IMG/VR virus record: IMGVR_UViG_2563366978_000009 | Span: 1-39,954 of that record | Origin: a virus | Lineage: Duplodnaviria; Heunggongvirae; Uroviricota; Caudoviricetes | Reading direction: 5' to 3' (one strand) | Length of the DNA stretch: 39,954 nt | In this document: positions 1-39,954 of the stretch, piece by piece | How the letters are laid out: each line of letters begins with the position of its first letter | How positions within the stretch are numbered: position 1 is the stretch's first letter | Translations under genes and position numbers: made by a program | The notes under the pieces: model-generated | The model's database searches: none | Seen by the model: the letters and a program-made list of their open reading frames with translations, nothing else | Told to the model about the DNA's origin: nothing

Positions 1-516
1 ATGAAATTAAAAAAATGTCTTCTGCCTGTGGCAATGTTAGCGTCATTTACTCTGGCAGGATGCCAGTCAAATGCTGATGATCATGCCGCCGATGTTTATC
101 AAACCGATCAACTGAATACCAAACAAGAAACTAAAACCGTTAATATTATTTCCATTCTTCCCGCAAAAGTTGCCGTAGACAACGCCCAAAATAAACGGAA
201 CGCACAAGCCTTCGGCGCGCTTATTGGCGCTGTCGCTGGCGGTGTTATCGGCCACAACGTCGGGTCTGGCAGCAATTCCGGAACGACAGCAGGTGCAGTT
301 GGCGGCGGAGCTGTTGGCGCAGCAGCGGGTTCTATGGTGAATGATAAAACCTTAGTGGAAGGTGTTTCTTTAACATATAAGGAAGGCACCAAAGTGTATA
401 CCTCCACCCAGGTGGGTAAAGAGTGCCAGTTTACGACAGGTTTAGCCGTTGTTATTACCACGACGTATAACGAAACGCGTATTCAGCCAAATACCAAATG
501 TCCTGAAAAGAGCTAA
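1..516 (+). CDS. yfgH: Outer-membrane lipoprotein, SlyB/Pcp-type glycine zipper (host flank, YfgH-like)
   Basis: Signal peptide with lipobox LAGC, DVY motif, then Gly/Ala-rich block GALIGAVAGGVIGHNVG. Length 171 aa and adjacency to a 179-aa ORF and a guaA 3' remnant fit the enterobacterial yfgH-yfgI-guaA locus. Symbol assigned by synteny and length, not by search. Confidence 0.55.
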   Translation: MKLKKCLLPVAMLASFTLAGCQSNADDHAADVYQTDQLNTKQETKTVNIISILPAKVAVDNAQNKRNAQAFGALIGAVAGGVIGHNVGSGSNSGTTAGAVGGGAVGAAAGSMVNDKTLVEGVSLTYKEGTKVYTSTQVGKECQFTTGLAVVITTTYNETRIQPNTKCPEKS

Positions 517-531
517 TAATCAGGAGGAGTC

Positions 532-1071
532 ATGAAGAAAGTTTTTCTTTGCGCCATCTTAGCCTCCTTAAGCTATCCGGCTATCGCCTCATCATTGCAG
601 GATCAACTCTCGGCTGTCGCAGAAGCGGAACAGCAAGGTAAAAATGAAGAGCAAAGGCAGCATGACGAATGGGTCGCGGAGCGCAACAGGGAAATCCAGC
701 AAGAGAAGCAACGTCGCGCAAACGCCCAGGCCGCGGCTAATAAAAGAGCGGCAACGGCAGCAGCGAATAAGAAAGCTCGTCAGGATAAACTGGACGCCGA
801 AGCCACTGCGGACAAAAAACGCGATCAAAGTTATGAAGATGAGCTACGTAGCTTAGAGATTCAGAAGCAAAAACTGGCGCTGGCGAAAGAAGAAGCCCGC
901 GTTAAGCGCGAAAACGAATTTATCGATCAGGAACTGAAGCACAAAGCTGCGCAAACCGATGTGGTGCAATCTGAAGCTGACGCAAACAGAAATATGACTG
1001 AAGGCGGTCGCGATCTGATGAAAAGCGTGGGTAAAGCAGAAGAGAACAAATCGGACAGCTGGTTTAACTAA
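532..1071 (+). CDS. yfgI: Secreted Lys/Ala/Gln-rich charged protein (host flank, YfgI-like)
   Basis: RBS AGGAGG 6 nt upstream; N-terminal signal peptide; 179 aa; followed by a bidirectional terminator. Symbol by synteny and length only. Confidence 0.5.
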   Translation: MKKVFLCAILASLSYPAIASSLQDQLSAVAEAEQQGKNEEQRQHDEWVAERNREIQQEKQRRANAQAAANKRAATAAANKKARQDKLDAEATADKKRDQSYEDELRSLEIQKQKLALAKEEARVKRENEFIDQELKHKAAQTDVVQSEADANRNMTEGGRDLMKSVGKAEENKSDSWFN

Positions 1072-1110
1072 GCGATGTCAGTAACTTCAAGCCTATGATT
1101 CGTGAGTATA

Positions 1111-1139
1111 AAAAACCCTCTGTAGTAACAGAGGGTTTT
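1111..1139. terminator. Rho-independent terminator hairpin
   Basis: AACCCTCTG / CAGAGGGTT stem with 6-nt loop, A-run upstream and T-run downstream, directly after the 532..1071 stop. Confidence 0.6.
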
Positions 1140-1149
1140 GTTCATTCAT

Positions 1150-1190
1150 AGTACAGGGTTCAAATCATTCCCACTCAATTATTTACGACA
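1150..1190. other. Candidate prophage attachment core carrying the terminal codons of guaA
   Basis: Reverse complement of 1165..1179 reads ATT GAG TGG GAA TGA (I-E-W-E-stop), matching the IEWE C-terminus recalled for GMP synthase. The frame is closed by a stop two codons further upstream, so only the last codons are present. Exact core limits not determinable from one junction. Confidence 0.4.
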
Positions 1191-1289
1191 ATCATAACCA
1201 ATTGAGTGATAACATTTTTCCAAAACTTCATTTTTCTAGTACCGTTTTATATACCGTCACCGGAAATCAGTACCATGAAAAATGCCATG

Positions 1290-1772
1290 CTATCTGGTCA
1301 GGGTGTCGTATTGTTTTTCGCAGACTCTTCCGGCTTCGGCTGCCCGGTCAGCATACTCTGCCAGTTGTCTGTTTCTCTCGAGAGATTTGCTGAGCACGTC
1401 GGCAAGCAAAACTCCGGTGTCTGCGGCTGACGTCCCAGCGCCGACAATGGCGTTATACTGCCTGAGCTGCTCACGGATGGCAAAGAGTTGTTGCTGCAAC
1501 CGGCCAGCGCGAGCGGCAGCATCAAGAGCATCATTGCGCGCCTGGTCGATCCTCTGCTGCGCTTCACGTTCATTGATCGATTTCTCCTGTTCGTAGTGCT
1601 GACGAACTATCTCATCTTCAGCTTTGCGGTCTTCCTTCGCCTGCGCATACCCGGCATCGTACTGACGACTGCCGTGTGCATTCCAGGCTACAACTCCTGA
1701 TATGACCAGAACAGCAAGCATCGCCATGATAACCAACTGTTTCCAGTATGCTTTTGCGAATGCCCAGATCAT
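1290..1772 (-). CDS. Rz-like i-spanin
   Basis: N-terminal TM helix then Gln/Arg/Ala-rich coiled coil; ATGA overlap with the endolysin stop; last gene of the lysis cassette. Confidence 0.75.
1298..1534 (-). CDS. Rz1-like o-spanin lipoprotein embedded in Rz
   Basis: Alternative frame wholly inside Rz; [13 protein letters not shown] signal with lipobox; Pro-rich mature part. Start chosen at the internal Met pair; exact start uncertain. Confidence 0.5.
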   Translation of the reverse strand: MMLLMLPLALAGCSNNSLPSVSSSGSITPLSALGRQPQTPEFCLPTCSANLSRETDNWQSMLTGQPKPEESAKNNTTP

Positions 1773-2398
1773 ACCGCCAGCACCTTACTGGCAGTTATGT
1801 ATCGCGCGCGCCGGTCATCAATGCCGTTCCGGCCACCATTGATAAGCAGAGTTACACGTGCAATATCTCCGGTATACTTCATGCAGCCTTTGCTGGAGAA
1901 GAACCACGCCGCGCTACGAGCCGCGTATTCGTCCTGCGCCAGCAGTTCAGGACTCTCCAGCAGGTCAACCTTAAGACCGTTTCCACAGTCACGATAGTTA
2001 TTCAAACCGGTAATCTGGATAAGTCCGCGCCCACGGTAGTTCCAGCCGTCACCAGGGGCATTGTTCCCCATGCGTTTGCTGTACACCAGATTGGCGATCG
2101 CTCGCTGGCGCTCGAGTGGCAATGGTGGCTCACCAGCACGTCGCCCCAGTGCATTAGCCTGCCCCTGAGTGAGACGCCCAGCCCGAACGAAGTTAGCCAG
2201 TCCGCTGACGCTGTAGTTGAAATTCTCCTGCAACCGGGTGAAGCCCACAGACTCATGCCCGACCTGAGCAATAAACATTGCCAGATCTTCTGGTTTGCTG
2301 ATACCAAACTCTTTCATCGCAGAAGTTATATGCGAGAACCAGCGTGCGGCCAGTTCCTCGCTGATACCAGCAGCTCGCTGGAATTGTTTAATCTCCAT
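1769..2398 (-). CDS. Endolysin, glycoside hydrolase family 19-like
   Basis: Start MEIKQFQ at 2398 with GAGG RBS (the long ORF has an implausible N-extension). Contains the GHESxxF block typical of GH19 chitinase-like lysozymes. Sits between holin-like and Rz genes. Confidence 0.8.
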
Positions 2399-2696
2399 GT
2401 TTAGACCTCGATATTTTGAAAATCTGAACAACGTTACCGCGTGTTTTAATAACCGCGGCAAGCATGACAGCGTTGATAATGACCTCAGATAAATCCACAG
2501 CCATTGGCGTGCGTAACCAGATTGCATAAGCGACACGAACTGGAATGCTGGCCGCAGCAACAATCAGGAAATAAGCAAGCCACCCACCCCATCGCCTGTG
2601 TTGAGAACCGTTTCTCCGAAATGTGGCAACTCGAACTGCTATACCGGCGCAAATAACCGCATTGGTGATAAGCAAAAAAAGCTCATGAGTTACCAT
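2388..2696 (-). CDS. Holin-like membrane protein (about 3 TM)
   Basis: 102 aa, three hydrophobic segments, overlaps the endolysin start by 11 nt. Confidence 0.5.
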
Positions 2697-3096
2697 CGTC
2701 TTTTCTCCCCGGAATTAACTCGCGTGGATTATCGGAACGGTGATAGAGCCAGATCCCAATTCGCACAGCGACGATTGCTGACACAAATGCACCGGCAGAG
2801 AAAACAATCCCTTTCTCGAAAGAATCCTGTGTGATTGTAGGGATCAGGCTGGCTATGCCGATAAGAATTGATGCTGCTGGTTTGTAGAATAGAAGTCCGC
2901 AGAGAAAGCTAAGCATCGACAAGAGCACGCGACGACGAATGGGATACTCTACCGCAGAGGTAACAAAAATCACCGCCCCAGCCAAAGACCCCAAAGCAAC
3001 CTCAGGAGGAACTCCTGCTATCACTGCCGCCAAAGAACTCATGCTAAGCCACTGATTTAAAGTTTCACTGGTTAGTTGAGCTGACATGTTTTCCAC
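2683..3096 (-). CDS. Lysis-cassette membrane protein (about 4 TM; holin or antiholin-like)
   Basis: 137 aa, four hydrophobic segments, overlaps the next gene by 14 nt. Function inferred from position only. Confidence 0.4.
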   Translation of the reverse strand: MENMSAQLTSETLNQWLSMSSLAAVIAGVPPEVALGSLAGAVIFVTSAVEYPIRRRVLLSMLSFLCGLLFYKPAASILIGIASLIPTITQDSFEKGIVFSAGAFVSAIVAVRIGIWLYHRSDNPRELIPGRKDDGNS

Positions 3097-3453
3097 CGTT
3101 TATATGCATAACTACCTCCTGAACAGTAAAGCATTACGCATGATAAACCATTTATGGTTTTTTGTTACCCAATATTACCAATCCAATTCGCGATGGTCAA
3201 AACATATCCACAGCGGTAAGTTTGAGTGTTTTCATTTCCAAAACTTTATACAATAATATATGCAGTCTGTTATTTTTACGCACAATAAAAACACGATACC
3301 AGCTATTTCGCCATAAATACAATTTCCTTTAATGCTGCCAACAGTGCCTGCAAAACATATAACAGAACACATAAATAACAGGCATAATATAGATTTAATA
3401 ATCTAAGTGCATATAAATATCATTTAAGAAGTTAAGAGCATTATTATAATAAC

Positions 3454-3483
3454 AATAACCCCGCTGTTTTATTCGGGGTTATT
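3454..3483 (-). terminator. Hairpin downstream of the tailspike gene
   Basis: AATAACCCCG / CGGGGTTATT 10-bp inverted repeat with 10-nt loop, 10 nt past the tailspike stop, in AT-rich DNA. Confidence 0.45.
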
Positions 3484-3493
3484 GCATTTATTA

Positions 3494-6469
3494 TTACATT
3501 GCCATTAATATAAACATAGCCAATTCGTCATAACGAATTCCGTAGCGTCCTCCTGCTTTTTTTACAAGAATCATATCTCCTGTTTTATATTGAGAATAAA
3601 TTTTCTCACCTGTATCAGGATCTGTGCTCTCTTCAGTTATCACCTCTTCATCCCATACGTCAGGCCATTCATCGTAACACCAAAAAGCATATTGCTCCGG
3701 GTTTAAACCATGCTTTCTAAGAATATCCCCTACGGTTTGAGCGCCAACGCCAAAATGATACCTGGACGACTCAATTCCTTTGTGATTAATTGAGTCATTA
3801 AATTTAAATTTATAGATGACTGACTTTATTTCAATAGCGGCATTACGCTCTGCATTAAGAATATCATATCTTGTTTTAAGAGTTTCATCTGACGTATTGA
3901 TTGACCCGGTTCCTGCATAGATAACAGAGCATCTGTTTGATGGCTGTCCAATAGCTTTAACATTATCATCAACAGGAGCTATTTTATTAGCATCTGCCAA
4001 CCACCAGTCTGTTCCATCAGCGTGACCGATTCTTACTCTTATCCCACTTCTAATATTTAAACTTCCAGTATTGCTCTGTAAATTACAATCTCCTGACGTT
4101 GGTCCAAGCAGTACAGTTTTACCAACACCACATACTACTCTGGCATTTCCTTTTTGTGATACGAGTCTTGACTCACCTCCTGACTGCTCAGGAAGAGATT
4201 TATGGTCTATAAATGCATCGCGGGGGTTAAATACACCGTCTCCAGAATTATATCTTCCTCCTGTATAGTTGTTAAATACAGGACCCCAGTCAACGCCATT
4301 GCCTTCAGAGCACCCGACCATTCTAAGCACTCGAGTATTCCCTGCTGCATATGGTAATGAGCTTGTTGATTGCCGGGAAGCTATCATACGTGCTCCATAA
4401 CCAATAGCATTACCACCATTTATAGTTACATATGCTTGCTGGCTTTCGAAATATGTACTGTAAAAGTTCATATTTCCACAGTCATGTAGATGAATAAGAA
4501 CATCATCCCATCCCTGAATGGTTCCTGCATGTACCTGTACACCGCGAACTGGTTCCCCTGAAACCTCCATACACTCTGATGGCCGGCTGAATGGCTGAGA
4601 CAGGTATTGCGATGTGGCAAGCAGATGTGTGTGGTGATACAGGCTGGTAATGTAGCAATCGAAAAATTGCGTTCCCGCCATACCAAAGTTATCTATGTCA
4701 TTTCGCCGTATAGTAGAACCTACTGTTGCCTCAGAAGCGTTAGACACTCCAGTAAATACTAACTTATCACCGGATACGGATAATCCTGAATAAGTGAAAT
4801 TCCTGCCTCCCGATCTTAAAACCCCGGACGTTTCGAAGGTGTGGCTTGATGACCATGGGATTTCGATAGTGCTGGACGTTACCGCTGTAATTCGGAATAC
4901 ATCATGGGCGCGGATCGAAACACCCTTGAATCCCTGGAATCTACAGTGATAATAGTTTTCATCCTCGCCCTGAGCGGCCAGCGTGCCAGATACAGGAATG
5001 TTCGTTTTTAAAAGTGCCGTCTTGCGCCAGTATCCAACCACCTGCAAATTGCGGTATTCATTGCCAAAAGACGCACGTGACCAAATACCTACATCCCACT
5101 CATCGCCAAGACCGGTATTTGCAATGTCTTTATAACCATCCAGCCCATTGAAATATGGAACAATACGAAAGTTCTCAAGGCGAACACATCCTGTCTCTGG
5201 CATCAATATTGCGGCAGAGAATGGTTTAAGCGTGGCTCTTGTAGCCCCATTAGCATCACCGTTAGTAAAATCCAATAAATCATATGATGACGCAGGTGCC
5301 GTTGTTGTATACGGGTCTTCGGAAGATGGATTAGAAACCACACCACCACTAACATCCATATTAGAAACACAATCTACAGTATATTTTTTATTTCCTACAC
5401 CGTACATCAGGAATGTGGTCCCTGTGGTAATATCAGGAGCAAATGTTGCAGTATATCCAGAGACCCATTTGCCCACACCAAGACCAATTATCCCACCACC
5501 AGAAACAGGTGTTAACGTATCCGTTATTACATACGCATTATCAGTACCATAAATAACCTTTCCTGTGTTAATGGCAGCTTGCCACGCGGCCCAGTCTATT
5601 GACTGAGATAATGAGTCAACAAAAGGATATAAGGATTTTGCTTCAGAAATTGAAGAAAACCTCTCAGATAATGGATGATATTTCCCATCCCCAATTGCTC
5701 CGAATTGTTTTACATTTAAGAAAAGAGCATTGTTTTCATGCTGAGTTATAGTTACAGCCCCGGCAAATGGCTGCCTTACACCAATTAATGCATCACCTTT
5801 TCCTTCTCCTGCGCTAGATAATTGCAGAAGAACATCTGCGGCACTGCCAGAAGGCACAGGTACACCTATAGGTTTACCATTGACGATACCAATGACAGTT
5901 TCTTCCAGTAAATGAACTGGAGGAAGTGGTTCAATAAAATTATCTGGAACCCGTAATGTCCTGTTAATATTCACATTAACAATATTATCAACATAATTCT
6001 TTGTAGCTGCATCTTGAGGCTTGGAAGGATCGCGCAAATTGCGGATGTAATTATTCAAAGCATCGTAATAGTTTGCCACAAATGATGGTTTGCGCAGCGC
6101 CAGGCTAAACCAACTGCGGACTTGCTGTATCAGCATCGTCAGCTTATCTAACGCGTCTTCATGCACCTCAGCGAAAAACTTTCCCTGATTTCGCAGATCA
6201 GTTTCCTGCGTAACCGGGAGCTCTCGTGATATAGAAATCTGATAACCGTTAGCTAACGCCTTCGACAGAATTACATTACCGCCATTATATCCACCAGCCC
6301 CAGTGACAGTGTAATCAGTATCAAGAGCCAGCACAGCGATATTTTCGTCAAGGTCAACCACCTGCACTACCAGATCAGATTCCTTGAAAACCCTAAAGGT
6401 ATAAGGAAATGAAGTCGTAACGCCATTGCCTGTGTATTCGTTGTGGTCAACTTCGGTTGAGACCGTCAT
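3494..6469 (-). CDS. Tailspike / tail fibre: T7 gp17-like N-terminal adaptor, central receptor-binding region, C-terminal S74-type intramolecular chaperone
   Basis: 991 aa; GGAG RBS. N-terminus (EYTGNGVTTSFPYTF...LDTDYTV) resembles the T7 tail-fibre N-domain. C-terminal ~150 aa has the SDETLKT block, like the Ser-Lys autocleavage motif of endosialidase-type chaperone domains. Gly/Ser/Thr/Asn-rich middle. Confidence 0.75.
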   Translation of the reverse strand: MTVSTEVDHNEYTGNGVTTSFPYTFRVFKESDLVVQVVDLDENIAVLALDTDYTVTGAGGYNGGNVILSKALANGYQISISRELPVTQETDLRNQGKFFAEVHEDALDKLTMLIQQVRSWFSLALRKPSFVANYYDALNNYIRNLRDPSKPQDAATKNYVDNIVNVNINRTLRVPDNFIEPLPPVHLLEETVIGIVNGKPIGVPVPSGSAADVLLQLSSAGEGKGDALIGVRQPFAGAVTITQHENNALFLNVKQFGAIGDGKYHPLSERFSSISEAKSLYPFVDSLSQSIDWAAWQAAINTGKVIYGTDNAYVITDTLTPVSGGGIIGLGVGKWVSGYTATFAPDITTGTTFLMYGVGNKKYTVDCVSNMDVSGGVVSNPSSEDPYTTTAPASSYDLLDFTNGDANGATRATLKPFSAAILMPETGCVRLENFRIVPYFNGLDGYKDIANTGLGDEWDVGIWSRASFGNEYRNLQVVGYWRKTALLKTNIPVSGTLAAQGEDENYYHCRFQGFKGVSIRAHDVFRITAVTSSTIEIPWSSSHTFETSGVLRSGGRNFTYSGLSVSGDKLVFTGVSNASEATVGSTIRRNDIDNFGMAGTQFFDCYITSLYHHTHLLATSQYLSQPFSRPSECMEVSGEPVRGVQVHAGTIQGWDDVLIHLHDCGNMNFYSTYFESQQAYVTINGGNAIGYGARMIASRQSTSSLPYAAGNTRVLRMVGCSEGNGVDWGPVFNNYTGGRYNSGDGVFNPRDAFIDHKSLPEQSGGESRLVSQKGNARVVCGVGKTVLLGPTSGDCNLQSNTGSLNIRSGIRVRIGHADGTDWWLADANKIAPVDDNVKAIGQPSNRCSVIYAGTGSINTSDETLKTRYDILNAERNAAIEIKSVIYKFKFNDSINHKGIESSRYHFGVGAQTVGDILRKHGLNPEQYAFWCYDEWPDVWDEEVITEESTDPDTGEKIYSQYKTGDMILVKKAGGRYGIRYDELAMFILMAM

Positions 6470-6573
6470 GTTAAATCTCCAGATAGTCGCAGCACCCGTT
6501 GCGCCGCATATCTGGTTATTCTATTACCTGAAAAACCAGATATGGATGGAAAGAGTGTTAATGTGAGCAGATA

Positions 6574-6588
6574 TTACCTTTCAGGTGA
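6574..6588. promoter_or_regulatory. Operator-like palindrome TTACC-N5-GGTGA (one mismatch)
   Basis: TTACCTTTCAGGTGA in the intergenic region between the tailspike start and the LexA-boxed gene. Confidence 0.5.
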
Positions 6589-6625
6589 TTCGCAAAACGT
6601 GCTGGATAGCAAACAAATTATTTGA

Positions 6626-6645
6626 TACTGTATAAATATACAGTT
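6626..6645. promoter_or_regulatory. LexA (SOS) box
   Basis: TACTGTATAAATATACAGTT matches the CTGT-N8-ACAG consensus TACTGTATATATATACAGTA at 18 of 20 positions, about 20 nt upstream of the ATG at 6666. Confidence 0.75.
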
Positions 6646-6665
6646 ATTGCATGGAGAAGATTAAG

Positions 6666-6923
6666 ATGCAGCAGTATCACTATCCACTGGAAGACGGATT
6701 TACCGAAAGGATTCACACGCCGGGAGGCGTCAGGTCACTGGTGGAGGGATCGCATTTGATGAAATTACTCCGGGATCTCGATAAGGATGGATTTAATGTC
6801 GATGGCCCACTTGCCGAACTGACTGCACTGATTAACTACGTCACCAGCTCACAGATGTCTATGCGGGATCTGCAAACACATCTCGACTATTGTGCCGAAC
6901 AATTACGAAAACAAACCCGGTAA
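6666..6923 (+). CDS. Small antirepressor-like protein, paralog of the C-terminal domain of the AntA-type protein at 8074..8730
   Basis: Start at 6666 with GGAG RBS (ATG at 6651 lacks an RBS and abuts the LexA box). About 40 percent identity by eye to the C-terminal 75 aa of the 8074..8730 product (shared PL, IH.P.GV, LM.LL, DG..V.G..AEL, RD.QTH). Confidence 0.6.
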   Translation: MQQYHYPLEDGFTERIHTPGGVRSLVEGSHLMKLLRDLDKDGFNVDGPLAELTALINYVTSSQMSMRDLQTHLDYCAEQLRKQTR

Positions 6924-6930
6924 ATTTAAA

Positions 6931-6946
6931 GGCCGCAAGAGCGGCC
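6931..6946. terminator. Hairpin between convergent genes
   Basis: GGCCGC AAGA GCGGCC; shared by the + gene ending at 6923 and the - gene ending at 6946. Confidence 0.45.
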
Positions 6947-7674
6947 TATCGTTTCGCTTTGTGCTCATCCCAGCACGTTTTGCACCATGCCATTAAGCCG
7001 TCCGCATTTTGATTATTAGGGTAAAAGCTGGTTCGTTTTCTGCGGACATTACAAATTGGGCACCACTTCATATGGCGTGTATTCTTTGGGCCATCGAGAC
7101 ACCTTGCACACCACTTAGTCAATCCATCTGGATTTTTTGACGATTTCCTGAATTTTTCATATGGAAGGTTTATTCTGCATCGCAAGCACTGCTTGCTACC
7201 ACTTGAAACTCTGTTAGCTGATTCTTCTTTTGGCGGCGATACAGAAGGTATTCTTGCTGGCTCTGATACTGCCTGAGGTGCTTTTTTAGATGACTGAGAC
7301 GATATGTCACCACCAGGGAATCTTCCATGATATGCCGGACGCGTTGACACTCCAGGTGGAAGCTCAGCTGTAAACGGCTTTGACTGAATCAGTTGCCTCT
7401 CTTTTGCTAACTCCTGCTGTTTATAATATGTCTGGATTACCGCACTATCATAAGCAGGAGGTGCGGAAATATTAGGCGCATTACCTCCAGTTTTTTGAAA
7501 CTGAGTAGAGGTGTGTTCTATCACCTGTGTACGATTAATCGTTATCTCCCCATCTTCGGTCTTTATCGTTTTGTTATGATTAACGACCGTACGATCAGAG
7601 ATCTTAGTCTTGTTCTGGTTGATAACGTAAATAATCACCGCAACCACACCAACAACTATCCAGAAAACTTCCAT
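6946..7674 (-). CDS. Membrane-anchored protein with Pro/Ser-rich linker and C-terminal triple zinc-ribbon-like repeats
   Basis: N-terminal TM (MEVFWIVVGVVAVIIYVI); C-terminus has CLRC, DGLTKWCARC, KWCPIC, DGLMAWCKTC. No family recognised. Confidence 0.6.
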   Translation of the reverse strand: MEVFWIVVGVVAVIIYVINQNKTKISDRTVVNHNKTIKTEDGEITINRTQVIEHTSTQFQKTGGNAPNISAPPAYDSAVIQTYYKQQELAKERQLIQSKPFTAELPPGVSTRPAYHGRFPGGDISSQSSKKAPQAVSEPARIPSVSPPKEESANRVSSGSKQCLRCRINLPYEKFRKSSKNPDGLTKWCARCLDGPKNTRHMKWCPICNVRRKRTSFYPNNQNADGLMAWCKTCWDEHKAKR

Positions 7675-7694
7675 TTCTTTTCCTCACAATAACA

Positions 7695-7709
7695 TTACCT
7701 TAAAGGTAA
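7695..7709. promoter_or_regulatory. Operator palindrome TTACC-N5-GGTAA (perfect)
   Basis: TTACCTTAAAGGTAA, followed by a degenerate copy cTTGCTTTCAGGTGA at 7713..7727. Confidence 0.55.
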
Positions 7710-7787
7710 TATCTTGCTTTCAGGTGATCAAGCGTTAAACCCAATAAACCAAATACGGTTGATTTTAATATTTCTTCGCGTTTATAA

Positions 7788-7802
7788 TTACCTTTGCGGT
7801 AA
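7788..7802. promoter_or_regulatory. Operator palindrome TTACC-N5-GGTAA (perfect), overlapping a TATAAT -10
   Basis: TTTATAATTACCTTTGCGGTAA; TATAAT at 7783..7788. Confidence 0.55.
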
Positions 7803-7892
7803 ATTTACATCGCACTCCTCTTGTGCCATAGTAATCGGGCACTGGCAAAATCCAGTGCCGGGATTGGTCTCCCGGATTACTAAGTGGCGCAT

Positions 7893-7915
7893 ACCACGCC
7901 AGACGTGGTTTTTTT
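7893..7915 (+). terminator. Intrinsic terminator or attenuator inside the long leader of the AntA-type gene
   Basis: ACCACG CCAGA CGTGGT followed by seven T, preceded by another 8-bp hairpin at 7837..7860, about 160 nt upstream of the ATG at 8074. Confidence 0.5.
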
Positions 7916-8073
7916 ATGCGTATAGCACAGTCATGCCAGAATTATGGTGGGCTGAATGGGGGTCCGAAAGGACGCCGGTACCACTTAGGCCGGTAAGACC
8001 AACTCCGTTCAGTTCACCACCATCTGATTGGTCTCAGCGGTGGTGATGTAATTCGCTAAGTGGAGACGCCATC

Positions 8074-8730
8074 ATGAACGCTCAACTCATCCCCGTATTC
8101 AACGGCACTATATCTAACGAAACAGCCCTACTTTGTAATGCCCGCGATCTGCACGCTTTTTTAGGTGTTAAAAAGGTGTTTGCAGCATGGATTACAAATC
8201 GCATATCAGAATACGAATTCATTGAAAATCAAGACTATATTTTGCTTTCCAATTTGGGAAAGCAAACATCTGGTAGAGGCGGCCACAACCGCAAAGAGTA
8301 CCACCTCACCCTTGATACAGCCAAAGAGCTGGCGATGGTCGAGCGTAACGAAAAAGGTCGCCAGGTGCGACGCTACTTCATTGAATGCGAGAAACGTTTA
8401 AGACAACAAGAAACAAAAGTGGAGAAGGTCTTGTCAGGCTTCATGCCCGCCATTATGGAGGCGATCAAGCTGGAAGACAAAAAAGAATACAGCGCCCCAC
8501 TGAAGCCCGGCTACCGCAGTCTGATTCATTCTCCGTCTGGTGTTCTCGGCCTGACGGAGAACTCACTGCTGATGAATCTGCTGAACCAGTTACAGGACGA
8601 CGGGCACGACGTATCGGGCGCGGCGGCGGAGCTGACCACCATGTTCTGCTACATCGTCGGTGTGAGCAAATGCCTGCGTGATATCCAGACCCACGCGGAG
8701 TACATCAACGACAAGGCAGGGTTCTTCTGA
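8074..8730 (+). CDS. Antirepressor, AntA-type N-terminal domain
   Basis: 218 aa; N-terminal block LH.FLGV..F..W...R...YEF.E..DY...LT.D.AKELAM.ERNEKG...R.YFIECE as recalled for AntA/AntB; GGAG RBS; C-terminal domain paralogous to 6666..6923. Confidence 0.65.
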
Positions 8731-8801
8731 CGGCGGCGGCACAGGGATGTGCCTTTAAATAATTCTGTACAGATTGCAGACTGTGGGTGAATAGCGTACT
8801 A

Positions 8802-8816
8802 TTACCTCAAGGGTAA
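8802..8816. promoter_or_regulatory. Operator palindrome TTACC-N5-GGTAA (perfect)
   Basis: TTACCTCAAGGGTAA, about 60 nt upstream of the small ORF at 8877. Confidence 0.55.
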
Positions 8817-8876
8817 ACGGATTGGTTTCATTTTTATTAATCCGTGTAATGAACTTATGAGATATGAGGTAATGTC

Positions 8877-9056
8877 ATGCGAAACGAAAAATTGCAGATG
8901 CGTAGAGCGCAAGCTGCCGCAAGACGTTCTTTCAATGGAAGCGTAGAGTACGTAAAAGTTACTATGACAAAAGATCACGCAAGTCGCGTATCCCGCGCTT
9001 TCTTTGATTCTCGTAACAATAAGGAAAATTATGAGTTCGTCTGCGTCGCAGAATGA
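8877..9056 (+). CDS. Small basic ORF (59 aa) overlapping the YafO-like gene start; candidate antitoxin
   Basis: GAGG RBS 7 nt upstream; below the 60-aa track cutoff; 26-nt overlap with the next gene in another frame. No family recognised. Confidence 0.3.
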   Translation: MRNEKLQMRRAQAAARRSFNGSVEYVKVTMTKDHASRVSRAFFDSRNNKENYEFVCVAE

Positions 9057-9576
9057 TAAAAATCAAATTGTCAGATATAAGGGTCGAGTGTTGCATACGC
9101 AAAATTTCTCGGCCCTTTGTGCATCTGATCTTGAGCTGAAGAAAGTATCTGATGCCTTTACCCAGTATTGGAAAACGGGATACCATCCATCTCTTGGTAA
9201 AGATGCTGCATTTGCTCGTCCGACAGAAATGCTTAAACTAAATGTCAGGCATACTCATGTCGATAACCAAGACTATATTCCAGAAGATAGTGATAAAAAA
9301 CACACTGGTAAAAAATCATCTTGGGATGCATGGAAAAATATAGCGTCTGTACAAGTAAAATGCATACCAACAAGTGATTGCTTTTTAGTTTATTCGGTAA
9401 ATCACAATCGTGATGCGCTGGTTATGTTTTTTGTTGACGCAGATGCTCACAACATAACTGAGCAAGAAGAGTTTAAAGAGGAAGCAATCACTATCAGTTA
9501 TCAATTCTTTGAGAAAACAAAAACAGAACCAATGCCTTTAGAAGAAGATCTTTTTTCTGATAAATGGAAGGAATAG
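9031..9576 (+). CDS. YafO-family toxin-like protein
   Basis: ATG at 9031 with AAGGA RBS (track ORF starts at an upstream TTG). Blocks SDAFTQYWKTG, LGKDAAFA, VRHTHVDNQDYIP, CFLVYSVNHNRDALVMFFVDA parallel YafO as recalled (FISYKRDG, FGRDALY, VAHIHLANENNPFP, AHLVYCQGAFDEQAWLLIAIL). Low GC. Confidence 0.5.
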   Translation: MSSSASQNDKNQIVRYKGRVLHTQNFSALCASDLELKKVSDAFTQYWKTGYHPSLGKDAAFARPTEMLKLNVRHTHVDNQDYIPEDSDKKHTGKKSSWDAWKNIASVQVKCIPTSDCFLVYSVNHNRDALVMFFVDADAHNITEQEEFKEEAITISYQFFEKTKTEPMPLEEDLFSDKWKE

Positions 9577-9596
9577 CCCGCAGCGCGGGCTTTTTT
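9576..9596 (+). terminator. Rho-independent terminator
   Basis: GCCCGC AGC GCGGGC followed by six T, directly after the stop at 9574..9576. Confidence 0.7.
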
Positions 9597-9668
9597 GTGG
9601 ACGAAACAAAAGTCAGTGCTACACTCATTGACGCCACATTGAGGTGGCTTATAGATGGAAATTTCACA

Positions 9669-9830
9669 ATGAAAAAAGCATTTGCTGCACTGTTCGTTTT
9701 GTTGTCTCTGGTAGCTTCAACTCAGGCCTTTGCCGGTCGTTGTCAGCACGACAGCGATACTGCTGCTGACGGCTCCCGCTGCGGTGGGCGTTCTGCGGAT
9801 TCCCGTCCGGGCGGCGGTGGCATTCGTTAA
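9669..9830 (+). CDS. Small secreted Cys-containing peptide (53 aa)
   Basis: Signal peptide MKKAFAALFVLLSLVASTQAFA then a Gly/Arg/Ser-rich 31-aa tail with two Cys; higher GC than its neighbours. Could be spurious. Confidence 0.35.
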   Translation: MKKAFAALFVLLSLVASTQAFAGRCQHDSDTAADGSRCGGRSADSRPGGGGIR

Positions 9831-9858
9831 AAACAAGGCCGCGAAAGCGGCCTGTTTG
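9829..9858. terminator. Bidirectional terminator between convergent genes
   Basis: A-run, GGCCGC GAAA GCGGCC, then TGTTTG. Confidence 0.6.
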
Positions 9859-9859
9859 A

Positions 9860-10711
9860 TCACTGTGCAGTTTTCGCTGATCGATTTTCAGCTCTAAATT
9901 CAAGAACCGTTTCAATATTTCTTTCCTTCAGCATATCAATAACATTTTTATTCATTTGACTATCACTGGTTAATAACTGGTAAACGTCGCTTCTCTCTTT
10001 ATCAGAGTTTTCTTTAACAGCTGCTTTGCATGCCAAATGCTTATTGAAATTTTCTACATCGCTAGTACAGGAATTTACGGCTGCTGATGAAATATCAGAC
10101 GCTGAAGAAACACCATCATCCAAACGTTTTATAGCATTTTCTATACATGAGTTAAGGGAATAAACGACAACTGAGCGATACCCTTCAGACGCACACCATT
10201 CTAAATTTCTTGAAGGATCGAGTGGTTTTACTTCGCTGGATTGAATTAACTTGTCAAAAACTGACTTATATTCAATCTGTTTTTTATCTATAGCCCATAC
10301 TTCAGTAGCTGATTTATAATTCCCCGTATGCCTATTAACATCAAATCCATGTTTTATAAGCAAATCTGCCCATGAAAGATTTATTGATTCATTGTTATGA
10401 GGCCATTTTCCTGTCAGAACCGCCCCCATAGACCCCATATATCCGCCATATGATGGTATAGCACCATGGCTCAGTAACTTCTCAGCAACCACAGGGCAAT
10501 TAATTACATAAGAGGCGTAAAGCCCATTCCATAAAGCCCCTCTATAGTAATCGCCACGATTAGGTTCTTTTAAGTCGATAGCCTTTGATAATTGTTCACA
10601 CGTTTTGCATGCATCAAAGTTATCCTTATTGCATTGCAATGAACTGGCAGCTGTAGGATTTACAGAGACTATTGAAAGCACTATGCCAAAAAACAAATTT
10701 ATTTTTTTCAT
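9860..10711 (-). CDS. Secreted protein with possible ankyrin-like repeats; last gene of the virion operon
   Basis: Start 2 nt after the gp16-like stop; signal peptide MKKINLFFGIVLSIVSVNPTAAS; segments VVAEKLLSHGAIP and ADLLIKHGFDVNRHTGNYKSAT resemble ankyrin repeats (tentative); low GC. Confidence 0.6.
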   Translation of the reverse strand: MKKINLFFGIVLSIVSVNPTAASSLQCNKDNFDACKTCEQLSKAIDLKEPNRGDYYRGALWNGLYASYVINCPVVAEKLLSHGAIPSYGGYMGSMGAVLTGKWPHNNESINLSWADLLIKHGFDVNRHTGNYKSATEVWAIDKKQIEYKSVFDKLIQSSEVKPLDPSRNLEWCASEGYRSVVVYSLNSCIENAIKRLDDGVSSASDISSAAVNSCTSDVENFNKHLACKAAVKENSDKERSDVYQLLTSDSQMNKNVIDMLKERNIETVLEFRAENRSAKTAQ

Positions 10712-10712
10712 C

Positions 10713-13700
10713 CTATTTCATCTGCTCTTCAACTTTATTTAGTAATGGTGATATCGCCCACAGGTTCTGAAAAGGTAGCATTTTACGGACCGCGTGGGTT
10801 TGCTGGCTGTCAAATTCTCCGTTAAGTACACCATTCGCAACCGTCGCGGCATCACCGCCAAGATCAAAGGTAGGACCAAGTAAAGCACCAATAGCATTAC
10901 GACTCTGAAACCTTGATACCGGAGGCGCACCAAACATCGCGCCAAGACCAAACCTACCACCGCTTATGTTCTCAACGGTATTCAGCGGCTCAGAGAGCCA
11001 GCCAAGCATTCCGCCCCGGTCGATCCCCTCTTTCACAAGGTTATTCCAGCTGTAGTCAATATCGCGACCGCTTAACTTCTGTTTCATCATATAGACCATT
11101 GAGCCAAGCGCAATCGTGCCAAGCGCACCAAGATAGAATGCAGCATCGCCCTGCTGGATACCAGATACCAGCACCCTGTTATGCTGTGCGAAGATAAACG
11201 TTTTGAACTGCGTGATCATCTTCCAGCCTTCTTTACTAAAAAACAGCGGTGTATCACCTACGCCAGGCGTTACAATCACTGAGTCTACATCTTTCAGCAC
11301 TGCAGACTGGAAAATCTCTCTAGCGAAACGGTCATCCCACAGATGACTATGCCCGGTTAACAGCCCGTCCATATCCTCTCCGTGCTTCCCGAATTGCTCC
11401 CCGATTCGGCGCAGAACATCTTCATTGATGCCGACCTGTGCCATCTTCCGCATTTCACTTTTGGAGAGCGTGCCACCAGCAGAAACTTGGCGAGCCGCGT
11501 CAAGTATCCTCGACTGCACTATCATCCCAGACCATGATTTAAGTGCGCTGTTCCACTGATTCATCAGCGTCCAGTTACCGAATTTCTGCGTCATCCAGTT
11601 CAGGCCTCGCTCAGCGGCGCTTCTCCGGCTATATGGGTCAGTAAGATCCGCTATAGCCTTTGTACGCGTAGACAGGACATAATCAAGCCCAACGGCCATT
11701 TCTCGCAAATCCCTGGTTGCAATCTTCACTGAGTCCATATTTTTAAGCATGCTTACCATTGGTCCGAGAGATTTTCTCAGGCCATGCTGCATCATCGGTC
11801 GCATCAGATCAGTTGCAGCGGAGACGGTCATTCCACCAAGCAAACGGAGGAAGTTAATATTCCTAGCAACTCGCCCGGCACGAACAAAGAAACTGCGTGG
11901 ATCTTGAGGTGCACCGTAAGTACCAAGCAGTCGATCACGCATAGCCGTAATATCCCTAATATCAGCCTCCCGTTGCTTCTCAAGAACTGCACGTCGTTTA
12001 GGTGTTTTAGCCTCTTTTATTAGCCGGGTATATTCCTCACTAACCTGACGGATTTGCTCCCCCATATCTTTACGGCCAAACTGCGCAGTCAGCTCAATTT
12101 CTGGTGCCACCTGCCGGAGATAACTTTCCATGATGTAGTTAACATCTGATTCAAGAAAATCTTCTATACGCTCATCAGGAATAAGCAGCGTTCTGCTTTT
12201 AGTGAAACCAGCCCGACCAACGAGTCTCTCTGGGATAATATCGGCTGGTACAAGCCCGGAAGGTGCGCCTATTATTTTATTCACGATCTCGTCAGCAGCG
12301 TCCTCTGCTTCCTCTCGGGATAGAGGCTCCATCTGCTTCAGTGCTCGTTCGCGGCTTGCATTCAGCCTTGTGGTTGAATTTGCCCGTTTTTGCAGTCGGC
12401 GAAGCTCAGAACGATATTTCCGTGGATTATCCAACAACTCCATATGGCGCTGATAGACAGGAAGCTCACTCTTTGCCTGCGCTATATCATCAAGGCGTGT
12501 TTTAAGGTCAGAGCTTTCTTTCATCATTCTTGCCTGAAGTTTTTCTGATGAAGTCTCGGCCAACTCTTTTTCTATTCTTGTAAGACGCGCCTGTGTGTCA
12601 GTCTCCTGAGATATAAGCTTATTTCGTTTATCCAGTTCTTCCATGAGTAGAATTTTTTTACCAGACCATTTCTCCGCTTCAGCGATTTCACTAGCGAGAG
12701 CATCAGCGCGCGGTGCCGATTCCTCTGCAGTTTTTAGCAATGAATTTATCCTTTCAATTCGCTGACCTGCTTTGTCAGCACCTTTGGCACTAATCCCTTG
12801 TATCCAGTTGGCAATTCGCCCTCTGAATTCAGTGCGGTCGGAAAGTATCTTATCGAACTTATAAATGCGGGGAAGATAACTTTTCGCCGTCACGACATCG
12901 ATATCCTTAGGAAGGATCCCCAGTTCCTGCATACGGGCTTTTGTGGTCTCGAAAATGGGGCGGATTCTGGCGGCTGCTTGTGAAACCTCAGGAATATCAC
13001 TCTGATCACCACGGCGCATAGCCATGCCAACAGCTTCATTGAAATCAATAAAGTTCATCCTCTTCACGCCGCGGGCGCTAACAGATTTGCTGTACTGCTG
13101 GTAAGCATCACGAGTGGCTTCCATCTGCTTATAAAGCATGGCGTCGTATTGCTTAATCTTAGTCTCGACTGCCGTAAACGTAGCCAACCCCTCATCATTT
13201 TTGGCGAAGAAATAGTTATTTTCGGCAAGCTGCTGGTTAATCTGACGGGAGACAAGAGATGGTGATTGCGCCAAGCGGCCAGCAGGAGTGACACTCAACG
13301 TTTTGTTAGCAAGTCCAAGTCCAGCGAGCTGTTCCTGATCGAGTGTGGTATTGAAAACCTGAGCTGCACCAATGCTTTGAGGAGAATCCATACCTCGCAA
13401 ATGATTACCTACTGAGTTAACCACTGCCTCGCGCGCGCCAGGTCCAGCAAGTAGCTGTGCACCAGCACCAAGGATCCCACCAACGAGAGCATCAACAACA
13501 ACGTTCGATACGCTCTCCATCGGTGAGCGAGCTTCCTGAGTGGCCTGTAATGCGGCCTCTGAAGCAACACTGCCAGCAGCATTCGCCAGGGCAAAACGCC
13601 CGGCTGTTTCTGCAATACGACCGCCACGAACGACAGCGCCGAACGGAATAAACATAGAAATCGCATTGAATGGATCTGCTAATCTCATTGCTACAGAAGA

Positions 13701-14102
13701 GACTGTACCAGCAAATCCCAAGCCTGAATTGTATTCCATGTCAGCTCTCTGCTGATCGATTCGATGTTTAATTGCCATTGTTTCTTCAGGCGAACCGGAG
13801 TTGATAAACGAATCTGCAAAATCTTCATAGCCTTTAATATCTGCTGCATCGTTATCAAATGGGTTATATCCTTCAACCCTGTCAAACTGACTGAAAGGAG
13901 CACTGGCAATAAAGCTACCCAGCGTGTTATCTATACGAAATGCTGCTTGTCTAGACCTTTGAACGCGTTGATCACTGGTAAATGGGTTCACAGCAGAAAG
14001 CAAAGAAGGTGTTTCCATATAGAAATTACTGTCATCAGGTGCTGCTATTTGCTGAATATCCTCGCCAAGCAACTCTTTAGGATCCTGTTCATATATCGGC
14101 AT
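10713..14102 (-). CDS. Internal virion / ejection protein, T7 gp16-like position
   Basis: 1129 aa, directly downstream of the gp15-like and gp14-like genes; assigned by size and order. Confidence 0.55.
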   Translation of the reverse strand: MPIYEQDPKELLGEDIQQIAAPDDSNFYMETPSLLSAVNPFTSDQRVQRSRQAAFRIDNTLGSFIASAPFSQFDRVEGYNPFDNDAADIKGYEDFADSFINSGSPEETMAIKHRIDQQRADMEYNSGLGFAGTVSSVAMRLADPFNAISMFIPFGAVVRGGRIAETAGRFALANAAGSVASEAALQATQEARSPMESVSNVVVDALVGGILGAGAQLLAGPGAREAVVNSVGNHLRGMDSPQSIGAAQVFNTTLDQEQLAGLGLANKTLSVTPAGRLAQSPSLVSRQINQQLAENNYFFAKNDEGLATFTAVETKIKQYDAMLYKQMEATRDAYQQYSKSVSARGVKRMNFIDFNEAVGMAMRRGDQSDIPEVSQAAARIRPIFETTKARMQELGILPKDIDVVTAKSYLPRIYKFDKILSDRTEFRGRIANWIQGISAKGADKAGQRIERINSLLKTAEESAPRADALASEIAEAEKWSGKKILLMEELDKRNKLISQETDTQARLTRIEKELAETSSEKLQARMMKESSDLKTRLDDIAQAKSELPVYQRHMELLDNPRKYRSELRRLQKRANSTTRLNASRERALKQMEPLSREEAEDAADEIVNKIIGAPSGLVPADIIPERLVGRAGFTKSRTLLIPDERIEDFLESDVNYIMESYLRQVAPEIELTAQFGRKDMGEQIRQVSEEYTRLIKEAKTPKRRAVLEKQREADIRDITAMRDRLLGTYGAPQDPRSFFVRAGRVARNINFLRLLGGMTVSAATDLMRPMMQHGLRKSLGPMVSMLKNMDSVKIATRDLREMAVGLDYVLSTRTKAIADLTDPYSRRSAAERGLNWMTQKFGNWTLMNQWNSALKSWSGMIVQSRILDAARQVSAGGTLSKSEMRKMAQVGINEDVLRRIGEQFGKHGEDMDGLLTGHSHLWDDRFAREIFQSAVLKDVDSVIVTPGVGDTPLFFSKEGWKMITQFKTFIFAQHNRVLVSGIQQGDAAFYLGALGTIALGSMVYMMKQKLSGRDIDYSWNNLVKEGIDRGGMLGWLSEPLNTVENISGGRFGLGAMFGAPPVSRFQSRNAIGALLGPTFDLGGDAATVANGVLNGEFDSQQTHAVRKMLPFQNLWAISPLLNKVEEQMK

Positions 14103-16852
14103 TATTTGCCCCCTGCGTATATATTGCTCGGAAGGTAATTGGCTGAACCATAACCGAATGGTTTGGTCAGATCTGGAGGAGTATATCCATCTTTATTGCT
14201 GAACTGCGGCAGCGGATTGCCTTCTCTCCGCACTCTAGCCTCATCAACACGCTGTTGCTGGAACTGAATGGTTTGCCTGTACATTGGAGATGTCAGCTGA
14301 TCCGGCTTGAAACGAACAGGGAGACCATTTTCTCCAATATAATTTCTCGGTTCTATCGCTCCGTTTGCGTCAGGCTGTAAAACCATAACAGCATAACTCC
14401 TATCCCTTGCCGTAAGGCCATCAGAAACAAGTATTAAGTCCGTATCACTGCGAGGACCGCCAAAGGATTTTGATTTAAGCTCGCGTTTTTCCTGCTCCCA
14501 CTGCCCCTGTATCCAGTTACCAGCACCATTATTTACTCCGTACAATGCCTCAGGTGCATACTTCATAACCTCTGCTTTGCCATTAACCGTAGAAACTCCC
14601 CAGGTGGTTCTGATCATGGCATTGGTCATTTTCTCAGCCTGTTCTGCATCGCCACCTGTCTGTACAAAGTTAGCATCGTAAATTGTCTGGTAATCTCGCT
14701 GATAGGCCGCATTTGATTTTCCTGGATCGGTAATATCCGGAGACCACGAACCAAAGGAAGTCAGACTGCTGGCGTTATTTTGTGCAGCAGTTGCCCTCGC
14801 CGCGACATATTTTTTGTCTCGCATGGCAGTGGAAAGCATCTGTTTCATTCGGTCATCCTGTTGGAACACCTGGCTGTAAGCCATATCAACAGCCTTATCC
14901 TCCGGCACGCCAGCGCGGGAATAATCGTAAACCTTGCCGTAAAATGCCATCGTACTTTTATCAAGTGTTGCCGCTGCCGCCGGATTATTATCGAATAACT
15001 GACCGTAGAATTTTGCCATCGGGACAACCAGCGCAGGATCTCTTGATGTTGCTCCACTGTTAAGCATTGTTTTAACCTGAGTTGGTATCATGCCGCTTTT
15101 AGTTGTGACGGTGACCAGTGTATTGATGCTCTGCGGATCAGATATGGAAAACGAAGGCGCGATATCCTGCGCGAAATAACGGTCTACCGCTGCCTGATTG
15201 TTTTTGTCGTTCGGGTCCAGCGGGAAGTTATTTTGCATTGAAGACACGAACCTGTTTCTTCCCTGCTGAATCTCCCACTCCCTATCCATCTCTTTAAATT
15301 TGGCCTGCATTTTCTCCCAGCGTTGCTGGTTAGCTGCAAATCCAGGAGCGTTTGGATCCTGTGGACGTAAACGTTCAAGAATGTCTTGTCGTCCTTCTGG
15401 AGTGAGGTCTTTAGCGGCACCAATGACACCTCCATATTGTATCTGCGCCTGCATATCCTTCCACTTCATAGCGCCAATGCGCGGACCATTGGCCCGGATA
15501 AAATCGTCCTCAGAAGGTAACTGCTCAGGTTTCAATCCTTCATCAAGGGCTGAATATGCATCTTTAACTACGGTGCTAAGCTGGTCCGCATACTGCTGGC
15601 GGTACTGATTTCTCAGCTCATTAGCCTGCCTCAATGCCTGTATTTGCATTTGAGGGCTCATAGCATCAAATGCCGCATTGCCCGTATAACGCTTAGGTGA
15701 ATCAAGGTTAGTTAGACCAAGGGCTGCCGAGATACCAGTTTCAAGCTGTTCGGTGCTATAAGGCATACTGCCATTTTCGTGTTTAATAATCCCAGCACAT
15801 AAAGCAGCTAGTGTCTTTGGGTTAGAGATATCAAGCTGATCATTCTCCCCAACACCAAGCTCACTACACAATGCCCTAATATAAGCATCAGTATTATTAC
15901 CATCACTAGCCGGAGCATAGCGATTAACAATCTCGCTAACGGTGTCATAGCCTTGACGCTGGTAAGACAATATATTTTTACCCAACGCGCGGATTCCATG
16001 CTCAGGGGTAGCAAACGTTGCAAAACGTCCATCGCTACCGATCTGACCTTCCCACGGGTTAGATTTGCTCGCTTCAATATTACCAGGGTTATTATTACGT
16101 AAACCACGAGCATCCAATGAATTACCATGTGATATTGCACGACTCACACCATCAAGATCCCCTGGCTCTCCATTAACCTGAAGAAACTCGTTGTATTTTT
16201 GAGCGATATTTCCTATCCATGCTTGCTGCCCCATTTGTTCCTTGAGCTGAGTTTTCTGCTGAACACGCCACCCATCAGGAAGCCCATGCGCATCAGCATA
16301 TTGATCAATAGATTCAAATCGCTGCTTGGCTAAATCGACAAATGCTTGGTTATCGCTATATAGCCCCGCAGACTGAGTGACAGCCAATGCATTTCCTGAC
16401 AAATACGTTTGATCTTGGAATTGCTGAAACTGCCCAACTTCATATCGACGTGCCTGATTGTAATAAGACTGCATAGACTGCTGGAGTTGAAAGGATAATT
16501 TATTCCTTTCCTCACTTTCAGGAATTGAGCCTAATAATGCCTGAGCCCTTTCCTGCATATTTTTCATAACAGCGTCACTCTGACCAAGAGCGTTTTTACC
16601 CTGTTTAGAAATCAGCCCATTTTCAGGGTTGTTAATCTGGTCATCTGCAAATTGGTTAAATTGCAGTAACGCCTCCTGGGCCATAGCAACATTCGCTTTC
16701 TGCCTGGCTTCACCATATGCCACCGCATACTGATCTGCGACATTCGCCAGCACCTGACCTGCTTGAGGAACATCGAAGGTCTGAAAACCACCGGTTTGCA
16801 CACCACGACTTTGCACCTGGCGTCCGGATGTAGTAGGAACAACAGGCATCAA
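14102..16852 (-). CDS. Internal virion protein, T7 gp15-like position
   Basis: 916 aa; overlapping start/stop with flanking genes; contains a conserved-looking block RNNNPGNIEASKSNPWEGQIG. Confidence 0.55.
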   Translation of the reverse strand: MMPVVPTTSGRQVQSRGVQTGGFQTFDVPQAGQVLANVADQYAVAYGEARQKANVAMAQEALLQFNQFADDQINNPENGLISKQGKNALGQSDAVMKNMQERAQALLGSIPESEERNKLSFQLQQSMQSYYNQARRYEVGQFQQFQDQTYLSGNALAVTQSAGLYSDNQAFVDLAKQRFESIDQYADAHGLPDGWRVQQKTQLKEQMGQQAWIGNIAQKYNEFLQVNGEPGDLDGVSRAISHGNSLDARGLRNNNPGNIEASKSNPWEGQIGSDGRFATFATPEHGIRALGKNILSYQRQGYDTVSEIVNRYAPASDGNNTDAYIRALCSELGVGENDQLDISNPKTLAALCAGIIKHENGSMPYSTEQLETGISAALGLTNLDSPKRYTGNAAFDAMSPQMQIQALRQANELRNQYRQQYADQLSTVVKDAYSALDEGLKPEQLPSEDDFIRANGPRIGAMKWKDMQAQIQYGGVIGAAKDLTPEGRQDILERLRPQDPNAPGFAANQQRWEKMQAKFKEMDREWEIQQGRNRFVSSMQNNFPLDPNDKNNQAAVDRYFAQDIAPSFSISDPQSINTLVTVTTKSGMIPTQVKTMLNSGATSRDPALVVPMAKFYGQLFDNNPAAAATLDKSTMAFYGKVYDYSRAGVPEDKAVDMAYSQVFQQDDRMKQMLSTAMRDKKYVAARATAAQNNASSLTSFGSWSPDITDPGKSNAAYQRDYQTIYDANFVQTGGDAEQAEKMTNAMIRTTWGVSTVNGKAEVMKYAPEALYGVNNGAGNWIQGQWEQEKRELKSKSFGGPRSDTDLILVSDGLTARDRSYAVMVLQPDANGAIEPRNYIGENGLPVRFKPDQLTSPMYRQTIQFQQQRVDEARVRREGNPLPQFSNKDGYTPPDLTKPFGYGSANYLPSNIYAGGK

Positions 16853-17415
16853 TAACCTCCTATTTTGAATCGGGAGTCAGAATTCATAAAACCTGAGTTA
16901 GATAACATTGGCGTGTTTCCTTGCTTACTAATCGGATTGATACTTCCGCCACCCAACTTATATGCACCGTATGCTTTTAGTGGTGCCGTTAACAAAGTGC
17001 TGGTCATCGATGATTTAGCAGCCGACTGAGCAGCAGCCCCCTGTGCCTGAGCATTCATTCCCTGAACCTGATACCCATATGCCTCACGCTGAGCATTATT
17101 CACTGTCGTTAACGCATCAAGAGTGCCGAACTGAGCATTATCCGCAAAAACGTCAAGAGCTGTTCCGCTACTTAATTCCGCACCGGTAGCCCCCATAGTA
17201 GCCGCCGCAGTGCCTGAGCGTTGACGCATTTCACGACGACGCTGATCCGCTTCAATATTCCCACGATTGATTGAATCCTGTGCCTGAGCTTCAGCAATTT
17301 CAGCATTCCGATCTGCTATGGCTGACTGGTATTTTGCCTGCTTGCTCTGGCTGTACATTGACGCTGCTGTGGATGCCACTGTGACGGCAACCAAAGCGAT
17401 GGCTGGGTTACACAT
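16849..17415 (-). CDS. Internal virion protein, T7 gp14-like
   Basis: 188 aa; N-terminus MCNPAIALVAVTVASTAASMYSQSKQAKYQSAIADRNAEI parallels the T7 gp14 N-terminus as recalled. Confidence 0.6.
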   Translation of the reverse strand: MCNPAIALVAVTVASTAASMYSQSKQAKYQSAIADRNAEIAEAQAQDSINRGNIEADQRRREMRQRSGTAAATMGATGAELSSGTALDVFADNAQFGTLDALTTVNNAQREAYGYQVQGMNAQAQGAAAQSAAKSSMTSTLLTAPLKAYGAYKLGGGSINPISKQGNTPMLSNSGFMNSDSRFKIGGY

Positions 17416-17879
17416 TATTTTCTCTCCATGTGAAATCTGTGGAAATTAAGACCAAGAGCACCATAAGGCGCGGCTTCTTCAAGCCTGAATCCAAGCCAGT
17501 GCAGCCATGCTTTGGCAACATGGTTTCGCTCGTCGACGTAGTTTTCCAGGCGCGGATAAACTGCCAGCATCTGCTGCAATACAGGTCGGCAGTGGCGAAG
17601 AAATGTCTTCTGATATTTTTCAATACGGCTGGTTCCGACCAGCCAGGGTGTACCATTGCCACCGATCATTGACGCCGGAGATACACCAAACATGGTTACC
17701 AGTTCTCCGTTCGCGAACCCTGACCAGGCCATAGTCGCAGTGCGAAGACCAACACGCAGCGCATCTTCGGTAGTCATCAGCGATACCGCATACAGTTCGT
17801 CAATATCAGCCTGACGAACATCCGGCAAAATCATCTGAAGATGCTCTTCGGTGGCGGGAATAATTCGAACATCGATCAT
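17415..17879 (-). CDS. Hypothetical virion/assembly protein (gp13 position)
   Basis: 154 aa, translationally coupled between the gp12-like and gp14-like genes. Confidence 0.5.
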   Translation of the reverse strand: MIDVRIIPATEEHLQMILPDVRQADIDELYAVSLMTTEDALRVGLRTATMAWSGFANGELVTMFGVSPASMIGGNGTPWLVGTSRIEKYQKTFLRHCRPVLQQMLAVYPRLENYVDERNHVAKAWLHWLGFRLEEAAPYGALGLNFHRFHMERK

Positions 17880-20344
17880 CAGAATCCCCCAACAGTAAGA
17901 CGAGGAATAACGGCAAGAACAGACAGCGGCAACGGGTCAAGCTGACGGATTCTTACACGTCCGTTTTTGCCCCAGTTACTGTCCAGTTTCACTTCTACTT
18001 TTCCGGTAGCGTCATCAACAGGATCATCGTAGAACTCGAATTCACGCTGTGGATATTCGTACCATTTACCGCCGGGCGTAGTCGCCCAGATGCCACGACT
18101 GGCATTCACAACCAGAGTAACGGACGGGATCACCTGTTTTTTGTCCAGCAGCGTTTCCTGTCCGTTAATGTTGATATCCAGTGTTTCGAATTCAGCAGTT
18201 ATTGGCAGGCCGATGTGCACTACAGCCCCAGGTGATTCCAGCGTGACGGCACCTCCGGAAACCACTTTCTGTGGTTCCACGTTCGCATCAGAGAGAATGT
18301 TTACGGTCTGGCCTTCAAGATGAGACAGGCCTCCAAATGTCCGGCGCGCCATCTGCCAGTTCGTGGTGGCCACATTCCTGAGGGATGGCGGGACGTTCCT
18401 GTTAGCACGAACCACTACAGCGGTATTGCTGGTTACAGAAATAATGTCGCAACGTAATTCTTTTGACACTTCAGTATCAGGATCAGTTCCGGTATAAGGG
18501 AACTGTAGTTGCGCGCCGACATCACTACTGGTGAAGTACGCACCACCAGAAACACTGATTGTATATTCCGCACGGTAATCCCATTCACCAGAACCACCAG
18601 TGATGGTCATCGTTCTGTCAGACGTATTTCTTCCATCATAGCTAAGGCCAGAATCAACAAAGAAAGCATCTTCATCGCTGGTAAATAAACGGCTGGACAG
18701 TCGCTCTATGTATCTCACTGTTTGCCCGTTAACGGTTCGGTTAACGACGAAATACACCGCATCTTCATTGCCTTCGCTGATACTGCATGTGCTTTCATAT
18801 TTTCCGGTACTGGATTGTGGTGCCCATGCAAAAACCTGCTGATCACGCAAATAGGTCATCACCAGTAATTTACCGTCATCACGAATGCAGAAGGCGCTGG
18901 AGTAAGGGACAATCGAGAAGCACCAGTCAACAATGCTGTGCTTCTGAAAAAGATGATTGGCAAGGATGGTCAGGTCGTTCCCCTGATAGCCGTCAACATC
19001 GAATGAGTAGGCCAGATCACGGACAACACTGCCTTTCTCCTGGACGAACAGAGCAATATTCGCCACGGCAATTGGTGGGACATTGCTCGAGCCATTTGAT
19101 CCCTGAGAGCTGAATGCAAATGATGATGGGGTAAGCACTTTGTTCTGGTCGCCAGTGATGACGTACTCACCTCCGGAAGTCAGCGCCACCAGCGAACCAA
19201 CATCAATCAGGTGACGGATCTCATTAACCTGACGCCCGGCATAGGTGTAGATAATTCTGTCGTCATCCTGCGTAGGATTGCTTTTGCCAAAATCCTTATA
19301 ATCCCCGGTACGGCTGGCCCAGATAGTCTGAGGGAACGCAGTCGATGCGGCGAAGTAAAGGCGTTGTTGATAATAAACAACAGTGCCAGGATAACCGTTA
19401 ATACTGTTCCAGGCATATTTAGCCCATTTATAGCTGGCATTATCCTCGCCAACTACCTGCGAAGGGATATAGGAAATCACCTCGGCAGTTGCAGTAGTTC
19501 CATTTGCAGCAGAGATACGGGCAATGCCAAAACCACTGTGCAGATACTCCCACTCAATGCCGGTATCATCATCACCGGATCCGCCCCAGCCATCCCATGA
19601 TGTGCCTTCTGTATGCGAAGGGCGCAAAGTGCCTGTTTTGCCTGCTGTAACGGCGCGATAGTAGTTACTGTCTGCACGGCGAATATCGCCAATCGACGTA
19701 CTCTTACTGGTTTCCCATACCGGCACAGAATCCACTGCAGGCTGTTCCAGATAGAACAATTTGCCTACCTGCTCCGCGCCAAAAATTGAGGCGCTTGCCG
19801 TTAACGTAATTGTCCCGGTGCTGGCGCTGGCATAAACCGTCACTGACTCGTCAATATTGATATCTTCAAATGGCCCGTTCTTCGTTACCACATCAACCAG
19901 TTGCCAGTTGTCATGCGCATAGCGGCGCAACTCTTTCGGCGGGTATGCCGGATGAACCAGCGTAAGCACGTCTGCGCTTTGCGTGAATTTAATTCGGAAC
20001 AGATCGGCTTCAGTATATGGCGTGGCAATTTCATAAATAACATTGCTGCTGTTCAGCACCAACGCACCATCTTTGATAACGCGCATGTACTGGTGTCCGA
20101 ACTCCAGAGCATAGGTCTGAACCGTCGAGAACTGGAACGGGATCAGGCGGCATTTCCGATTTGGGTATTTGGCGGCACCGACAAAACGCGTACCAGGTCG
20201 ATTCTCAACGCCGCCATACTGCCGCACGATAAAGTTATCGCACTTGCGCAATGCCACCTGGTACTTCGCCATGTCGATACGACCGTACAACGACGGTCCA
20301 ATCTCACCACCGGCAAAGCTGGGCTGGATCCAACTGATAGCCAT
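17879..20344 (-). CDS. Tail tubular protein B, T7 gp12-like
   Basis: 821 aa; N-terminus MAISWIQPSFAGGEIGPSLYGRID follows the gp12 pattern (I.Q....GG...P); follows the gp11-like gene. Confidence 0.6.
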   Translation of the reverse strand: MAISWIQPSFAGGEIGPSLYGRIDMAKYQVALRKCDNFIVRQYGGVENRPGTRFVGAAKYPNRKCRLIPFQFSTVQTYALEFGHQYMRVIKDGALVLNSSNVIYEIATPYTEADLFRIKFTQSADVLTLVHPAYPPKELRRYAHDNWQLVDVVTKNGPFEDINIDESVTVYASASTGTITLTASASIFGAEQVGKLFYLEQPAVDSVPVWETSKSTSIGDIRRADSNYYRAVTAGKTGTLRPSHTEGTSWDGWGGSGDDDTGIEWEYLHSGFGIARISAANGTTATAEVISYIPSQVVGEDNASYKWAKYAWNSINGYPGTVVYYQQRLYFAASTAFPQTIWASRTGDYKDFGKSNPTQDDDRIIYTYAGRQVNEIRHLIDVGSLVALTSGGEYVITGDQNKVLTPSSFAFSSQGSNGSSNVPPIAVANIALFVQEKGSVVRDLAYSFDVDGYQGNDLTILANHLFQKHSIVDWCFSIVPYSSAFCIRDDGKLLVMTYLRDQQVFAWAPQSSTGKYESTCSISEGNEDAVYFVVNRTVNGQTVRYIERLSSRLFTSDEDAFFVDSGLSYDGRNTSDRTMTITGGSGEWDYRAEYTISVSGGAYFTSSDVGAQLQFPYTGTDPDTEVSKELRCDIISVTSNTAVVVRANRNVPPSLRNVATTNWQMARRTFGGLSHLEGQTVNILSDANVEPQKVVSGGAVTLESPGAVVHIGLPITAEFETLDININGQETLLDKKQVIPSVTLVVNASRGIWATTPGGKWYEYPQREFEFYDDPVDDATGKVEVKLDSNWGKNGRVRIRQLDPLPLSVLAVIPRLTVGGF

Positions 20345-20952
20345 CAGGACAACCTCGCAATGGTAAACTCGTCAACCGGTGGCTGTGGTTCCTGTGATTC
20401 ATTCTGGCTATGCGAGCCAGCACTAAGAATCACGCGATTGTACATATTGAGGGCAAACGTACCGAGGTCTGCATTCCCAGTCAGCGCCATGTTAATAGCT
20501 GCCGCAAGACGCCAGGCCAACGCCTCCATAAAAATGGCATCAAACATGTTCACATCTGAAACGCGAGAGACATACTTGAGCCATGCCTGAGGCTGGTCTG
20601 TGTAGATCAACTTTCCTGTTCCGTTGGTGTCTGCACCAACTTCGTACTGAACGCGCATTGATGCTGTTGGATTGCGTACACCAGGAAGCATAATTTCAGT
20701 AATGCGCAGACAATCTGACGGGTACTGGTACGCATATTCCCAGTCAGGCGGTGGATTGCTCGTATCTGCAAGCGCCACGCGTTTGGTAGCAAAGTTCCAG
20801 TCAAAATCAGAAAGCACAGCATCACGGCAGGCCTCAAAGTGCAGCGAACATTCCCCCGCTTCCTTGCTGGCTTCCGTCAGGCTGTTAATGCTGCGGCTGT
20901 TGCCAATATTGGACAGCGCACGATTGCAGATCTCTACTACAGAGGCCATCAC
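20344..20952 (-). CDS. Tail tubular protein A, T7 gp11-like
   Basis: 202 aa; N-terminal pattern ICNRALSNIG...SLTE resembles gp11 (ILASIGEPPVSTLE); start overlaps upstream stop. Confidence 0.55.
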   Translation of the reverse strand: MMASVVEICNRALSNIGNSRSINSLTEASKEAGECSLHFEACRDAVLSDFDWNFATKRVALADTSNPPPDWEYAYQYPSDCLRITEIMLPGVRNPTASMRVQYEVGADTNGTGKLIYTDQPQAWLKYVSRVSDVNMFDAIFMEALAWRLAAAINMALTGNADLGTFALNMYNRVILSAGSHSQNESQEPQPPVDEFTIARLS

Positions 20953-21278
20953 TCACCTCCGTTACCGTACAGAGTTTCAGCCGCTGATTTTTCTACATCA
21001 CCGGAAACAGGAGCGATCGCCATATCAGTGATCTGCAGATCGGCGCTGCGATTAACGCCATCGTCAGTTTCTCTGGCAGACAGGCCTCGAATAACAGCCT
21101 TTGCAGTTATCATCACTTCTGTTCCGACGCCCTGAGGTTGCGCCTTCAGCTTATTCAATGTGTCGTTATTCAGCGTGATGCACAGCCCCCACGGGTATTC
21201 ATCGCGAGTTCTGGTTTCTCCGCTCTCATCCTGGTAGCTGTCAGTGCCGGTTTTGAGGTTTACGAGTTCCATATACAC
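20949..21278 (-). CDS. Hypothetical head/neck protein
   Basis: ORF in the capsid-to-tail interval; likely start MELVNLK at 21272 with GGAG RBS. Confidence 0.45.
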   Translation of the reverse strand: MYMELVNLKTGTDSYQDESGETRTRDEYPWGLCITLNNDTLNKLKAQPQGVGTEVMITAKAVIRGLSARETDDGVNRSADLQITDMAIAPVSGDVEKSAAETLYGNGGE

Positions 21279-21288
21279 TCCTGCAATA

Positions 21289-21306
21289 AAGGGGCCGAAG
21301 CCCCTT
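21289..21306 (-). terminator. Intra-operon GC hairpin with UUCG loop
   Basis: AAGGGGC CGAA GCCCCTT between two late genes; reads as a UUCG tetraloop on the transcribed strand. Confidence 0.35.
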
Positions 21307-21322
21307 GTCTCATCCGCGAGGC

Positions 21323-21667
21323 TTACACGCCCAGTTCTTTACGCTTATCTGCGATCTTCTCGCGGAGCGTTTCTGCTTTGGCGTTATGGTGTGGCTTCTC
21401 GTTAAAGAGCAATTCGTACTCTTCACGGAGCTTATCCAGTTCACCATCATCTGACACATCGTTGATGATTTTGGTGCTGGTTGCTGCCATAGACACCTTT
21501 CCTGCTACCTTTGCTTTTGCCTGTCTGGCTGCATCGTTAACAGGTTCCAGTGCGCTACCAGGCTCACCTTCGTATTCGATTTCTGCCCCCTCCGGCCACA
21601 GAGTGTTATGGATATGAGAGAGGCGCAGAACGCGGTATCTTGGTTTCTCACCTGACATCAATATCAC
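21323..21667 (-). CDS. Hypothetical head protein
   Basis: 114 aa ORF in the late operon; charged C-terminal half. Confidence 0.45.
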   Translation of the reverse strand: MILMSGEKPRYRVLRLSHIHNTLWPEGAEIEYEGEPGSALEPVNDAARQAKAKVAGKVSMAATSTKIINDVSDDGELDKLREEYELLFNEKPHHNAKAETLREKIADKRKELGV

Positions 21668-21668
21668 C

Positions 21669-22106
21669 TTAACCAGTTACTTTTGAGCGGATCGGATACG
21701 GCGTATTGGCATCAACATCAAGATTGATACCCGCAGTGAATTTGCCAGCCGTTAGTGGGCCAGTTGCGACGGAGTAGTTAACACGCAGATATCGCTGAAC
21801 ACCGGCTGGCACCTTTGCAGAAACAACTCGCTTACCTGCTGTCAGGGTGGCCTTTGCCAGTGCGCCACTATCATAAATAGTGGACCATGAGCTGTTATTC
21901 TCACTCGTCTGCAACTGGATGTTTACAGTTGCCTCACCACTTGCCGTGGCGGCTTCGTTAACCAGCGCCCAAAACTCAAGCGGGTAACCCACACCGATAT
22001 CGCGACGGTTTCCGTCAATTGGACCGAGATCGATTACGTCAGTAGAAGCCGCGGTATTCGTAACCGCCTGAGCTTCGGAGAACATCAACAGTTTGTCGGT
22101 GATCAT
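21669..22106 (-). CDS. Hypothetical head protein (possible decoration protein)
   Basis: 145 aa, immediately downstream of the major capsid gene; GGAG RBS. Confidence 0.45.
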   Translation of the reverse strand: MITDKLLMFSEAQAVTNTAASTDVIDLGPIDGNRRDIGVGYPLEFWALVNEAATASGEATVNIQLQTSENNSSWSTIYDSGALAKATLTAGKRVVSAKVPAGVQRYLRVNYSVATGPLTAGKFTAGINLDVDANTPYPIRSKVTG

Positions 22107-22123
22107 CTTCTTTCTCCATTAGT

Positions 22124-22142
22124 GGGTCTGTTACGACCCACA
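22124..22142 (-). terminator. Hairpin directly after the major capsid gene
   Basis: GTGGGTC GTTAC GACCCAC between the capsid stop and the next RBS. Confidence 0.35.
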
Positions 22143-22157
22143 GGTTAATAACAGGCG

Positions 22158-23150
22158 TTACACCACGCGGGCTTCTGTTTCCAGAAGTGCGTCAGTTTCG
22201 CGAATCGGCACACCACGAAGTTCTGTCCACCATTCGCCTTCTGTCTCTTTCACGCTGATCGCCAGAGAACTCTTCTCCAGAGATTGCAGGTCAAGCACTT
22301 CGTTAATGGTTCTGTTCATGTAGAAAATAGGACGTCCCATCCCACGATTTGGGATTCGATGAAGGGCACGAATCATCAGTTTTGCGATATTCGCAGCAGT
22401 AGAAGGAGCGTCAAGATTGCTGACATCGATGTTTGCAATGCGAACAACATAGCGCCAGTCACGCAATGTCAGCCCGTTGTCCCACTTATAATGGGTACGA
22501 TAACCTTCGTACTTGCCGCCATTAGCATCTTCCAGTGTCACCTGGCCTTTATCTTCCATCTGGATGCCAGCCTTCTGCCCTTTCGGGAAGATGCCATGCA
22601 CGGTGTTTTCGCCCCACACCACTAACCAGATTGAAGTGTTATCTGTACCCGTGCCACCAGCATCAATGATGTTCTGAGCATTACCCGCAGACAGGCTGGA
22701 ATAGCGGGAGGACAGTCCCATAAACTGCTGAGGGTTAACGCTGGAATCACCGTAAAACAGCGTCTGCGCCATCGCCTGATTCATCGCTTCAATAAATGCT
22801 CGGTCTTCAGACAGGCGGAATTCGGCAGTATTACCGTTCAGATCAGCCAGAGACTTATCGACTTCAGCATAGGTTTCCAGCATGCCAATGGAATCAGTGA
22901 CCTGCACCGTTGTTGATTTGCTCGGTTGTACGCCATAGTTCAGCAAACGCCAGGTAGCGGAAGGCAAACCAGAACGAATGGTGGTTCGGTGTCCGGTAGG
23001 AAGGTTTCCTTCAACAAAAGGCATATCCTGAAGGATTGGGTTGGTTTGACTGAGAAGCTCGATAATCTTATCGACTTTCCCGTTTGGATCGACGCGCTTA
23101 CCCCAGTCAGCCAGCGTTAGCGCAGTTAAGCCTTTAACAGCCATTGTCAT
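22158..23150 (-). CDS. Major capsid protein
   Basis: 330 aa, directly downstream of the scaffold-like gene and followed by an attenuator hairpin; assigned by position and size. Confidence 0.6.
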   Translation of the reverse strand: MTMAVKGLTALTLADWGKRVDPNGKVDKIIELLSQTNPILQDMPFVEGNLPTGHRTTIRSGLPSATWRLLNYGVQPSKSTTVQVTDSIGMLETYAEVDKSLADLNGNTAEFRLSEDRAFIEAMNQAMAQTLFYGDSSVNPQQFMGLSSRYSSLSAGNAQNIIDAGGTGTDNTSIWLVVWGENTVHGIFPKGQKAGIQMEDKGQVTLEDANGGKYEGYRTHYKWDNGLTLRDWRYVVRIANIDVSNLDAPSTAANIAKLMIRALHRIPNRGMGRPIFYMNRTINEVLDLQSLEKSSLAISVKETEGEWWTELRGVPIRETDALLETEARVV

Positions 23151-23158
23151 TTCCTCTC

Positions 23159-23860
23159 TTATTTGCCATAGAGCACTTCGGCCGCACTACGCTGGCCTTC
23201 ATTACCACCGGTGACCATGCCATCTTCAGACATCGCCTTTCCGATTTTCACGAACGTTTTGACCAGATCAGGGTGATTACCCAGCCCGGTGGTGTTCAGA
23301 TATTCTTTGAGTTCAGGTGTCCCGAACTGGTCAAGCGCACGCTGTGCGGCGCTGAGGTTAGAAATTAACTTGTCGCCACCGATTTCTTTGTCAGCTTTTA
23401 CATCAGCAGCCCACTGCTCGGTTGTTTTCTGCCAGGCTTCTGCCTGGCGCTGCTGCACACCTCCCAGAATCTTCGGATAAGCATCAACCAGCTTTTGCGC
23501 TTGCTCGTTGGTCAGGTTAAGTTCTCGCGCCACCGGCTCGAATTCCTTTAACGCTTCTGTATCCAGCTCTACGCCTTCGGCAGCCTGAAACTCGTACTTC
23601 TCCGGCGCACCATCCGGTTTATCGCCGTCCTTTTTTTCACCCTGCTTATCGCTTTCAGGCTTTTTGTCATCAGCAGGTTTATCGCCATCAGCAACAGGTT
23701 GCGGCTTATCACCTTCTTGTTGTGATGGATCACCAACTGGAGCAGGGGTATCACCTGCAGGCGCTGACGGTTCTGACGCAGCCGGAGCTGCTCCACCATC
23801 GACTGGTTGCTCATTGCAAAGACGGCGATACAGCAAACGCTCAAATAAACTCATGATCAC
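23159..23860 (-). CDS. Scaffolding protein
   Basis: Acidic Pro/Asp/Lys/Glu-rich low-complexity N-half with a helical C-half; between portal and capsid; start probably MSLFERLL. Confidence 0.55.
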   Translation of the reverse strand: MIMSLFERLLYRRLCNEQPVDGGAAPAASEPSAPAGDTPAPVGDPSQQEGDKPQPVADGDKPADDKKPESDKQGEKKDGDKPDGAPEKYEFQAAEGVELDTEALKEFEPVARELNLTNEQAQKLVDAYPKILGGVQQRQAEAWQKTTEQWAADVKADKEIGGDKLISNLSAAQRALDQFGTPELKEYLNTTGLGNHPDLVKTFVKIGKAMSEDGMVTGGNEGQRSAAEVLYGK

Positions 23861-24153
23861 TCCTGTTCACTGGCCTCTTTGGCCATCTTCAAATACTGTT
23901 CAGGGCAATGCGCCATAACGCGCTGAAACAGTTCCAGCGCCAGATTGCGTTGCCCCTCATTAAATGCCATTGCCATAGCATCCATCGGAGAGATAGCGGA
24001 AAACACCCGGCCTTTCTCCAGCACAGACCAGACAACGCGACGCCCCTGTTCACTGCTCATGACAAAGCGAATGTCATCAATTTCACGCTGTGCCATGTCA
24101 CGTTGCTTACGGGCGTTTTCTTCTTTCAGTTGATCGTCTTCGTAATCTGTCAT
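23857..24153 (-). CDS. Hypothetical small acidic head-assembly protein
   Basis: 98 aa; ATGA-type overlaps with the portal stop and scaffold start. Confidence 0.45.
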   Translation of the reverse strand: MTDYEDDQLKEENARKQRDMAQREIDDIRFVMSSEQGRRVVWSVLEKGRVFSAISPMDAMAMAFNEGQRNLALELFQRVMAHCPEQYLKMAKEASEQE

Positions 24154-25829
24154 TGTGATTGCCCACCCTGACCACTAACTGCATTCGCCATAGCTGACAA
24201 AACACTCGGATCCGAAGTTTTAGCTTCGCTTAGCGTCTTGGCACCCTGTGCCGCCGCCATCCCCATCTCCATCATTTGTTGCTGCTGTTGTTGCTGTGCC
24301 CGTTGCTGGCGAGCCTGCTCAACCTGTTCCTGCGGAACAATGACGGTTGGAGACACTCCGGACATATCAGCGAATGCATCGATCGCCTGATCAACGTTGA
24401 GTTTGTCGAGAGCTTCTGGTTTCGCTTGCGCAAGTTGACCAATGAAGTTGACCGTAGACGCCAGACTGGACAGGCCGATAGACTTCTGCGCCTGAGCCAT
24501 GACGGAAATGTATTCGACCTTCAGGGGCATACCTTCCATCGCGTCAGGCGGTGGCGGCAGCATGTTTTTACGCACCATCATCGAGAAAGCGCGGTCAATG
24601 AGAGGATTAAGACATTCGTCGTTCAGACGCTCCAGAACCGGCCCCAACATCAGAAGTTTTTCTTCTTTCATTTCGATCACCGCTTCAACAGGCATCGAGC
24701 GGGTATTGATGTTCTGCAACATCATGAACAGATCGACAAAGTAGGCGCTGTTAATGATTTGACGAGTGTCCTGAATGTCTGCCACCAAATCTGCTGTACT
24801 GGGGTTAACCAGATAAGCAGGCCTGAAGCCATCCTGACCAGTAATCTGATCGATATACGTGATGTCGCCAGGAAGAAGGGAGGCGCGCTGATTCTTGAGG
24901 GAAGTCGGAGCAACCATCGGCGGATTGGTGGCTTTATCAATCAACTGCGACTTGCGCTTCTGGAGAAGCTGCAATGCCTTAACAGGTCCAAGCGCCAGCA
25001 TACCCGGGCATGATGATCCATAAACATCTTCGCCATTAACTTCCCAGCGCGGAGCCATAATTGGAAACTCATCGAATCCGGACTCACGCAACAACTTGTC
25101 GTTATCTCCACCAACCTCGTAATAAACCGATTTGAATGGCTTGTTCTTGCTATCCAGCTTCGATGTATCGCGGTCAATGTTCGGGTAAACCGAATGCATC
25201 ACTTCAATCCACTTCTCGTAGGTGCCGCTTTCCCACATGCTTTTTACGGATTCGCTGACGTTATTTAGCCCGAACTCCTGAACAAGCTGACGAACAGTCA
25301 TAGAGAACTTGCGAAAACAGGTGTCAACACTGCCACGAGGTGAGTTAGCCAGGTAGTAACTGCCTATCGGGAATGGCATTGTGCGAATGATGTCCTCGTC
25401 ATCCTCCAGCACTGCCATTGCACCAGTGCTGTATGTGCCGAGGCTTCCGTATAACTGCGGAAGAGACTGGTAGAGATTCGACTTATTGAACATATCGTTC
25501 ATGCGGTTCTGAACTGCCTCAAGCCACAACTTAACAGGGCCATAATCCATCATTTCAGGATCTGGCGTAGCCAGGCGAAACCACGGACGCGCGGGGCTTG
25601 TGATGCCTGACATCATGCCGCTGGCGAGAGTGCGCGCCGCCATAGTCCCGGTCGAATCAATAATGCGTGTATTGCGCCGATCGTTACGGTTGACCTCAGA
25701 AGTCAGAAAGCGGGAACCACGCGGGTTGATGTAATCACTCAACTCGCGCCAGTGCGGCTCGAACGACTGACGCTCGCTTTCAAGTTGTGCGAACTGTTTG
25801 TTCAATCGCTCTTTAGTTGTTTCCGCCAT
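24150..25829 (-). CDS. Portal protein, T7 gp8-like
   Basis: 559 aa, downstream of the large terminase; Gln-rich C-terminus (QARQQRAQQQQQQQMMEMGMAAAQGAK) resembles the gp8 C-terminus as recalled. Confidence 0.7.
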   Translation of the reverse strand: MAETTKERLNKQFAQLESERQSFEPHWRELSDYINPRGSRFLTSEVNRNDRRNTRIIDSTGTMAARTLASGMMSGITSPARPWFRLATPDPEMMDYGPVKLWLEAVQNRMNDMFNKSNLYQSLPQLYGSLGTYSTGAMAVLEDDEDIIRTMPFPIGSYYLANSPRGSVDTCFRKFSMTVRQLVQEFGLNNVSESVKSMWESGTYEKWIEVMHSVYPNIDRDTSKLDSKNKPFKSVYYEVGGDNDKLLRESGFDEFPIMAPRWEVNGEDVYGSSCPGMLALGPVKALQLLQKRKSQLIDKATNPPMVAPTSLKNQRASLLPGDITYIDQITGQDGFRPAYLVNPSTADLVADIQDTRQIINSAYFVDLFMMLQNINTRSMPVEAVIEMKEEKLLMLGPVLERLNDECLNPLIDRAFSMMVRKNMLPPPPDAMEGMPLKVEYISVMAQAQKSIGLSSLASTVNFIGQLAQAKPEALDKLNVDQAIDAFADMSGVSPTVIVPQEQVEQARQQRAQQQQQQQMMEMGMAAAQGAKTLSEAKTSDPSVLSAMANAVSGQGGQSQ

Positions 25830-25843
25830 TTCAATGACTCCGG

Positions 25844-26050
25844 TTACTGACCAAGTAGCGTTTTACCGCTGGTATTAGCGGTTGATGTGTCGCCCTGAGA
25901 ACCGGTAAGCAGCGTAGAACTACGACCAGCAGCAGCGCGACGGCGACGTGTTTCTTCGTCGCGAGCATCAACAACGGCGGCATCCTGCTCCTGTGGTGCT
26001 GCCTGAACTTCTGGTGTTGCAGGCACTGATGGTGAGCTACCCATGCACAT
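25844..26050 (-). CDS. Hypothetical small protein upstream of portal
   Basis: 68 aa, GGAG RBS; Ala/Pro/Glu-rich; could be spurious. Confidence 0.3.
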   Translation of the reverse strand: MCMGSSPSVPATPEVQAAPQEQDAAVVDARDEETRRRRAAAGRSSTLLTGSQGDTSTANTSGKTLLGQ

Positions 26051-26118
26051 ATCAATGACTCCGTACGCAATTAAATTATTACCAATTTAACCACATATGA
26101 TTTATTTATCGTAGATAG

Positions 26119-26155
26119 TTGACATTTAACGCACAAATTATTACCTTTCAGGTAA
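26119..26155. promoter_or_regulatory. TTGACA -35 element followed by operator palindrome TTACC-N5-GGTAA (perfect, 26141..26155)
   Basis: TTGACA at 26119..26124; TTACCTTTCAGGTAA 17 nt downstream; candidate promoter for the plus-strand tRNA island. No clear -10. Confidence 0.45.
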
Positions 26156-26477
26156 GTAAAGGATTCATTCCGGTTATTAACCTGACTGGCTTGTCGTTAA
26201 ATTGAACAGGTGGAGTGAGCTTTTATTTTGAGCAGTACGGCGTATGGCACATGCGCCGATAGCGGTCTGGATACGTTTAAGGGGCACCCTCCCTTGCTCG
26301 GGCAAACGAACCAGGTAGCCGGAATGTGCAAGTCGAGCGGTTTTATTCCGCGCACGGGGATTCACCATCCCGGCGATTCGGTGTGACGCCTCGGAAGAGA
26401 CGAGGGTACAACGATGAGAGCATTTATGGAGCCGCGACAAAGTGTGGTGCCTTAACAGGCTAAGTGCTCTCAGCGTT

Positions 26478-26554
26478 GTGGCATTAGCTCAGTTGGACAG
26501 AGCAACCGCCTTCTAAGCGGTTGGTCGCAGGTTCGAATCCTGCATGCCACGCCA
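26478..26554 (+). tRNA. tRNA-Arg (anticodon UCU), phage-encoded
   Basis: Hand-folded cloverleaf: acceptor GUGGCAU/AUGCCAC, D-arm GCUC-AGUUGGACA-GAGC, anticodon stem ACCGC/GCGGU with loop CUUCUAA, T-arm GCAGG-UUCGAAU-CCUGC, discriminator G, encoded CCA. Confidence 0.9.
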
Positions 26555-26597
26555 GAATCACGCCTAAGGACCGTGATGCCAGAAGTTCCAGGGGCTT

Positions 26598-26639
26598 GGC
26601 GGTGATGGTTTCCCTTGAAGGACTATCACCGCCCTTTTT
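26598..26639 (+). terminator. Hairpin plus T-run downstream of the tRNA
   Basis: GGCGGTGAT / ATCACCGCC 9-bp stem, 18-nt loop, then CTTTTT. Confidence 0.45.
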
Positions 26640-26717
26640 ACAGCAGGACGCCATTGCGATGACTTCATGCTGTAAACCAGTACAGCCACGGAAGGCATAA
26701 CTCATTGCTTCCAGTTC

Positions 26718-26741
26718 GCCCGGTTCGCCGGGCATTTTTTT
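26718..26741 (+). terminator. Rho-independent terminator
   Basis: GCCCGG TTCG CCGGGC followed by A and seven T. Confidence 0.7.
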
Positions 26742-26757
26742 GCTTGATGACCGCAAA

Positions 26758-26772
26758 TTACCTTAAAGGTAT
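26758..26772. promoter_or_regulatory. Operator palindrome TTACC-N5-GGTAT (one mismatch) fused to a TATAAT -10
   Basis: TTACCTTAAAGGTATAAT; TATAAT at 26770..26775. Confidence 0.5.
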
Positions 26773-26800
26773 AATCATGAAAAACTTCAAGGTAATTAGC

Positions 26801-27595
26801 ATGTTTGAATCCTTCAAAGAGCTGTTTTTATCTACTGCCAATACTGCCGTGAATCGAGCCAAAAACCCTGTGCTTGGTGCTTTTGTTATGTCCTGGTGCG
26901 CCTTCAACTGGAAATCAATTCTTTATCTATTTTTTAGCAAATCAAACATAATAGATAAAATTTCATATATCTCAGATAACAGCACATGGAAAACTGTTAT
27001 GTTTTATCCATGCTTATCTGTAATTGCTATCTGCTGCCTATTACCATGGGTAAACAATATCATTAACGTATGGCAAGCAAAGCCTCTTGATAATAATGAC
27101 TCAATCGATAATCACCTGAAGGCAAGAAAAATCCAGCGTGAAACCAGACTGCAGAGGTTATTGGCTAAAAAAGATGTTACATACGACAAAGTTAAGACTG
27201 GCGCGGAAAAAGACATCCAAGAGATGAAAGAAGAGATTATTCGATCAAAGAATAGTATGGGGGAATTGACTGCCGAGTTGAAAGCTAAAGATGACGAATT
27301 GAGATCCGCCAGTGCTCAGTTAGCAGCTCTAAATCATTCATTAAAAGAGATATCGGAAACTCTGGGAAGAATGAATGAGGCATATAAGACCCTCCAAAAT
27401 GATTTCGACGAATACAAACTCAAATACCCTGAAAAATCTCAAATAAAAAGTCTTGCACTTGGCAACGGCCAAACAATTAGCAACTTTTTGGAGCAACACA
27501 ACTTATCCGGATTAAAATCTGGTAAGCCAGACGTTTTTAATAACTTTGGTGTTCTATCTGGATTATCAGGTTTCGAGGATAAAAATAAAGACTAA
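26801..27595 (+). CDS. Membrane protein with two N-terminal TM helices and a long C-terminal coiled coil
   Basis: Start at 26801 with AAGG RBS (alternative ATG at 26777 abuts the -10). Low GC; opposite strand to the flanking terminase and portal genes. No family recognised. Confidence 0.6.
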   Translation: MFESFKELFLSTANTAVNRAKNPVLGAFVMSWCAFNWKSILYLFFSKSNIIDKISYISDNSTWKTVMFYPCLSVIAICCLLPWVNNIINVWQAKPLDNNDSIDNHLKARKIQRETRLQRLLAKKDVTYDKVKTGAEKDIQEMKEEIIRSKNSMGELTAELKAKDDELRSASAQLAALNHSLKEISETLGRMNEAYKTLQNDFDEYKLKYPEKSQIKSLALGNGQTISNFLEQHNLSGLKSGKPDVFNNFGVLSGLSGFEDKNKD

Positions 27596-29067
27596 GCATA
27601 TGGATCGTACTCGGTAAGCGCCTTGCCTTGCTGGTTCTGCTGCCCGGGAATTCGCAGACGCTTCGACACAGGGAACGCAAACGTCAGCAGTAGCGCATCG
27701 CCTTTACCAGGAGAACGCCCAAGCCGCTCCTTGATATCTTCCTTCGGTTCGATAACGATTTTACCGTCCACTCGAACTTTGTACTCTGCCGCAGACAGGT
27801 CGTCCGCTGTTTCCTGGTCATCCAGCATGCCGCCCAGCCTCAGCCATGTCTTGCATGAGTTGAACATCTCCCCACGCTTGTTGAGCATCTGCGGGTCAGT
27901 AGACGCGCCACCGAACGGAACAAGTTGCCATGTACGACCCCAGCCATCACCGATTGACTTCAGACCAGTTCCGTAACCGAAGTCGATGAACACTGCGTCA
28001 GCCTGGTACTGGTCTTCAAAGTCAGCGATACGCTTCGCCATAATCAGATCGTCAGTGGTCTTGTTGCCAGTCCACAGCACCTTACTGTGCAGCCCCTGCC
28101 GCAGGTATATCACAGCGTCATCAACGCCTGAGTATGCCGGGTCAACGCCGATTATCACCGGAGCATGTGCAACCTGCGCAGCGGTTACCACCCGTTTCAT
28201 TGCCTCGTCAGTAAGACCGGTAGGGATAAACTGCAATTCAGATGCATCAGGGAATATGCCACGCACACGGATTTTAACGAAGTCGCTGTCTTCCCCGTAG
28301 TCATCAACCCATTTCTGCAACTGCTGTTTGTTGGTACCTTCCACCGTCCGACTGTCAATCTGCGCGGTTTTCCAGCGGTGTTTATACTTGCGGAAACATT
28401 CACGGAAACGTCCGGTATTACGCGTCGGGTTTCCGAACGCCACCCAGATAATCTCAGTGTCTTCGTCAGTTAGTGCACCCTCGGCAACTTCCCACACCAG
28501 ATCCGCAATGTTCGACGCTTCATCGAATACCACGATGATGCGTTTGCGCTCGTTGTGTAGTCCGGCGAATGCCTCAGTGTTGTGCTCAGACCAGGGGATT
28601 GCGTCAGCTCGCCACCGCTTGTCGTGCCCAGGATCATTGCTGTACATAGCGGTAGCGGTACAGGTAAACCAGTCTTTCGTGATAGCAAGGTTCGACCACT
28701 TGATAATTTCCGGCCAGGTCTTCGTTCGTAGCTGGTTGTCGGTGTTGGCGGTCACCACGACCTTACAATCCTCGCAAGTGGACATGCCCCAGTTGATCAG
28801 CATTGAGATGAATGCGGATTTACCAATACCGTGACCAGAAGCGCGTGCCAGCATAAGCGGCTGATAGCGCATCTCTGGATTCTGCAGGTGGTCACGTATC
28901 TCTCGGAACGCATCGGCCTGCCACTGACGTGGACCGGTAGCATGTGCCAGTTCAGTCCCCTCTTCCCCCCACGGGAACGCATAGAGGGCATAACCAAGCG
29001 GATCGTGAGTAAACCCTGCAATATCCTCGATCAACTGCTCTTCAGGAGATAACACTGTATCTGTCAC
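27592..29067 (-). CDS. Terminase large subunit
   Basis: 491 aa; Walker A-like GHGIGKS; upstream of portal, downstream of the small-subunit gene with a 4-nt overlap. Confidence 0.7.
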   Translation of the reverse strand: MTDTVLSPEEQLIEDIAGFTHDPLGYALYAFPWGEEGTELAHATGPRQWQADAFREIRDHLQNPEMRYQPLMLARASGHGIGKSAFISMLINWGMSTCEDCKVVVTANTDNQLRTKTWPEIIKWSNLAITKDWFTCTATAMYSNDPGHDKRWRADAIPWSEHNTEAFAGLHNERKRIIVVFDEASNIADLVWEVAEGALTDEDTEIIWVAFGNPTRNTGRFRECFRKYKHRWKTAQIDSRTVEGTNKQQLQKWVDDYGEDSDFVKIRVRGIFPDASELQFIPTGLTDEAMKRVVTAAQVAHAPVIIGVDPAYSGVDDAVIYLRQGLHSKVLWTGNKTTDDLIMAKRIADFEDQYQADAVFIDFGYGTGLKSIGDGWGRTWQLVPFGGASTDPQMLNKRGEMFNSCKTWLRLGGMLDDQETADDLSAAEYKVRVDGKIVIEPKEDIKERLGRSPGKGDALLLTFAFPVSKRLRIPGQQNQQGKALTEYDPYA

Positions 29068-29660
29068 TGATTACCATCCTGACGTTCTTTGAGTCGCTTC
29101 CTGGCTGCTGCTATGCGATCAGCAATTGTCACATTCACATTAACATCCAGGCGTTCTTTGAATGCGTTGACGTCGACGTGCTTACCAATCAGTTCGAGGT
29201 TCTTCACCTTGTCAGGCCATTTAATTTTTTTGAGGATTGTCTCTATCGAATCCTCGTTCATGTTCATGATGGTCGATGACAGATCAAAGCCGCTAAGCGT
29301 AGTGCGCCAGATTTTCGGCCACTCGCGGATTGGCTTAAGGCTCCCATCGTCGTTGAGGATGTCGATCACGTCCATCTGGTCGATCTCCACCAGGCGCATG
29401 AGAACGTAATCAGCACTGACGCGCATTCGTTTGTTGCGCTCCTCCATCAACTCGGCAATCCGTTTCTGAATGCGTTCATCGCGCATCATGACACTGGCTT
29501 TAACTGCCGCTGTATTTGGGGAGAATCCTGCGTTAATCGCAGCCTGAGTCTGATTTTCAGGCGTTTTGATGTATGACTGGCAATAAGCCTCCTGCATTGC
29601 TGTTAGTGGCTTAAATTGCGTTGATTTGCGTTTATAGGTTTTAGGTTCAGCAGGCATCAT
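29064..29660 (-). CDS. Terminase small subunit
   Basis: Start MMPAEPKTYKRK at 29660 with GGTGG RBS; the longer ORF to 29738 adds a poly-Thr extension; position before terL. Confidence 0.55.
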   Translation of the reverse strand: MMPAEPKTYKRKSTQFKPLTAMQEAYCQSYIKTPENQTQAAINAGFSPNTAAVKASVMMRDERIQKRIAELMEERNKRMRVSADYVLMRLVEIDQMDVIDILNDDGSLKPIREWPKIWRTTLSGFDLSSTIMNMNEDSIETILKKIKWPDKVKNLELIGKHVDVNAFKERLDVNVNVTIADRIAAARKRLKERQDGNQ

Positions 29661-29734
29661 AACCACCGTGGTAATAGTTACCGTTGTGGTAATAGTACCA
29701 TGCAAAATAAAGCCGCCATAGTTGGCGGCAGTAT

Positions 29735-29968
29735 TCAAAGTCCATCAAATTCATCGTAAAAACTCTCGTCAAGATACCCTTCCCATTTACCGCGAATGAA
29801 AATTACATCCTCGCCGCAAGGGTGCTGACTGTCGATAACTATATCCCTCCTGGCGCAACCATACTTATGCATGAGAAATTTAACCTCTTTCGGAAAATTT
29901 GCTGAGTTATCTCTCATATCTTCAAGGTCGTAGCGTATTTTTGGCATAACACCTTCGTGACATGTCAC
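29735..29968 (-). CDS. Hypothetical protein
   Basis: 77 aa ORF coupled between early and terminase genes. Confidence 0.4.
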   Translation of the reverse strand: MTCHEGVMPKIRYDLEDMRDNSANFPKEVKFLMHKYGCARRDIVIDSQHPCGEDVIFIRGKWEGYLDESFYDEFDGL

Positions 29969-30312
29969 ACTATTAATTTCGTTTCATGCCAGCCTTTGGT
30001 CACCCAGCATTGCGAGTCACCATTACACGGGCATGAATTCACAGGAACTCTCTCGCCGCACTTACCGCAACGTTTTCTGCTGATCGATTTTATACGCCCG
30101 TGCACGCGAGCATCATCCTGGCGGATAAGTAACGCAATATACTCACCAAATTCGTAAGGCGCACGCCCGGGGCGACGCGTGGCACAGTTACGCTCCAGCA
30201 TTTCAATTTCCTGAGCATCAAGCACAATTTCCAGCTTACGCACACCAGATGCAGCTTGTCTGGCTCTCTGAGCGGCTTTGCGCTCTGCGGGGGATTTAGC
30301 CACGAATCGCAC
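29965..30312 (-). CDS. Hypothetical protein with C-terminal zinc ribbon
   Basis: 115 aa; CGKCGERVPVNSCPCNGDSQC; last early gene before the terminase genes. Confidence 0.45.
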   Translation of the reverse strand: MRFVAKSPAERKAAQRARQAASGVRKLEIVLDAQEIEMLERNCATRRPGRAPYEFGEYIALLIRQDDARVHGRIKSISRKRCGKCGERVPVNSCPCNGDSQCWVTKGWHETKLIV

Positions 30313-30418
30313 TCCACGCCAGATTGATTAATGACTCCCAGGCAATATAAACCCGGATACCAGCAGCCAGGCCGAAACCAATCACCATGGCATAAAGCAG
30401 AGCGTTGCACTTGTTCAT
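30296..30418 (-). CDS. Small hydrophobic peptide (40 aa)
   Basis: MNKCNALLYAMVIGFGLAAGIRVYIAW, one predicted TM; start overlaps upstream stop (TAATG). Confidence 0.3.
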   Translation of the reverse strand: MNKCNALLYAMVIGFGLAAGIRVYIAWESLINLAWSAIRG

Positions 30419-31023
30419 TACTTCACCTTCTGCGGCGGTTCTGGCAGCGGCATCCAGTACAAGGCGTTCCCTAACCACGATAAAGTGCCGTCGCTCAACT
30501 CCACGTATTCCCCTTGTACCTGTCCTGCCATATACTCGCCGTGCTTTGAATAAATTAAAATCCAATCATCTTGAGCGGGCATTCGCTCACTACAGCTTAT
30601 CCAACCATCCGGAGTTACCGGAGAGTTGCCATTTACATCGAAGTTTGGCTCTGCGTCCTGAACCAGGAGGATGTAACCATTCTTGGCAGTATCAAGTTCT
30701 AACGCCTCGGTGACGGTACCGAAATAGCGATTACCTAAATCCGCATCACAAGTGCTTACATCAATGGAAACCTCCATGCCTTCGATTAATTCTGGCAAGT
30801 TGTAAGCTTGGCTTACAGGTTCTGCTCCCAGTGATGCCAGTGCAATTCGTGCCAGCTCACGCACAACTTCAGGGGGCGCGTGACGGTCATTCAGGTCATC
30901 CCACAGACGTAGCATGTCATTGCTATCAGGGTTAACATCCTCATTAGTTCCGGCCAGCGCACTAATAACCTCATCGGCTGCTTCAATAATTTTCTGTGCC
31001 TGTTCTCTGGTAATAGTGGTCAT
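30418..31023 (-). CDS. Hypothetical early protein with DUF551-like C-terminal domain
   Basis: C-terminus DGWISCSERMP...WLGNALYWMPLPEPP as recalled for DUF551. Confidence 0.5.
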   Translation of the reverse strand: MTTITREQAQKIIEAADEVISALAGTNEDVNPDSNDMLRLWDDLNDRHAPPEVVRELARIALASLGAEPVSQAYNLPELIEGMEVSIDVSTCDADLGNRYFGTVTEALELDTAKNGYILLVQDAEPNFDVNGNSPVTPDGWISCSERMPAQDDWILIYSKHGEYMAGQVQGEYVELSDGTLSWLGNALYWMPLPEPPQKVK

Positions 31024-31033
31024 TTGTTATGCC

Positions 31034-31231
31034 TCAATACACAAAATCTGTTTTAAATTCATGGTTACATTCTGGACAGCATGTTTCGTAACCTTTTATT
31101 TCTTCACATGCCTGTTTAGCTCCAGAAAACTCCCAGAAATCTGGATCACAAAGCAGATCGAAATTGTGACCACATTTGGGACATTCGGTATCAAGTGACA
31201 GACTCCAGTAAGCAGTAGTGTTTTTATCCAT
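31034..31231 (-). CDS. Small zinc-ribbon protein
   Basis: MDKNTTAYW start; CPKCGHNF ... CCPECNHEF. Confidence 0.45.
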   Translation of the reverse strand: MDKNTTAYWSLSLDTECPKCGHNFDLLCDPDFWEFSGAKQACEEIKGYETCCPECNHEFKTDFVY

Positions 31232-31232
31232 A

Positions 31233-31784
31233 TCACTCTCCTTTGATGCGAATGCCAGCGGCGCGGGAATCATTCCATCGCTTTACTTCTTCACGAATTA
31301 CGTCAATGCATTCTTTCGAATCCATTAGGTAATCTTCATCAAAAAGACGTTCCTGTTCGTTTTCTATCGCAACAATGATTGCTTCAACTAACTTTTGTGC
31401 CTGAGAATCACTTTCTAACTCTGCTATGCGCTTACTTCCATCCGAGATAACACCTTCGTAATACTCACGCTGCTCGTTGAGTTTTGATTTTGTCTCCTCA
31501 AGCTCAACTCTCAGTTTCCCTACCGTTAGCGCAATATCCTCGTTCTCCTGGTCACGGAGTTTGATGTATTGCTGGTTTCTTTCCCGTTCATCCAGCAGTG
31601 CCAGCACGGTTTCTGGTCCGGCCAGAAATTTGAAGGCGTTGAGCGCATCAATATCCACACCGTAATCTTTAAGTTCCTGTTCACTTATCAGGTCCTCATC
31701 AACTGGCAACATTAACAGGCGTTCCATTGCCGGAATTGCACGTTCTGCCGCCTCACGCAGCGCCAGTGTGTCGATATTGCTCAT
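31233..31784 (-). CDS. Ea22-like early protein
   Basis: Start MSNIDTLALREAAERA, like the conserved N-terminus of Ead/Ea22-family proteins; acidic coiled-coil body. Confidence 0.5.
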   Translation of the reverse strand: MSNIDTLALREAAERAIPAMERLLMLPVDEDLISEQELKDYGVDIDALNAFKFLAGPETVLALLDERERNQQYIKLRDQENEDIALTVGKLRVELEETKSKLNEQREYYEGVISDGSKRIAELESDSQAQKLVEAIIVAIENEQERLFDEDYLMDSKECIDVIREEVKRWNDSRAAGIRIKGE

Positions 31785-32014
31785 TGTGCCTCCTCGATTT
31801 CGTCCCATTCCACCCAAGCATTCTCTCCATCAGCATCGATTTCACCTTTGTGACCGCATTTGGAACAGACGGCCTCATCACCCGCCCACAAAGAATCTTT
31901 GGTTATCGACCATCCTGTTACCTTGGCTTTGCCGTGCTGGCACTTAGGGCAATCATCAAGCCATTCGACTTCGACCGTTGAAGGACCAAATCCATGTTCA
32001 GTTCGGATGCTCAT
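31781..32014 (-). CDS. Small zinc-ribbon protein
   Basis: MSIRTEHGF start; CPKCQHG ... CSKCGHKG; ATGA overlaps on both sides. Confidence 0.45.
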   Translation of the reverse strand: MSIRTEHGFGPSTVEVEWLDDCPKCQHGKAKVTGWSITKDSLWAGDEAVCSKCGHKGEIDADGENAWVEWDEIEEAQ

Positions 32015-32592
32015 GACTGAACTCCTTTGCGAATCTGTTCCGCCCATTCTTCAAGGGATTTCTCCGCATATTCACCGGACAGGCCATCAATCGGATGCGG
32101 TTCATTAGCCAACTCTTCTTTCGCTGACAAAATCATGCGTGTAACGTCGAAAACTTCACGCAAAGACTTATTGATAAATCCGTGATTGAACGCAGCAGCA
32201 AGACGGCTTGCGGCGTAGTTAATCCCCTCGTTGCGTGCCTCCGCACGTATTTCAGCCAGGAAAGCGTCGGTGGCTGGGGTTTCAACACGGATGCTGTCGC
32301 GCAAGATGAAAAATGCATCAAGCATTCCAGTCTCCGGCACTTCATCCTGATACTTCTCATACGCATCAAGAGCCTTCATCATCTCAGGTCCGAATGGTTG
32401 AGGGTGCGCAGACTTCATCCCCGCATTCTCCGCCGCCATCGCATTAGCACGCACCAGTTGCACTTCCAGTTGCGTTGCCAAATCGCTGATCAGCTTTGCC
32501 ACACTGCGCATATCAACGGCACCACATTCTGCTTTCAGTTCCGAAGCCATCTCATGCCCGGCGGCAACTAACCCTTTGATATTACTTTCCAT
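32011..32592 (-). CDS. Hypothetical early protein
   Basis: 193 aa, Ala-rich, no TM; coupled in the early operon. Confidence 0.5.
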   Translation of the reverse strand: MESNIKGLVAAGHEMASELKAECGAVDMRSVAKLISDLATQLEVQLVRANAMAAENAGMKSAHPQPFGPEMMKALDAYEKYQDEVPETGMLDAFFILRDSIRVETPATDAFLAEIRAEARNEGINYAASRLAAAFNHGFINKSLREVFDVTRMILSAKEELANEPHPIDGLSGEYAEKSLEEWAEQIRKGVQS

Positions 32593-32653
32593 CTTTACCC
32601 TCGCTTATCCACATAACTTATTGATTACATTGATAACTAAAAAGATCGTCGAT

Positions 32654-32998
32654 TCAGAACTTTTCGATGTTCCAGCCACCACCTGCTTTCTTTGGTTTAA
32701 CCGTTACCCCGATGATTCGGAACGGATACTGATCTGCGGCGACTTTGGTTTTCACCCTGGCGTCGTCGGTCCAGAAACCTTTCACTTCGTGCAGTTCCAT
32801 CTCGCCGGTGGCGAGCATCACAGCAAAATCGGGCGTATAGAACGTGTTGTCAGCTAACCGCAGCTTGATACCCTCAAATCGATACCAGACGATTTCTCCT
32901 GCACGTTTACGCAGCTCAAGGTGCTGGCAATACGCAGATTCTGTTTTGTTCATCTGACCTGTTTTGAGTCGACCAAGAGCCTGTATCTGTTTTCTCAT
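32654..32998 (-). CDS. DUF1064-like putative nuclease
   Basis: Pattern Y..LEL....GEI....F.......NTFYTPDF.V....GEMELHEVKG....ARVKTKVAA..YP; start preceded by GAGGTAA that lies inside an operator. Confidence 0.5.
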   Translation of the reverse strand: MRKQIQALGRLKTGQMNKTESAYCQHLELRKRAGEIVWYRFEGIKLRLADNTFYTPDFAVMLATGEMELHEVKGFWTDDARVKTKVAADQYPFRIIGVTVKPKKAGGGWNIEKF

Positions 32999-33001
32999 GA
33001 T

Positions 33002-33016
33002 TTACCTCTGAGGTAA
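33002..33016. promoter_or_regulatory. Operator palindrome TTACC-N5-GGTAA (perfect) overlapping the RBS of 32654..32998
   Basis: Minus-strand sense reads TTACCTCAGAGGTAAATC then ATG. Confidence 0.55.
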
Positions 33017-33063
33017 TTAAAAACCACATAAGACACGAAATCAATAGATTTTAGAATATTTTA

Positions 33064-33078
33064 TTACCTAACAGGTAA
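33064..33078. promoter_or_regulatory. Operator palindrome TTACC-N5-GGTAA (perfect)
   Basis: TTACCTAACAGGTAA, 62 bp centre-to-centre from the 33002 copy. Confidence 0.55.
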
Positions 33079-33115
33079 TTGTCGAGGCGTAAAAAAATGC
33101 GCTATCGCGCTGGTA

Positions 33116-33901
33116 TTACTTGATAAATCCTGCCGCCTTTCCCCGCCTGTATTCCTCCATCAGCCACTGCGCCGGTGTTATTCCCCCAAGGGTGGCGGCG
33201 TTAGGCATGCACCCGAAACTTCGCCCTGGTGGATGGTAAACGTCTCTCCCTGTGTCCGGAGGCGTACTCATGGGCTCTGGCTTTGCCTGTATGCTGATCA
33301 CCGGATCGGGTATCTGCTGTCCGGAAGCCACCTTTTTCGCCCAATCATCGAGCAGCCTGCGTGCGTGTTTCTCAACCTCAATCTCGCTAAGCTGGCGCTG
33401 ATACATTGCACGGCGGGTATCACATACGACCCAGTACATAACCGGATGTCGCCACGGGAATCTTTCGGGACCACCAGGATATAAACTTTTTTCCTTGCTG
33501 TACCGGTGAAACTCCGCCATCACATCGTCAATGGTGACGCCAAGAACCATCTTGCTGTCTTTGCACCACTTGATAAATTGCCCTGGAGACGGCCAGAACG
33601 GAGATTCACTGGCGCGGGCGTGGCGCATACCAGCAGAAACCTGTTCACGGGTTCGGATCCCCCCTTCGGCAAACGCAGCAATCCACTGCTGTTTTGCAGC
33701 AACTTCCTGCTCTGGCGTCTTCAGGTTGGTTACCACTGCCGCCGGAAACAGTTGTTTCAGCTGTTTAAAAAGGGCATCAACAAGCCTCTCTGCTGACATG
33801 TTCACCACATTGTCATTGTTGACGTACTGATGCTCATAACCTGACATGCGAGAAAGGGCTTCTCCGTCACGGTTTTGTATCGCGGTAAAAACGTTGTTCA
33901 C
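33116..33901 (-). CDS. Replication protein P-like (helicase loader)
   Basis: Block QWIAAFAEGGIRTREQVSAGMRHARASESPFWPSPGQFIKWCKD parallels lambda P (NGITTMEQVNAGMRVARRQNRPFLPSPGQFVAWCRE). Start placed at GTG 33901 (GGGAGGA RBS, GTGA overlap with O-like stop); in-frame ATG at 33916 is an alternative. Confidence 0.65.
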   Translation of the reverse strand: MNNVFTAIQNRDGEALSRMSGYEHQYVNNDNVVNMSAERLVDALFKQLKQLFPAAVVTNLKTPEQEVAAKQQWIAAFAEGGIRTREQVSAGMRHARASESPFWPSPGQFIKWCKDSKMVLGVTIDDVMAEFHRYSKEKSLYPGGPERFPWRHPVMYWVVCDTRRAMYQRQLSEIEVEKHARRLLDDWAKKVASGQQIPDPVISIQAKPEPMSTPPDTGRDVYHPPGRSFGCMPNAATLGGITPAQWLMEEYRRGKAAGFIK

Positions 33902-34713
33902 AAGAAATCCTCCCATGCTTCAGGGCTGTTCCAGTGCGGAACGTTGTTATCAGGTAATGTTGATTGCTTCTGTCTGCTAATCTGCAGCCGCCTTGCCAGC
34001 TTCTGCTCCCACTGTGCCTGATGGTATGCCTTACCCTCAGCCATCCAGTAAATTCTGAACTCTGCAAGTTCCTGTGCCGTTGGCAGACTGTCCAGGTAGA
34101 TCCCCTGCAATGAGCTTTTCCGAAGAAAGTCATCTGATGGCTGCCATTGTTCATGCATGACAAATTTGCCTAATTGCCCTGGCCCACCAGGAGGAACAAA
34201 GTTATTCATCACGGCGTTGTTTGCTCCGGGGTCATGAGGCACAGAATCCCCGCTTTTTGTCCTGCTCTCCCTCTCTTGGTTAAATGACTGGTTATATGAC
34301 TGGTTCTGGATCCCGTTTTTGGGATCATTCAACATCCCGTTTTTGGGATCATTCAACATCCCGTTTTTGGGTATATTCCCGTTTTTGGGTATATTCCCGT
34401 TTTCGGGTTCATTGCCCCCCTCCCGGTTGCCTTTAATGTTCCCGTTTTTGGTTATATTAAGAGAGAAAACCCGCACTCTTTTTGTCGCTCCCTTTCTCTC
34501 TCCGGTATCTGAAATAAGCCCCATTTTCATGAGCGATATAAGCCCGGCCTGCACGGTTTTTTTATTCAGGCAAGTGTCTTTAACGAGGCGTTCTATGCTG
34601 GGGTAGCAGAGGTTATATTCATCGGATCTGTCAGCCATCGAGAGCAGTATGAGCTTTAATGATGAGCTACCTGGATCTGTCTCCCAGGCCCAATCTGTTG
34701 CATGTCTGCTCAT
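33898..34713 (-). CDS. Replication initiator O-like protein with in-gene iterons
   Basis: N-terminal winged-helix-like domain; central NGNIPKNG / MLNDPKNG peptide repeats encoded by DNA iterons; Trp-rich C-terminus. Confidence 0.65.
   Translation of the reverse strand: MSRHATDWAWETDPGSSSLKLILLSMADRSDEYNLCYPSIERLVKDTCLNKKTVQAGLISLMKMGLISDTGERKGATKRVRVFSLNITKNGNIKGNREGGNEPENGNIPKNGNIPKNGMLNDPKNGMLNDPKNGIQNQSYNQSFNQERESRTKSGDSVPHDPGANNAVMNNFVPPGGPGQLGKFVMHEQWQPSDDFLRKSSLQGIYLDSLPTAQELAEFRIYWMAEGKAYHQAQWEQKLARRLQISRQKQSTLPDNNVPHWNSPEAWEDFL
34311..34452. repeat. Iteron array (candidate origin) inside the O-like gene
   Basis: About seven direct repeats of TCCCGTTTTTGG(G/T) with 24- and 18-bp periods, preceded by two ATGACTGGTT repeats. 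Confidence 0.7.
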
Positions 34714-34728
34714 GATTAATCTCCGCTA

Positions 34729-34929
34729 TCAGCTTGAGTGTTGTGGGGAGGAATTAATCATGATCTGCTTAATCTCTGCCCTGATGCGACGGTTTGATTC
34801 CATGGTGCACTCAACACAGTGCCCGTTGTAAACCCAGCGTTCACTGTCATGTCCATGCTTACATGGCTTTCCGGTGTAGTAGCGTTTAAGTCCGCGCTTT
34901 GCGGCATCAATACGTGTAATGATTTCCAT
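34729..34929 (-). CDS. Small Cys/His-rich protein in the cII position
   Basis: Start MEIITRIDAAKRG at 34929 (the longer ORF adds a hydrophobic extension); CKHGH ... CVEC. Confidence 0.4.
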   Translation of the reverse strand: MEIITRIDAAKRGLKRYYTGKPCKHGHDSERWVYNGHCVECTMESNRRIRAEIKQIMINSSPQHSS

Positions 34930-35009
34930 GGTAAGCCCTGTTATTAGTATTGGGATTACGGTTATTTTGTGCTGACACAAAAAAAAGATCAACCATATTT
35001 GGTTTTTTA

Positions 35010-35024
35010 TTACCTTTGAGGTAC
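35010..35024. promoter_or_regulatory. Operator palindrome TTACC-N5-GGTAC (one mismatch)
   Basis: TTACCTTTGAGGTAC between the cro-like terminator and the cII-position gene. Confidence 0.45.
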
Positions 35025-35035
35025 GAATAGATATG

Positions 35036-35057
35036 AAAAGACCGCCGGATGGCGGTC
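35036..35057 (-). terminator. Terminator downstream of the cro-like gene
   Basis: GACCGCC GGAT GGCGGTC; on the minus strand followed by TTTTC. Confidence 0.5.
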
Positions 35058-35079
35058 TACAGAGGGTTGTGGCTGGATA

Positions 35080-35310
35080 TCATGAGTAGAAGAAGTATGC
35101 CAGTTCTGCTTTTGAGCGCAGCCATTGTCTTGATTTACAGGCTTTAAAAAGCCCATCCATCAATACCTTACCTGGCATTTTGCGCTTACCTGTTAAGTGA
35201 GTCTGGATATAGTGACTCGTCGTTCCGGCTTCCTGTGCGAAGGCTTCACGCTCATCCGGAGTAAGTGCAAGCCAGTGCTTTTTGAAATCGAAATGTCCGT
35301 TATCGCTCAT
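35080..35310 (-). CDS. Cro-like small regulator
   Basis: 76 aa, divergent from the repressor across a three-operator region; candidate helix-turn-helix at TPDEREAFAQEAGTTSHYIQTHLTG. Confidence 0.55.
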   Translation of the reverse strand: MSDNGHFDFKKHWLALTPDEREAFAQEAGTTSHYIQTHLTGKRKMPGKVLMDGLFKACKSRQWLRSKAELAYFFYS

Positions 35311-35346
35311 AGCTATTGCCTGATATTTATTTCAGATAATAAATAT

Positions 35347-35361
35347 TCACCTATAAGGTAA
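35347..35361. promoter_or_regulatory. Operator copy 1 of the divergent immunity region (TCACC-N5-GGTAA)
   Basis: TCACCTATAAGGTAA. Confidence 0.55.
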
Positions 35362-35377
35362 CAAAAATCAAGGATAG

Positions 35378-35392
35378 TTACCCATGAGGTGC
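35378..35392. promoter_or_regulatory. Operator copy 2 of the immunity region (TTACC-N5-GGTGC, degenerate)
   Basis: TTACCCATGAGGTGC. Confidence 0.4.
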
Positions 35393-35394
35393 AT

Positions 35395-35409
35395 TTACCT
35401 GTTGGGTAA
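35395..35409. promoter_or_regulatory. Operator copy 3 of the immunity region (TTACC-N5-GGTAA, perfect)
   Basis: TTACCTGTTGGGTAA; the three copies have centres 31 and 17 bp apart. Confidence 0.55.
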
Positions 35410-35464
35410 TATTGCTTTAAATTGAATCATCTACTGATTCATATATGAGGCGATTTTCCAGAAA

Positions 35465-36049
35465 ATGAAAAGTATCCAGGACGTCCGCAGGCAAAATCTC
35501 AACGACTTGATCGACCGTGAATTCAATGGTGTTCAGACGCGGATGGCAGAAAAACTTGGAACTCAGGCAAATCTGGTAAACCGCTGGGCTCTTGGCAAGA
35601 AGGTTATCGGCGACCAGGTTGCGCGAAAAATTGAAGCTGCCGCCAATAAACCCCGTAACTGGCTTGATATCGATCGCTCGCTTTCTCAGGAAGGTTTTCA
35701 GCCTGTCGGCCCGAGTGATATAGGTCAGCTGGCTGCTCACAACCTGGAACGCTGGATGAGCGAAAGCCGCGACCTTTCAACGCAGGGAAAACTACACCGC
35801 GCATCCGGCGTCGCCCAGGTGACAATCAGCCGCCTGTTAAACAATGAGGTCAGCGTTTCCATTTCCACCCTGGAGAATGTTGCATCCGCATTTGGGCGTC
35901 ACGGATATGAATTACTGATTCACCCGCACGACCCCGCGACTATCAACTATGACCGCTCGCGCTACGCATTGTTACCTGAAACAGAGAAGGCAAAGATCGA
36001 AAGTTACATTGAATTTGTCATCAACCAGAACGAAAAAAACAAACAATAA
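35465..36049 (+). CDS. Prophage repressor-like protein with two tandem HTH (XRE-type) domains and no S24 peptidase domain
   Basis: 194 aa; HTH-like segments at about aa 20-45 and 120-150; no Ser/Lys autocleavage domain; operators on both sides. Confidence 0.6.
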   Translation: MKSIQDVRRQNLNDLIDREFNGVQTRMAEKLGTQANLVNRWALGKKVIGDQVARKIEAAANKPRNWLDIDRSLSQEGFQPVGPSDIGQLAAHNLERWMSESRDLSTQGKLHRASGVAQVTISRLLNNEVSVSISTLENVASAFGRHGYELLIHPHDPATINYDRSRYALLPETEKAKIESYIEFVINQNEKNKQ

Positions 36050-36071
36050 AATCATATTTTTCAGTAAGTAA

Positions 36072-36093
36072 GCCGCCTTATGGCGGCTTTTTT
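36072..36093 (+). terminator. Rho-independent terminator after the repressor gene
   Basis: GCCGCC TTAT GGCGGC followed by six T. Confidence 0.7.
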
Positions 36094-36106
36094 ATTGCCT
36101 GTTCGA

Positions 36107-36121
36107 TTACCTAACGGGTAA
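36107..36121. promoter_or_regulatory. Operator palindrome TTACC-N5-GGTAA (perfect), upstream of a -35
   Basis: TTACCTAACGGGTAA. Confidence 0.55.
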
Positions 36122-36140
36122 TTTTTTTAACTCATATCTA

Positions 36141-36183
36141 TTGACATCAAACCAAATACACATAATTATTACCTCAACGGTAA
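36141..36183 (+). promoter_or_regulatory. pL-like promoter: TTGACA -35 with operator TTACC-N5-GGTAA (36169..36183) over the -10 and start region
   Basis: TTGACA at 36141..36146; AT-rich -10 candidates around 36161..36169; perfect operator TTACCTCAACGGTAA; then GAGG RBS and ATG at 36203. Confidence 0.55.
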
Positions 36184-36202
36184 CAGACCGAGGTAACAAA
36201 TT

Positions 36203-36355
36203 ATGCAGTGGAAAATCATCAGCGGTTGGTACTGCGTTACTGCATGCGGATTCATGAGCTGGAAGTTCCGCACCTTACAGGAAGGCATTAAGTGGGCTTT
36301 CGTCAGCAAAGAAGCTCGCGATGTGGCCAACGATAACGAGATATGGGAGGGCTGA
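36203..36355 (+). CDS. Small Cys/Trp-rich protein (50 aa), first gene of the plus-strand operon
   Basis: GAGG RBS 9 nt upstream; below the track cutoff; Kil-like by position only. Confidence 0.35.
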   Translation: MQWKIISGWYCVTACGFMSWKFRTLQEGIKWAFVSKEARDVANDNEIWEG

Positions 36356-36357
36356 TA

Positions 36358-36657
36358 ATGAACGTTAATCAGCAGAAAAATCTTCAAAAAATCATGCTGG
36401 CATTCGACAAGGACTATCGCCTGTCAGAACAGCTATATGACCGACAAGTTGAACTGATTGAGAGTATCCGGCTTCATCAACTGGCATCAACTTTCGACGT
36501 TGTAACAGTTAAAGGCGTTCGCCAGGAAGTACTGGAGGCCGCTAAAGACAGCCCTGAGTTCGAAGAACTAATGGATGCCTACCGGCGCGAGGCAATGGCA
36601 ATTATCGCCCGCTGGGATCTGGCTGATCAGCTTGATGGGCAGAGGGACGCGGCATGA
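36358..36657 (+). CDS. Hypothetical early protein
   Basis: Start MNVNQQ with GGGAGGG RBS; ATGA-type overlap with the next gene. Confidence 0.5.
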   Translation: MNVNQQKNLQKIMLAFDKDYRLSEQLYDRQVELIESIRLHQLASTFDVVTVKGVRQEVLEAAKDSPEFEELMDAYRREAMAIIARWDLADQLDGQRDAA

Positions 36658-37475
36658 AACCGGGAATTTATTTCGACATCAGCAACGAAGACTACCACGC
36701 CGGTGACGGCGTGAGTAAGTCGCAACTGGACATGGTTGCCAAGAATCCGGCGCTTCTTAAATGGGTTCAGGCAGCACCAGAAGACGAAGAGAAAAAGTCT
36801 GCACTGGATATGGGAACCGCATTGCACTGTCTGCTTCTGGAGCCTGGAGAGTTCGACAAACGCTTCATTGTTTCACCAAAGTTCGATCGTCGGACGAAAC
36901 AAGGTAAAGCTGACGAAGAAGCATTTCTTCGTGATGTAGCGGATATGGGGATTGCGTTACTTGATGCCGAGCAGTGGCGGAAACTTGAGCTGATGCGTGA
37001 TAGCGCAATGGCTCACCCGGCGGCACGCTGGATGCTGGAAGCACCTGGTTACTGCGAAGCATCAATGTACTGGAACGATGAAGAGACTGGTGAGTTGTGC
37101 CGAATTCGTCCAGACAAATGGCTGAACGAGCACAACGTGATCGTCGACGTGAAAAAGGTTGCAGATATGGACCGTTTTGCACGCCACATCGAGGAATTCC
37201 GCTACCACGTGCAGGACGCAATGTACCGCGAAGGCGCAATGAGGGTTACTGGTCAGCCGCATGGTTTTTTCTTTCTTGCCGTGAGCGAAAGCATTGATTG
37301 TGGTCGGTATCCGGTACGCGTGTTCGAGCTGGATGCGCAGGATGTCGATGCCGGGCACGCTCTGTTCCGCCGGGATCTGAATACCTATCACGAATGCCGC
37401 ATCAATGATGAATGGGGCGGTGTGGAAATCATTAAACGCCCTGAGTGGGCACGCAAACAGGATATGTACATATGA
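36654..37475 (+). CDS. PD-(D/E)xK exonuclease, RecE/exonuclease VIII C-domain-like
   Basis: 273 aa; GTALHCLLLEP and IVDVKKV blocks consistent with a PD-(D/E)xK fold; directly upstream of the annealing-protein gene. Confidence 0.55.
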   Translation: MKPGIYFDISNEDYHAGDGVSKSQLDMVAKNPALLKWVQAAPEDEEKKSALDMGTALHCLLLEPGEFDKRFIVSPKFDRRTKQGKADEEAFLRDVADMGIALLDAEQWRKLELMRDSAMAHPAARWMLEAPGYCEASMYWNDEETGELCRIRPDKWLNEHNVIVDVKKVADMDRFARHIEEFRYHVQDAMYREGAMRVTGQPHGFFFLAVSESIDCGRYPVRVFELDAQDVDAGHALFRRDLNTYHECRINDEWGGVEIIKRPEWARKQDMYI

Positions 37476-38413
37476 GCAACGACATCGCAAACATCAACGC
37501 ACCAGTAGACACAGCAATCGCTGGAACTGCTGCAACTATTTTCAGCCCAGACGGCTTGAACCAACTGATGAAATTCGCCGAGGTAATGGCGCAAAGCCGC
37601 GTAACGGTACCGGCGCACCTCGCCGGGAAACCAGCTGATTGCATGGCCGTGGCAATGCAGGCTGCGCAGTGGGGAATGAACCCGTTTGCCGTGGCTCAGA
37701 AAACCCATGTTGTGAACGGCACGCTAGGTTATGAAGCCCAATTAGTAAACGCAGTTATCTCAACGATGTCGCCAACAAAAGATCGCATCAACTACGAGTG
37801 GTTCGGGCCGTGGGAACGCGTGATCGGTAAGTTTGTTGAGAAAACATCCAAAAACGGCAATCCATATATCGCACCAGGCTGGACTCTAAAAGACGAAGAA
37901 GGCTGCGGTGTTCGCGTATGGGCAACCATGAAGGGCGAGGATCAACCTCGAGTGCTTGAGTTAATGCTGTCTCAAGCACAGGTAAGAAACTCCACACTTT
38001 GGGCCAGTGATCCGAAACAACAACTCGCATACCTTGCGACAAAACGCTGGTCTCGCCTGCACTGTCCTGACGTAATCATGGGCGTCTACACCCCAGACGA
38101 ATTACAGGAAACGGCACCGCGCGTTGAGCGAGACATTACTCCGCAAACGACCACTGCTGCGGGAATGAACAGTCTGATCAACGCTAAACCAGCGAAAAAG
38201 CCTGATGAGCAAACGCGTAAATCGGACAGCCGTGATCCAGAAGAAATGCTGATGGCCTTTACCAGCGCAGCGATGAATTACAGCACTGTCTCCGAACTGG
38301 ATAAGGCTTACAAATACATTGCACAAAAACTTTCAGATGATGACGAACTGCTGGCAAAAGCAACCGACGTTTACAGCGTTCGTCGGGAAGAATTAAACGA
38401 AACATCTATGTAA
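37472..38413 (+). CDS. Single-strand annealing protein, Bet/RecT family
   Basis: Start MSNDIANINAP; blocks AAQWGMNPFAVAQKTHVVNG and ERDITP parallel lambda Bet (ANQYGLNPWTKEIY...NG, ERDITP) as recalled. Confidence 0.65.
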   Translation: MSNDIANINAPVDTAIAGTAATIFSPDGLNQLMKFAEVMAQSRVTVPAHLAGKPADCMAVAMQAAQWGMNPFAVAQKTHVVNGTLGYEAQLVNAVISTMSPTKDRINYEWFGPWERVIGKFVEKTSKNGNPYIAPGWTLKDEEGCGVRVWATMKGEDQPRVLELMLSQAQVRNSTLWASDPKQQLAYLATKRWSRLHCPDVIMGVYTPDELQETAPRVERDITPQTTTAAGMNSLINAKPAKKPDEQTRKSDSRDPEEMLMAFTSAAMNYSTVSELDKAYKYIAQKLSDDDELLAKATDVYSVRREELNETSM

Positions 38414-38462
38414 CCACCACCGCGGCGCCACGTGCGCCGCACTGCAACCAAGAGAGGTATTC

Positions 38463-38711
38463 ATGAAAGGTGCATTAGGTAAGAAAGAACTCCTGGCGGT
38501 GGTGCCACTGTCATGGAGCACTATCGACCGTATGGAGCGCGCAGGGGAATTTCCTAAACGCTGGTATATCACCGATAAACGCTGCGCATGGAACCGTGAT
38601 GAAGTTGAGCGTTGGCTTGATGAACGTCAGGCAGCAAGCCCGGCAGAGTTCCAGGGTAAAAAGCCTCCTGTTCAGCAACGTGTATATCGTCCCGTGAGCA
38701 ACGCTGCATGA
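38463..38711 (+). CDS. AlpA-family DNA-binding protein (excisionase-like regulator)
   Basis: 82 aa; LLAVVPLSWSTIDRMERAGEFPKRWYITDKRCAWNRDEVERWL fits the AlpA pattern. Confidence 0.6.
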   Translation: MKGALGKKELLAVVPLSWSTIDRMERAGEFPKRWYITDKRCAWNRDEVERWLDERQAASPAEFQGKKPPVQQRVYRPVSNAA

Positions 38712-38820
38712 GTGCGCTGCTAAGGCACTGGAGCAAATGGTCAGGATGGTACTTATTCCTGGCCTCTGTTTCAGCATGGCTTTATCTGCTGGCATTAATT
38801 TTCAGAGAGGGTTGGATTAA

Positions 38821-39120
38821 GTGAGAAAGTTAAGCCGACTTGAAAAATATCACATGAATAAGGTTTCAATGCGCAGTCCGTCAAAGATTGTCGCCGTTAC
38901 TCCTGCGGCGATAGAGATCGAAAAACGCGCGATTGAAAGAGAGAAAAAAGGGCAATTCCGCATTGCCGCTCACCTTTGGCTTCAGTGTATGGATGTTGCT
39001 TCTGGTGATGTTGAACGTGCAAGGATCGCGGTTCGCAGGGACCAATGTATCACAAAAGGTAACGGCCTTCGCCGTGGCGACTATAGCGGCATAGGATGTT
39101 GTGGGGTGGTTTATGACTAA
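38821..39120 (+). CDS. Hypothetical protein
   Basis: Track ORF starts at GTG 38821; alternative ATG at 38854; no family recognised. Confidence 0.35.
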   Translation: MRKLSRLEKYHMNKVSMRSPSKIVAVTPAAIEIEKRAIEREKKGQFRIAAHLWLQCMDVASGDVERARIAVRRDQCITKGNGLRRGDYSGIGCCGVVYD

Positions 39121-39763
39121 GAAATACACACTAATCTATGCAGATCCACCCTGGGTATACCGGGACAAAGCCGCAGATGGTAATCGCGGTGCCGGTTTTA
39201 AATATCCGGTTATGAGTGTGCTGGATATCTGCCGCCTTCCTGTGTGGGATTTGGCCGATGAAAACTGTCTGTTGGCCATGTGGTGGGTGCCAACACAACC
39301 ACTCGAAGCACTAAAAGTTGTTGAAGCCTGGGGATTCCGTCTGATGACGATGAAGGGCTTCACGTGGATAAAATGTGGTAGTCGACAACCAGATAAACTG
39401 GTTATGGGTATGGGACACATGACTCGCGCCAATAGTGAAGATTGCCTGTTTGCGGTAAAGGGAAAACTACCTACGCGCATTAATGCAGGGATCGTTCAGT
39501 CATTTACCGCACCGCGGCTTGAGCATTCAAGAAAGCCAGATATCGTTCGTGAAAAACTTGTGCAATTATTAGGCGATGTTTCTCGCATTGAACTGTTCGC
39601 CCGCCAGTCGTCTCATGGCTTCGATGTTTGGGGTAATCAGTGCGAAGACCCAGCCGTGCAACTACACCCAGGATACGCGTTGGATATTGGCGGATTAACA
39701 AATGCATTCAGCAATGCTCCGCTGTCACCAACAGACAACCAGGGGAGGGAGCGTGCAGCATGA
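39113..39763 (+). CDS. DNA N6-adenine methyltransferase, MT-A70 family
   Basis: Start MTKKYTLIYADPPW with GGTGG RBS; DPPW catalytic motif near the N-terminus. Confidence 0.7.
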   Translation: MTKKYTLIYADPPWVYRDKAADGNRGAGFKYPVMSVLDICRLPVWDLADENCLLAMWWVPTQPLEALKVVEAWGFRLMTMKGFTWIKCGSRQPDKLVMGMGHMTRANSEDCLFAVKGKLPTRINAGIVQSFTAPRLEHSRKPDIVREKLVQLLGDVSRIELFARQSSHGFDVWGNQCEDPAVQLHPGYALDIGGLTNAFSNAPLSPTDNQGRERAA

Positions 39764-39954
39764 ACAGGGCATCACCAGCAGATTTAAGGAAATGCCTTGA
39801 AACTGCAAACATGCTTGCACACAGCGGGATCAGGTTTGTTCCAATTCCCGCTGTCACTGATGCTGAATTTGCAACGCTGTCAGCAATATTCGCAGACAAA
39901 ATTGAATCACTGGCAGCAGAAGCCGAGATGGAAGAAAATCAGCAGAATAATTAA
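39760..39954 (+). CDS. Hypothetical protein
   Basis: Start MNRASPADLRK with GGGAGGGAG RBS, ATGA overlap with the methyltransferase stop; stop TAA at the window end. Confidence 0.5.
   Translation: MNRASPADLRKCLETANMLAHSGIRFVPIPAVTDAEFATLSAIFADKIESLAAEAEMEENQQNN

Follow-up and report, generated by a model that had tools for sequence, protein, structure and literature searches.

Positions 1111–1190 of the window, by which we mean the whole stretch of 39,954 nucleotides that was analysed, almost certainly represent one host–prophage junction of a Uetakevirus prophage in E. coli, located on the lysis-gene side of the element and far from its integrase. The insertion point, the 3′ end of guaA, is a published and already known site, and the junction is an ordinary one of the epsilon15/phiV10 type. 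Collinearity with both the empty bacterial site and the phage attP was observed directly for the junction in the window, and that of the far junction was observed in relatives only. The host side of the junction contains the following features.

1–516, plus strand: host gene yfgH (lipoprotein, glycine-zipper 2TM); open reading frame, with RefSeq and K-12 annotation
532–1071, plus strand: host gene yfgI (DUF5384); open reading frame, with RefSeq and K-12 annotation
1111–1141, no strand assigned: host two-way terminator hairpin AAAAAACCCTCTGTAGTAACAGAGGGTTTTG in the yfgI/guaA interval, identical in the K-12 empty site
1142–1162, no strand assigned: host spacer (B arm) from the terminator to the core, collinear with K-12 with few substitutions and a 1-nt indel

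The names yfgH and yfgI come from RefSeq genomes that match the window at 97–99%, as well as from K-12, and this shared annotation bears out the proposal of an earlier note, made from the letters alone, that the two leftmost genes are the yfgH–yfgI pair. The order in the K-12 empty site is yfgH, yfgI, the hairpin, 21 nt and the stop codon of guaA, a gene that is oriented towards yfgI. The window corresponds to this site through position 1179 and then diverges: past the core, K-12 runs into ggtagctggcgg, which is part of the guaA body, and the window runs into tatttacgacaa. A lookup of the uninterrupted yfgI–guaA site in K-12, a comparison of the kind that the earlier note had proposed, showed yfgI, the terminator and the guaA stop in the same order and a sequence that is identical as far as the core. 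Folding of the hairpin at 1111–1141 as RNA gave −22.8 kcal/mol (z −8.3) for the plus strand and −18.2 kcal/mol (z −5.6) for the minus strand, the latter with a U6 tail. Although the hairpin was clear by folding, a simple terminator scan of positions 1000–1400 found none, probably because the A/T-rich base of the stem consumes the T-run. The span 1111–1190 that the earlier note had marked out includes this host hairpin.

The attachment core and the first part of the phage side are made up as follows.

1163–1179, no strand assigned: 17-bp attachment core AATCATTCCCACTCAAT, shared by attB, attP and the two prophage junctions
1165–1179, minus strand: orphan guaA tail, IEWE plus TGA, by translation; no open reading frame spans it
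1180–1289, no strand assigned: phage arm (lysis-gene side of attP), non-coding, collinear with phiV10 attP
1251–1260, plus strand: putative arm-type integrase site ATACCGTCAC, 88 nt from the core start
1290–1772, minus strand: Rz-like spanin (DUF2514), the first prophage gene (Pfam E = 1.5e-42; phiV10 annotation)

The plus strand at 1161–1190 reads caAATCATTCCCACTCAATtatttacgaca. Within it, the core was delimited as the overlap of the host homology, which extends to 1179, and the phage homology, which begins at 1163; its 17 bp comprise the last four guaA codons, the stop codon and two bases beyond, and they locate the left prophage boundary to the base. The core is present in K-12 attB, at the far junctions of relatives and in the attP sites of phiV10, epsilon15, Tyrion (a phage of Enterobacter) and BUCT711 (a phage of Klebsiella); direct reading of the last three attP sites showed it to be invariant. 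For phage vB_EcoP_ZX5, the core of attP and attB was given as attgagtgggaatgatt, the same core sequence was reported for the attP of phiV10 and epsilon15, the attB, attL and attR products were confirmed by PCR and Sanger sequencing, and integrase-dependent excision restoring attB and attP was demonstrated (PMC9782041). Positions 1163–1179 of the window are the exact reverse complement of the published core ATTGAGTGGGAATGATT. Insertion into guaA was also reported for TL-2011b, a relative of phiV10 (PMC3293862).

The minus strand at 1165–1179 reads ATT GAG TGG GAA TGA, that is, Ile-Glu-Trp-Glu-stop. GuaA of K-12 ends in ...SGKPPATIEWE*, and the last 15 nt of its gene are the same as those at 1165–1179, so that the assignment of this segment to the GuaA C-terminus, as made in the earlier note, stands. 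Considering that short matches can occur randomly and that no open reading frame covers 1165–1179, the segment could be taken for ordinary intergenic DNA in which 15 nt resemble the end of guaA by chance. This reading is so improbable as to be negligible, because the 17-mer, which occurs a single time in the window, has an expectation in shuffled sequence of only 0.03 even when 2 mismatches are allowed, falls exactly on the switch from host to phage DNA and is identical to the published core. Once attB and attP were set beside the window junction and the far junctions seen in relatives, the chance match was rejected.

On the junction reading, the segment is a duplicate and not the functional end of guaA. 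The reverse complement of 1165–1200, TGGTTATGATTGTCGTAAATAATTGAGTGGGAATGA, translates as WL*LS*IIEWE*: the codon upstream of the tail is ATA (1180–1182) and the next one is TAA (1183–1185), and therefore the frame of the orphan tail closes in the DNA to the right. This closure two codons upstream, in phage DNA, is as the earlier note had described it. By contrast, its claim that the end of guaA is regenerated at this position has to be corrected, since the segment is in fact an orphan duplicate beside yfgI and not a gene, with about 40 kb of prophage between it and guaA. For annotation, this means that the five-codon guaA tail should not be called as a gene and that the integrase and an intact guaA are to be expected just past the end of the window.

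On the phage side, the attP region of phiV10 (...gttagctgttAATCATTCCCACTCAATtatttacggcaacc...) corresponds nearly base for base to the window from the core onward. When the search was run with a query beginning at position 1100, all free-phage matches started at window position 1163 (query position 64), and the phages matching from there include phiV10, vB_EcoP_ZX5, HEMP4, EC.W1-9 and the O157 typing phages 9 and 10. The putative arm-type site ATACCGTCAC lies at +88 in the window, phiV10 and epsilon15 alike, which is a matter of sequence conservation only, and phiV10 and epsilon15 contain further copies on the other arm, at −134 and −369. In the epsilon15 record NC_004775.2, the ATACCGTCAC 10-mers are annotated as integrase protein_bind features, which are predictions of the annotators, and predicted IHF sites are annotated over and beside the core. 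We also observed an imperfect inverted repeat, CACTCAATTATTTACGA / TCATAACCAATTGAGTG, at window positions 1172–1188 and 1192–1208. It begins in the right half of the core, so that 8 core nucleotides (ATTGAGTG) recur in the phage arm, and it falls where the epsilon15 record annotates IHF sites.

After the spanin come a GH19 endolysin, two holins and a tail spike of 991 aa, in the same order as in the prophage of SBF22, a relative with the same left junction. Beyond them, the gene order remains that of phiV10 and the SBF22 prophage, with injection proteins, capsid, portal and terminase, and likewise replication and recombination genes and a methylase. Judged from its genes, the prophage is a member of the genus Uetakevirus (epsilon15/phiV10 type) that is present nearly whole in the window. 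The earlier note had suggested an epsilon15-type phage, and the phiV10-like gene content and order, together with the arm matching phiV10 attP, agree with this suggestion. The phage part is 88–98% identical to phages in the database, with differences in the tail spike and accessory genes, and the best complete E. coli genomes match the window with about 98% identity over 92% coverage.

Because the site GAGTGGGA, which is used by GIsul2, lies inside the same 17 bp, and because several genomes of Enterobacterales and Pseudomonas have non-phage arms there, we considered whether the element might be another guaA-targeting island, of the GIsul2 type or similar, and not a phage. There is practically no likelihood of this, given that the DNA to the right of the core carries phage genes for lysis, tail and capsid that are collinear with phiV10 and that the arm beside the core is almost base for base that of phiV10 attP. 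A GIsul2-type island was rejected accordingly: GAGTGGGA is present in the core, but the flank is phage DNA without GIsul2 backbone genes or arms.

Several genes inside the Uetakevirus prophage deserve separate mention. The tail spike (3494–6469, minus strand, 991 aa) gave only a weak C-terminal signal for an endosialidase chaperone (Peptidase_S74), its DNA found a good match solely in the prophage record YDC107_2, and its receptor-binding module is unlike that of phiV10. The accessory region that separates the tail spike from the injection genes contains a 190-aa open reading frame (9004–9576, plus strand) that matched the YafO toxin family, with a Pfam E value of 9e-6 that is just above the cut-off; other genes are found at this position in the relative SBF22. 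A phage-borne tRNA-Arg with anticodon TCT is located at 26478–26554 on the plus strand. It is followed by a 296-aa open reading frame (26705–27595, plus strand) that has no Pfam match and gave only weak PADLOC matches of the coiled-coil kind (DndD, LmuB and JetC regions), and at this position the relatives have a shorter, unrelated gene. Some relatives contain pseudogenes within the prophage.

The window ends with the gene that, in relatives, precedes the integrase.

39760–39954, plus strand: DUF1382-family gene, 64 aa, the last gene in the window, which ends on its stop codon

In relatives, the DUF1382 gene ends 3 nt before the integrase gene. In SBF22, the DUF1382 gene and these 3 nt are followed by a 416-aa tyrosine integrase on the minus strand, and beyond it by about 190 nt of phage arm, the core, intact guaA and guaB. 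The same succession of int (416 aa) and guaA (525 aa) was found in 10 of the 10 contigs that encode an identical DUF1382 protein and that are 96–98% identical over the last 10 kb of the window. The integrase in relatives comprises the Pfam families PF13356 (Arm-DNA-bind_3), PF22022 (Phage_int_M) and PF00589 (Phage_integrase). In all ten contigs the core occurs at the same offset, flanked on the left by an arm that equals phiV10 at 53–60 of 60 positions and on the right by 30 nt of which 27–30 agree with K-12 guaA. The integrase and guaA, which had been predicted to lie past the right end, were thus seen there in SBF22 and the 10 contigs. As for the direct repeat of the core that had been anticipated at the other prophage end, it is present in the 11 relatives; the window itself holds one copy and ends before the second.

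Since the far end lies beyond the window, and considering the pseudogenes inside the prophage in some relatives, the junction might instead be the scar of a decayed or rearranged remnant that has lost its far end, with guaA truncated or displaced, and not half of a working pair. We regard this as very unlikely. From the junction to 39954 the gene order in the window is full-length and phiV10-like and has the size expected, the window ends exactly at the gene preceding int, and int, a second copy of the core and an intact guaA were found in 11 of the 11 related genomes that were read. Moreover, loss of guaA makes E. coli require guanine, and a truncation of guaA is unlikely for this reason. From these relatives we infer that, in the genome from which the window derives, the prophage is probably complete and guaA intact.

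The junction of a complete Uetakevirus prophage would arise by recombination, catalysed by a P4-type tyrosine integrase, between the attP core and the 17 bp of identical sequence at the guaA 3′ end. The integrase would bind the arm-type sites and the core, and IHF would bend the arms; this scheme is established for P4-type and lambda-type tyrosine integrases. Strand exchange would take place within the 17 bp of identity between attP and the guaA end, which places the crossover presumably inside the core. Integration would then leave a five-codon orphan tail beside yfgI that encodes nothing, and duplication of the core would keep guaA intact at the junction on the integrase side. Integration into the 3′ end of a gene, with the gene end duplicated in attP, is a strategy also used by P4-type integrases at tRNA genes and by phage 21 at icd. 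The shared principle is that the phage core carries the end of the target gene, which is intact after integration; compared with the P4-type integrases at tRNA genes, the target here is protein-coding and only 4 codons plus the stop codon are carried.

Among known systems, phiV10 and vB_EcoP_ZX5 (Uetakevirus) are the closest to the prophage in the window. They have an identical 17-bp core, the same arm apart from a few substitutions, an arm-type site at an equal offset, the same lysis genes beside the junction and the same host site between yfgI and guaA, and they differ from it only at the strain level. The attP of Salmonella phage epsilon15 has the same core, the same ATACCGTCAC offsets (−369, −134 and +88) and the terminator hairpin 44 nt from the core, whereas its arms are only about 80% identical and its host is Salmonella. 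GIsul2 and related islands use the same highly conserved guaA end, with GAGTGGGA in the middle of the core, but they are resistance islands with other arms and another integrase context, and nothing of GIsul2 is found in the window. The GIsul2-type islands were reported to recombine at GAGTGGGA, in the centre of the same site (PMC9376610).

Comparison of the attP regions revealed a resemblance that extends beyond the core. In every Uetakevirus attP that was read, a hairpin, AAAAACCC[T/C]C[T/C]GTAAAAACAGAGGGTT, is located on the integrase side, always 44 nt from the core. The phiV10 version is AAAAACCCTCTGTAAAAACAGAGGGTT, with one or two changes in the other phages. When the phage hairpin was compared with the E. 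coli guaA/yfgI terminator AAAAACCCTCTGTAGTAACAGAGGGTT, 25 of 27 positions were equal and both differences were in the loop. The records of phiV10 and epsilon15 annotate the phage hairpin as a rho-independent terminator. The look-alike hairpins are located at the following positions.

L003 (phiV10), 982–1014: phage hairpin
L014 (epsilon15), 328–357: phage hairpin
L001, 41384–41413: phage hairpin
Window, 1111–1141: host hairpin

A related host hairpin is found in Enterobacter hormaechei. The phage terminator is conserved within the phage lineage, that is, among phages of E. coli, Salmonella, Enterobacter and Klebsiella, and the idea that it tracks each host's own terminator was rejected in favour of this conservation. 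Conservation by lineage without tracking of the host fits an old capture or convergence, and not an ongoing exchange. Because guaA and int are co-oriented, the phage hairpin comes to lie between guaA and int after integration, where it would stop guaBA read-through before int. On the other side, the host hairpin, separated from the core by 21 nt, faces the leftward transcripts of the lysis genes and would end them, shielding yfgI from late transcription. We infer that integration would swap two look-alike terminators. It is conceivable, although we judge it somewhat less probable than not and put it forward tentatively, that beyond the short core the phage carries a captured 3′ flank of host guaA, consisting of the coding tail and the terminator, and that equivalent terminators are exchanged. 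No statement of this idea was found in the literature searched. The look-alike is a small point, bearing on how phage and host operon avoid disturbing each other.

To place the junction among complete E. coli genomes, a 181-bp query across it was used, with a match over at least 80% of its length counted as positive, and an equivalent K-12 query was used for the empty site. The junction was found in 551 of 5,426 genomes (about 10%) and the empty site in 4,571 of the 5,426; the remaining 300 or so presumably have other elements or different arms at the guaA site. In E. coli, the guaA end serves as a common hot spot for prophages, and the importance of the present junction beyond annotation is small.

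The conservation of the site itself is a separate observation. The 20-mer AATCATTCCCACTCAATGGT, consisting of the core and the next three guaA bases, is exact across many phyla among the matches listed, whose labels include Proteobacteria, Clostridia, Bacteroidia, Cyanobacteria, Verrucomicrobia and an archaeal MAG. Such conservation at the nucleotide level is unusual for a coding 3′ end, and the extreme conservation of the guaA end likely helps explain its use by several unrelated elements. When a Salmonella attB was sought among GTDB representatives with the core plus guaA, no Salmonella was present among the matches listed (at least 80 loci). In genomes labelled Citrobacter, Tatumella, Yersinia, Pantoea, Pseudomonas and 'Gordonia', the core is adjoined, among the matches listed, by a shared non-phage arm (...aaaaagcccgc..acgcgggcttagaggtactttactgc...gccagacgcga), which points to a different family of integrative elements at the guaA site. 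On the 'Gordonia' contig, guaA and the arm resemble those of Pseudomonas, suggesting contamination or transfer.

Follow-up and report, generated by a model that had tools for sequence, protein, structure and literature searches.

A prophage-encoded tailspike of Escherichia coli probably directed at the K13/K20/K23 group 2 capsule

Introduction

What does the tailspike encoded at positions 3494..6469 (minus strand) recognise on its host, and how is the protein built? The gene lies in a stretch of viral DNA of 39,954 nucleotides, referred to here as the window, where it forms one unbroken open reading frame (ORF) of 991 amino acids (aa) with an ATG start and a stop codon at 3494..3496. Its DNA matches at 99-99.6% genes annotated as “tail fiber domain-containing protein” in 11 complete Escherichia coli genomes, and the full-length product matches PHROG 1171, “tail spike protein,” from end to end. 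A scan for promoters and terminators around the gene gave no signal above shuffled expectation. The original prediction, made from the letters of the window, had described a T7-type N-terminal anchor, a middle specific for a surface glycan and a C-terminal chaperone domain. Tailspikes in which a beta-helix lies between an anchor and a chaperone domain are well known from textbooks as receptor-binding proteins; the architecture is ordinary, and it is the predicted specificity that is new.

The Prophage

The gene is probably that of the only tailspike of a temperate podovirus of the epsilon15/phiV10 kind (Uetakevirus-like), which is integrated as an E. coli prophage beside yfgI. This prophage carries a T7-like portal (PF12236) and an epsilon15 GP7 capsid protein (PF20911), and it is syntenic with the annotated YDC107 prophage, whose copy includes a T7 gp14-family core protein. 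Both the anchor and the virion module of the genus Uetakevirus were thus found. Sibling prophages at the same integration site bear endosialidase spikes, so that a capsule is a usual target in this phage group. The neighbouring ORFs (6651-9830) make up an antirepressor-type region, which contains no glycan-modifying genes and gave no hint, by way of lysogenic conversion, of the receptor.

The N-Terminal Anchor

The first 90 residues (6200..6469, minus strand) are predicted to form a virion-binding beta-sandwich of the T7 gp17 / Carin-1 Dpo31 D1 type. In the AF2 monomer model, pLDDT exceeds 90 over aa 8-85. Foldseek places this domain closest to 8ck1_B (E=1e-11, 44% identity), and phmmer likewise finds 28lx/8ck1 (E=3.7e-25). 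The N-terminus of T7 gp17 is recovered by Foldseek as well (7ey9/7boz/7ey7, E 1e-5..1e-4), and the in-situ gp17 fold is matched in 7ey9, 7boz, 7ey7, and 9jz0, all with probability 1.0. By hhalign, the alignment to the T7-type profile reaches 96-97% probability (E 1e-9..1e-10) over 141-149 columns, and one protein, P0162, matches both this anchor's group and the T7-type group. The T7-type anchor foreseen at the outset therefore stands with profile and fold methods, the only ones to which the kinship is visible: BLASTP against T7 gp17 gave no match, and the Pfam threshold of PF03906 was missed (11.2 bits vs 25.2, E=0.29), the alignment being collinear over profile positions 10-151 of 157. Judged by these profiles and models, the anchor (aa 1-~165) shares distant ancestry with the N-terminus of T7 gp17, and it presumably docks the tailspike trimer onto the phage's T7-like tail.

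The beta-sandwich is followed by a helical neck (aa 91-165; 5975..6199, minus strand), with a helix at aa 100-125 in the model. This is also where Uetakevirus DNA identity ends: the 78-87% identity to the spikes of phiV10, TL-2011b, PAS61, and E15-like phages breaks off around nt 470-527 of the gene. The spikes of epsilon15 (gp20) and phiV10 thus share the anchor (first ~480 nt) and the virion type, but beyond ~aa 165 no relationship remains, their receptor-binding domains being directed at O-antigens. A lineage-specific linker (aa 166-221; 5807..5974, minus strand), of low confidence in the monomer model and missing from the YZ1 and P22-type fusions, then leads to the exchangeable module. Dpo31 of Cobetia phage Carin-1 (28LX, 8CK1) has the same succession of D1 beta-sandwich (~44% identical), helical neck, beta-helix depolymerase, and C-terminal domain, the last of which is self-cleaved (~18 kDa); its beta-helix is however unrelated, and its substrate is a marine exopolysaccharide (PMC13317679).

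The Stalk and the C-Terminal Chaperone

At the other end of the protein, the segment before the cleavage site (aa 760-859; 3893..4192, minus strand) is presumably an interdigitated trimeric stalk. Structural models were made of monomers only, and pLDDT is low in them over aa 761-810. Pfam End_tail_spike, the endosialidase stalk end, matches aa 825-859, and the stalk aligns to the pre-cleavage segments of 7y5s, 3gw6, and 4uw8.

The last 132 residues (aa 860-991; 3497..3892, minus strand) correspond to an intramolecular chaperone of the S74 type. Pfam PF13884 covers aa 860-922 with 21.9 bits, just below its cut-off of 22.0. The family profile run against the PDB is far clearer (3gw6 E=3e-36, 3gud 2e-35, 4uw8 1e-30), and agrees with phmmer (7y5s 6e-23, 3gw6 9e-14) and Foldseek (3gud, TMt 0.74). 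S860 (codon 3890-3892, minus strand) aligns with the alanine of the 3gw6 S911A construct and K865 (codon 3875-3877), five residues on, with K916; S911 and K916 are what we take to be the Ser-Lys dyad of the endoNF cleavage site (numbering after Schulz et al. 2010). The SD..LK motif is common to 7y5s (SDARLK) and T5 pb1. Both the Peptidase S74/CIMCD sequence signature and the Ser-Lys dyad are thus present, in keeping with the chaperone domain first proposed.

By analogy with these proteins, autocleavage is predicted at T859|S860 by the S860/K865 dyad. The computed masses of the products are 92.7 kDa for the spike and 15.3 kDa for the 132-aa fragment. As in endosialidase K1F, T5 pb1, and phi29/GA-1 gp12, the chaperone domains of three chains would nucleate the folding of the trimer, after which each would cut itself off at S860 to leave the 92.7-kDa mature spike.

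A close parallel is endoNF of coliphage K1F (3GW6), in which a T7-type anchor is followed by a domain that degrades a group 2 capsule, by a stalk, and by a chaperone that is cut off at a Ser-Lys dyad, a cut that is predicted here as well. EndoNF differs in that its catalytic domain is a beta-propeller sialidase rather than a right-handed beta-helix and that it acts on polysialic acid (K1), where the Ribf-Kdo polymer is the proposed substrate of the present spike; K1F is moreover a lytic T7-like phage, whereas a temperate prophage is found here.

The Beta-Helix Domain

Between linker and stalk lies the receptor-binding and putative depolymerase domain (aa 222-759; 4193..5806, minus strand). Its first element is the junction motif KGDALIGVRQPF; a cap comes next, and then a right-handed parallel beta-helix, which ends near aa 760 in the predicted structure. 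A beta-helical or beta-propeller glycanase had been expected in the middle of the protein, and the predicted fold is a beta-helix, although the boundaries of 150..830 first given to that middle have to be redrawn slightly: the module begins at aa 222, the helix ends at ~760, the stalk spans 760-859, and the cut falls at T859|S860. The original prediction was to be abandoned if the middle showed no beta-helix or glycanase fold or the C-terminus no chaperone match, and neither outcome was observed.

The cap (aa 251-313) has as its best sequence-detectable relatives phi297 gp61 (E 1e-16) and LKA1 gp49 (E 1e-13). These Pseudomonas proteins (4RU5 and 4RU4), which are also among the top fold matches, resemble the tailspike only in the cap and the general fold, and they act on the P. 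aeruginosa O-specific antigen. The body of the helix has no sequence kin among solved structures, and no CAZy-type Pfam match was found in the tailspike. The domain corresponds to PHROG 33794, “unknown function,” with >1300 representatives at 50% identity. When the central domain was used in a word-indexed protein search, nothing below 99% identity was retrieved, in several hundred clusters, and diversity for modelling was drawn from an exhaustive search of representatives.

Might such a helix be a non-catalytic adhesin, or modify its glycan (for example as a deacetylase) while leaving the backbone uncut? Its nearest structural neighbours are overwhelmingly phage-spike enzymes, which speaks against an adhesin. 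So does the conservation, in at least 90% of 90 diverse family members, of three carboxylates and several Arg/His residues; the positions conserved in the family are D459, D523, E635, E675, R435, R520, H612, and R642. Podoviruses infecting encapsulated hosts, furthermore, generally require depolymerisation. We regard this alternative as very unlikely, and the residues D459, E635, and E675, together with R435, R520, H612, and R642, as candidate active-site and carboxylate-binding residues of an enzyme.

An Exchangeable Unit

The middle of the protein had also been called the most swappable part of the phage, and this is borne out by the finding of aa 222-991 on three other chassis. Kayfunavirus YZ1 has it with 72% identity over aa 217-991, on a T7-type anchor. 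P22-like prophages carry aa 222-991 at 99% on P22-type head-binding domains. Vectrevirus KMB14 (K1-5-like) encodes a 42% homologue without anchor, directly downstream of a K5 lyase. By sequence comparison, beta-helix, stalk, and S74 chaperone together are a horizontally exchangeable unit. YZ1 gp35 (YP_009798557), which belongs to the receptor-binding protein (RBP) subtype of Pas et al. 2023, is like the present spike in helix, stalk, and chaperone; it differs in its genuine T7-type anchor, which has no pairwise similarity to this N-terminus, and in coming from a lytic phage. The K5 lyase spikes (KflA 2X3H; phage E1004 9VVR; the first spike of KMB14) also combine a beta-helix, an E. coli group 2 capsule as target, and an S74 chaperone.

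O-Antigen or Capsule?

Could the tailspike be specific for the O-antigen, cleaving or binding one O-polysaccharide or a shared motif, as do epsilon15 gp20, phiV10, and the spikes of P22/Sf6/HK620? Uetakevirus and P22-like chassis classically bear O-antigen spikes (PMC10408124), the linker and cap (aa 221-313) resemble those of the O-antigen spikes of Sf6, phi297, and LKA1, and one wzy type occurs in at least five carriers of the domain, yet in just 80 of 5426 genomes. Carriers of domains at least 99% identical nevertheless have unrelated O clusters: that of YDC107 is an O102 cluster, with rfbBDAC, in contrast to a glycosyltransferase-only cluster, and HS4, E22, SBF22, 702/18, and XH992 share another wzy, probably O153. 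In HS4, the O-unit flippase is truncated by IS1. Pas et al. had already recorded the RBP subtype in four O groups (O102, O6, O1, and O153) and suggested a K antigen; because it was found in several O serogroups, the subtype was left unexplained (PMC10408124). One receptor-binding domain subtype is hence associated with differing O genotypes, and the capsule locus described below accounts for 11 carriers with both O types, which leaves O-antigen specificity highly improbable. O102 was tried as the common receptor and rejected, YDC107 being the only carrier in the O102 wzy list and the HS4 cluster being different.

The kps region 2 of YDC107 contains an O-acetyltransferase and a 1114-aa “HAD family hydrolase” whose gene matches krkA of the K13 reference strain NCTC9022 (WP_001336789) at 97% identity. 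KrkA alone builds the backbone of the K13/K20/K23 capsules (PMC12887879). Among complete genomes, a set to which the window's own genome does not belong, krkA is rare (65/5426, 1.2%). It is present in 11 of the 15 carriers of the domain vs 54 of 5411 other genomes (Fisher p = 4e-19, odds ratio 273), a significance inflated by kinship, as the genomes are phylogenetically related and the p-value overstates their independence. Judged by krkA, the carriers share the corresponding kps region 2, with the exception of XH992, LS45, OZ547246, and 23CRST013, in which megablast detected no krkA. Stretches examined for a capsule locus in HS4, XH992, and 23CRST013 were rearranged or unrelated, and the capsule loci of the four exceptions were not located.

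Differing O clusters and krkA enrichment, taken together, therefore make the spike probably a Ribf-Kdo capsule depolymerase. On the strength of this genome association, it is likely to degrade the K13/K20/K23 group 2 capsule rather than to be an O-antigen spike. The surface glycan of the original prediction is retained, with the carrier genomes pointing to a group 2 capsule (K13/K20/K23) more than to an O-antigen.

Shared ancestry or ecology might also have produced the association as a side effect, with some other surface structure common to these ExPEC lineages as the true receptor: another exopolysaccharide, or a protein to which the phage gains access once it has bound non-specifically. 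Clinical ExPEC isolates, perhaps clonal relatives of one another, are numerous among the carriers, and the four carriers without megablast-detectable krkA fit such a scenario. The 11 krkA-positive carriers are, on the other hand, a varied set: their krkA genes fall into two alleles (≥99% and 97% classes), they have at least two O-types, and the domain comes on two phage chassis inserted at several sites, a diversity that, with the rarity of krkA and the position of the beta-helix homologue beside the K5 capsule lyase in the K1-5-like phage, makes a mere by-product unlikely. Capsules of both the K20 and the K5 type were degraded by phiK20, a phage of the older literature, a pairing that matches the K5 lyase of KMB14 plus its homologue of the beta-helix domain.

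A Possible Kdo/Ribose Glycanase

If the spike is a capsule depolymerase, as we prefer, the beta-helix would bind and depolymerise the ->3)-beta-D-Ribf-(1->7)-beta-D-Kdop-(2-> polymer of K13/K20/K23, a substrate deduced from the carrier genomes. Depolymerisation would let the phage tunnel through the capsule and would set its host range. Cleavage could be that of a glycoside hydrolase, at the beta-Kdo ketosidic or the beta-ribofuranosidic bond, or that of an eliminase.

To our knowledge, the phage “Kdo/ribose glycanases” of the 1980s-90s were described as activities only. The literature searched held no sequence-defined depolymerase for the K13/K20/K23 capsule, and a search for the hosts of KMB14/LF31P3 and for the 1986 “Kdo glycanase” report returned nothing usable. 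It may be suggested, quite tentatively, that the PHROG 33794 domain is the first sequence-defined “Kdo/ribose glycanase”: an endo-glycosidase for Ribf-Kdo group 2 capsules (K13/K20/K23, with K20 or K95 for the KMB14-type relative) and the founder of a new beta-helix glycoside hydrolase/eliminase family using a D459/E635/E675 triad.

Concluding Remarks

A link to invasive disease that ranks with the strongest of any E. coli K type has been reported for K13_K23 (PMC13171606). If the proposed specificity is true, the tailspike gene would provide a reagent for K13/K20/K23 typing or capsule stripping, as well as a swap-in module for T7-like, P22-like, and epsilon15-like phages and for tailocins against such strains. 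It would also open a way into the enzymology by which Kdo/ribofuranose polymers are cleaved.

The tailspike gene and its prophage setting

The tailspike is encoded on the minus strand, at 3494..6469, by an open reading frame (ORF) of 991 codons. A chance ORF can be set aside: the product aligns over its full length with PHROG 1171 ("tail spike protein"), 11 complete E. coli chromosomes have annotated genes of 99.0-99.6% DNA identity to it, and the ORF sits within a prophage. The surrounding prophage genes lie on the minus strand, with holins, a GH19 endolysin, and a spanin downstream of the tailspike gene, and tail, capsid, and portal genes upstream. The window opens within the host genes yfgH and yfgI, which places a prophage end near position 1100-1290. 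The virion module resembles that of epsilon15, with a GP7 capsid protein (PF20911) and a T7-type portal (PF12236), and the syntenic prophage copy in strain YDC107 includes a T7 gp14-family core protein. The G+C content of the tailspike gene is about 0.42, falling to 0.36 around the 3′ end, both below the prophage average; the low value at the 3′ end is consistent with a foreign origin of the module. Over 3001-4000, which covers the spike 3′ end and a spacer of about 400 nt before the holin gene, G+C is 0.356 vs. about 0.49 for the prophage.

A tRNA-Arg gene (anticodon TCT) lies on the plus strand at 26478-26554, within the prophage between the portal and terminase regions, and the YDC107 copy has a tRNA-Arg at the equivalent place. 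The 3.4 kb interval separating the spike from the tail genes (6651-9830) holds an antirepressor (Ant/BRO-N) region and small ORFs on both strands, with no glycan-modifying (lysogenic conversion) gene found in it; the equivalent gap in YDC107 is under 1 kb and has other gene content. The early region (36654-39763, plus strand) encodes a PDDEXK-like nuclease (DUF3799) and RecT recombination pair, and an MT-A70 family DNA methyltransferase.

Domain architecture

The original prediction of a T7-type anchor, a glycanase-type middle, and a self-cleaving chaperone is confirmed from profiles, models, and alignments, with one qualification at the N-terminus. The first ~480 nt of the gene are 78-87% identical to spikes of phiV10, TL-2011b, PAS61, E15-like Salmonella phages, and Enterobacter phage Tyrion, and the DNA likeness ends there. 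With the Pfam model for the T7 tail-fibre N-terminus the score is only 11 bits (cut-off 25), and BLASTP of the N-terminus against T7 gp17 gave zero matches. On the other hand, profile-profile alignment of a 15-sequence anchor profile with a 4-sequence T7-type profile covered 141-149 columns, at a probability of 96-97% and E-values of 1e-9 to 1e-10. By sequence, the N-terminus of P0162, a protein from the representative library, is a natural intermediate joining the two groups, matching both the epsilon15-type anchor (E = 2.5e-9) and that of T7 gp17 (E = 3.4e-5). The monomeric AlphaFold model of the anchor (18-sequence alignment) has a beta-sandwich at aa 8-85 (pLDDT >90) and a helix at aa 100-125, and is unreliable elsewhere up to aa 241. 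Its top Foldseek match is the Carin-1 tail fibre 8ck1 (E = 1e-11), followed by in-situ T7 gp17 N-termini and those of Kp9, PhiM1, and E1004 (E 1e-5 to 1e-4). Carin-1 Dpo31 touches the virion through the 8ck1-type N-terminal domain and cleaves off its own C-terminal domain (PMC13317679). "T7-type" thus holds as remote homology and fold, and not as Pfam membership.

An exhaustive search with the central domain gave 1377 representatives at E≤1e-3, 161 of them at E≤1e-30, and none of those found had a Pfam assignment for the body of the domain; sequence-level relatives in the PDB are limited to the helix cap, aa 251-313, and these matches point to no catalytic family. The AlphaFold model of aa 221-991, built on a 90-sequence alignment, has a mean pLDDT of 89 and a pTM of 0.77, being weak only at aa 761-810. 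Eleven residues are at least 90% conserved in 90 diverse family members: R435, Y446, D459, W481, Q512, R520, D523, H612, E635, R642, and E675.

The C-terminus carries the Pfam endosialidase stalk model (aa 825-859) and then S74 (aa 860-922), the latter at 21.9 bits for a cut-off of 22. Against solved chaperone domains the family profile matches endosialidase K1F (E = 3e-36), GA-1 gp12 (2e-35), and T5 pb1 (1e-30). In the residue-level alignments, S860 pairs with the Ser that was mutated in the 3GW6 construct and K865 with the Lys that partners this Ser, and an S-D-x-x-L-K motif is common to the tailspike, 7y5s, and T5 pb1. The spike would fold with the aid of this chaperone and then shed it, with computed cleavage products of 92.7 and 15.3 kDa.

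A unit exchanged between phages

That the middle is swappable and sets host range is directly supported. The exchangeable unit runs from aa 222 ("KGDALIGVRQPF") to the C-terminus and is present in three other settings. P22-like prophages at argW have it following a P22-type head-binding domain (99% identity), the lytic Kayfunavirus YZ1 has it following a genuine T7-type anchor (72%), and in Vectrevirus KMB14 it forms a second spike that lacks an anchor (42%). At the chromosomal site of the present prophage, its epsilon15-like siblings have other spikes, GH28-related or endosialidase.

Among the E. coli genome matches H353-H375 are close epsilon15-like prophages, several of them beside yfgI, with "glycosyl hydrolase family 28-related" spikes or an [quoted passage not shown] (CUVET20-PYO2); one type (TB4019/TB4328) has an acyltransferase beside the spike. 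Four genomes, NZ_CP067235.1 (SBF22), NZ_CP074701.1, NZ_CP186931.1, and NZ_OZ547246.1, hold two copies of the receptor-binding module, so that two different prophages of the same specificity co-reside; SBF22 encodes one spike of the epsilon15 type (991 aa) and one of the P22 type (901 aa; P0088).

The K1-5-like KMB14 (L004, 502-4669) encodes a 632-aa K5 lyase, its first spike (2x3h, E = 0), and the 727-aa homologue of the receptor-binding and chaperone unit. This pairing is reminiscent of phiK20, reported active on K20 and K5 capsules, and of phiK5, reported active on K5 and K95, and is a hint that the target is capsular.

From O-antigen to capsule as the probable target

Which glycan, then, would the spike recognize? 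O-antigen was the expected one and was tested before capsule, among carriers of the receptor-binding domain (15 of the complete E. coli genomes are carriers). YDC107 has an O102 cluster, and of the O102 genomes listed (60 of 107) it was the only carrier. The cluster of HS4 is unrelated to O102, and its flippase is cut by IS1; HS4 may make no O-antigen, leaving capsule as its outermost glycan. The truncated flippase gene lies beside gnd, with IS1 copies on its flanks (HS4 stretch L010, 13276-15665). The HS4 wzy type, found in 80 genomes (one a strain named CE-O153H30), is common to the carriers HS4, E22, SBF22, 702/18, and XH992. Given this difference between YDC107 and HS4, O102 was rejected as a common receptor. 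The YZ1 receptor-binding protein subtype is known from prophages of O102, O6, O1, and O153 strains, and a K antigen or similar shared receptor has been proposed for it (Pas et al., 2023).

Region 2 of the group 2 kps locus in YDC107 consists of just two genes, one for a 1114-aa "HAD family hydrolase" and one for a CatB-like O-acetyltransferase. The former is 97% identical to WP_001336789 of the K13 reference strain NCTC9022. WP_001336789 is KrkA, which, as work published in 2026 showed, polymerizes on its own the K13 capsule, ->3)-beta-D-Ribf-(1->7)-beta-D-Kdop-(2-> (PMC12887879); K20 and K23 differ from K13 in O-acetylation only (PMC12887879; PMC13171606). Fully enumerated from two listings, the krkA-positive set comprises 65 of 5426 complete genomes. 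The gene is present in 11/15 carriers vs. 54/5411 non-carriers (odds ratio 273; one-sided Fisher p = 4e-19, a value inflated by relatedness). Eight positive carriers have the epsilon15-type spike (YDC107, EC21Z-151, EC21Z-144, SBF22, HS4, E22, 702/18, and DLL7555) and three the P22-type (CH10508, CS5L, and UPEC_U013). Because these 11 are spread over the two krkA alleles, the two O genotypes, the two phage chassis, and several sites of insertion, the association is not that of one clone.

By megablast, krkA is absent from four of the 15 carriers. Two of the four, XH992 and 23CRST013, showed no kps locus in those stretches of their genomes that were read; they may have lost the capsule or have another K locus. 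These two strains also have a similar IS-rich island with a YadA-like adhesin, PhoX, ugpB, and sit genes (L016/L019 and L017, respectively).

The best-supported function of the tailspike is that of a depolymerase for K13/K20/K23-type capsule; we infer its catalysis, bond specificity, trimer geometry, and processing alike. It is one more protein of a well-known class, and its interest lies in what is new, a specific and testable substrate prediction.

Follow-up and report, generated by a model that had tools for sequence, protein, structure and literature searches.

Dispersed TTACC-N5-GGTAA palindromes in an epsilon15/phiV10-type prophage: a probable operator network of the immunity repressor

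Results

Prophage type and divergent regulators

The window, meaning the whole 39,954-nucleotide stretch analysed (IMG/VR record IMGVR_UViG_2563366978_000009), is a Uetakevirus prophage, a podovirus of the phiV10/epsilon15 type and a common type among E. coli prophages. Its att core lies at 1163-1179. It is not lambda-type, the frame of reference of a first-pass annotation. Two divergent genes encode the candidate regulators:

35080..35310, minus strand: Cro-like small HTH protein, 76 aa, divergent from rep (phrog_35, transcriptional repressor, E = 8.7e-13)
35465..36049, plus strand: immunity repressor Rep, 194 aa, homologous along its whole length to SPC32H Rep, a tetramer with a crystal structure

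Rep matches PDB 5D50_A (SPC32H Rep) over residues 1-190 (E = 4e-42, 42% identity), and by homology it is predicted to comprise an N-terminal HTH DNA-binding domain, a middle dimerisation domain and a C-terminal tetramerisation/Ant-binding domain. Its second HTH, initially read as another DNA-binding domain, corresponds to the dimerisation domain of the solved homologue (PMC9986798). Pfam matches are confined to the HTH, and no S24 peptidase (autocleavage) domain was found in the Pfam search. The N-terminal domain is the most conserved part of the protein, and the recognition helix NLVNRW is invariant in the genus set compared, with NLVSRW or NLISRW in some further relatives. The repressor of phiV10 and ZX5 has the identical sequence, and its overexpression blocks lytic genes, lowering endolysin and holin transcripts by >99.9% (PMC9782041). 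In a 2022 NAR article that discusses Kim et al. 2016, SPC32H Rep is described as binding palindromic sites as a tetramer and as being removed by tetrameric Ant. The Cro-like protein is conserved more strongly than Rep, with 78-84% identity across the genus and an invariant AGTTSHYIQ-HLT segment.

Abundance and distribution of the palindrome

An exhaustive scan of both strands of the whole window identified 10 perfect copies of TTACC-N5-GGTAA (starts 7695, 7788, 8802, 26141, 29678, 33002, 33064, 35395, 36107 and 36169), compared with 0.03 expected (mean of dinucleotide shuffles; maximum 1). This bears out the earlier impression of a motif far above chance. Allowing one mismatch adds six sites (2949, 6574, 26758, 29660, 35010 and 35347), for a total of 16 versus 0.86 expected. 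The first-pass estimate of about 14 copies was an undercount: its nine perfect copies are all present, but 29678 and 29660 had been missed, and of its five near-copies four carry one mismatch (6574, 26758, 35010 and 35347) while 35378 carries two. Two-mismatch sites as a class (23 versus ~11 expected, nearly all within coding sequence) are not informative. The doubtful two-mismatch remnant at 3205..3219, upstream of the lysis operon, occupies a position where relatives have a zero- or one-mismatch site.

All copies had been described as intergenic. Scored on a hand-curated gene map, non-coding DNA makes up 6.3% of the window yet holds 15/16 sites (binomial P = 1.6e-17), including all ten perfect ones; the exception is the one-mismatch copy at 2949 within a membrane-protein gene, which is probably a chance copy. 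Site 29678 looks coding only if terS is taken as a long TTG-start ORF, and the annotated terS of epsilon15, Tyrion and EC.W1-9 begins directly after the equivalent of the 29660/29678 pair. When all 5-Nx-5 and 6-Nx-6 palindromes in the window were counted, TTACC-N5 (10 copies) was the sole over-represented one; apart from its register shifts, the remainder occur in <=3 copies each. Three prophages fetched independently likewise have it as their sole over-represented palindrome. With flanking bases included, the consensus extends to A-TTACC(T)-N3/4-GGTAA-T.

Sites around rep, cro and PL

The rep/cro gap and the flanking early promoters contain the following features (palindromic sites are given without strand here and below):

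35010..35024: single operator, one mismatch, just past the cro terminator at 35058-35039
35347..35361: OR operator, one mismatch (TCACC...), syntenic in all relatives
35378..35392: OR middle operator, degenerate, two mismatches
35395..35409: OR operator proximal to rep, perfect
36107..36121: PL operator O1, perfect, upstream of PL with its centre at ~ -62
36141..36169, plus strand: PL promoter, TTGACA, 17-nt spacer, AATTAT
36169..36183: PL operator O2, perfect, covering the -10 end and the predicted transcription start

As first noted, three sites occupy the gap that separates the divergent repressor and cro-like genes, and two bracket a TTGACA promoter, which drives the recET operon. The OR site at 35347 lies across the -35 and the spacer of TTGTTA-17-TATTAT, the cro-ward promoter. 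In epsilon15, SPC32H and BUCT711 the counterpart of 35378 has no mismatch and keeps the 17-bp offset; because epsilon15 has a perfect site there in the same 17/30-31 bp layout, 35378 is probably a weak operator. At PL, O1 stands between the rep terminator (36070-36089) and a conserved T-tract, and the last T of the -10 doubles as the first T of O2, 62 bp from O1. Both CTATTGAC and ATTAT/TACC at this promoter are invariant in 8 genomes. Site 35010 precedes the small cII-position gene (34729-34992) and is syntenic in phiV10, EC.W1-9, Tyrion and BUCT711.

Sites at antirepressor loci and accessory cassettes

A further group of sites accompanies two antirepressor genes and neighbouring cassettes:

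6574..6588: operator in the ant/tailspike gap, one mismatch, ~58 bp upstream of the predicted ant transcription start
6628..6643: LexA box CTGTATAAATATACAG, perfect, overlapping the ant promoter and conserved genus-wide
6651..6923, plus strand: small antirepressor Ant (PDB 5D50_E, SPC32H Ant, E = 1.6e-46)
7695..7709: operator, perfect; a minus-strand promoter has its half-site, TACCTT, as -10
7788..7802: operator, perfect, adjoining the isrK/C4/antirepressor promoter TTGATT-18-TATAAT (7759-7788)
7839-7915 and 7940-8024, plus strand: isrK-like sRNA and C4 antisense RNA, leader of the antirepressor gene
8074..8730, plus strand: second antirepressor, with an N-terminal AntA domain joined to a C-terminal domain resembling Ant
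8802..8816: operator, perfect, adjoining a TACTAT -10-like hexamer (8797-8802)

Site 6574 is syntenic in 8/8 genomes, and epsilon15 has an annotated repressor site there (19895-19911). The promoter at 7695 has its -35 (TTGATC, 7731-7726) 16 nt ahead of the operator and serves gene 6946-7674, which is zinc-finger/endonuclease-VII-like (phrog_6762) and not the antirepressor it had been taken for. Similarly, what had been called an ORF after 7788 is in fact a pair of RNA genes, isrK and C4, that precedes the AntA-type antirepressor; the Rfam matches within 7839..8024 (RF01394, 67.7 bits; RF01695, 61.2 bits) both exceed gathering thresholds, and the order operator-isrK-C4-ant recurs in phiV10, Tyrion and EC.W1-9. 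The antirepressor itself matches Pfam AntA (E = 4.2e-26), and its residues 137-213 match 5D50_E (E = 8e-14). Site 8802 precedes a small ORF (8877-9056) and a YafO-like gene (9004-9576), whose YafO_toxin match, at 26.1 bits, lies just above the cutoff of 25.

Sites at the DUF1064, terS, tRNA and phrog_4780 units

The remaining sites lie at promoters of separate transcription units, as originally claimed for all but the terS pair:

26141..26155: tRNA-ward operator, perfect; its left half TACCTT (26142-26147) is the promoter -10
26758..26772: phrog_4780 operator, one mismatch (GGTAT), after the terminator at 26718-26733
29660..29674: terS operator 2, one mismatch, 18 bp from the first and ending at the terS ATG
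29678..29692: terS operator 1, perfect, in front of terS
33002..33016: DUF1064 operator O2, perfect, 62 bp from O1
33016..33044, minus strand: DUF1064 operon promoter, TTGATT (33044-33039), 17-nt spacer, TTTAAT (33021-33016), adjoining O2
33064..33078: DUF1064 operon operator O1, perfect, upstream of the minus-strand promoter

The conserved promoter at 26141, with its -35 (TTGACA, 26119-26124) 16 nt ahead of the operator, points to tRNA-Arg (26478-26554) and is divergent from the gp3/portal operon. Site 26758 overlaps a TATAAT hexamer shortly ahead of the phrog_4780 gene ATG (26777). Downstream of a terminator (29729-29712), operator 29678 adjoins an extended -10, TGgTACTAT (29700-29692, minus strand). 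Annotated repressor sites of epsilon15 correspond to 29678 (12-27) and 26141 (2931-2947). The DUF1064 promoter is kept as cTATTGA...AAT/TACC in 8 genomes, and the GAGG of its O2 doubles as a ribosome-binding site, 4 nt ahead of the ATG at 32998. The tailspike and portal operons have a conserved late-promoter-like motif, and 6574 and 26141 lie 70-80 bp upstream of it; direct repression of those two late units is not evident.

Conservation among relatives

Conservation in related prophages had been proposed as a test of the network, and the sites are indeed kept. Same-position palindromes are present in 11/11 relatives, from E. coli, Enterobacter, Klebsiella, Salmonella and Serratia, among which Rep identity falls to 42%. 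Synteny is seen in phiV10, EC.W1-9, Tyrion, BUCT554, BUCT711, epsilon15 and SPC32H, and also in E. coli and Serratia prophages. The footprint in 8 genomes is one of invariant half-sites, -35 and -10 elements with variable N5 spacers and flanks. The PL and DUF1064 promoters each lie between two operators exactly 62 bp apart in every genome. When operator pairs at spacings of 47-77 bp were counted across IMG/VR, 117 were at 62 bp, 19 at 63 bp and <=9 at each other spacing.

The GenBank record of epsilon15 (AY150271.2) labels seven dispersed ATTACC-N5-GGTAAT sites as protein_bind "repressor", features that may be in-silico predictions; phiV10-type records have no annotated operator sites. The network is thus a further example of a known system, whose motif is already annotated in epsilon15. 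Dispersed operators are the norm for epsilon15/phiV10-type phages, and calling the genome-wide set unusual or novel overstated the case. What the present analysis adds is the 62-bp operator pairs at two early promoters, the terS pair, and the isrK/C4-RNA/antirepressor cassette under one operator.

Discussion

Proposed operator network and switch

These observations suggest that the palindromes are very likely the operator network of the immunity repressor Rep (35465-36049). Throughout, -10 hexamers adjoin or overlap operators, and intrinsic terminators, also present in the phiV10 annotation, come directly before them. The genome would consist of many short transcription units, each with a closing intrinsic terminator and its own sigma-70 promoter, and each unit would therefore have its own operator or operators. 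Three arrangements of operator and promoter are repeated. At PL O2, DUF1064 O2, terS, the YafO-like unit and the isrK/C4/ant promoter, the operator begins on the last T of the -10 and covers the predicted transcription start. At 26141 and 7695 its TACCTT is the -10, and at P-cro it lies within the -35/spacer region. In the lysogen, Rep bound at these sites would directly silence the early-left, early-right, replication-distal, terminase and accessory units. The Cro-like protein would probably also bind at OR.

At both strong early promoters O1 lies exactly 62 bp, or about six helical turns, upstream of O2, at ~ -62 and beside an A/T tract. Given this spacing and two pairs of DNA-binding domains per tetramer, a single Rep tetramer could clamp the promoter from both sides through O1 and O2. 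The dimerisation-domain pairs in the Rep crystal are only ~100 Å apart (PMC9986798), and such bridging needs flexible linkers or DNA bending. Induction would proceed without Rep cleavage: LexA cleavage would derepress the small antirepressor Ant, Ant would strip Rep off DNA, and the second antirepressor cassette, Rep-operated and C4-RNA-controlled, would then reinforce the switch.

Alternative binders and origins

The main binder could instead be the small Cro-like HTH protein at 35080-35310, which would then regulate the lytic phase across the whole genome. It matches a transcriptional-repressor family (phrog_35), lambda-type switches have operators common to Cro and CI, and its invariant HTH segment and 78-84% identity fit the invariance of the motif no worse than Rep does. 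Since it is even more conserved than Rep, conservation does not tell the two apart as binder, and repressor/operator covariation is unavailable because no relative found has a changed operator, not even those with NLVSRW or NLISRW helices. We nevertheless consider this reading improbable. AY150271.2 credits the epsilon15 sites to the repressor, the 62-bp pairing fits a tetramer better than a 76-aa protein, SPC32H Rep is reported on palindromic operator DNA as a tetramer in the NAR article noted above, and Rep overexpression alone silences lytic genes (PMC9782041). The Cro-like protein may share operators with Rep, and sharing of OR is likely and compatible with a Rep network.

It is more doubtful still that the binder is another phage regulator (PerC-like, AlpA-like or N15-gp46-like) or a conserved enterobacterial host factor. 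The prophage does encode several further putative regulators, and a host factor could also explain one motif in phages of five host genera. However, the densest cluster of sites is in the rep/cro gap and around PL, classical operator positions, and annotation comparison indicates that the accessory regulators are absent from some relatives that keep the sites. ATTACC-N5-GGTAAT is not known to us as the consensus of any enterobacterial regulator. That the repeats play no part in transcription, and are instead iterons, packaging signals, recombination hot spots or an accident of composition, is extremely unlikely, even though one pair is right at the terS start, a frequent pac-site location, and sites border mosaic-module junctions. 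Chance is ruled out by the shuffles, iteron-like clustering near replication genes is absent, and the recurrent -10/-35 register and invariant 62-bp brackets have no rationale under a structural reading.

Comparison with known systems

Read as a Rep network, the sites most closely resemble those of the fellow Uetakevirus phages SPC32H and epsilon15, with a full-length Rep homologue, a close Ant homologue, a LexA box at ant, identical TTACC/GGTAA half-sites, the same 62-bp brackets and the same site positions (terS, gp3 region, ant/tailspike gap, PL, OR and the DUF1064/RuvC promoter). In contrast to those phages, PL has two operators rather than three, the middle OR operator and lysis-operon site are degenerate, and extra operators are found on accessory cassettes that the Salmonella phages lack (isrK/C4/AntA, the YafO-like unit, and the phrog_6762 and phrog_4780 genes).

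The resemblance to P1 C1 suggested earlier holds as a functional analogy, without homology to C1 or its operators. As in P1/P7, one repressor would serve many operators scattered genome-wide, and the likeness is literal for the promoter, C4 antisense RNA and antirepressor cassette, which parallels P1 immI (Op51-c4-icd-ant) and has an Rfam C4 match. P1 operators are asymmetric 17-mers, whereas those here are palindromic 15-17-mers; Rep is an unrelated Xre-type HTH tetramer (HTH-only Pfam matches), and the genome type and the LexA-controlled-Ant induction route also differ.

Lambda CI likewise has a divergent repressor/cro arrangement, a three-site OR and an operated left promoter, and Rep oligomers probably bridge separate operators as well. 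Unlike CI, Rep lacks the S24 autocleavage domain and its operators extend beyond two regions, and the proposed bridging is at a fixed 62 bp around a single promoter instead of a 2.4-kb loop. Because most units have their own operated promoter, a PL/PR antitermination cascade seems not to be needed for them. The many repressor sites across the genome, the late-gene region included, also recall the stoperators of mycobacteriophages L5 and Bxb1. Those are asymmetric and orientation-dependent and act mostly as elongation blocks inside transcription units, whereas the sites here are symmetric and in register with promoter -10/-35 elements. The terS pair, downstream of both a terminator and a promoter, could also block read-through in a stoperator-like manner.

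The palindrome and its setting

The window shares 94-98% identity with phiV10, phiv142-3, EC.W1-9 and further E. coli podoviruses in the genus Uetakevirus, and it is collinear with Salmonella phage epsilon15. Because an att core, ATTGAGTGGGAATGATT, lies at 1163-1179 and every phage match ends there, the window represents an integrated prophage plus about 1.1 kb of flank; the integrase end of the prophage lies beyond 39954. Outside the att core, positions 1-1162 are non-phage DNA with the following genes, which are not guaA, the neighbor of the integrase end in this prophage type.

1-516, glycine-zipper/TraT-like lipoprotein (flank)
532-1071, DUF5384 protein (flank)

The immunity region is found in 541 of 5,426 complete E. 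coli genomes (about 10%), O157:H7 strains among them, and related immunity regions occur in Salmonella and Klebsiella prophages.

The first-pass annotation had listed nine perfect and five near copies of TTACC-N5-GGTAA in intergenic DNA, and had proposed a scan against shuffled controls. An exact scan of both strands upheld the excess: 10 perfect sites were found compared with 0.03 expected from dinucleotide-preserving shuffles, and 16 compared with 0.86 expected when one mismatch was allowed. All nine perfect copies were recovered, but the list had missed a perfect site at 29678 and its one-mismatch partner at 29660, 18 bp away. Four of the near copies (6574, 26758, 35010 and 35347) carry one mismatch each, and the fifth, at 35378, carries two. 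In a blind count of palindromes with 5- or 6-base arms and gaps of 0-12, TTACC-N5-GGTAA was the only one over-represented in the window, and it was again the only one in three independently fetched relatives. On a curated gene map of the window, 15 of the 16 sites with at most one mismatch fall within the 6.3% that is non-coding (P = 1.6e-17), in agreement with the intergenic placement described earlier. The observation itself is thus confirmed.

Two sites needed closer inspection. A membrane-protein gene contains the one-mismatch site at 2949, and the equivalent site in EC.W1-9 is coding as well; 2949 was therefore discarded as an operator, and the match is probably due to chance. The site at 29678 seems to be coding only when the small terminase gene (terS) is equated with a long TTG-start ORF, which is a start-codon artefact: the annotated terS of epsilon15, Tyrion and EC.W1-9 starts directly 3' of the site pair, and a matching ATG is present in the window.

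Conservation and earlier annotation of the sites

Operators are expected to be retained in related prophages, a test that the first-pass annotation had set for itself. The palindrome passed it, being found at the same places in seven reference genomes (phiV10, EC.W1-9, Tyrion, BUCT554, BUCT711, epsilon15 and SPC32H), in which identity to the immunity repressor of the window (Rep) is 100, 78, 75, 45 and 42%.

Table. Conserved places of the palindrome
terS: site pair in front, in the seven reference genomes
Gap between gp3/portal operon and tRNA: one site
Gap between ant and tailspike genes: one site
5' side of the lysis operon: usually one site, degenerate in the window (3205)
PL (promoter of the recET operon): two or three sites around the promoter
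Gap between rep and cro: three sites
3' side of the cro terminator: one site
DUF1064/RuvC operon: site pair in front

Several of these places are already annotated in epsilon15, whose GenBank record (AY150271.2) contains seven protein_bind features labeled 'repressor / lysogeny', each ATTACC-N5-GGTAAT: single sites precede terS, gp3 and the RuvC-like gene, another occupies the gp19/tailspike gap, and three are near PL. The annotated positions (terS, the gp3 region, ant/tailspike, PL and the DUF1064/RuvC promoter) are occupied in the window and in all seven reference genomes. For the type species of the genus, the public record thus already contains the motif, assigns it to the repressor and shows it to be dispersed. 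No repressor-site features were present in the phiV10-type records checked; a literature search of limited reach found no published operator map, and a full-text search for the motif sequence returned primer noise only. The reading of the palindromes as operators is thus well supported by counts, positions and conservation, but their dispersal is not new, and the copy in the window is an unannotated case of an already annotated system. Four features may go beyond published work: promoters bracketed by operators at a strict 62-bp distance, an extended -10 promoter with an operator pair at terS, operators on every accessory cassette, and an operator code that does not change even where Rep identity falls to 42%.

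Repressor, antirepressors and probable SOS control

Rep (194 aa, 35465-36049) aligns over its full length with the SPC32H Rep of PDB 5D50/5D4Z (phmmer against PDB: 5D50_A, E = 4e-42, residues 1-190 of 194). Its Pfam matches are to HTH families only (HTH_3/HTH_26), the HTH_3 call covering the region of the middle dimerisation domain, and the Pfam search found no peptidase domain in it. In Rep, the N-terminal domain binds DNA, the middle domain dimerises, and the p53-like C-terminal domain serves both tetramerisation and binding of the antirepressor (PMC9986798). The same structural paper states that the mechanism of repression "has not been extensively characterized". According to a passage in an NAR 2022 discussion of Kim et al. 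2016, the Rep tetramer binds palindromic sites and is removed by a tetrameric antirepressor. Overexpression of the repressor of phage ZX5, which is identical to that of the window, cut endolysin and holin transcripts by >99.9% (PMC9782041).

The small antirepressor gene (ant, 6651-6923) matches SPC32H Ant (5D50_E, E = 1.6e-46) and adjoins the tailspike gene (3494-6469). The ant ORF start is preceded, at a distance of 8 nt, by a perfect LexA box, CTGTATAAATATACAG (6628-6643), which is kept in all relatives. In SPC32H, a LexA box ahead of ant is reportedly the route of induction (work of Kim and Ryu in 2013). Since the box is directly 5' of ant, SOS induction probably proceeds through Ant rather than through cleavage of Rep. 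A second antirepressor gene (8074-8730, +) joins an N-terminal AntA domain to an Ant-like C-terminal domain; homology of the last 80 residues is to the small Ant of SPC32H type, a protein that binds the C-terminal domain of Rep. Taken together with the small Ant, this fusion indicates two Ant-type modules with separate controls, LexA in one case and Rep plus C4 RNA in the other.

Rep is the best candidate for the protein that binds the palindromes, given the classical positions of the operators, the epsilon15 annotation, the reported binding to palindromes and a tetrameric form that suits paired sites. Conservation within Rep is highest in the N-terminal domain, where the recognition helix is invariant. 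The Cro-like protein, encoded by a small divergent HTH gene (35080-35310), probably binds at least the rep/cro gap (OR), sharing operators as in other switches, and it is conserved even more strongly than Rep. Neither conservation nor covariation separates these two candidate binders, because the motif never changes. A protein search turned up recognition-helix variants, but no repressor/operator covariation came with them: E. coli and Serratia prophages in which Rep has NLVSRW or NLISRW, not NLVNRW, retain TTACC-N5-GGTAA. (A locus search by Rep alignment gave 100%-identical repressors only; the search pattern used here was the recognition helix itself.)

Registers of the probable operators and the 62-bp bracket

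The genome is arranged in short units, each closed by an intrinsic terminator, and an operator typically follows 15-25 bp past the terminator. Terminator annotations in phiV10 agree with those of the window.

Table. Terminators and the operators that follow them
36070-36089 (rep terminator), then operator 36107
35058-35039 (cro terminator), then operator 35024
29729-29712, then operator 29692
26718-26733, then operator 26758

Operators were found in three registers relative to promoter elements. In register (a), the last T of the -10 is also the first base of the operator, which would span the start site. In register (b), TACCTT of the operator forms the -10, and the -35 is exactly 16 nt 5' of TTACC. 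In register (c), the operator fills the -35 and spacer.

Table. Promoter registers (a slash marks the end of the -10)
(a) PL: TTGACA-17-AATTAT/TACC
(a) DUF1064 promoter: TTGATT-17-TTTAAT/TACC
(a) isrK/C4/ant promoter: TTGATT-18-TATAAT/TACC
(a) 8802 unit: TACTAT/TACC
(a) terS: extended -10 TGgTACTAT/TACC, kept as TGnTA(C/G)TAT in all relatives
(b) 26141, toward tRNA-Arg: -35 TTGACA, conserved genus-wide
(b) 7695, into 6946-7674: -35 TTGATC
(c) 35347: cro-ward promoter

A promoter called by the scanner at 33085-33058 (TCGACA-16-TAAAAT) was dropped in favor of the conserved TTGATT-17-TTTAAT.

At both PL (operators 36107 and 36169) and the DUF1064 promoter (33002 and 33064), there is a further operator exactly 62 bp upstream, near position -62 and adjoining a conserved A/T tract, and this distance is present in every genome examined. 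Ungapped comparison of the two brackets showed that the half-sites, the -35 (CTATTGAC/CTATTGA) and the -10 are invariant, whereas the N5 spacers and the DNA between the conserved elements vary freely. When operator pairs at all spacings of 47-77 bp were admitted in an IMG/VR scan, 117 were spaced at 62 bp and 19 at 63 bp, with at most 9 at every other spacing; because these loci are related to one another, the peak reflects conservation and not independent events. As 62 bp corresponds to ~5.9 helical turns, the two operators of a bracket face the same side of the helix. One Rep tetramer could then clamp both flanks of the promoter with its two DNA-binding pairs. In the Rep crystal, dimerisation-domain pairs are ~100 Å apart (PMC9986798), so bridging 62 bp would need flexible linkers or DNA bending.

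A second motif, CATATnTGGTT-N5-GGTAATA, includes one GGTAA half-site and occurs only twice (0.07 expected), one copy being just 5' of the tailspike gene and the other just 5' of the gp3/portal operon:

6522-6544, -, CATATnTGGTT-N5-GGTAATA
26077-26099, -, CATATnTGGTT-N5-GGTAATA

Both copies are kept in 8 of 8 Uetakevirus genomes, and the motif probably marks a late promoter or the site of a late activator. Direct occlusion of these late promoters by the operators at 6574 and 26141 was considered and rejected; the operators are 70-80 bp upstream of the late motif, and divergent promoters fit better.

Accessory units under probable operators

Downstream of an operator and promoter at 7759-7802, Rfam identified two RNA genes, which are followed by the AntA-type gene at 8074-8730.

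7839-7915, +, isrK Hfq-binding sRNA
7940-8024, +, C4 antisense RNA (61.2 bits; gathering score 45)

Since both RNAs lie within it, a mechanically called ORF at 7714-8046 was rejected as a protein gene. The isrK/C4/antirepressor cassette is also present in phiV10, Tyrion and EC.W1-9, with differing antirepressor genes; there its parts are annotated as misc_feature or terminator, or are left unlabelled.

The operated promoter at 26119-26155 precedes a tRNA gene.

26478-26554, +, tRNA-Arg(UCU)

The equivalent tRNA of phiV10 (2856-2929 of its sequence, L001) overlaps CDS PhiV10p04 of the phiV10 annotation, making that CDS a probable mis-annotation; ORFs 26177-26440 and 26484-26756 of the window are doubtful likewise. 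Behind the operator at 8802, a gene at 9004-9576 (+) has a marginal YafO_toxin match (26.1 bits, cutoff 25), and a small ORF ahead of it (8877-9056) could encode an antitoxin, giving a putative toxin-antitoxin pair that Rep would keep silent.

Comparison with known systems

On all the criteria that could be tested, the prophage belongs with the Uetakevirus Rep/operator/Ant system. Its repressor has the N-terminal HTH, middle dimerisation and C-terminal tetramerisation/Ant-binding domains and no peptidase, a small Ant gene lies beside the tailspike gene, a LexA box overlaps the ant promoter, and ATTACC-N5-GGTAAT is found at the epsilon15-annotated positions.

The likeness to P1 proposed in the first-pass annotation holds in part. 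As in the P1 C1 network, one repressor is matched with many scattered operators, and as in P1 immI, an operated promoter is followed by isrK and C4 RNAs and then by an antirepressor gene. However, P1 C1 operators are asymmetric 17-bp sites, whereas the operator here is a perfect palindrome, and Rep matches HTH_3/HTH_26 and the SPC32H Rep structure but no C1 family; the likeness thus does not extend to homology with C1 or its operators. Mycobacteriophage stoperators are asymmetric, oriented with transcription and mostly inside transcription units. In contrast, the sites in the window are palindromic, 15 of 16 are intergenic, and they are in register with promoters. In phage lambda, the repressor carries an S24 autocleavage domain and operators are confined to OL and OR, whereas Rep is without a peptidase domain and at least 10 separate loci carry operators here. 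The system does not reveal a new kind of regulation.

A possible single immunity group

TTACC-N5-GGTAA and the 62-bp early-promoter bracket appear to be frozen over Rep identities of 42-100%, in a group with Escherichia, Salmonella, Klebsiella, Enterobacter and Serratia as hosts. Invariance of the operator code down to 42% identity suggests a single, possibly cross-reacting immunity group. A joint reading, in which code and bracket are frozen group-wide and the group is one immunity group with locked specificity and a micro-loop clamp, is tentative and rather unlikely to hold in full. If it were true, these prophages, which ~10% of complete E. coli genomes carry, would belong to one immunity group with cross-repression and cross-induction, the fifteen or so dispersed operators would keep immunity specificity from diverging, and repression by the p53-like Rep tetramer would work through a clamped promoter micro-loop of 62 bp. 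A literature search of limited reach found no description of such a group, locked specificity or clamp.

The operator map points to genes that would be silent in the lysogen (terminase, recombination, replication-distal, the toxin-like module, two antirepressors and the tRNA) and to operator-less genes that are possibly expressed there. It also explains how SOS induction via Ant would switch on many units together, and the compact repressor/operator/antirepressor set with its strict 62-bp bracket offers a test case for repression by a p53-like tetramer.

Related sequences were also seen in other settings. A one-mismatch copy, TTACC-N5-GGTAT, lies within ggTATTACC...GGTATAc in the att arm just 5' of the integrase gene in every relative (L001 26870, L002 26882, L003 28568, L004 26960, L005 12620, L006 19769 and L007 34244, all outside the window); epsilon15 has an annotated integrase-binding site there, and the whole region is highly conserved. 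Six IMG/VR loci (L019, L034, L066, L078, L113 and L127) carry tight arrays of 3-6 TTACC-N5-GGTAA sites at 18-35 bp spacing, with no Rep homologue in the fetched stretch; such arrays could be iterons or else operator sites for an unrelated regulator that shares the half-site.

Follow-up and report, generated by a model that had tools for sequence, protein, structure and literature searches.

A predicted SPC32H-type LexA/Ant/Rep antirepression switch in a phiV10/epsilon15-like Escherichia coli prophage

The DNA stretch considered here, 39,954 bases long and called the window below, is best explained as a phiV10/epsilon15-like prophage that carries an antirepression switch of the kind known from phage SPC32H, with host LexA, the small antirepressor Ant and the repressor Rep as its components; we consider this explanation very likely to be correct. 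In a lysogen, host LexA would occupy a box at 6626..6645 that overlaps the putative promoter of ant and would keep this gene silent, while Rep would shut the lytic promoters via operators of the form TTACCT-N3-AGGTAA. Upon DNA damage, RecA-stimulated self-cleavage of LexA would permit transcription of ant, and the 85-aa Ant would then bind Rep and take apart its DNA-binding tetramer, as described for SPC32H, the outcome being prophage induction that involves no cleavage of the repressor. A second antirepressor, encoded at 8074..8730, appears to reuse the Ant-like domain behind an AntA domain and to be under a different control: its promoter bears Rep-operator-like sites, a target of the antisense RNA C4 would cover its ribosome-binding site, and an isrK RNA encoded upstream carries what may be decoy copies of the C4 targets.

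The megablast neighbours of the window are podoviruses of the epsilon15/phiV10 type (genus Uetakevirus) together with their E. coli prophages; judged by these neighbours and by the gene order that it shares with SPC32H, the window is itself a Uetakevirus-type prophage of E. coli. DNA matching the region is found in about 870 of the 5,426 complete E. coli genomes. The ant gene is located between the tailspike and the injection-protein genes, which is the epsilon15-like context, and is separated from rep by approximately 29 kb. After ant, the window contains about 3.8 kb of extra inserted genes, the second antirepressor gene included. The elements at and around ant are as follows.

3494..6469, minus strand: tailspike gene, separated from ant (plus strand) by an intergenic space of 196 bp (6470..6665)
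6574..6588, no strand: palindrome TTACCTTTCAGGTGA resembling a Rep operator, found by motif scan 38 bp ahead of the LexA box
6603..6608, plus strand: putative -35 hexamer TGGATA of the ant promoter, within the block GCTGGATAG, which is invariant in six phages
6623..6631, plus strand: putative extended -10 element TGnTACTGT, overlapping the left half of the LexA box and present in all six aligned phages
6626..6645, no strand: predicted LexA (SOS) box TACTGTATAAATATACAGTT, with 2 mismatches against the consensus TACTGTATATATATACAGTA, 20 bp upstream of ant
6666..6923, plus strand: ant, small antirepressor of 85 aa, ortholog of SPC32H Ant by homology (5D50_E, E=1.4e-46; phrog_450)
6930..6947, no strand: GC-rich, terminator-like hairpin between the convergent ant and 6946..7674 (minus strand), with 7 pairs, 6 of them GC, and a T-run on the minus strand

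The reading frame of ant extends from the ATG at 6666 to the stop codon at 6921..6923 and encodes 85 aa; the length of 86 aa given in the preliminary description is reached only if the stop codon is counted. A GGAG at 6653..6656 stands ahead of this ATG, which is taken as the start because the other in-frame candidate, an ATG further upstream at 6651, does not keep the frame in SPC32H and epsilon15. A search of PDB sequences matches the small protein to chain E ('Anti-repressor protein') of 5D50, the co-crystal of SPC32H Rep with Ant, and 72 of 83 residues (87%) are identical to those of SPC32H Ant. In the SPC32H record (GenBank KC911856), the genes named ant and rep occupy positions syntenic with those of the window. 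The hairpin that follows ant folds at -15.5 kcal/mol (z=-2.4), and the epsilon15 record has a terminator annotated at the equivalent position.

Despite this match to a crystallised protein, every E. coli or phiV10-type record examined gives the small gene as 'hypothetical protein'. A Pfam scan at E<=0.1 yields no family for its product, only a sub-threshold match to DUF724 that we take as noise, and the PHROG scan returns only phrog_450, phrog_15539 and phrog_1760, the first of these with 'unknown function'. These blank annotations would suit an SOS-induced accessory protein, DinI-like or the product of a moron, the paralogy with the AntA protein being incidental. That the gene should be of this sort is highly improbable, given the 87% identity to a protein that was co-crystallised with a phage repressor and named anti-repressor, and given its strict co-occurrence with Rep-family repressors: of 50,697 phage records, about 35 contain homologs of Ant, and essentially the same set contains homologs of Rep.

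The near-consensus LexA box that the preliminary description placed just upstream of the small reading frame holds up well. It is the sole match in the 39,954 bases at <=3 mismatches, no further SOS box being found in the window at this threshold, and none of 100 shuffles gave any match. For the bare pattern CTGT-N8-ACAG, 0.63 occurrences are expected in the window and three are present; the two apart from the box, which lie inside structural genes, have GC-rich spacers and lack the AT-rich core, were rejected as SOS boxes. When the regions upstream of ant from six phages (the window, phiV10, TL-2011b, SPC32H, SPC32N and epsilon15) are aligned, the box occupies identical columns throughout, roughly 20 bp ahead of the start codon. 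The SPC32H genome contains one SOS box only, at the orthologous site, 20 bp before the start of ant, and SPC32N differs from SPC32H in this region solely by ACAG>AAAG in the right half-site of the box. Substitution of one base in the LexA-site consensus reportedly renders Ant constitutive and SPC32N lytic. By its place in the alignment, the box of the window is the ortholog of this functionally defined operator of SPC32H ant, and LexA would be expected to bind at 6626..6645. Beyond these phages, the box is found at the equivalent position in all seven prophages of other genera that were compared, as a perfect CTGT-N8-ACAG in five (two from Citrobacter and one each from Pseudocitrobacter, Scandinavium and Buttiauxella) and as an ATGT variant in those from Superficieibacter and Klebsiella. 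One further locus, from a Limisphaera MAG, was set aside as a spurious weak match that has no box.

Since the box lies in the 196-bp intergenic region shared with the divergent tailspike gene, and since a palindrome has no orientation, control of the tailspike gene rather than of ant might be envisaged. We find this barely credible: 20 bp separate the box from the start of ant and 157 bp from that of the tailspike gene, the distance between box and ant is fixed across phages with unrelated tailspikes, and it is Ant that is said to become constitutive when the box is mutated in SPC32N. For ant itself, a consensus promoter scan called no promoter, and the arrangement proposed here, TGGATA followed by a spacer of 17 nt and TGnTACTGT, is suggested by conservation across the phages. 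With the promoter placed at 6603..6631, the box immediately upstream of ant would overlap it, and LexA would lie over both the -10 hexamer and the transcription start, which is predicted near 6638.

The immunity functions on which Ant would act are encoded at the far end of the window.

35080..35310, minus strand: small Cro-like regulator, divergent from rep (phrog_35, transcriptional repressor, E=9e-13; Pfam gives no match)
35347..35409, no strand: operator-like sites between rep and cro, at 35347..35361 and 35395..35409, with a weaker one around 35378
35465..36049, plus strand: rep, repressor of 194 aa, predicted to be non-cleavable (5D50_A, E=4e-42; without S24)

In the PDB search, the match of the repressor to chain A of 5D50 ('Repressor') spans residues 1-190. 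The preliminary description had credited this protein with two HTH domains and had found it to be devoid of an S24 peptidase domain, a claim of which the second part proves sound: the Pfam scan detects no Peptidase_S24 in Rep at E<=0.1, none of nine reading frames neighbouring rep has an S24 domain, and a six-frame tblastn of the window with E. coli LexA gives no match. As to the HTH domains, one is recovered by the profiles (HTH_3, residues 106-147, E=1e-9), whereas the other, at residues 21-61, remains a sub-threshold HTH-like match (YdaS_toxin, 21 bits against a cutoff of 30); the protein as a whole aligns with SPC32H Rep. The repressors of phiV10 and vB_EcoP_ZX5 have exactly the sequence of Rep (100% identity). 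Because Rep is only 42% identical to its SPC32H counterpart, as against 87% for Ant, the binding of Ant to Rep is an extrapolation for the allele pair of the window, in which the two proteins would interact as they do in SPC32H. The SPC32H mechanism as such is assigned to the window by orthology, with high confidence, and the earlier prediction that a repressor unable to cleave itself is inactivated by LexA-controlled antirepression gains support from the homology of Ant, Rep and the box to those of SPC32H.

The operators through which Rep would act can be proposed from the distribution of one palindrome. With <=2 mismatches allowed, the window contains 16 copies of the motif TTACCT-N3-AGGTAA where 0.95 would be expected, and the motif is similarly enriched in SPC32H (18 against 0.81 expected), in which three sites lie between rep and cro and one lies before ant. 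In the window, besides the sites listed above, the motif is found at 36107 and 36169 downstream of rep, at 33002 and 33064, and at 7695, 7788 and 8802 around the AntA gene. The palindrome that precedes ant is retained in most related loci at about -91 to -97 before the gene, and its equivalent in the epsilon15 record (AY150271) is annotated 'protein_bind: repressor, lysogeny'. These palindromes are very probably operators of Rep and/or Cro. The start coordinate 6574 in the preliminary description coincides with the first base of the palindrome TTACCTTTCAGGTGA.

The second antirepressor gene is preceded by palindromes of the same kind and by an RNA cassette.

7695..7709, no strand: perfect palindrome TTACCTTAAAGGTAA of the Rep-operator-like kind, lying between divergent genes, found by motif scan and conserved in TL-2011b
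7759..7788, plus strand: promoter-like site TTGATT-18-TATAAT for the isrK-C4-antA transcript, with 10 of 12 consensus matches, a consensus match only
7788..7802, no strand: Rep-operator-like palindrome TTACCTTTGCGGTAA, abutting the -10 hexamer of the isrK-C4-antA promoter, from the motif scan and comparison with TL-2011b
7839..7915, plus strand: isrK-family sRNA with an intrinsic terminator (Rfam RF01394, 67.7 bits against a gathering score of 50)
7940..8024, plus strand: C4 antisense RNA (Rfam RF01695, 61.2 bits against a gathering score of 45)
8026..8035 and 8056..8063, plus strand: C4 target sites a2, GATTGGTCTC, and b2, CTAAGTGG, exact direct repeats of a1 and b1
8074..8730, plus strand: antirepressor of 218 aa with an N-terminal AntA domain and a C-terminal Ant-like domain at residues 137-213 (Pfam, 5D50_E, phrog_377)

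That the small protein is a paralog of the C-terminal domain of this larger one, as had been claimed at the outset, is confirmed by pairwise alignment (residues 2-75 of the former against 137-210 of the latter, 43% identity, E=1e-16). The AntA domain covers residues 22-92 (Pfam, E=4e-26), 5D50_E matches residues 137-213 (E=8e-14), and phrog_377 ('anti-repressor Ant') matches the protein over its full length; a third Ant-like domain was not found in the window. The larger gene has no LexA box of its own. Its leader encodes an isrK RNA that carries the target sites a1 (7862..7871) and b1 (7880..7887), where a further Rfam match, to c4-a1b1 at 7826..7878, stays below its gathering score with 39.9 bits. 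The C4 RNA, which folds at -41.2 kcal/mol (z=-5.5), has a loop at 7981..7988, CCACTTAG, complementary to the b sites and a segment AGACCAA at 7996..8002 complementary to the a sites. The repeats are exact, with GATTGGTCTC at 7862 and 8026 and CTAAGTGG at 7880 and 8056, and b2 overlaps the GGAG Shine-Dalgarno sequence that precedes the ATG at 8074. The only candidate for an icd-like leader gene is a reading frame of 37 codons (7933..8046) that overlaps C4. Given the operator-like palindromes and the C4 target lying over the ribosome-binding site, the large antirepressor is probably gated by Rep and antisense RNA and not by LexA.

The isrK/C4 leader is retained before the large antirepressor gene in phiV10, TL-2011b and another E. 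coli prophage, and is present as well in prophages of Citrobacter werkmanii, Superficieibacter, Scandinavium and Klebsiella pneumoniae. The leader is missing from SPC32H and epsilon15, where a tblastn screen detected the small ant alone and no fusion gene; in phiV10 the fusion gene is split into two reading frames. A cassette that has been conserved beside ant in several genera may be thought to encode the main inducer of phiV10-type phages, the small Ant being auxiliary or redundant. In line with this view, overexpression of ORF4 of ZX5, a phage with the same Rep, reduced lysogens from 10^9 to 10^6, a drop in lysogeny of about 1000-fold (PMC9782041); this ORF4 product belongs to the Bro-N proteins and has a C-terminal domain (~90 aa) 93% identical to that of the AntA protein of the window. 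Still, we regard a leading role of the fusion as improbable: it has no SOS box and stands behind two negative controls, it is absent from SPC32H and epsilon15, both of which have ant, it is broken in phiV10, and the universally conserved part of the system is the small Ant with its box. The small LexA-controlled Ant is accordingly kept here as the likely inducer, the role of the second antirepressor being deduced from its domains and its leader.

The Ant-like domain, as judged from its occurrence in different proteins, is a portable C-terminal module, and this is a modestly new point. Fusions were revealed by an exhaustive profile search of 1.84 billion representatives, in which the domain has only 60 relatives; most of these are stand-alone proteins of 81-130 aa, and several are the C-termini of longer proteins, with AntA, Bro-N, Phage_pRha (Rha) or ORF6N as the N-terminal domain. 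A word-indexed homology search produced only close stand-alone orthologs, and no fusions, among the 120 matches listed. An exchange of the N-terminal part is apparent in TL-2011b, where the Bro-N protein shares ~95% identity with the AntA protein of the window over the last ~90 residues and has an unrelated N-terminus. In the collection of 50,697 phage records, those in which the domain is matched at at least two places are all among the records that also carry the small ant, a pattern that fits a shared target, Rep, for the copies. It is plausible that the small protein represents the minimal repressor-binding module.

With regard to novelty, the switch adds nothing new, as public databases already contain identical proteins and the mechanism was published for a sister phage. 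What comes to light is a gap in annotation, not a discovery, the small ant gene still being labelled as hypothetical; the box allows the SOS-inducibility of such prophages, present in about 870 of the 5,426 genomes, to be predicted. A minor addition, and one that can be tested, is that the Ant fold recurs as a cartridge at the C-terminus of larger antirepressors under RNA gating. More tentatively, and with rather less than even confidence, one can envisage a two-tier antirepression circuit in phiV10-type and related prophages, built from one portable Rep-binding domain. In such a circuit, the SOS-gated Ant would act first, and the loss of Rep would open the operator-flanked isrK-C4-antA promoter; the a1/b1 decoys of IsrK would titrate C4, and the larger antirepressor would be made, to lock the decision or, in trans, to affect Rep-type prophages that reside in the same cell. 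On this view, the Ant-like domain would serve as a repressor-specific cartridge that is joined to AntA, Bro-N, Rha and ORF6N heads in turn and comes under varied RNA controls, C4 in this case and a sar-like RNA in TL-2011b.

As for the known systems, the switch of the window is, by its homologies, the already known Ant/Rep/LexA antirepression system of SPC32H (Kim and Ryu 2013, J Virol 87:11775; Kim et al. 2016, PNAS 113:E2480; PDB entries 5D50 and 5D4Z). All testable defining features of this system are present: homology of Ant, a Rep that lacks S24, the orthologous SOS box and synteny. Specifically, the two phages share the genus, the place of ant and its strand, opposite to that of its neighbours, the SOS box 20 bp before the start, the operator consensus, an Ant with 87% identity and a Rep that is homologous over its full length and has no S24 domain. 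They differ in the Rep allele, and SPC32H has neither the second antirepressor nor the ~3.8 kb of extra genes. Secondary sources state that SPC32H Rep binds DNA as a tetramer; according to one of them, a tetramer of Ant binds two Rep dimers and breaks the Rep tetramer (PMC9638917), and another has the C-terminal tetramerisation domain of Rep doubling as the Ant-binding domain (PMC9986798).

A review groups SPC32H with 186 and the Gifsy phages under a pathway that leads from the SOS response via LexA cleavage to antirepressor synthesis, citing Kim and Ryu 2013 (PMC7380047). The logic of Tum of 186, of GfoA/GfhA of Gifsy-1/Gifsy-3 and of AntC of N15 is the same, namely, a LexA-repressed gene outside the immunity region by which a non-cleavable repressor is inactivated (PMC7380047), and at the sequence level this arrangement is found in the window. 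The suggestion in the preliminary description that induction proceeds as in the Gifsy phages and by 186 Tum is therefore correct as regards the logic but not the protein family, which is that of SPC32H Ant: Pfam and PHROG scans gave no match to Tum/DinI-like or Gifsy (GfoA/GfhA) families. Moreover, 186, Gifsy and N15 are Myo- or Siphoviridae, whereas the phage of the window is a podovirus.

The larger gene invites other comparisons. It is a modular antirepressor of the AntA/Bro-N type, with AntA at residues 22-92 and the Ant-like domain at 137-213, and resembles ORF4 of ZX5 and the 'putative anti-repressor' of TL-2011b in its C-terminal domain, in the identical Rep and in the isrK/C4 leader, but differs from them at the N-terminus, which is Bro-N in these proteins and AntA in the window. 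The ZX5 study (2022; PMC9782041) deals with the large Bro-N antirepressor only, and neither LexA nor SPC32H appears in its text. With the immI operon of P1/P7 (c4-icd-ant) and with isrK-orf45-anrP of Gifsy-1, the region shares C4 and isrK elements right before the gene, C4 in the same transcript, duplicated a/b sites complementary to C4, the downstream pair at the translation start with one target over the ribosome-binding site, and an antirepressor gene downstream (PMC4825925). Unlike P1 immI and Gifsy-1, however, the window has an effector with an SPC32H-Ant-like C-terminal domain, a promoter with Rep-operator-like palindromes and no separate icd-like gene that is evident. Only mildly new is that a second antirepressor gene next to ant joins an effector domain of the SPC32H type to RNA control of the immI type, a combination that suggests a two-tier circuit.

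The palindrome TTACCT-N3-AGGTAA, counted with up to two mismatches, occurs 16 times in the whole window, as compared to 0.95 occurrences expected, and 18 times in the genome of SPC32H, the Salmonella phage with the published Ant-Rep-LexA switch, where the expectation is 0.81. The sites are placed between genes and are frequently paired, with a spacing of 48-93 bp.

Operator-like palindromes, genes and RNAs in the window
Starts of the palindromic 15-mers: 6574, 7695, 7788, 8802, 26141, 26758, 33002, 33064, 35010, 35347, 35395, 36107, 36169
3494..6469 (-), tailspike, 991 aa, mosaic
6666..6923 (+), ant, small antirepressor
6946..7674 (-), 242-aa protein, phrog_6762, no predicted function assigned
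7839..7915, isrK sRNA (Rfam)
7933..8046, ORF of 37 codons
7940..8024, C4 antisense RNA (Rfam)
8074..8730 (+), AntA antirepressor with a fused Ant-like C-terminal domain
9004..9576 (+), YafO-family toxin-like protein
26478..26554 (+), tRNA-Arg (anticodon tct)
35465..36049 (+), rep, repressor

These palindromes, one of which (6574) lies upstream of ant, are probably Rep/Cro operators; their consensus is common to phages whose Reps are just 42% identical. Two operator-like palindromes (26141 and 26758) are found on either side of the tRNA-Arg gene within the prophage, and SPC32H likewise carries a tRNA-Arg. Another one, at 8802, is upstream of the YafO-like gene, the product of which matches Pfam YafO_toxin (E=9e-6) and is named a type II TA YafO-family toxin in RefSeq.

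When compared to their SPC32H counterparts, Ant shows 87% and Rep 42% identity, so that Ant is far better conserved than its presumed target. This gap points to conservation of the surface by which Rep binds Ant, or, possibly, to cross-reactivity between heteroimmune phages, or else to constraints imposed by the self-assembly of Ant. Related E. coli prophages have the ant region in common with the window, but from ~120 bp into the tailspike gene onward their tailspikes are unrelated to it, being of the glycosyl hydrolase 28, SGNH hydrolase or endosialidase-like kind.

The AntA antirepressor gene is preceded by isrK and C4, and at this cassette the a/b target sites are duplicated, with one copy covering the ribosome-binding site. 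The 37-codon ORF that overlaps C4 may be the counterpart of Gifsy-1 orf45. In this prophage, the phrog_6762 gene, whose product has CxxC repeats at its C-terminus that yield weak endonuclease VII, Stc1 and Lar-like zinc-ribbon matches, is inserted between ant and the cassette; the gene is missing at the compared loci of Citrobacter, Superficieibacter and Scandinavium, where isrK directly follows ant.

The Ant-like domain also occurs in the compared loci of phiV10 and TL-2011b, each numbered in its own coordinates. In phiV10, the Bro-N antirepressor (3427..4106) is broken into two ORFs, p23 and p22, with a break in its Ant-like domain after ~35 residues; this fits a copy that is frameshifted and probably inactive. 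TL-2011b has a third gene bearing an Ant-like C-terminal domain (5642..6586, minus strand), 91% identical to the fused domain of the window. Adjoining this gene is an Rfam match (6588..6655, plus strand) to sar, the antisense RNA of P22 immI; therefore, the same effector domain appears there under one more RNA control.

Follow-up and report, generated by a model that had tools for sequence, protein, structure and literature searches.

The region at 7759-8073, which ends immediately upstream of the antirepressor gene ant, is probably a control region of the phage P1 immI type, in which a C4 RNA would block the translation of Ant and an IsrK RNA would relieve this block; the assignment is based on the sequence and on analogy with known systems. 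The leader of ant contains two known phage regulatory RNAs, a short terminated RNA of the IsrK type and a C4 antisense RNA. Since its layout is that of P1 immI, the leader is an ordinary member of a known system, and the window (the whole stretch of 39,954 nucleotides that was analysed, from an epsilon15/phiV10-like phage (Uetakevirus) of E. coli) reveals nothing new in kind. The structure of the leader exceeds chance: the z values of the folds against dinucleotide shuffles were -2.9 (7839-7916), -5.5 (7940-8024), and -4.7 (7839-8090), and the Rfam matches had E values of 1.5e-12 and 1.3e-9 over the whole window. A module of this kind decides whether the prophage makes the antirepressor and, since it controls antirepressor production, is relevant to induction and to the immunity between related phages. 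The features of the region are listed below with their positions in the window.

7747-7760, unstranded: palindrome AACCAAATACGGTT, overlapping the -35 element of the upstream promoter
7759-7788, plus strand: upstream promoter TTGATT-18-TATAAT, from the promoter scan (10 of 12 consensus positions); predicted start at about 7795
7788-7802, unstranded: operator-like palindrome TTACCTTTGCGGTAA (TTACC-N5-GGTAA), between the -10 element of the upstream promoter and the -35 element of the IsrK promoter
7804-7832, plus strand: IsrK promoter TTTACA-17-(TGc)CATAGT, from the scan (9 of 12 positions), with the TG of an extended -10 element; predicted start at G7839
7839-7916, plus strand: IsrK-type short RNA (Rfam RF01394), corresponding to the a1-b1 element of P1 with a terminator added; three hairpins, at 7839-7858 (hairpin 1), 7859-7874 (hairpin 2) and 7893-7909 (terminator, with U7 after it)
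7864-7870, plus strand: a1, UUGGUCU, within the hairpin 2 loop of IsrK; same sequence as a2, complement of a'
7880-7887, plus strand: b1, CUAAGUGG, within the linker of IsrK; same sequence as b2, complement of b'
7893-7916, plus strand: intrinsic terminator of IsrK, ACCACG-CCAGA-CGUGGU plus U7, from the terminator scan; stem at 7893-7909, T7 at 7910-7916
7940-8024, plus strand: C4-type antisense RNA (Rfam RF01695), in which a long closing stem bounds two inner hairpins and a junction that is single-stranded
7981-7988, plus strand: b', CCACUUAG, in the loop of the second inner C4 hairpin
7996-8002, plus strand: a', AGACCAA, in the single-stranded junction of C4
8028-8034, plus strand: a2, UUGGUCU, the first C4 target in the 5' UTR of ant
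8039-8046, plus strand: GGUGGUGA, the complement of UCACCACC (8014-8021), which is the 3' strand of the stem that closes C4
8056-8063, plus strand: b2, CUAAGUGG, overlapping the Shine-Dalgarno sequence GGAG of ant (8062-8065), 8 nt before the ATG
8074-8730, plus strand: ant, the regulated gene, a 218-aa antirepressor with an AntA/AntB N-terminal domain (Pfam PF08346, 91.8 bits)

A short terminated RNA of the IsrK type

The isrK model of Rfam (RF01394) matched 7839-7915 over its full length (positions 1-77 of 77) with 67.7 bits against a cut-off of 50; Hfq binding enters here only through the name of this family. The c4-a1b1 model (RF03163) scored 39.9 bits over 7826-7878 and falls under its cut-off of 46.7 because isrK describes the region better. 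The best reading of 7839-7916 is a short terminated sRNA of the IsrK family, which would be about 78 nt long when transcribed from its own promoter, and an RNA running from the upstream TATAAT promoter to the terminator would be about 122 nt. The initial annotation had described a long structured leader between this TATAAT and the ATG, containing an 8-bp hairpin and a canonical terminator with seven T, and had guessed at a short RNA of about 110 nt. These elements were all recovered: 286 nt separate the end of the -10 hexamer (7788) from the ATG of ant (8074), the hairpin GGCACTGG/CCAGTGCC at 7838-7859 has 8 bp and a 6-nt loop, the terminator with its seven T lies at 7893-7916, and the guessed length is close to the two lengths predicted here. 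Of the hairpins in the IsrK-like RNA, the one in question is the first and the terminator is the last. The same annotation lacked the second promoter (7804-7832), the C4 RNA (7940-8024), the triple a/b repeats, and the predicted occlusion of the ribosome-binding site by C4.

The terminator stem was paired in 97.7% of the cells across 35 diverse homologues and showed compensatory changes, and none of 500 shuffles reached the observed values. The promoter scan found no promoter-like site between 7832 and ant. Since ant lies downstream of the terminator and such a site does not intervene, its transcription needs read-through. For the homologue in Gifsy-1, experiments have shown read-through into the antirepressor mRNA (PMC4825925).

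In transcripts that start at the upstream promoter, a 5' extension, GUGCCAUAGUAAUC (7822-7835), would be present and able to pair with the sequences flanking b1 in the fold of 7795-7916 (z = -5.6). We rejected this extension as a b1-masking element: it is kept only in a closely related subfamily of the operator type and does not track the b1 type, and the energies of the masking duplex were barely better within a locus (-13.5) than between loci (-11.4).

Predicted promoters and putative operator

The combination of a repressor operator with tandem promoters, which characterizes C4/immI systems, was found here as the predicted promoters at 7759-7788 and 7804-7832 with the palindrome between them. 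The upstream promoter is the positional counterpart of P1 P2c4 (P51a) and the IsrK promoter that of P1c4 (P51b), the tandem promoters of P1 being arranged alike. Relatives with a different upstream context have a -35/-10 pair in the same position, just 5' of the operator, and the palindrome at 7747-7760 is kept as AACCAnATAnGGTT in loci with an unrelated upstream context. A sigma-70-like promoter ending exactly 6 nt 5' of hairpin 1 was found in 84 of 98 distinct homologous loci, and the predicted IsrK promoter has the same spacing. Its predicted start, G7839, fits the 5' end of IsrK implied by the Gifsy-1 numbering (PMC4825925).

An operator at the TATAAT, already proposed in the initial annotation, would be the palindrome at 7788-7802. 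The label is supported because TTACC-N5-GGTAA occurs 16 times in the window when 0.86 occurrences are expected. Pairs of this palindrome flank a putative repressor gene at 35465-36049, and in related loci the half-sites are conserved and the spacer is variable. We infer that the protein binding 7788-7802 is the repressor.

A C4 RNA facing the ribosome-binding site of ant

The C4 model of Rfam (RF01695) matched 7940-8024 over its full length (positions 1-87 of 87) with 61.2 bits against a cut-off of 45. The fold of this segment, at -41.2 kcal/mol, makes it the largest structured element of the leader. The acceptor-like closing stem and the 3' CACCACC are present, and alignment with the 77-nt P1 c4 would place the mature RNA at about 7946-8021. 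Complementarity is exact between a' and a2 and between b' and b2. All three a copies are exact, as are the three b copies, and they stand at the expected structural positions, namely the loop, the junction, and the ribosome-binding site; as in C4 systems, the target sites are present once more (as a1 and b1) upstream of C4 in the same transcript. The main control predicted from these letters is the occlusion of the ribosome-binding site of ant by C4. The regulated gene is annotated as an anti-repressor in phiv142-3 and in E. coli prophages, and the name of its N-terminal domain family, 'AntA/AntB antirepressor', comes from the Ant proteins of P1 and P7. We found no small gene of the icd type between b2 and ant; the ATG at 8074 lies directly 3' of b2.

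Pairing of GGUGGUGA with UCACCACC would give an alternative hairpin, which carries a2 in its loop and excludes the C4 fold. This helix co-varies across loci, with a mean contiguous length of 7.5 bp and many sequence types, and is part of the minimum-energy fold of the read-through RNA (7839-8090). In that fold a1 and b1 pair in cis with a' and b', and the C4 fold is disrupted; C4 may therefore not always form. A further pairing of GGUGGUGA with the start-codon region, which would bury the ATG, was unsupported (4.25 within a locus vs 3.9 between loci).

Co-variation of the a and b sites

Both kinds of site were compared in 100 related viral loci, and the start-codon and promoter spacing over 98. 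The a1 site was the reverse complement of a' in all 100 loci, with 7 a variants, and a2 equalled a1 in 99. An identical copy of a1 was found 22-29 nt after a' in 99 of the 100. The b' loops fell into 44 types; the longest match averaged 8.0 within a locus vs 4.0 between loci for b':b2, and 6.6 vs 3.7 for b':b1. In 89 of 98 loci, a distance of 7-11 nt separated the end of b2 from the start codon. The genes regulated in the related loci encode either peptides resembling Icd or antirepressors (Bro-N, Rha, ORF6N, and AntA types); in about 29 loci the first gene has 50-99 aa, many of these being clearly Icd-like.

We also considered whether IsrK is the better binder of C4 through an a1:a' helix longer than a2:a'. 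This was rejected, as the helix is exactly 7 bp in nearly every locus for both pairs (100 of 100 for a1:a' and 98 for a2:a'). Co-folding energies of C4 with IsrK and of C4 with its target were uninformative because loop-loop contacts are not modelled.

Proposed mechanism

By analogy with P1 and Gifsy-1, the P1 immI-type control would operate as follows. Two tandem promoters of the sigma-70 type lie on either side of the operator-like palindrome, and the downstream one is predicted to start an IsrK-family RNA at about 7839 that ends at the terminator (7893-7916). Transcripts that read through would contain the C4-family RNA (7940-8024) and then the ant mRNA. In P1, the 5' end of c4 is made from the operon transcript by RNase P, and C4 may be excised from the read-through transcript here in the same manner. 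C4 would then pair with a2 and b2 and block ribosome binding, so that Ant would be off in the lysogen. The short IsrK would act as a target mimic, binding a'/b' of C4 or of the unprocessed leader and lifting the block. The output of Ant, and hence prophage induction or anti-immunity, would be set by the balance of terminated and read-through transcripts together with the occupancy of the operator by the repressor. The variable a/b sequences would be specificity determinants, like those behind the heteroimmunity of P1 and P7.

Comparison with known systems

The immI regions of P1 and P7 have the same order of elements, namely the operator, two promoters, a1, b1, C4, a2, b2 over a ribosome-binding site, and the antirepressor gene (curated P1 record). 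The C4 model matches both (68.8 bits in P1, 61.2 here), and the site sizes are as in P1, 7 nt for a and 8 nt for b. The a1-b1 region of P1 also scores with isrK, although at 35.1 bits compared with 67.7 here, and is followed by a hairpin and a T-run, whereas the terminator here is canonical. In P1, icd lies between b2 and ant; it is absent here, and b2 covers the ribosome-binding site of ant itself. Repression of P1 ant acts through the translation of icd and Rho. The icd gene is a feature of P1 and not of the C4 RNA family. The two systems also differ in the operator, which here is the palindrome between the promoters whereas the C1 operator of P1 overlaps the -35 element of the upstream promoter, and in the host phage, which here is a 40-kb epsilon15-like podovirus whereas P1 is a plasmid prophage.

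In the isrK-orf45-anrP region of Salmonella Gifsy-1 (Hershko-Shalev et al. 2016, PMC4825925), isrK is likewise above the cut-off (79.3 bits there). Common to Gifsy-1 and the present leader are the promoter belonging to IsrK, the intrinsic terminator subject to read-through, a C4 match that separates isrK from the antirepressor gene (anrP there), and b2 over the Shine-Dalgarno sequence of that gene. The specificities differ: a is UUGGCGU and b is AUCACCG in Gifsy-1, compared with UUGGUCU and CUAAGUGG here. The present leader lacks the ORF of 45 codons found in that of Gifsy-1 (a stop follows after 3 codons), only one promoter is evident there, the N-terminal domain of the antirepressor is different, and the antQ/isrJ neighbourhood of Gifsy-1 is absent here. 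The published mutations G28A/G31A of Gifsy-1 map to a1, and C159U/C162U map to a'; a2 and b2 kept their sequence throughout that study. IsrK supplied in trans raised the translation of anrP more than 100-fold, and mutations in a1 abolished this activation (PMC4825925). On the other hand, a simple decoy model is at odds with some of the Gifsy-1 results: the basal expression went up, not down, with a1 mutations in cis, and a1/a' double mutants failed to restore silencing (PMC4825925). The authors accounted for their results by alternative folds of the read-through RNA and coupling to the leader ORF, and regarded IsrK as a structural homologue of SeqA (PMC4825925).

In the APSE phages of Hamiltonella (Rouil et al. 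2020, PMC7313666), isrK and C4 are annotated next to each other, upstream of an antirepressor-type gene with a Bro-N domain. The a'/b' sites of APSE match the region upstream of the Bro-N gene, as they match that upstream of ant here. The identity over the RNA region is about 72%, and the regulated protein and the host differ. IsrK is treated in the APSE paper as a separate, virulence-linked sRNA (PMC7313666). The literature that we searched treats IsrK and C4 as separate phage RNAs.

Alternative explanations

A control of the Gifsy-1 type is improbable here. According to this explanation, the read-through RNA is silent because a1/b1 are paired in cis with a'/b'; IsrK acting in trans would displace these pairs and open the 'orf45' ribosome-binding site, 'orf45' being a small ORF of the leader that overlaps C4, and ant would be turned on by translational coupling, C4 not being a free antisense repressor. 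The minimum-energy fold of 7839-8090 does contain these cis pairings and the covarying UCACCACC/GGUGGUGA hairpin that excludes C4, and structures of this kind are supported in Gifsy-1 by genetic and gel experiments (PMC4825925). However, the conserved AUG at the 5' end of C4 (7944) meets a stop after 3 codons here, and the only longer ORF (ATG 7934 to TGA 8046, 37 aa) lacks a Shine-Dalgarno sequence and stops 28 nt short of ant. We rejected 'orf45' as a conserved ORF of the leader, since it is absent here and the ORFs spanning C4 are not conserved in frame (the counts for the three frames are 15, 21, and 57 of 100 loci). In nearly all loci b2 lies on the Shine-Dalgarno sequence of the main gene. 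Furthermore, a 2025 review citing the Gifsy-1 study states that orf45 is conserved in nucleotides and variable in amino acids, which is the signature of an RNA. Antisense attenuation as in P4 is a possibility that we consider rather unlikely. C4 would bind nascent a1/b1, prevent an antiterminator from forming, and favour the IsrK terminator, limiting its own synthesis and that of ant; this could add to the translational block. The immunity of P4 (CI RNA, seqA/seqC) is alike in that a processed leader RNA pairs with one upstream and one downstream site, and CI, which we take to belong to the same Rfam clan as C4, causes premature transcription termination, whereas no comparable antiterminator has been demonstrated here. 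The candidate is UGGCG (7885-7889) paired with CGCCA (7897-7901), which shares three bases with the end of b1 and two with the end of the 5' arm of the terminator. An equivalent helix of 4-6 bp can be drawn in most loci with some compensatory changes (AGAGC/GCUCU, UGAGC/GCUCA, GUGAC/GUCAC, UAGUGC/GCACUA); it was paired in 87% of cells in the homologues, and its covariation score was reached by 1 of 500 shuffles. In Gifsy-1, a transcriptional fusion rose 8-fold with IsrK in trans, and the authors themselves raise attenuation (PMC4825925). Nevertheless, the helix is short and mostly GCGC-like, its matches between loci nearly equal those within a locus (4.1 against 3.6), a partner strand slid by 2 columns either way is still 71-84% paired, and the register varies among loci. 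Constitutive expression of the C4 region in Gifsy-1 also left the toxicity of IsrK unreduced (PMC4825925). Of the attenuation suggested in the initial annotation, the need for read-through of the terminator to reach ant holds, whereas a classical antiterminator is not established, its covariation being weak and slid versions nearly as good.

It is very improbable that the leader is a passive cis element acting through no RNA in trans, either an insulating terminator or a coding segment (an ORF of 110 aa starting with TTG at 7714-8046, or a minus-strand ORF at 7788-7892). The region is indeed spanned by an open reading frame, and the terminator is downstream of the regulatory region of another gene. 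Such a leader is at odds with the two full-length Rfam matches, with reading frames that are not conserved, with the dedicated promoter, whose spacing to hairpin 1 is constant in 84 of 98 loci, and with the three-way co-variation of the a/b sites, which is not required of a protein-coding or passive element. The likeness to P22 immI (sar, arc, mnt, ant) put forward earlier did not hold, and a system of that type, in which a sar-like cis-antisense RNA from the opposite strand acts on the ant leader beside repressors of the Arc/Mnt type, is hardly credible here. The sar RNA of P22 is truly cis-antisense, as it comes from the opposite strand, beside arc and mnt. What is shared is the theme of an RNA that limits antirepressor synthesis in a temperate phage, and there is no sequence or structural relationship. 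The promoter scan of 7803-8073 found no promoter-like site on the minus strand, and the isrK and C4 matches, which are homologous to P1/P7 immI and Gifsy-1 isrK, are both on the strand of ant. The ORFs beside the homologous leader in phiV10 are not annotated as Arc or Mnt, and the operator-like palindrome here has 16 copies spread through the genome.

A common module and its distribution

Beyond the P1 immI-type control of ant, we are evenly divided on a wider reading, in which IsrK and C4 are two halves of one widespread module. IsrK would be the P1 a1-b1 element with a terminator, serving as an anti-antisense target mimic, and 'orf45'/STnc1160 of Gifsy-1 would be a C4 RNA. A three-site code, with at least 7 a and 44 b types that reassort freely, would precede many different antirepressor genes, and C4 bound to nascent a1/b1 might also set the termination of IsrK. 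The leader ties together P1 c4, Salmonella IsrK, and the sRNAs of APSE, which are usually handled separately. The co-varying a/b sites are natural compensatory mutants and can be used to probe the switch. Naming both RNAs betters the annotation of epsilon15/phiV10-like phages. The leader was found in 467 of 5,426 complete E. coli genomes, where the annotation consists of the Ant protein only.

An IsrK–C4 module in the leader of the antirepressor gene

The whole window was scanned with Rfam at curated thresholds, and two structured RNAs were assigned to the leader of ant: IsrK (isrK, RF01394; 7839-7915, 67.7 bits, cut-off 50) and the C4 antisense RNA (RF01695; 7940-8024, 61.2 bits, cut-off 45). 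The third and last match above threshold was a tRNA-Arg outside the leader (anticodon TCT, 26478-26554, + strand), which was also found by ARAGORN. At a permissive threshold, the family 'a1, b1 targets of C4' (RF03163) matched 7826-7878, overlapping IsrK hairpins 1 and 2; the score of 39.9 bits falls short of the family cut-off (46.7). The product of ant contains an AntA/AntB domain (PF08346, 91.8 bits).

Elements of the ant leader
7759-7788, + strand: sigma-70-like upstream promoter, TTGATT-18-TATAAT (promoter scan)
7804-7832, + strand: second (IsrK) promoter, TTTACA-17-(TG)CATAGT (promoter scan)
7838-7859: IsrK hairpin 1, GGCACTGG/CCAGTGCC, 8 bp
7864-7870, + strand: a1, loop of IsrK hairpin 2, sequence same as a2
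7880-7887, + strand: b1, IsrK linker, sequence same as b2
7893-7909: IsrK terminator, ACCACG-CCAGA-CGTGGT, followed by seven T (7910-7916)
7981-7988, + strand: b', CCACUUAG, C4 hairpin loop
7996-8002, + strand: a', AGACCAA, single-stranded junction of C4
8028-8034, + strand: a2, UUGGUCU, exact complement of a', downstream
8056-8063, + strand: b2, CUAAGUGG, exact complement of b', downstream

The promoter, the 8-bp hairpin and the seven-T terminator described in the initial annotation are all present in the sequence, and the structured leader that it proposed folds much better than shuffled sequence (z = -2.9 for 7839-7916, -5.5 for 7940-8024 and -4.7 for 7839-8090). It had overlooked the leader's largest structure, the C4 element, and also the second promoter. 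This promoter stops 6 nt short of G7839, where the isrK model begins, while the ant start codon at 8074 lies 286 nt past the -10 hexamer of the upstream promoter. The Shine-Dalgarno sequence of ant (GGAG, 8062-8065), 8 nt 5' of the ATG, is overlapped by b2. The sequence CTAAGTGG occurs four times in the 40-kb window, counting either strand, and three of these copies are b-type recognition sites of the leader.

Conservation of three-way complementarity

The window belongs to an epsilon15/phiV10-like Uetakevirus. Its leader is 100% identical to that of Escherichia phage phiv142-3 and ~80-88% identical to those of HEMP4, TL-2011b, phiV10 and others. No RNA is annotated at the leader in these records, that of phiV10 giving only a 'terminator'. 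Of 5,426 complete E. coli genomes, 467 also contain the leader, and there the annotation covers Ant alone. A search pattern derived from IsrK hairpins 1 and 2 retrieved 120 viral contigs, and 100 loci with a parsable C4-type hairpin were used for the analysis of the a and b sites.

In all 100 loci, a1 and a' were exact reverse complements, across seven a variants, and an identical a2 was found 22-29 nt further on in 99. The a helix was exactly 7 bp for a1:a' in 100 and for a2:a' in 98 of the 100 loci. The b' loops were of 44 different kinds, and the longest Watson-Crick match of b' averaged 8.0 with its own b2 versus 4.0 with b2 of other loci, and 6.6 with its own b1 versus 3.7 with b1 of other loci. 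The a and b types reassort: the window combines a = UCU with b = CCACUUAG, and elsewhere this b is found together with a = CGU, or this a together with a different b. In 89 of 98 loci, b2 stops 7-11 nt 5' of the start codon. The first regulated gene encodes an antirepressor (with a Bro-N, Rha, ORF6N, AntA or P22_AR_C domain) or else an Icd-like peptide of 62-81 aa. A sigma-70-like promoter ends exactly 6 nt 5' of hairpin 1 in 84 of 98 distinct loci, and the terminator stem is 97.7% paired among homologues, with many compensatory changes. These comparisons establish the parts of the module, their positions and their co-variation, and show that the IsrK–C4 module is conserved and under selection for three-way RNA complementarity.

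Some viral contigs contain two IsrK–C4 modules with different a/b specificities, indicating that one phage can hold two independently addressed switch copies. The modules of one such contig (L076), at 3214-3236 (+ strand) and 6318-6340 (- strand), pair a = CGU with b = CCACUUAG in one case and a = UCU with b = CCUUUGUAG in the other. Another contig (L081) has IsrK-pattern matches in tandem at 5937 and 7149, and a C4 hairpin was parsed 3' of only one of them.

Correspondence with P1 immI and the Gifsy-1 isrK locus

In the curated P1 record, the C1 operator Oc4 (Op51) is followed by the promoters P2c4 (P51a) and P1c4 (P51b) and then by a1, b1, c4, a2, b2, icd and ant1/ant2; the layout of the window is the same. 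P51a corresponds to the TATAAT promoter (7759-7788), P51b to the IsrK promoter and the operator to the palindrome TTACCTTTGCGGTAA (7788-7802). Rfam scores on P1 were 68.8 bits for C4, 51.0 for c4-a1b1 and 35.1 for isrK, and P1, too, shows a hairpin and a T-run 3' of b1. In APSE phages, existing annotation places the two RNAs next to each other, 5' of a Bro-N gene.

In Gifsy-1, a C4 match of 69 bits lies between isrK (79.3 bits) and the antirepressor gene anrP, whose Shine-Dalgarno sequence is overlapped by b2. This match is full-length (34131-34214 of the Gifsy-1 sequence, minus strand), and the 'orf45'/STnc1160 region of Hershko-Shalev et al. (PMC4825925) is therefore a C4 RNA. When the published numbering was mapped onto Gifsy-1, G28 and G31 fell inside a1 (UUGGCGU, nt 26-32), C159 and C162 (mutations C159U and C162U) fell inside a' (ACGCCAA, nt 158-164), and the first orf45 AUG (A107) coincided with AAUUAUGG, a conserved sequence located at the 5' end of C4.

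In kind, the finding is not new: the two RNAs are members of curated families, they are arranged as in P1 immI, and many E. coli prophages carry the sequence. The analysis adds an explicit connection of IsrK with the a1-b1 element and of 'orf45' with C4, and the breadth of the three-site specificity code, which are of moderate interest to phage RNA specialists and not a surprise. No paper equating IsrK with the a1-b1 element was found in the searchable literature library; a 2025 review treats IsrK and c4 as two distinct systems and, with reference to the Gifsy-1 study, describes the orf45 nucleotide sequence as conserved and its protein sequence as variable.

Possible mechanisms of ant control

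It is most likely that C4 blocks the ribosome-binding site of ant and that IsrK relieves this block. By homology, C4 would be excised from read-through transcripts and would block the site by pairing of a' and b' with a2 and b2, and the short IsrK, with identical a1 and b1, would compete for a' and b'. The distribution of operator sites suggests that the phage repressor would limit both promoters through the operator. The interpretation given in the initial annotation holds in part, in that a short RNA is terminated in the leader and ant depends on read-through. Its comparison with P22 does not hold: the system is that of P1 immI and Gifsy-1 IsrK rather than P22 sar, and the promoter scan found no minus-strand promoter-like site in the leader.

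In Gifsy-1, anrP is driven from the isrK promoter via terminator read-through, the read-through RNA is translationally silent, and IsrK in trans raises translation more than 100-fold, an activation abolished by a1 mutations (PMC4825925). Two results of that study are at odds with a simple decoy model: cis a1 mutations raise expression, and double mutants fail to restore silencing (PMC4825925). Since the Gifsy-1 a2 was never compensated, a P1-type model predicts lasting derepression of a' mutants. In the minimum-energy fold of the whole read-through RNA of the window, a1 and b1 are paired in cis with a' and b', and the C4 closing stem is exchanged for a hairpin of UCACCACC (8014-8021, the C4 3' strand) with GGUGGUGA (8039-8046), just 3' of a2. 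This hairpin places a2 in its loop and excludes the C4 fold, and its pairing co-varies across loci (for example CCGCCGC/GCGGCGG, GCUACCAC/GUGGUAGC, and 12 bp in locus L120). The predicted fold looks like the silent 'structure A' of Gifsy-1 (PMC4825925). The coupling of ant via a leader ORF published for Gifsy-1 cannot apply here as described: the conserved AUG (7944) meets a stop after three codons in the window, and no reading frame is maintained over C4 among the relatives (15, 21 and 57 of 100 loci). It is also possible that, as in P4, C4 bound to nascent b1 prevents an antiterminator (7885-7889 with 7897-7901) and promotes termination; the candidate helix is short and GC-repetitive.

Operator palindromes and the neighbourhood of ant

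Sixteen copies of the palindrome TTACC-N5-GGTAA, with at most one mismatch, are present in the window, versus 0.86 expected.

Palindrome sites in the window (15 nt each)
2949, 6574, 7695, 7788, 8802, 26141, 26758, 29660
29678, 33002, 33064, 35010, 35347, 35395, 36107, 36169

Palindrome pairs flank the ORF at 35465-36049 (194 aa), which is the positional counterpart of the two-HTH repressor of phiV10 (p40) and epsilon15 (gp38). The palindromes look like scattered operators for a prophage repressor, resembling the scattered C1 operators of P1. The upstream promoter keeps its position in relatives whose upstream DNA is unrelated. Its -35 is overlapped by another palindrome, AACCAAATACGGTT (7747-7760). 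Relatives retain this palindrome as AACCAnATAnGGTT both where a gene ends at this position and where none does, and it may act as a second site of regulation.

Immediately 5' of the ant control region, a 90-aa epsilon15 p19-like ORF (6651-6923, + strand) encodes a stand-alone Ant C-terminal domain, which aligns with the C-terminal half of Ant at 43% identity across 83 aa (E = 9e-18). Between this gene and the ant leader, 6930-7781 is an inserted segment relative to phiV10 and phiv142-3; homology to phiv142-3 picks up again at 7782, and the insertion is common to other viral contigs. The segment contains a terminator of its own (6930-6947), an additional copy of the operator (7695) and, on the minus strand, a 242-aa ORF (6946-7674). 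The ORF product has a hydrophobic stretch near the N-terminus, is rich in Cys at the C-terminus and matches Stc1 weakly. Downstream of ant, a 190-aa ORF (9004-9576, + strand), preceded by the operator palindrome copy at 8802, gave a weak match to the YafO toxin (26.1 bits versus a cut-off of 25).

Follow-up and report, generated by a model that had tools for sequence, protein, structure and literature searches.

Gene content at the end of the virion operon

The window (the whole stretch of 39,954 nt that was analyzed) is a prophage of a temperate podophage. The same prophage occurs in Escherichia coli IHE3034, APEC O18, ST131, and others. The free phage EC.W1-9, which comes from sewage and is almost identical to the prophage, has a GenBank record in which the gene studied here is labelled "hypothetical." Of 5426 complete E. 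coli genomes, 106 carried this gene, which encodes a 283-aa protein; ExPEC and APEC lineages were among them, and the gene was chromosomal every time. A search for plasmid-borne homologues of the protein found none.

The genes of the minus strand are ordered terminase, portal, protease, capsid, an 821-aa gene, a 154-aa gene, and then a trio of ejectosome genes (Table 1). A first-pass annotation of this DNA had described the 283-aa gene as coupled to the last virion injection gene, which is gp16-like, and it is accurate to call it the last gene of the injection operon: the upstream protein matched phrog_342, annotated as "internal virion protein with endolysin domain," and a T7_gp14-family gene lies in the same operon. 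Past the terminator, the sequence contains an accessory region (a small secreted protein, a YafO-like toxin, and Ant), a tailspike, and a lysis cassette.

Table 1. Positions of the features discussed (numbering of the window; aa, residues of the encoded protein)
Feature	Position	Strand	Evidence
Bidirectional intrinsic terminator; GC-rich hairpin, T-runs on both strands	9836..9853	.	Sequence; closes the virion/ejection operon
Open reading frame of 283 aa (stop included in the coordinates), ATG start; predicted exported two-domain protein, PHROG 6118	9860..10711	-	phrog_6118, full-length match
C-terminal helical domain, aa 161-283, C-x9-LDDGxSxASDI-x9-C ... VLExR; also free-standing and secreted	9863..10231	-	pLDDT about 88-96; homologues
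N-terminal domain, aa 24-160; Cys-rich cap (C27, C35-x-x-C38, C72) and approximately three divergent ankyrin repeats (predicted)	10232..10642	-	
Sec-type signal peptide (predicted), aa 1-23 (MKK / INLFFGIVLSIVSV / NPTAAS)	10643..10711	-	Hydropathy, sequence; cleavage site inferred
Junction; TAG of the 1129-aa gene (10715-10713), one spacer base (10712), then ATG at 10711	10712..10715	-	
1129-aa gp16-like internal virion (ejection) protein	10713..14102	-	phrog_342, E 3.7e-233; conserved neighbour in other genera
916-aa gp15-like ejection protein	14102..16852	-	
Enc34/PHA02564-type peptidoglycan hydrolase domain, aa 248-400 of the 916-aa protein, HENGS kept; proposed target	15653..16111	-	PDB matches
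188-aa T7 gp14-family internal virion protein, first of the ejectosome trio	16849..17415	-	PF24072, E 7.5e-8; RefSeq annotation

The gene is one long open reading frame that starts 2 nt after the gp16-like stop codon, as had been reported. Its GC content (36.9%; GC3, 28%) was lower than that of the upstream virion genes (47-50%; GC3, 41-52%), so the low GC remarked on earlier was borne out. The terminator lies directly past its stop codon. Sigma-70-like sites were absent from both strands of the interval 9400-11200 (0 found vs. 3.6 expected). Expression of the gene together with the virion operon is plausible because the two are separated by a gap of 1 nt, no promoter-like site was detected, and a terminator appears only after the gene. 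For the same reasons, namely coupling to virion genes and no promoter-like site, expression looks late.

The protein matched PHROG 6118 over its full length (E = 1.7e-200; residues 1-283 on profile positions 1-283), a family that itself carries no functional or structural annotation. Scans of the protein against Pfam, NCBIfam, and PADLOC gave no match, and no paper mentioning the RefSeq protein WP_000723561 was found in the literature search. Close relatives were few: only 22 were recovered in a search of 5.8 billion proteins, from E. coli, Klebsiella, Serratia, Morganella, and Providencia. In each of these five genera, the GC content of the homologues was 9-17 points below that of the flanking sequence. 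The ratio dN/dS was 0.15-0.17 (unsaturated comparisons only), indicating purifying selection and, therefore, a functional gene.

The position directly after the gp16-like gene was kept in E. coli, Klebsiella, Serratia, Morganella, and Providencia-type prophages, and it remained constant while tailspikes (beta-helix, GDSL lipase, and endosialidase-type) and lysis cassettes varied. This constancy could stem from shared descent and not from function. Two Klebsiella phages, in which the upstream protein was 92% identical, carried an unrelated, leaderless 204-aa gene in the same slot, and phage TL-2011b had no co-oriented gene there. Because of the 204-aa replacement beside so similar an upstream protein, the 283-aa gene is dispensable for virions.

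Two-domain architecture and predicted export leader

The N-terminus consists of MKK, 14 hydrophobic residues, and NPTAAS, a leader of the Sec/SPase-I type without a lipobox, which agrees with the Sec signal peptide proposed previously. Among 14 full-length homologues, the leader sequence itself varied (19-78% identity), yet a leader of this kind was present in all 14. The predicted mature protein (approximately 29 kDa) contains eight cysteines, all of them invariant across the same 14 homologues. The leader and the cysteines suggest a periplasmic location, where the protein is probably stabilized by four disulfides. Two other readings of these features were rejected. A lipoprotein is contradicted by the missing lipobox, and in the Morganella homologue a cysteine lies at +2 after ALA/K; heme binding through the CxxC motif is contradicted by the absence of CxxCH, linkage to cytochrome c being limited to a distant subfamily (described below).

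By exhaustive profile search, the protein was found to be a fusion of two domains, each of which also occurs free-standing with its own leader. Residues from about 24 to 160 (N-domain) matched stand-alone proteins of 155-175 aa, and residues from about 161 to 283 (C-domain) matched stand-alone proteins of 110-155 aa with the motif C-x9-LDDGxSPASDIA-x8-C ... VLxxR. Between the E. coli and Morganella proteins, identity was 51-55% in the N-domain and 25-28% in the C-domain. That two secreted domains known separately are fused here had been missed by the first-pass annotation.

Evidence for the fold of the N-domain came from profiles and from structure prediction. The Pfam ankyrin models (PF00023, PF12796, and related models) gave no match to the 283-aa protein at E ≤ 1, and a single-sequence PDB search with the same protein returned DARPin matches only, at E of about 1. 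PF00023 matched 6 of 41 N-domain relatives (best E = 7.3e-5). When the N-domain family profile (A3) was compared with the PDB, the matches were RBL4, an ankyrin-derived design (E = 9.3e-8), and ankyrin-1 (E = 9.7e-7), followed by ankyrin-B and DARPins. In a library of 1.8 billion proteins, the family profile also matched giant multi-repeat ankyrin proteins. The AlphaFold2 model of residues 24-165, built from an alignment of 41 sequences, had a pLDDT of 95.5 and a pTM of 0.90, and the predicted structure contained the stacked repeat fold of helix-turn-helix and beta-hairpin units. Of tandem units of about 33 residues, two could be recognized, at residues of about 53-81 and 88-120, the second with the insertion KWPHNNES; a capping helix pair (135-160) followed them. 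Because profile-level similarity to ankyrin proteins and the high-confidence model agree, the N-domain as predicted is a genuine, very divergent ankyrin fold. The earlier suggestion of two segments resembling degenerate ankyrin repeats was thus right about their nature and low in its count, since we count about three (two recognizable repeats and the cap); structure prediction, which had been named as the check on it, returned an ankyrin fold.

The C-domain was modelled as a confident helical bundle (pLDDT of about 88-96). Its profile matched nothing in the PDB, and a fold search of BFVD gave no significant viral match. Scans of genome collections recovered C-domain relatives at two loci only. 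This fast-evolving domain may be a second periplasmic binding module.

Enc34-type hydrolases beside the N-domain and in the ejection protein

The free-standing N-domain homologues (31-55% identical) were used for an analysis of gene neighbourhood, in which hydrolase neighbours were sought by tblastn at the 12 independent stand-alone loci with usable flanks. In 7 of the 12, a gene for an Enc34/PHA02564-type peptidoglycan hydrolase immediately adjoined the N-domain gene. The hydrolase was directly downstream of the N-domain gene, or overlapping it, at four loci (L016/17, L057, L061, and L064), directly upstream as a hydrolase-DUF3892 fusion at two (L063 and L071/72), and convergent to it at one (L069/70). 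No Enc34-like hydrolase was found beside the N-domain gene at the remaining five (L054/55, L058, L059, L060, and L068). At L016/L017, the N-domain gene is followed, with overlapping stop and start codons, by a leaderless 178-aa protein that matched the Enc34 endolysin (7q47; E = 1.9e-24) and the N-terminus of Gp29 in 9vvp. The adjoining hydrolases were 31-51% identical to each other and all lacked a leader; a leaderless hydrolase beside a secreted partner is the layout of an effector-immunity pair. The adjacency cannot be chance, because the hydrolase family is rare in bacterial chromosomes and seven of the twelve diverse loci show it. In a distant subfamily of the ankyrin domain, the coupled gene encoded a small cytochrome c and was located upstream of miaA, and the ankyrin fold is therefore not tied to one partner.

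At one locus (L064), the pair of N-domain and hydrolase genes was 1.3 kb from the T6SS gene tssH/ClpV1 (TIGR03345, 1274 bits). No T6SS linkage was seen among the other stand-alone loci examined or in the window. Another locus (L060), where several small secreted proteins are encoded alongside a GH24-like gene, resembles an immunity island.

A hydrolase domain of the same type is encoded by the prophage itself, two genes upstream of the 283-aa gene, within the 916-aa ejection protein. The excised domain matched PDB entries 9vvp_L (E = 8.7e-37) and 7q47, the Enc34 endolysin (E = 1.5e-16); with the complete 916-aa protein, the match to 9vvp_L had E = 4e-35, and the HENGS catalytic motif was aligned. 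The hydrolase of L016 was 31% identical to residues 249-415 of the 916-aa protein (E = 2e-24). Members of the Enc34/PHA02564 domain family have been shown by experiment to be muralytic (PMC8943055). The domain was present in 808 phage records, where it serves either as an endolysin or to provide internal virion ("ejectosome") proteins with their muralytic part.

The distribution of the gene and that of the domain were then compared. All gene-bearing prophages for which the upstream region was available (L001, L002, L003, L006/7, and L065) encoded an Enc34-like domain in their gp15-like protein. The reverse does not hold, since a Klebsiella phage without the 283-aa gene still has an Enc34-like domain (89% identical); the gene implies the domain, not the domain the gene. 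Only 1 of the 808 phage records with the domain carried the gene. In TL-2011b, which has no ankyrin gene, an SLT domain (PF01464, aa 263-342) is found at the corresponding position; this contrast is a single case.

These counts bear on whether the protein is a virion accessory or structural component packaged with the ejection proteins. Its place at the end of the virion/ejection operon and its translational coupling would fit such a component, but cytoplasmic assembly is incompatible with a leader for export and with conserved cysteines for disulfides, an unrelated gene fills the slot in a very close Klebsiella phage, the gene accompanies the same ejectosome domain in a single one of 808 records, and matches to structural proteins were absent. 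We regard packaging as highly improbable; the 283-aa protein is most likely a non-structural accessory protein.

The neighbourhood data also raise the alternative that the gene is an orphan of interbacterial immunity, through which lysogenic conversion would benefit the host by neutralizing Enc34-type T6SS or contact-dependent effectors of competitors. The stand-alone homologues do resemble effector-immunity pairs (in both gene orders), one such pair lies near tssH, other loci are reminiscent of immunity islands, and a moron would account for both the low GC content and the exchange for other cargo. In S. rhizophila, a T6SS effector domain of the Enc34-like kind has been described together with immunity proteins that carry signal peptides (PMC13340143). 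The phage gene, however, was always attached to ejectosome genes with no promoter of its own detected, and the window contains no T6SS genes. Tai5a of S. rhizophila, the only characterized immunity protein for an Enc34-like T6SS effector domain, is unrelated: when it was tried as a member of the family, hhalign gave a probability of 0.3% against the family profile. The family therefore has no characterized T6SS immunity protein as a member. A role against competitors is unlikely, though it is the best placed of the alternatives to exclusion of other phages.

Candidate role in superinfection exclusion

Our preferred reading, which we hold tentatively and place a little short of an even chance, is that the 283-aa protein acts as a periplasmic inhibitor of Enc34-type muramidase in a superinfection exclusion resembling that of T4 Spackle. 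Sec would export the protein to the periplasm, where its disulfides would form. The ankyrin N-domain would bind and inhibit hydrolases of the Enc34/PHA02564 type, as proposed from gene association. A cell making the protein could then neutralize the hydrolase domain of an incoming phage of the same kind at the step of wall penetration, with superinfection exclusion or resistance to lysis-from-without as the outcome. Exclusion of same-kind phages would be the simplest role because the ejectosome of the phage itself carries that domain. In favor of exclusion, one stand-alone homologue of the C-domain was located directly behind a CI-type repressor gene and divergent from a Cro-like gene; the slot behind a CI-type repressor is a classic site of exclusion genes expressed in the lysogen. 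Binding, inhibition, and the biological beneficiary are all steps that we infer from these associations, and inhibition of an Enc34-type hydrolase, whatever the beneficiary, has a somewhat higher probability than the exclusion role in full.

If expression is late, exclusion by a lysogen would be awkward to explain other than by read-through or by a promoter that escaped detection. In Morganella, the prophage that carries the gene encodes an Enc34-type endolysin, 42% identical to its own ejectosome domain, and an unspecific inhibitor would oppose the lysis of that prophage. For this reason an inhibitor would have to be specific or to share in lysis timing.

Lysis timing or envelope protection is itself a possible function, with the protein serving as a late periplasmic anti-endolysin or conditioning the envelope until the holin is triggered. 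The late-operon position without a separate promoter and the Enc34-type endolysin in the lysis cassette of the Morganella prophage agree with this. Endolysin type was inconsistent among the other gene-bearing prophages (GH19 in E. coli, GH24 in Serratia), however, and the stand-alone homologues were located outside lysis cassettes, so we consider a function of this kind quite improbable.

To our knowledge, T4 Spackle is essentially the only protein for which a mechanism of superinfection exclusion at wall penetration has been worked out. Spackle (gp61.3) acts in the periplasm, where it inhibits the tail lysozyme gp5 (PMC7677548). The 283-aa protein is likewise phage-encoded and small and, as predicted from its sequence and model, all-helical, with a signal peptide that would export it to the periplasm; the encoding phage likewise bears a muralytic domain in its own penetration device; and the outcome would likewise be superinfection exclusion or resistance to lysis-from-without. 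The two differ in fold, which here is predicted to be ankyrin repeats plus a helical domain, and in target, which here would be Enc34/PHA02564 and for Spackle is of the T4-lysozyme type. They also differ in setting, because the present gene belongs to the late operon of a temperate podophage, whereas the Spackle gene is among early genes. No Spackle chain appeared in PDB searches with the 283-aa protein (E ≤ 10) or with the N-domain profile (E ≤ 1), and the resemblance is one of functional analogy.

For the ankyrin fold, a precedent is Tli of Enterobacter cloacae, an ankyrin-repeat protein among the periplasmic immunity proteins against T6SS cell-wall and lipase effectors (bioRxiv 10.1101/2023.03.28.534661; PDB 7ubz, 7kb2). 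In both Tli and the proposed function of the 283-aa protein, an ankyrin fold would neutralize an incoming hydrolase in the periplasm. As with T6SS immunity proteins in general, the stand-alone homologues were paired with a leaderless hydrolase gene, once near tssH.

A second ankyrin precedent concerns eukaryotic hosts. An effector acting on such a host would be produced late and would leave the cell when it lyses, in the manner of Shiga toxin. The disulfide-rich nature of the protein and its late operon position would suit that route, and its carriers include ExPEC, APEC, Klebsiella, Morganella, and Serratia; this pathogen-heavy list may, however, mirror sequencing bias. The model for this route is ANKp of the Ankyphages of sponges, a signal-peptide ankyrin protein (Jahn et al., bioRxiv 10.1101/608950) for which dampening of phagocytosis and cytokines is documented. 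The 283-aa protein shares with ANKp its origin in a phage, an ankyrin fold and an N-terminal signal peptide (both predicted here), the lack of a TM domain, and the judgement that it is non-structural. ANKp, in contrast, was found by Pfam ankyrin signatures, which are absent from the 283-aa protein, and the target of ANKp is eukaryotic immunity, whereas the genomic associations described here point to a bacterial cell-wall enzyme. The nearest relatives of the ankyrin domain came from environmental metagenomes and free-living bacteria, beside cell-wall hydrolases, and there is no secretion route past the periplasm. An ANKp-like effector is accordingly very unlikely. Of the three functions offered by the first-pass annotation, that of exclusion factor is favored, with a candidate target that the annotation had not seen, the Enc34-type muramidase domain of the ejection protein; that of effector is weakened; and that of virion accessory protein is disfavored.

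In the literature searched, neither the ankyrin fold, nor the two-domain fusion, nor the link to an Enc34-type muramidase was described. The gene was already catalogued (PHROG 6118) and uncharacterized; what is newly assigned, to the family and to its stand-alone relatives, is a fold and a candidate partner. Apart from the phage question, PHROG 6118 is now linked to effector-immunity biology. If the proposed inhibition and exclusion are true, they would amount to Spackle-like exclusion and periplasmic immunity by way of another fold and against another muramidase, in temperate phages whose enterobacterial hosts are clinically important. Blocking the ejectosome muramidase would then be a general strategy, with a second, unrelated solution in widespread temperate prophages. 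Such exclusion would bear on host range in phage therapy, since T7-like phages commonly have Enc34-type domains in their ejection proteins.

The fusion itself permits a more specific reading, in which an ankyrin immunity domain directed against the phage's own ejectosome muramidase is joined to a second periplasmic exclusion module in one exported protein. This combination is possible but less likely than not. If it is true, Spackle-type exclusion directed against penetration would have its first example outside T-even phages. It would also mean that bacteria pair an undescribed periplasmic immunity family with Enc34-type cell-wall effectors, and that the exclusion factors of phages and the immunity proteins used between bacteria come from a common pool.

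Exchange of cargo and tailspike genes

The slot directly after the gp16-like ejection gene, filled in the window by the ankyrin gene, held a 204-aa protein in a Klebsiella phage. This protein was unrelated to the ankyrin-gene product, lacked a leader and had no match in Pfam; the slot is thus a point of cargo exchange. The neighboring segment encoding a small protein (MKKAFAALFVLLSLVASTQAFA...; 88 aa from the first start, 53 aa from an internal ATG) was present in approximately 500 E. coli genomes, approximately 390 of which lacked the ankyrin gene, and therefore moves independently of it. The two genes converge on a shared bidirectional terminator. The YafO-like toxin gene had a GC content of 36.8%, as low as that of the ankyrin gene. 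In the prophage of E. coli IHE3034, this accessory region likewise has an annotated YafO-family toxin.

The IHE3034 prophage, otherwise near-identical, carried a 1039-aa endosialidase in the slot of the 991-aa tailspike, and the tailspike has therefore been exchanged between strains. The tailspike gene of the window was low in GC (34–42%), and matches of its product were confined to the C-terminus, corresponding to the endosialidase catalytic end (PF12219) and the intramolecular chaperone (PF13884). The C-terminal region of the 242-aa protein gave a weak match to Stc1, and the protein had none in PADLOC. The tRNA-Arg gene and the virion operon lie on opposite strands; the tRNA gene is annotated in the IHE3034 copy as well.

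Features of the window and of other loci (L-numbers)
Feature	Location	Strand	Remarks
Tailspike, 991 aa	window 3494-6469	-	PF12219, PF13884 at C-terminus, weak
242-aa protein	window 6946-7674	-	N-terminal TM helix; Cys-rich, zinc-ribbon-like C-terminal region
YafO-like type II toxin	window 9004-9576	+	PF13957, E 9e-6; phrog_1651
Small secreted or membrane protein	window 9564-9830	+	phrog_14503 "membrane associated protein", moron category
tRNA-Arg, anticodon TCT	window 26478-26554	+	inside prophage, between portal and terminase genes
Enc34-type endolysin	L003 12247-12723		Morganella prophage; after two holin genes
204-aa protein, slot after gp16-like gene	L008 9400-10014		Klebsiella phage ST512-KPC3phi13.3
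Distant subfamily of ankyrin-like domain	L010 8001-8501; L011 622-1113; L013 8001-8489		chromosomal
Stand-alone C-terminal-domain homologue, 153 aa, secreted	L018 1289-2843		directly downstream of CI-type repressor
Stand-alone Enc34-like hydrolases	L057 5378-6025; L061 4644-5174; L064 5413-5967		paired with ankyrin-like genes

Relatives of the two domains in other loci

The C-domain homologue occupies a lysogeny-expressed position: the repressor 5′ of it contains HTH_3 and Peptidase_S24, and a Cro-like gene is divergent. Ankyrin-like domains of the distant subfamily were 27–31% identical. On three different contigs, the gene lay between a small cytochrome c gene (PF00034), whose stop it overlapped, and miaA downstream; this coupling suggests a different periplasmic partner.

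Enc34-type hydrolases

The stand-alone Enc34-like hydrolases of L057, L061 and L064 ended in histidine-rich tails (e.g., HEDRSHHHHHRHRNATHHT), whereas the Enc34-type domain of the phage ejectosome had none. The tail may function as a tag, either for metal binding or for delivery. In the Morganella prophage, which carries an ankyrin-gene homologue, an Enc34-type protein serves as endolysin. This endolysin and the muralytic domain in the prophage's own ejection protein shared 42% identity, so that a single phage makes double use of the Enc34 family.

Follow-up and report, generated by a model that had tools for sequence, protein, structure and literature searches.

Why do tail and DNA-ejection genes in the order of phage T7 share a genome with an early region laid out like that of lambda, and what turns on the late genes in such a genome? 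The original prediction, made for positions 10713-25829, was of a mosaic in which a T7-type virion and injection module had come under lambdoid immunity and replication control, with no evident activator of the late genes. We find that the window (the whole stretch of DNA analysed, 39,954 nt) is a prophage of the genus Uetakevirus (epsilon15/phiV10-like) integrated in E. coli, and that 10713-25829 is its head, tail and DNA-ejection (ejectosome) operon. Taken as a whole, the locus is very probably best explained as this operon combined with immunity of the SPC32H type; that the late genes are gated by the repressor, Rep, has roughly even chances.

A Uetakevirus prophage of E. coli

The window opens with two host genes, yfgH and yfgI (bases 1-1071), which the prophage adjoins. 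Going by K-12 gene order, this is presumably the same site as the 3′ end of guaA used by phage ZX5. The boundaries of 10713-25829 match open reading frames exactly: the stop codon of a gp16-like gene marks one end and the portal start codon the other. Of 5426 complete E. coli genomes, 172 carry the ejection segment; in a related prophage of E. coli O166:H15 it is 99.9% identical, with yfgH and yfgI on the flanks (PGAP annotation). Integration of ZX5 at the 3′ end of guaA has been reported (PMC9782041).

The whole window is collinear with EC.W1-9, phiV10, TL-2011b, ZX5 and PAS61. By megablast, EC.W1-9 is 98.6% identical over 95% of the region, and phiV10, TL-2011b, ZX5 and PAS61 are about 97% identical across 17400-25829; the Salmonella and Enterobacter Uetakevirus members PAT1 and Tyrion are collinear at about 77-82% identity. 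These comparisons bear on the idea that the genome is a recent or novel chimera, arising when a virulent T7-like phage recombined with a lambdoid prophage, as might be suggested by a lambda-like early region adjoining tail and core genes in T7 order. We consider such an origin extremely improbable: the collinearity with long-known Uetakeviruses covers the whole window (97-98.6% in the matched parts of the E. coli members) and extends to the more divergent PAT1 and Tyrion, pairwise similarity to T7 proteins is undetectable, the homology being an ancient one seen in profiles and folds, and the same architecture has already been described, with a T7-like tail in a temperate phage (PMC4819975) and likewise for related phages (PMC12407071). 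What had been taken for an unusual mosaic is the usual, already published gene arrangement of the genus Uetakevirus, and is ordinary.

Head, tail and ejection proteins

All genes in this section lie on the minus strand. The portal (24150-25829) belongs to the T7 gp8 family (PF12236, the T7 head-tail connector family, 624 bits; phrog_332); its profile cross-matches T7's phrog_449, and the protein is 80.5% identical to epsilon15 gp4. The other head genes encode a Bbp19-family small protein (23857-24153; PF25181, 62.8 bits), a head maturation protease (23159-23860; phrog_458 ‘protease’, E 2e-109), a major capsid protein of the epsilon15 gp7 type (22158-23150; PF20911 GP7, 494 bits; 43% identical to epsilon15 gp7), a Bbp16-family capsid cement protein (21669-22106; PF21190, 164.6 bits), a conserved small structural-module protein (21323-21667; phrog_590, no Pfam match), and an epsilon15 gp10-like capsid staple protein (20949-21278; PF21628, 173.5 bits; ‘capsid staple protein’ in PGAP). 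The terminase genes lie at 27592-29657 (small subunit 29064-29657, PF03592, phrog_51; large subunit 27592-29067, phrog_2). We searched the T7 proteins against the same profile libraries as the window proteins: the capsid protein falls in phrog_212 as opposed to phrog_267 for T7, the large terminase subunit in phrog_2 as opposed to phrog_38, and no window protein matches phrog_1052, the family of the T7 scaffold protein gp9. T7, for its part, has no counterpart of the protease. By these profile assignments, the capsid protein, protease, Bbp16, Bbp19, gp10 staple and terminase belong to non-T7 families, and those of the capsid, protease, cement, staple and both terminase subunits are epsilon15/BPP-1 or siphovirus-like (PMC4819975).

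The tail and core proteins present a different picture. The AlphaFold2 model of the tail adaptor (tail tubular protein A; 20344-20952; pLDDT 95) has the gp11 fold, matching T7 gp11 (7box, 6r21, 7ey7) with a Foldseek probability of 1.0 and a TM of about 0.62, and 8ck1_E of Carin-1 with a TM of 0.87; the protein is 84% identical to epsilon15 gp11. For the tail nozzle (tail tubular protein B, the gp12 equivalent; 17879-20344), the matches among solved structures are 8ck1_A, ‘Tail Nozzle’ (E 5e-218), and 9efk_M, the nozzle of LME-1 (E 2e-15); the protein is 88% identical to epsilon15 gp12. Because direct hhalign comparison of the nozzle to T7 gp12 is not significant, its homology to T7 rests on the solved homologue and on the literature, in which HMM-HMM comparison matches epsilon15 gp12 to T7 gp12 at E<1e-10 (PMC4819975).

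Four internal virion proteins follow. Internal virion protein A (17415-17879; 154 aa) is T7 gp13-like (phrog_308, E 2e-62, which is also the PHROG of T7 gp13), and protein B (16849-17415) belongs to the T7 gp14 family (PF24072 T7_gp14, 32.9 bits, cutoff 27) and is named ‘virion core protein, T7 gp14 family’ by PGAP. The protein in the gp15 position (14102-16852; phrog_1044) contains a lytic transglycosylase domain at residues 248-400, a stretch that matches 9vvp_L and 7q47, and its N-terminal ~500 residues share 44-48% identity with epsilon15 gp15 and Tyrion gp16. Profile libraries, BLASTP/phmmer and profile comparison gave no significant match between this protein and T7 gp15, and its equivalence to gp15 is drawn from gene position only. 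Internal virion protein D (10713-14102; 1129 aa) is T7 gp16-like: it falls in T7 gp16's own phrog_342 (E 4e-233), residues 21-1129 aligning to profile positions 192-1227, and lacks the N-terminal transglycosylase of T7 gp16. It is 31-42% identical to TL-2011b gp38 and has no BLASTP match to epsilon15 gp16 or gp17. The start codon (10709-10711) of a 283-aa ORF (9860-10711; phrog_6118; no Pfam or PADLOC match) lies immediately 3′ of the gp16-like stop codon (10713-10715). If T7 and the epsilon15 studies cited in PMC4819975 and PMC12391199 are a guide, the core proteins would be packaged above the portal and, at infection, ejected via the nozzle, where they would build a transient envelope-spanning channel.

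The gene order matches T7 gp8...gp11-12-13-14-15-16. Searches of window proteins against T7 proteins with phmmer and BLASTP gave nothing significant, and T7 gp11, gp12, gp15 and gp16 likewise showed no significant match in pairwise or shallow profile comparisons. The tail and internal ejection proteins are distant, ancient homologues of their T7 counterparts, visible only in profiles and folds. The predicted T7-type virion and injection module therefore needs to be narrowed: it holds for the portal, adaptor, nozzle and core, but not for the capsid, protease, cement, staple and terminase. Likewise, the T7-type sequence patterns claimed for the portal, tail tube A and B and the gp14-like protein exist as profile and fold matches but not as significant pairwise similarity, and of the gp15/gp16-like pair said to follow in T7 order, the order stands and gp16 is identified through phrog_342, with gp15 placed by position.

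Immunity and control of the late genes

The repressor gene (35465-36049, plus strand) encodes a prophage repressor of the SPC32H Rep type with two HTH domains, HTH_3 and a YdaS-like HTH; it gives a full-length match to 5d50_A (E 4e-42), and a domain search found no S24 peptidase (autocleavage) domain. A Cro-like gene (35080-35310, minus strand; phrog_35; product 80% identical to epsilon15 gp39) diverges from it, so the predicted cro/repressor switch is present. At 6628-6923 on the plus strand, a LexA box (6628-6643, CTGTATAAATATACAG) precedes a small antirepressor gene of the SPC32H type (6651-6923) whose product matches 5d50_E (E 1.6e-46). By homology, immunity is of the SPC32H type, a non-cleavable Rep with a LexA-controlled Ant, as opposed to lambda's mechanism: Rep would be inactivated by the small antirepressor whose gene carries the LexA box. 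According to PMC9638917, Rep binds palindromic operators in tetrameric form, and Ant takes the tetramer apart. The lambdoid immunity originally proposed is lambda-like in its layout but not in its mechanism.

The other early functions fared similarly. The replication pair (33116-34713, minus strand) consists of an initiator (33898-34713), whose gene contains six iterons (34310-34462), and a lambda P homologue (33116-33916; PF06992); the pair with iterons is therefore as predicted, but the initiator has HTH_36 and DnaT domains and is not lambda O. In place of the expected Bet-type recombination we find, at 36654-38413 on the plus strand, a RecE-like PDDEXK exonuclease (36654-37475; PF12684) and RecT (37445-38413; PF03837). 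Profile searches locate the tailspike (3494-6469, minus strand) and a lysis cassette, also on the minus strand, of holins (2388-3096), the anticipated GH19 endolysin (1769-2398) and a spanin (1290-1772). As predicted, no phage RNA polymerase is present in the window (the best tblastn match to the T7-type enzyme has E 0.82); therefore, host RNA polymerase must transcribe everything.

A candidate answer to the question of late control comes from the palindrome ATTACC-N5-GGTAAT, which occurs at 16 sites in the window against 0.86 expected by chance. Fifteen of these are intergenic, in a window that is 8.4% intergenic (P about 1e-15). The palindrome found at the P_L-/P_R-like promoters recurs at the terS, portal, tailspike and lysis units, at a fixed distance from each unit's first start codon and in many cases overlapping a -10-like element; the epsilon15 RefSeq record annotates the equivalent sites as repressor-binding. 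A pair (TTACC-N5-GGTAA) at 29660-29692 lies 35 nt upstream of the terS ATG, an offset verified in four genomes; its epsilon15 equivalent is the annotated repressor-binding site at 12-27. The site at 26141-26155 lies 105 nt upstream of the gp3-like/portal operon, as it does in four other Uetakevirus genomes; the distance to the first start codon is about 120 nt for both tailspike and lysis units, and these three offsets are kept in five genomes wherever the site is found. The lysis-unit palindrome has two mismatches in the window and is absent in TL-2011b. We predict that Rep binds these palindromes, and give roughly even chances that the late genes are controlled mainly by Rep removal, such that late expression would be gated by its release from the dispersed operators.

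Between the early-right genes and terS is a terminator-like hairpin on the minus strand (29712-29731; GCCGCC-aactat-GGCGGC, then TTTATTTT), which is kept in TL-2011b and annotated as a rho-independent terminator in epsilon15. Profile, PHROG and sequence searches of the window did not turn up any Q, N or nut elements, an Rfam search gave no antitermination RNA, and neither a phage sigma factor nor a phage polymerase was found in the window. No late-gene activator was identified in the window or in the cited literature. Simple derepression alone would not explain the delayed timing of late expression, and the terminator directly upstream of terS, together with two regulator-like proteins, leaves room for an activator or for antitermination.

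Those two proteins are the candidates for a dedicated phage-encoded late activator acting on the palindromes or on other sites, a reading that we regard as possible but unlikely. One is a 112-aa Cys-rich homologue of epsilon15 gp49 (29965-30303, minus strand; phrog_536, labelled ‘transcriptional regulator’), whose invariant Cys residues suggest a Zn-binding motif; its gene lies directly upstream of terS in the window, TL-2011b, Tyrion, epsilon15 and PAT1, and adjoins a terminase gene in Logan contig L004. The other is a PerC-family protein in the leftward operon (38869-39120; PF06069, 30 bits against a cutoff of 22.6). Also in favour, the putative terS promoter has no good -35 element. However, an Edwardsiella lambdoid prophage carries a 77%-identical homologue of the 112-aa protein in its nin region, ahead of a genuine Q gene, the epsilon15 record likens its homologue to N15 gp46, and the protein matches no Pfam/NCBIfam DNA-binding family (its AlphaFold2 model, pLDDT 57, is uninformative). 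The 112-aa protein is probably not the late activator. The palindromes, moreover, also sit on the P_L-/P_R-like early promoters, which fits a repressor better than a late activator.

Alternatively, transcripts from the P_R-like promoter could read through into the late genes with antitermination at the hairpin (29731-29712), in the manner of lambda Q/tR′ or the HK022 put RNA. Every gene from cro (35310) to terS is on one strand, and the strong hairpin with its T-run stands between the last early gene and terS, as in TL-2011b and epsilon15. We nevertheless judge this quite improbable, given the lack of Q-family, N-like and nut elements and of Rfam antitermination RNAs in the window. Opposite-strand genes (26777-27595; 6651-9830) also interrupt the late region, and therefore no single read-through transcript can extend across all three of the portal, tailspike and lysis units; an operator-bearing upstream region of its own precedes every one of them. 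Removal of Rep from dispersed operators is the reading we favour.

Comparison with known systems

This prophage resembles T7 in its portal family, gp11-fold adaptor, nozzle and gp13-, gp14- and gp16-family internal proteins. It differs in being temperate, in having another capsid protein, a protease instead of the gp9 scaffold and another terminase, in lacking a single-subunit RNA polymerase, and in host-type replication loading by way of lambda P; here the gp15-position protein carries the transglycosylase domain, which in T7 is at the gp16 N-terminus. With lambda it shares the divergent repressor and cro genes flanked by P_L-/P_R-like promoters with paired operators, an initiator gene that contains iterons and has a lambda P homologue after it, accessory genes like those of the nin region, and a leftward operon that includes a recombination module. 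Unlike lambda, it has a repressor without the S24 domain, an initiator outside the lambda O family, RecT and a RecE-like nuclease instead of Bet and Exo, no N, nut or Q, and operators scattered through the late region.

The likeness to the Salmonella phage SPC32H (PDB 5d50) lies in Rep, the small antirepressor and the LexA box directly upstream of the latter's gene. Unlike SPC32H, this prophage adds a second, larger antirepressor (AntA domain and Ant C-terminal domain), whose gene is located behind isrK and C4 antisense-RNA genes. For adaptor and nozzle, the nearest solved structures are those of the marine phage Carin-1 (PDB 8ck1) and the Legionella phage LME-1 (PDB 9efk), which have other hosts and show detectable kinship to this prophage only in tail proteins; LME-1 is described as resembling T7 in its tail and gene order while lacking sequence similarity to it (PMC12407071).

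The closest relatives are the Uetakeviruses (epsilon15, phiV10, TL-2011b, vB_EcoP_ZX5, EC.W1-9), which share with this prophage whole-genome synteny, the genes for capsid, tail, lysis, replication and immunity, and the ATTACC-N5-GGTAAT operators, placed at the same offsets. Over most of the structural module, the E. coli members are 97-98.6% identical to the prophage in nucleotide sequence. The tailspike C-terminus and accessory genes differ from those of other Uetakeviruses, and an extra small ORF lies ahead of the terS terminator. The distal ejection cassette is of the two-protein TL-2011b/EC.W1-9 type (phrog_1044 and phrog_342), unlike the three-protein cassette (phrog_992, 1145, 684) of epsilon15 and phiV10.

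Partial and remote homology of the structural module to T7

The structural module on the minus strand is bounded by open reading frames (ORFs): position 10713 is the final base of the stop codon of the 1129-aa ORF, position 25829 is the first base of the 559-aa portal ORF, and between them lie 13 tightly packed ORFs running in one direction. The original prediction held that these genes encode a T7-type virion and injection apparatus with T7-type sequence patterns. We scanned T7's own proteins against the PHROGs and then compared them with those of the window. The profile search proposed with the prediction places the portal in the T7 head-tail connector family (PF12236, 624 bits), and the portals of T7 and the window match each other's PHROGs reciprocally. 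The 188-aa protein (16849-17415) lies above the curated cutoff of PF24072 (T7_gp14), a family assignment with which PGAP naming agrees, while phrog_308 is common to T7 gp13 and the 154-aa protein, and phrog_342 to T7 gp16 and the 1129-aa protein. Checking the ORF order confirmed that the counterparts of core proteins gp13, gp14 and gp16 follow that of gp12 as they do in T7. The 1129-aa protein lacks the first ~190 positions of the phrog_342 profile, where T7 gp16 has its transglycosylase domain; the transglycosylase domain is placed in the 916-aa protein at the gp15 position, at aa 248-400. That protein agrees with T7 gp15 in position and size only (phrog_1044 versus phrog_1339; hhalign E 0.059), such that the proposed gp15/gp16 pair in T7 order stands by protein family for gp16 and not by sequence for gp15. 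The equivalence of gp15 was likewise left unconfirmed for the epsilon15 group (PMC4819975).

The two tail tube proteins required other kinds of evidence. The adaptor (tail tube A, equivalent to gp11) is T7-type in its modelled fold: the AF2 model has a pLDDT of 95 and Foldseek matches it to T7 gp11 with probability 1.0 and TM ~0.62. Adaptors of Carin-1 (TM 0.87) and LME-1 match it best, followed by those of the Autographiviridae, T7 gp11 among them. The adaptor sequence profile, searched against PDB sequences, reached Carin-1 and LME-1 only, and the link to T7 needed the fold search. The nozzle (tail tube B, equivalent to gp12) matches the Carin-1 'Tail Nozzle' (8ck1_A) at E 5e-218 as well as the solved nozzle 9efk_M, and is 88% identical to epsilon15 gp12; the tubular-tail-B groups of epsilon15 and T7 match by HMM-HMM comparison at E<1e-10 (Hardies et al., PMC4819975). 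These relatives link the nozzle to the T7 type indirectly; hhalign run directly against the single T7 gp12 sequence was non-significant, and the PHROGs of the two proteins differ. The homologue search for the nozzle gave only relatives at least 82% identical, too close for a deep profile.

Phmmer, BLASTP and hhalign comparisons of window proteins with T7 proteins were all non-significant, the hhalign runs setting Uetakevirus alignments against single T7 gp11, gp12, gp15 and gp16 sequences where a deep T7-side alignment is needed. The T7-type patterns are thus remote homology and not visible similarity, contrary to what had been read from the sequence. Nor is the virion wholly T7-type, because the capsid protein (PF20911, epsilon15 GP7), protease, decoration proteins and terminase lie outside the T7 families. 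The decoration proteins belong to PF21628 and to PF21190 (Bbp16 family), and the module further encodes a small protein of the Bbp19 family (PF25181). The maturation protease (phrog_458), for which T7 has no counterpart, takes the place of the scaffold (gp9). The capsid protein and large terminase are in families other than those of T7, and the small terminase is PF03592/phrog_51, T7 gp18 having been outside the PHROG scan. The predicted absence of a phage RNA polymerase is upheld: tblastn of the window with T7 RNA polymerase gave a best E of 0.82, and every ORF longer than 330 aa is accounted for as a portal, terminase, tail or ejection protein.

Beyond the window, the adaptor family has many long metagenomic representatives (~400-1800 aa; P0241, P0244 and others), with up to eight stretches matching the ~200-aa gp11-fold adaptor. 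P0241 and P0244, the two sequences inspected, carry diverged copies in tandem, so such 'poly-adaptor' proteins look real and not like assembly artefacts; we know of no earlier description of them.

Prophage identity, ejection cassette and accessory loci

By megablast, 95% of the structural region aligns with phage EC.W1-9 at 98.6% identity; phiV10, TL-2011b, HEMP4, ZX5, PAS61 and phiv142-3 are ~97% identical over window positions ~17400-25829, and lower matches come from Enterobacter phage Tyrion (~82%) and Salmonella phage PAT1 (~77%). Outside the structural region, too, the window is collinear with these phages, which are classed or described as members of the genus Uetakevirus, epsilon15-like temperate podophages (PMC9782041). 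By genome-wide nucleotide similarity and synteny, the prophage is a Uetakevirus. It carries the Uetakevirus capsid set (PF20911, PF21628 and PF21190, each far over cutoff) and, judging from its sequence, Uetakevirus-type immunity composed of a repressor (Rep), an antirepressor (Ant) and dispersed ATTACC-N5-GGTAAT putative operators. For recognising such prophages, PF12236, PF20911, PF24072 and the Rep/Ant pair make up a marker set.

In the complete chromosome of E. coli O166:H15, the host genes yfgH (Gly-zipper lipoprotein) and yfgI (DUF5384) adjoin a related prophage with a 99.9% identical ejection segment. This flank corresponds to window positions 1-1071 (yfgH at 1-516, yfgI at 532-1071), so the window comprises chromosomal DNA plus prophage, and the left junction on the yfgI side falls at ~1072-1290. 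There is no integrase among the window ORFs; synteny with TL-2011b would place it just past base 39954, at the right edge. The TL-2011b RefSeq record holds copies of yfgH and yfgI as gp55 and gp54, and its label for the former, 'DNA methyltransferase', looks like a misannotation. Of 5426 complete E. coli genomes, 172 contain the ejection-gene segment.

The module is mosaic at its ejection genes. In megablast, segment 10713-16686 is only ~81% similar to Klebsiella prophage-like phages and gives no phiV10 match. The 916-aa protein resembles epsilon15 gp15 over its N-terminal ~500 aa only (44%), and the 1129-aa protein, for which BLASTP found neither epsilon15 gp16 nor gp17, is 31-42% identical to TL-2011b gp38. 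PHROG scans find two types of cassette in the genus: an epsilon15 type of three proteins (phrog_992, 1145 and 684) and a TL-2011b type of two (phrog_1044 and 342, the latter being the T7 gp16 PHROG), to which the window belongs. By these sequence comparisons the window's cassette (10713-16852) is a swapped allele; the variation falls inside already known genomes, and at least two exchangeable versions exist in the genus. The start codon of a 283-aa ORF (9860-10711, minus strand; phrog_6118) comes right after the stop of the gp16-like gene; neither Pfam nor PADLOC gave a match for this ORF, whose product could be a further virion or ejection protein.

Between the terminase and portal operons is a variable accessory locus with a tRNA gene (26478-26551, plus strand) that PGAP names tRNA-Arg in the related prophage. 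A ~270-aa ORF (26777-27595, plus strand; phrog_4780), on the opposite strand between terL and the portal operon, has just weak coiled-coil similarity to the defence proteins DndD and LmuB; PADLOC on the accessory ORFs gave weak coiled-coil noise only, and the ORF may serve in defence or be a moron (accessory gene). At 9004-9830 (plus strand), a YafO-toxin-like ORF (PF13957, 26 bits) is followed by an ORF for a small membrane-associated protein, perhaps forming an accessory locus for exclusion or a toxin-antitoxin system. A 242-aa protein (6946-7674, minus strand; phrog_6762) contains Zn-ribbon repeats similar to endonuclease VII and to Lar-like restriction-alleviation proteins. The leftward operon includes an AlpA-like excisionase/regulator (38463-38711, plus strand) and a PerC-family transcriptional activator (38869-39120, plus strand; PF06069, 30 bits); PerC/Pch-type regulators govern virulence genes in pathogenic E. 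coli.

Immunity and late-gene control

The early region had been described as lambdoid in its immunity, replication and recombination. Its lambda P-like replication protein (PF06992, 191 bits), its iterons (six, inside the initiator gene at 34310-34462) and its GH19 endolysin are borne out. The supposed O-like initiator has HTH_36 and DnaT domains and does not belong to the lambda O family (PF04492), and what was taken for Bet-type recombination proved to be RecT (PF03837) with a PDDEXK RecE-like nuclease (DUF3799); the lambdoid Red pair (Exo and Bet) is not in the window. The expected cro/repressor switch does include a repressor (35465-36049, plus strand), but this has two HTH domains only and no S24 autocleavage domain, so it is not CI-type. 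Along its whole length it is homologous to the solved SPC32H repressor (5d50_A), and the product of a 90-aa ORF (6651-6923, plus strand) is ~85% identical to the SPC32H antirepressor (5d50_E; E 1.6e-46). Rep reportedly binds palindromic operators as a tetramer, which Ant disassembles (PMC9638917). Directly upstream of the 90-aa ORF is a canonical LexA box (CTGTATAAATATACAG, 6628-6643); together with the Rep/Ant homology, this makes LexA-controlled antirepression the most likely route of prophage induction. Rfam also identifies isrK (7839-7915) and C4 antisense (7940-8024) RNAs, right downstream of which lies a second, larger antirepressor (8074-8730) with an AntA domain and an SPC32H-Ant-like C-terminal domain. 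By analogy this looks like an RNA-controlled module, presumably of the P1 immI type, beside the LexA-controlled one.

The window contains 16 copies of the 15-bp palindrome TTACC-N5-GGTAA (0.86 expected by chance), at 2949, 6574, 7695, 7788, 8802, 26141, 26758, 29660, 29678, 33002, 33064, 35010, 35347, 35395, 36107 and 36169; 15 copies are intergenic, although intergenic DNA is only 8.4% of the window. Copies flank the P_L- and P_R-like promoters, and pair spacings of 62, 48, 62, 18 and 93 bp are the same in TL-2011b. Others lie upstream of the first start codons of late units, at 35 nt for the small terminase gene (terS, 29064-29657, minus strand), 105 nt for the portal and ~120 nt for both the tailspike and lysis units. 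The 105- and ~120-nt offsets hold for each portal, tailspike or lysis site found in the window, TL-2011b, Tyrion, epsilon15 and PAT1; TL-2011b lacks the lysis-unit site, which in the window has two mismatches. The 35-nt offset was verified in four genomes, with PAT1, whose terS start was assumed, left out. These palindromes are the sites annotated as repressor-binding in the epsilon15 RefSeq record. Their arms do not differ among five genomes with repressor identities of only 42-98%, so covariation between operator and repressor allele gives no test of the pairing.

The original prediction saw no evident late activator, and our searches extend this while the operators offer a candidate control. 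Lambda-style N/nut/Q control is disfavoured, as protein family searches of the window gave no Q-family protein, the first P_L-side ORFs are not Arg-rich and hence not N-like, and boxA matches are at chance level. Antitermination of late transcription by other means is possible: a terminator-like hairpin (29731-29712), annotated as a rho-independent terminator in the epsilon15 RefSeq record, precedes terS. Rfam found no antitermination RNA in the window. It is also possible that a so far unrecognised activator serves the late genes. A candidate was the Cys-rich 112-aa protein (29965-30303, minus strand), whose gene is upstream of terS and is kept there across the genus. Its family has at least 769 members, and the 120 whose names were inspected carry only uninformative ones such as 'hypothetical protein' or 'phage protein'; its AF2 model (pLDDT 57) was left out of the fold search. 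An Edwardsiella piscicida prophage carries a homologue that is 77% identical (at 6001-6339 of that sequence) in its nin region, ahead of the Q gene, and that prophage, with DnaB-type replication genes and a Q antiterminator, is classically lambdoid. A homologue in this position, ahead of a genuine Q gene, argues against the 112-aa protein being a dedicated late activator, and indicates that its family is a mobile nin-type gene not specific to Uetakeviruses. Between the 112-aa gene and the terS terminator a ~70-aa ORF (29735-29947, minus strand; phrog_1541) is inserted; TL-2011b lacks it and has a 122-bp gap there.

We favour a reading in which each late unit would have its own host-type promoter occluded by Rep, and antirepression by Ant would release the whole lytic programme; we give it about an even chance of being right. 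More doubtful is the general proposal that Uetakeviruses have no dedicated late activator or antiterminator and that Rep itself gates the terS, portal, tailspike and lysis units through a genome-wide set of predicted operators at fixed offsets, which we put forward only tentatively. If true, one LexA-controlled antirepressor would unlock the whole lytic programme of a T7-tailed temperate phage, as part of a global repressor regulon comparable to that of C1 in phage P1. The literature found (the epsilon15 and SPC32H primary papers not included) gives no account of late-gene control or operator occupancy in Uetakeviruses, and the conserved operator layout makes late-gene control directly testable.

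Comparison with known systems

The observation is real, partly mis-described in detail and already known, given the published architecture, near-identical GenBank genomes and its occurrence as a common E. coli prophage. The combination of a structural module with a temperate early region is itself known: the epsilon15 group has a T7-like tail and internal proteins in T7 order, a siphovirus-like capsid and terminase, and a temperate early region (PMC4819975), and an analogous statement has been published for the LME-1 and Carin-1 relatives (PMC12407071). The significance of the window is mostly limited to correct annotation, and beyond that only an experimental demonstration of how the late genes switch on would have some value. 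T7-like phages share the gp8-family portal with the window, but the single-subunit RNA polymerase is theirs and is absent here. In this prophage genus, widespread in E. coli and Salmonella, a T7-like tail joined to a temperate genome that depends on the host polymerase is the norm, and not a rare hybrid.
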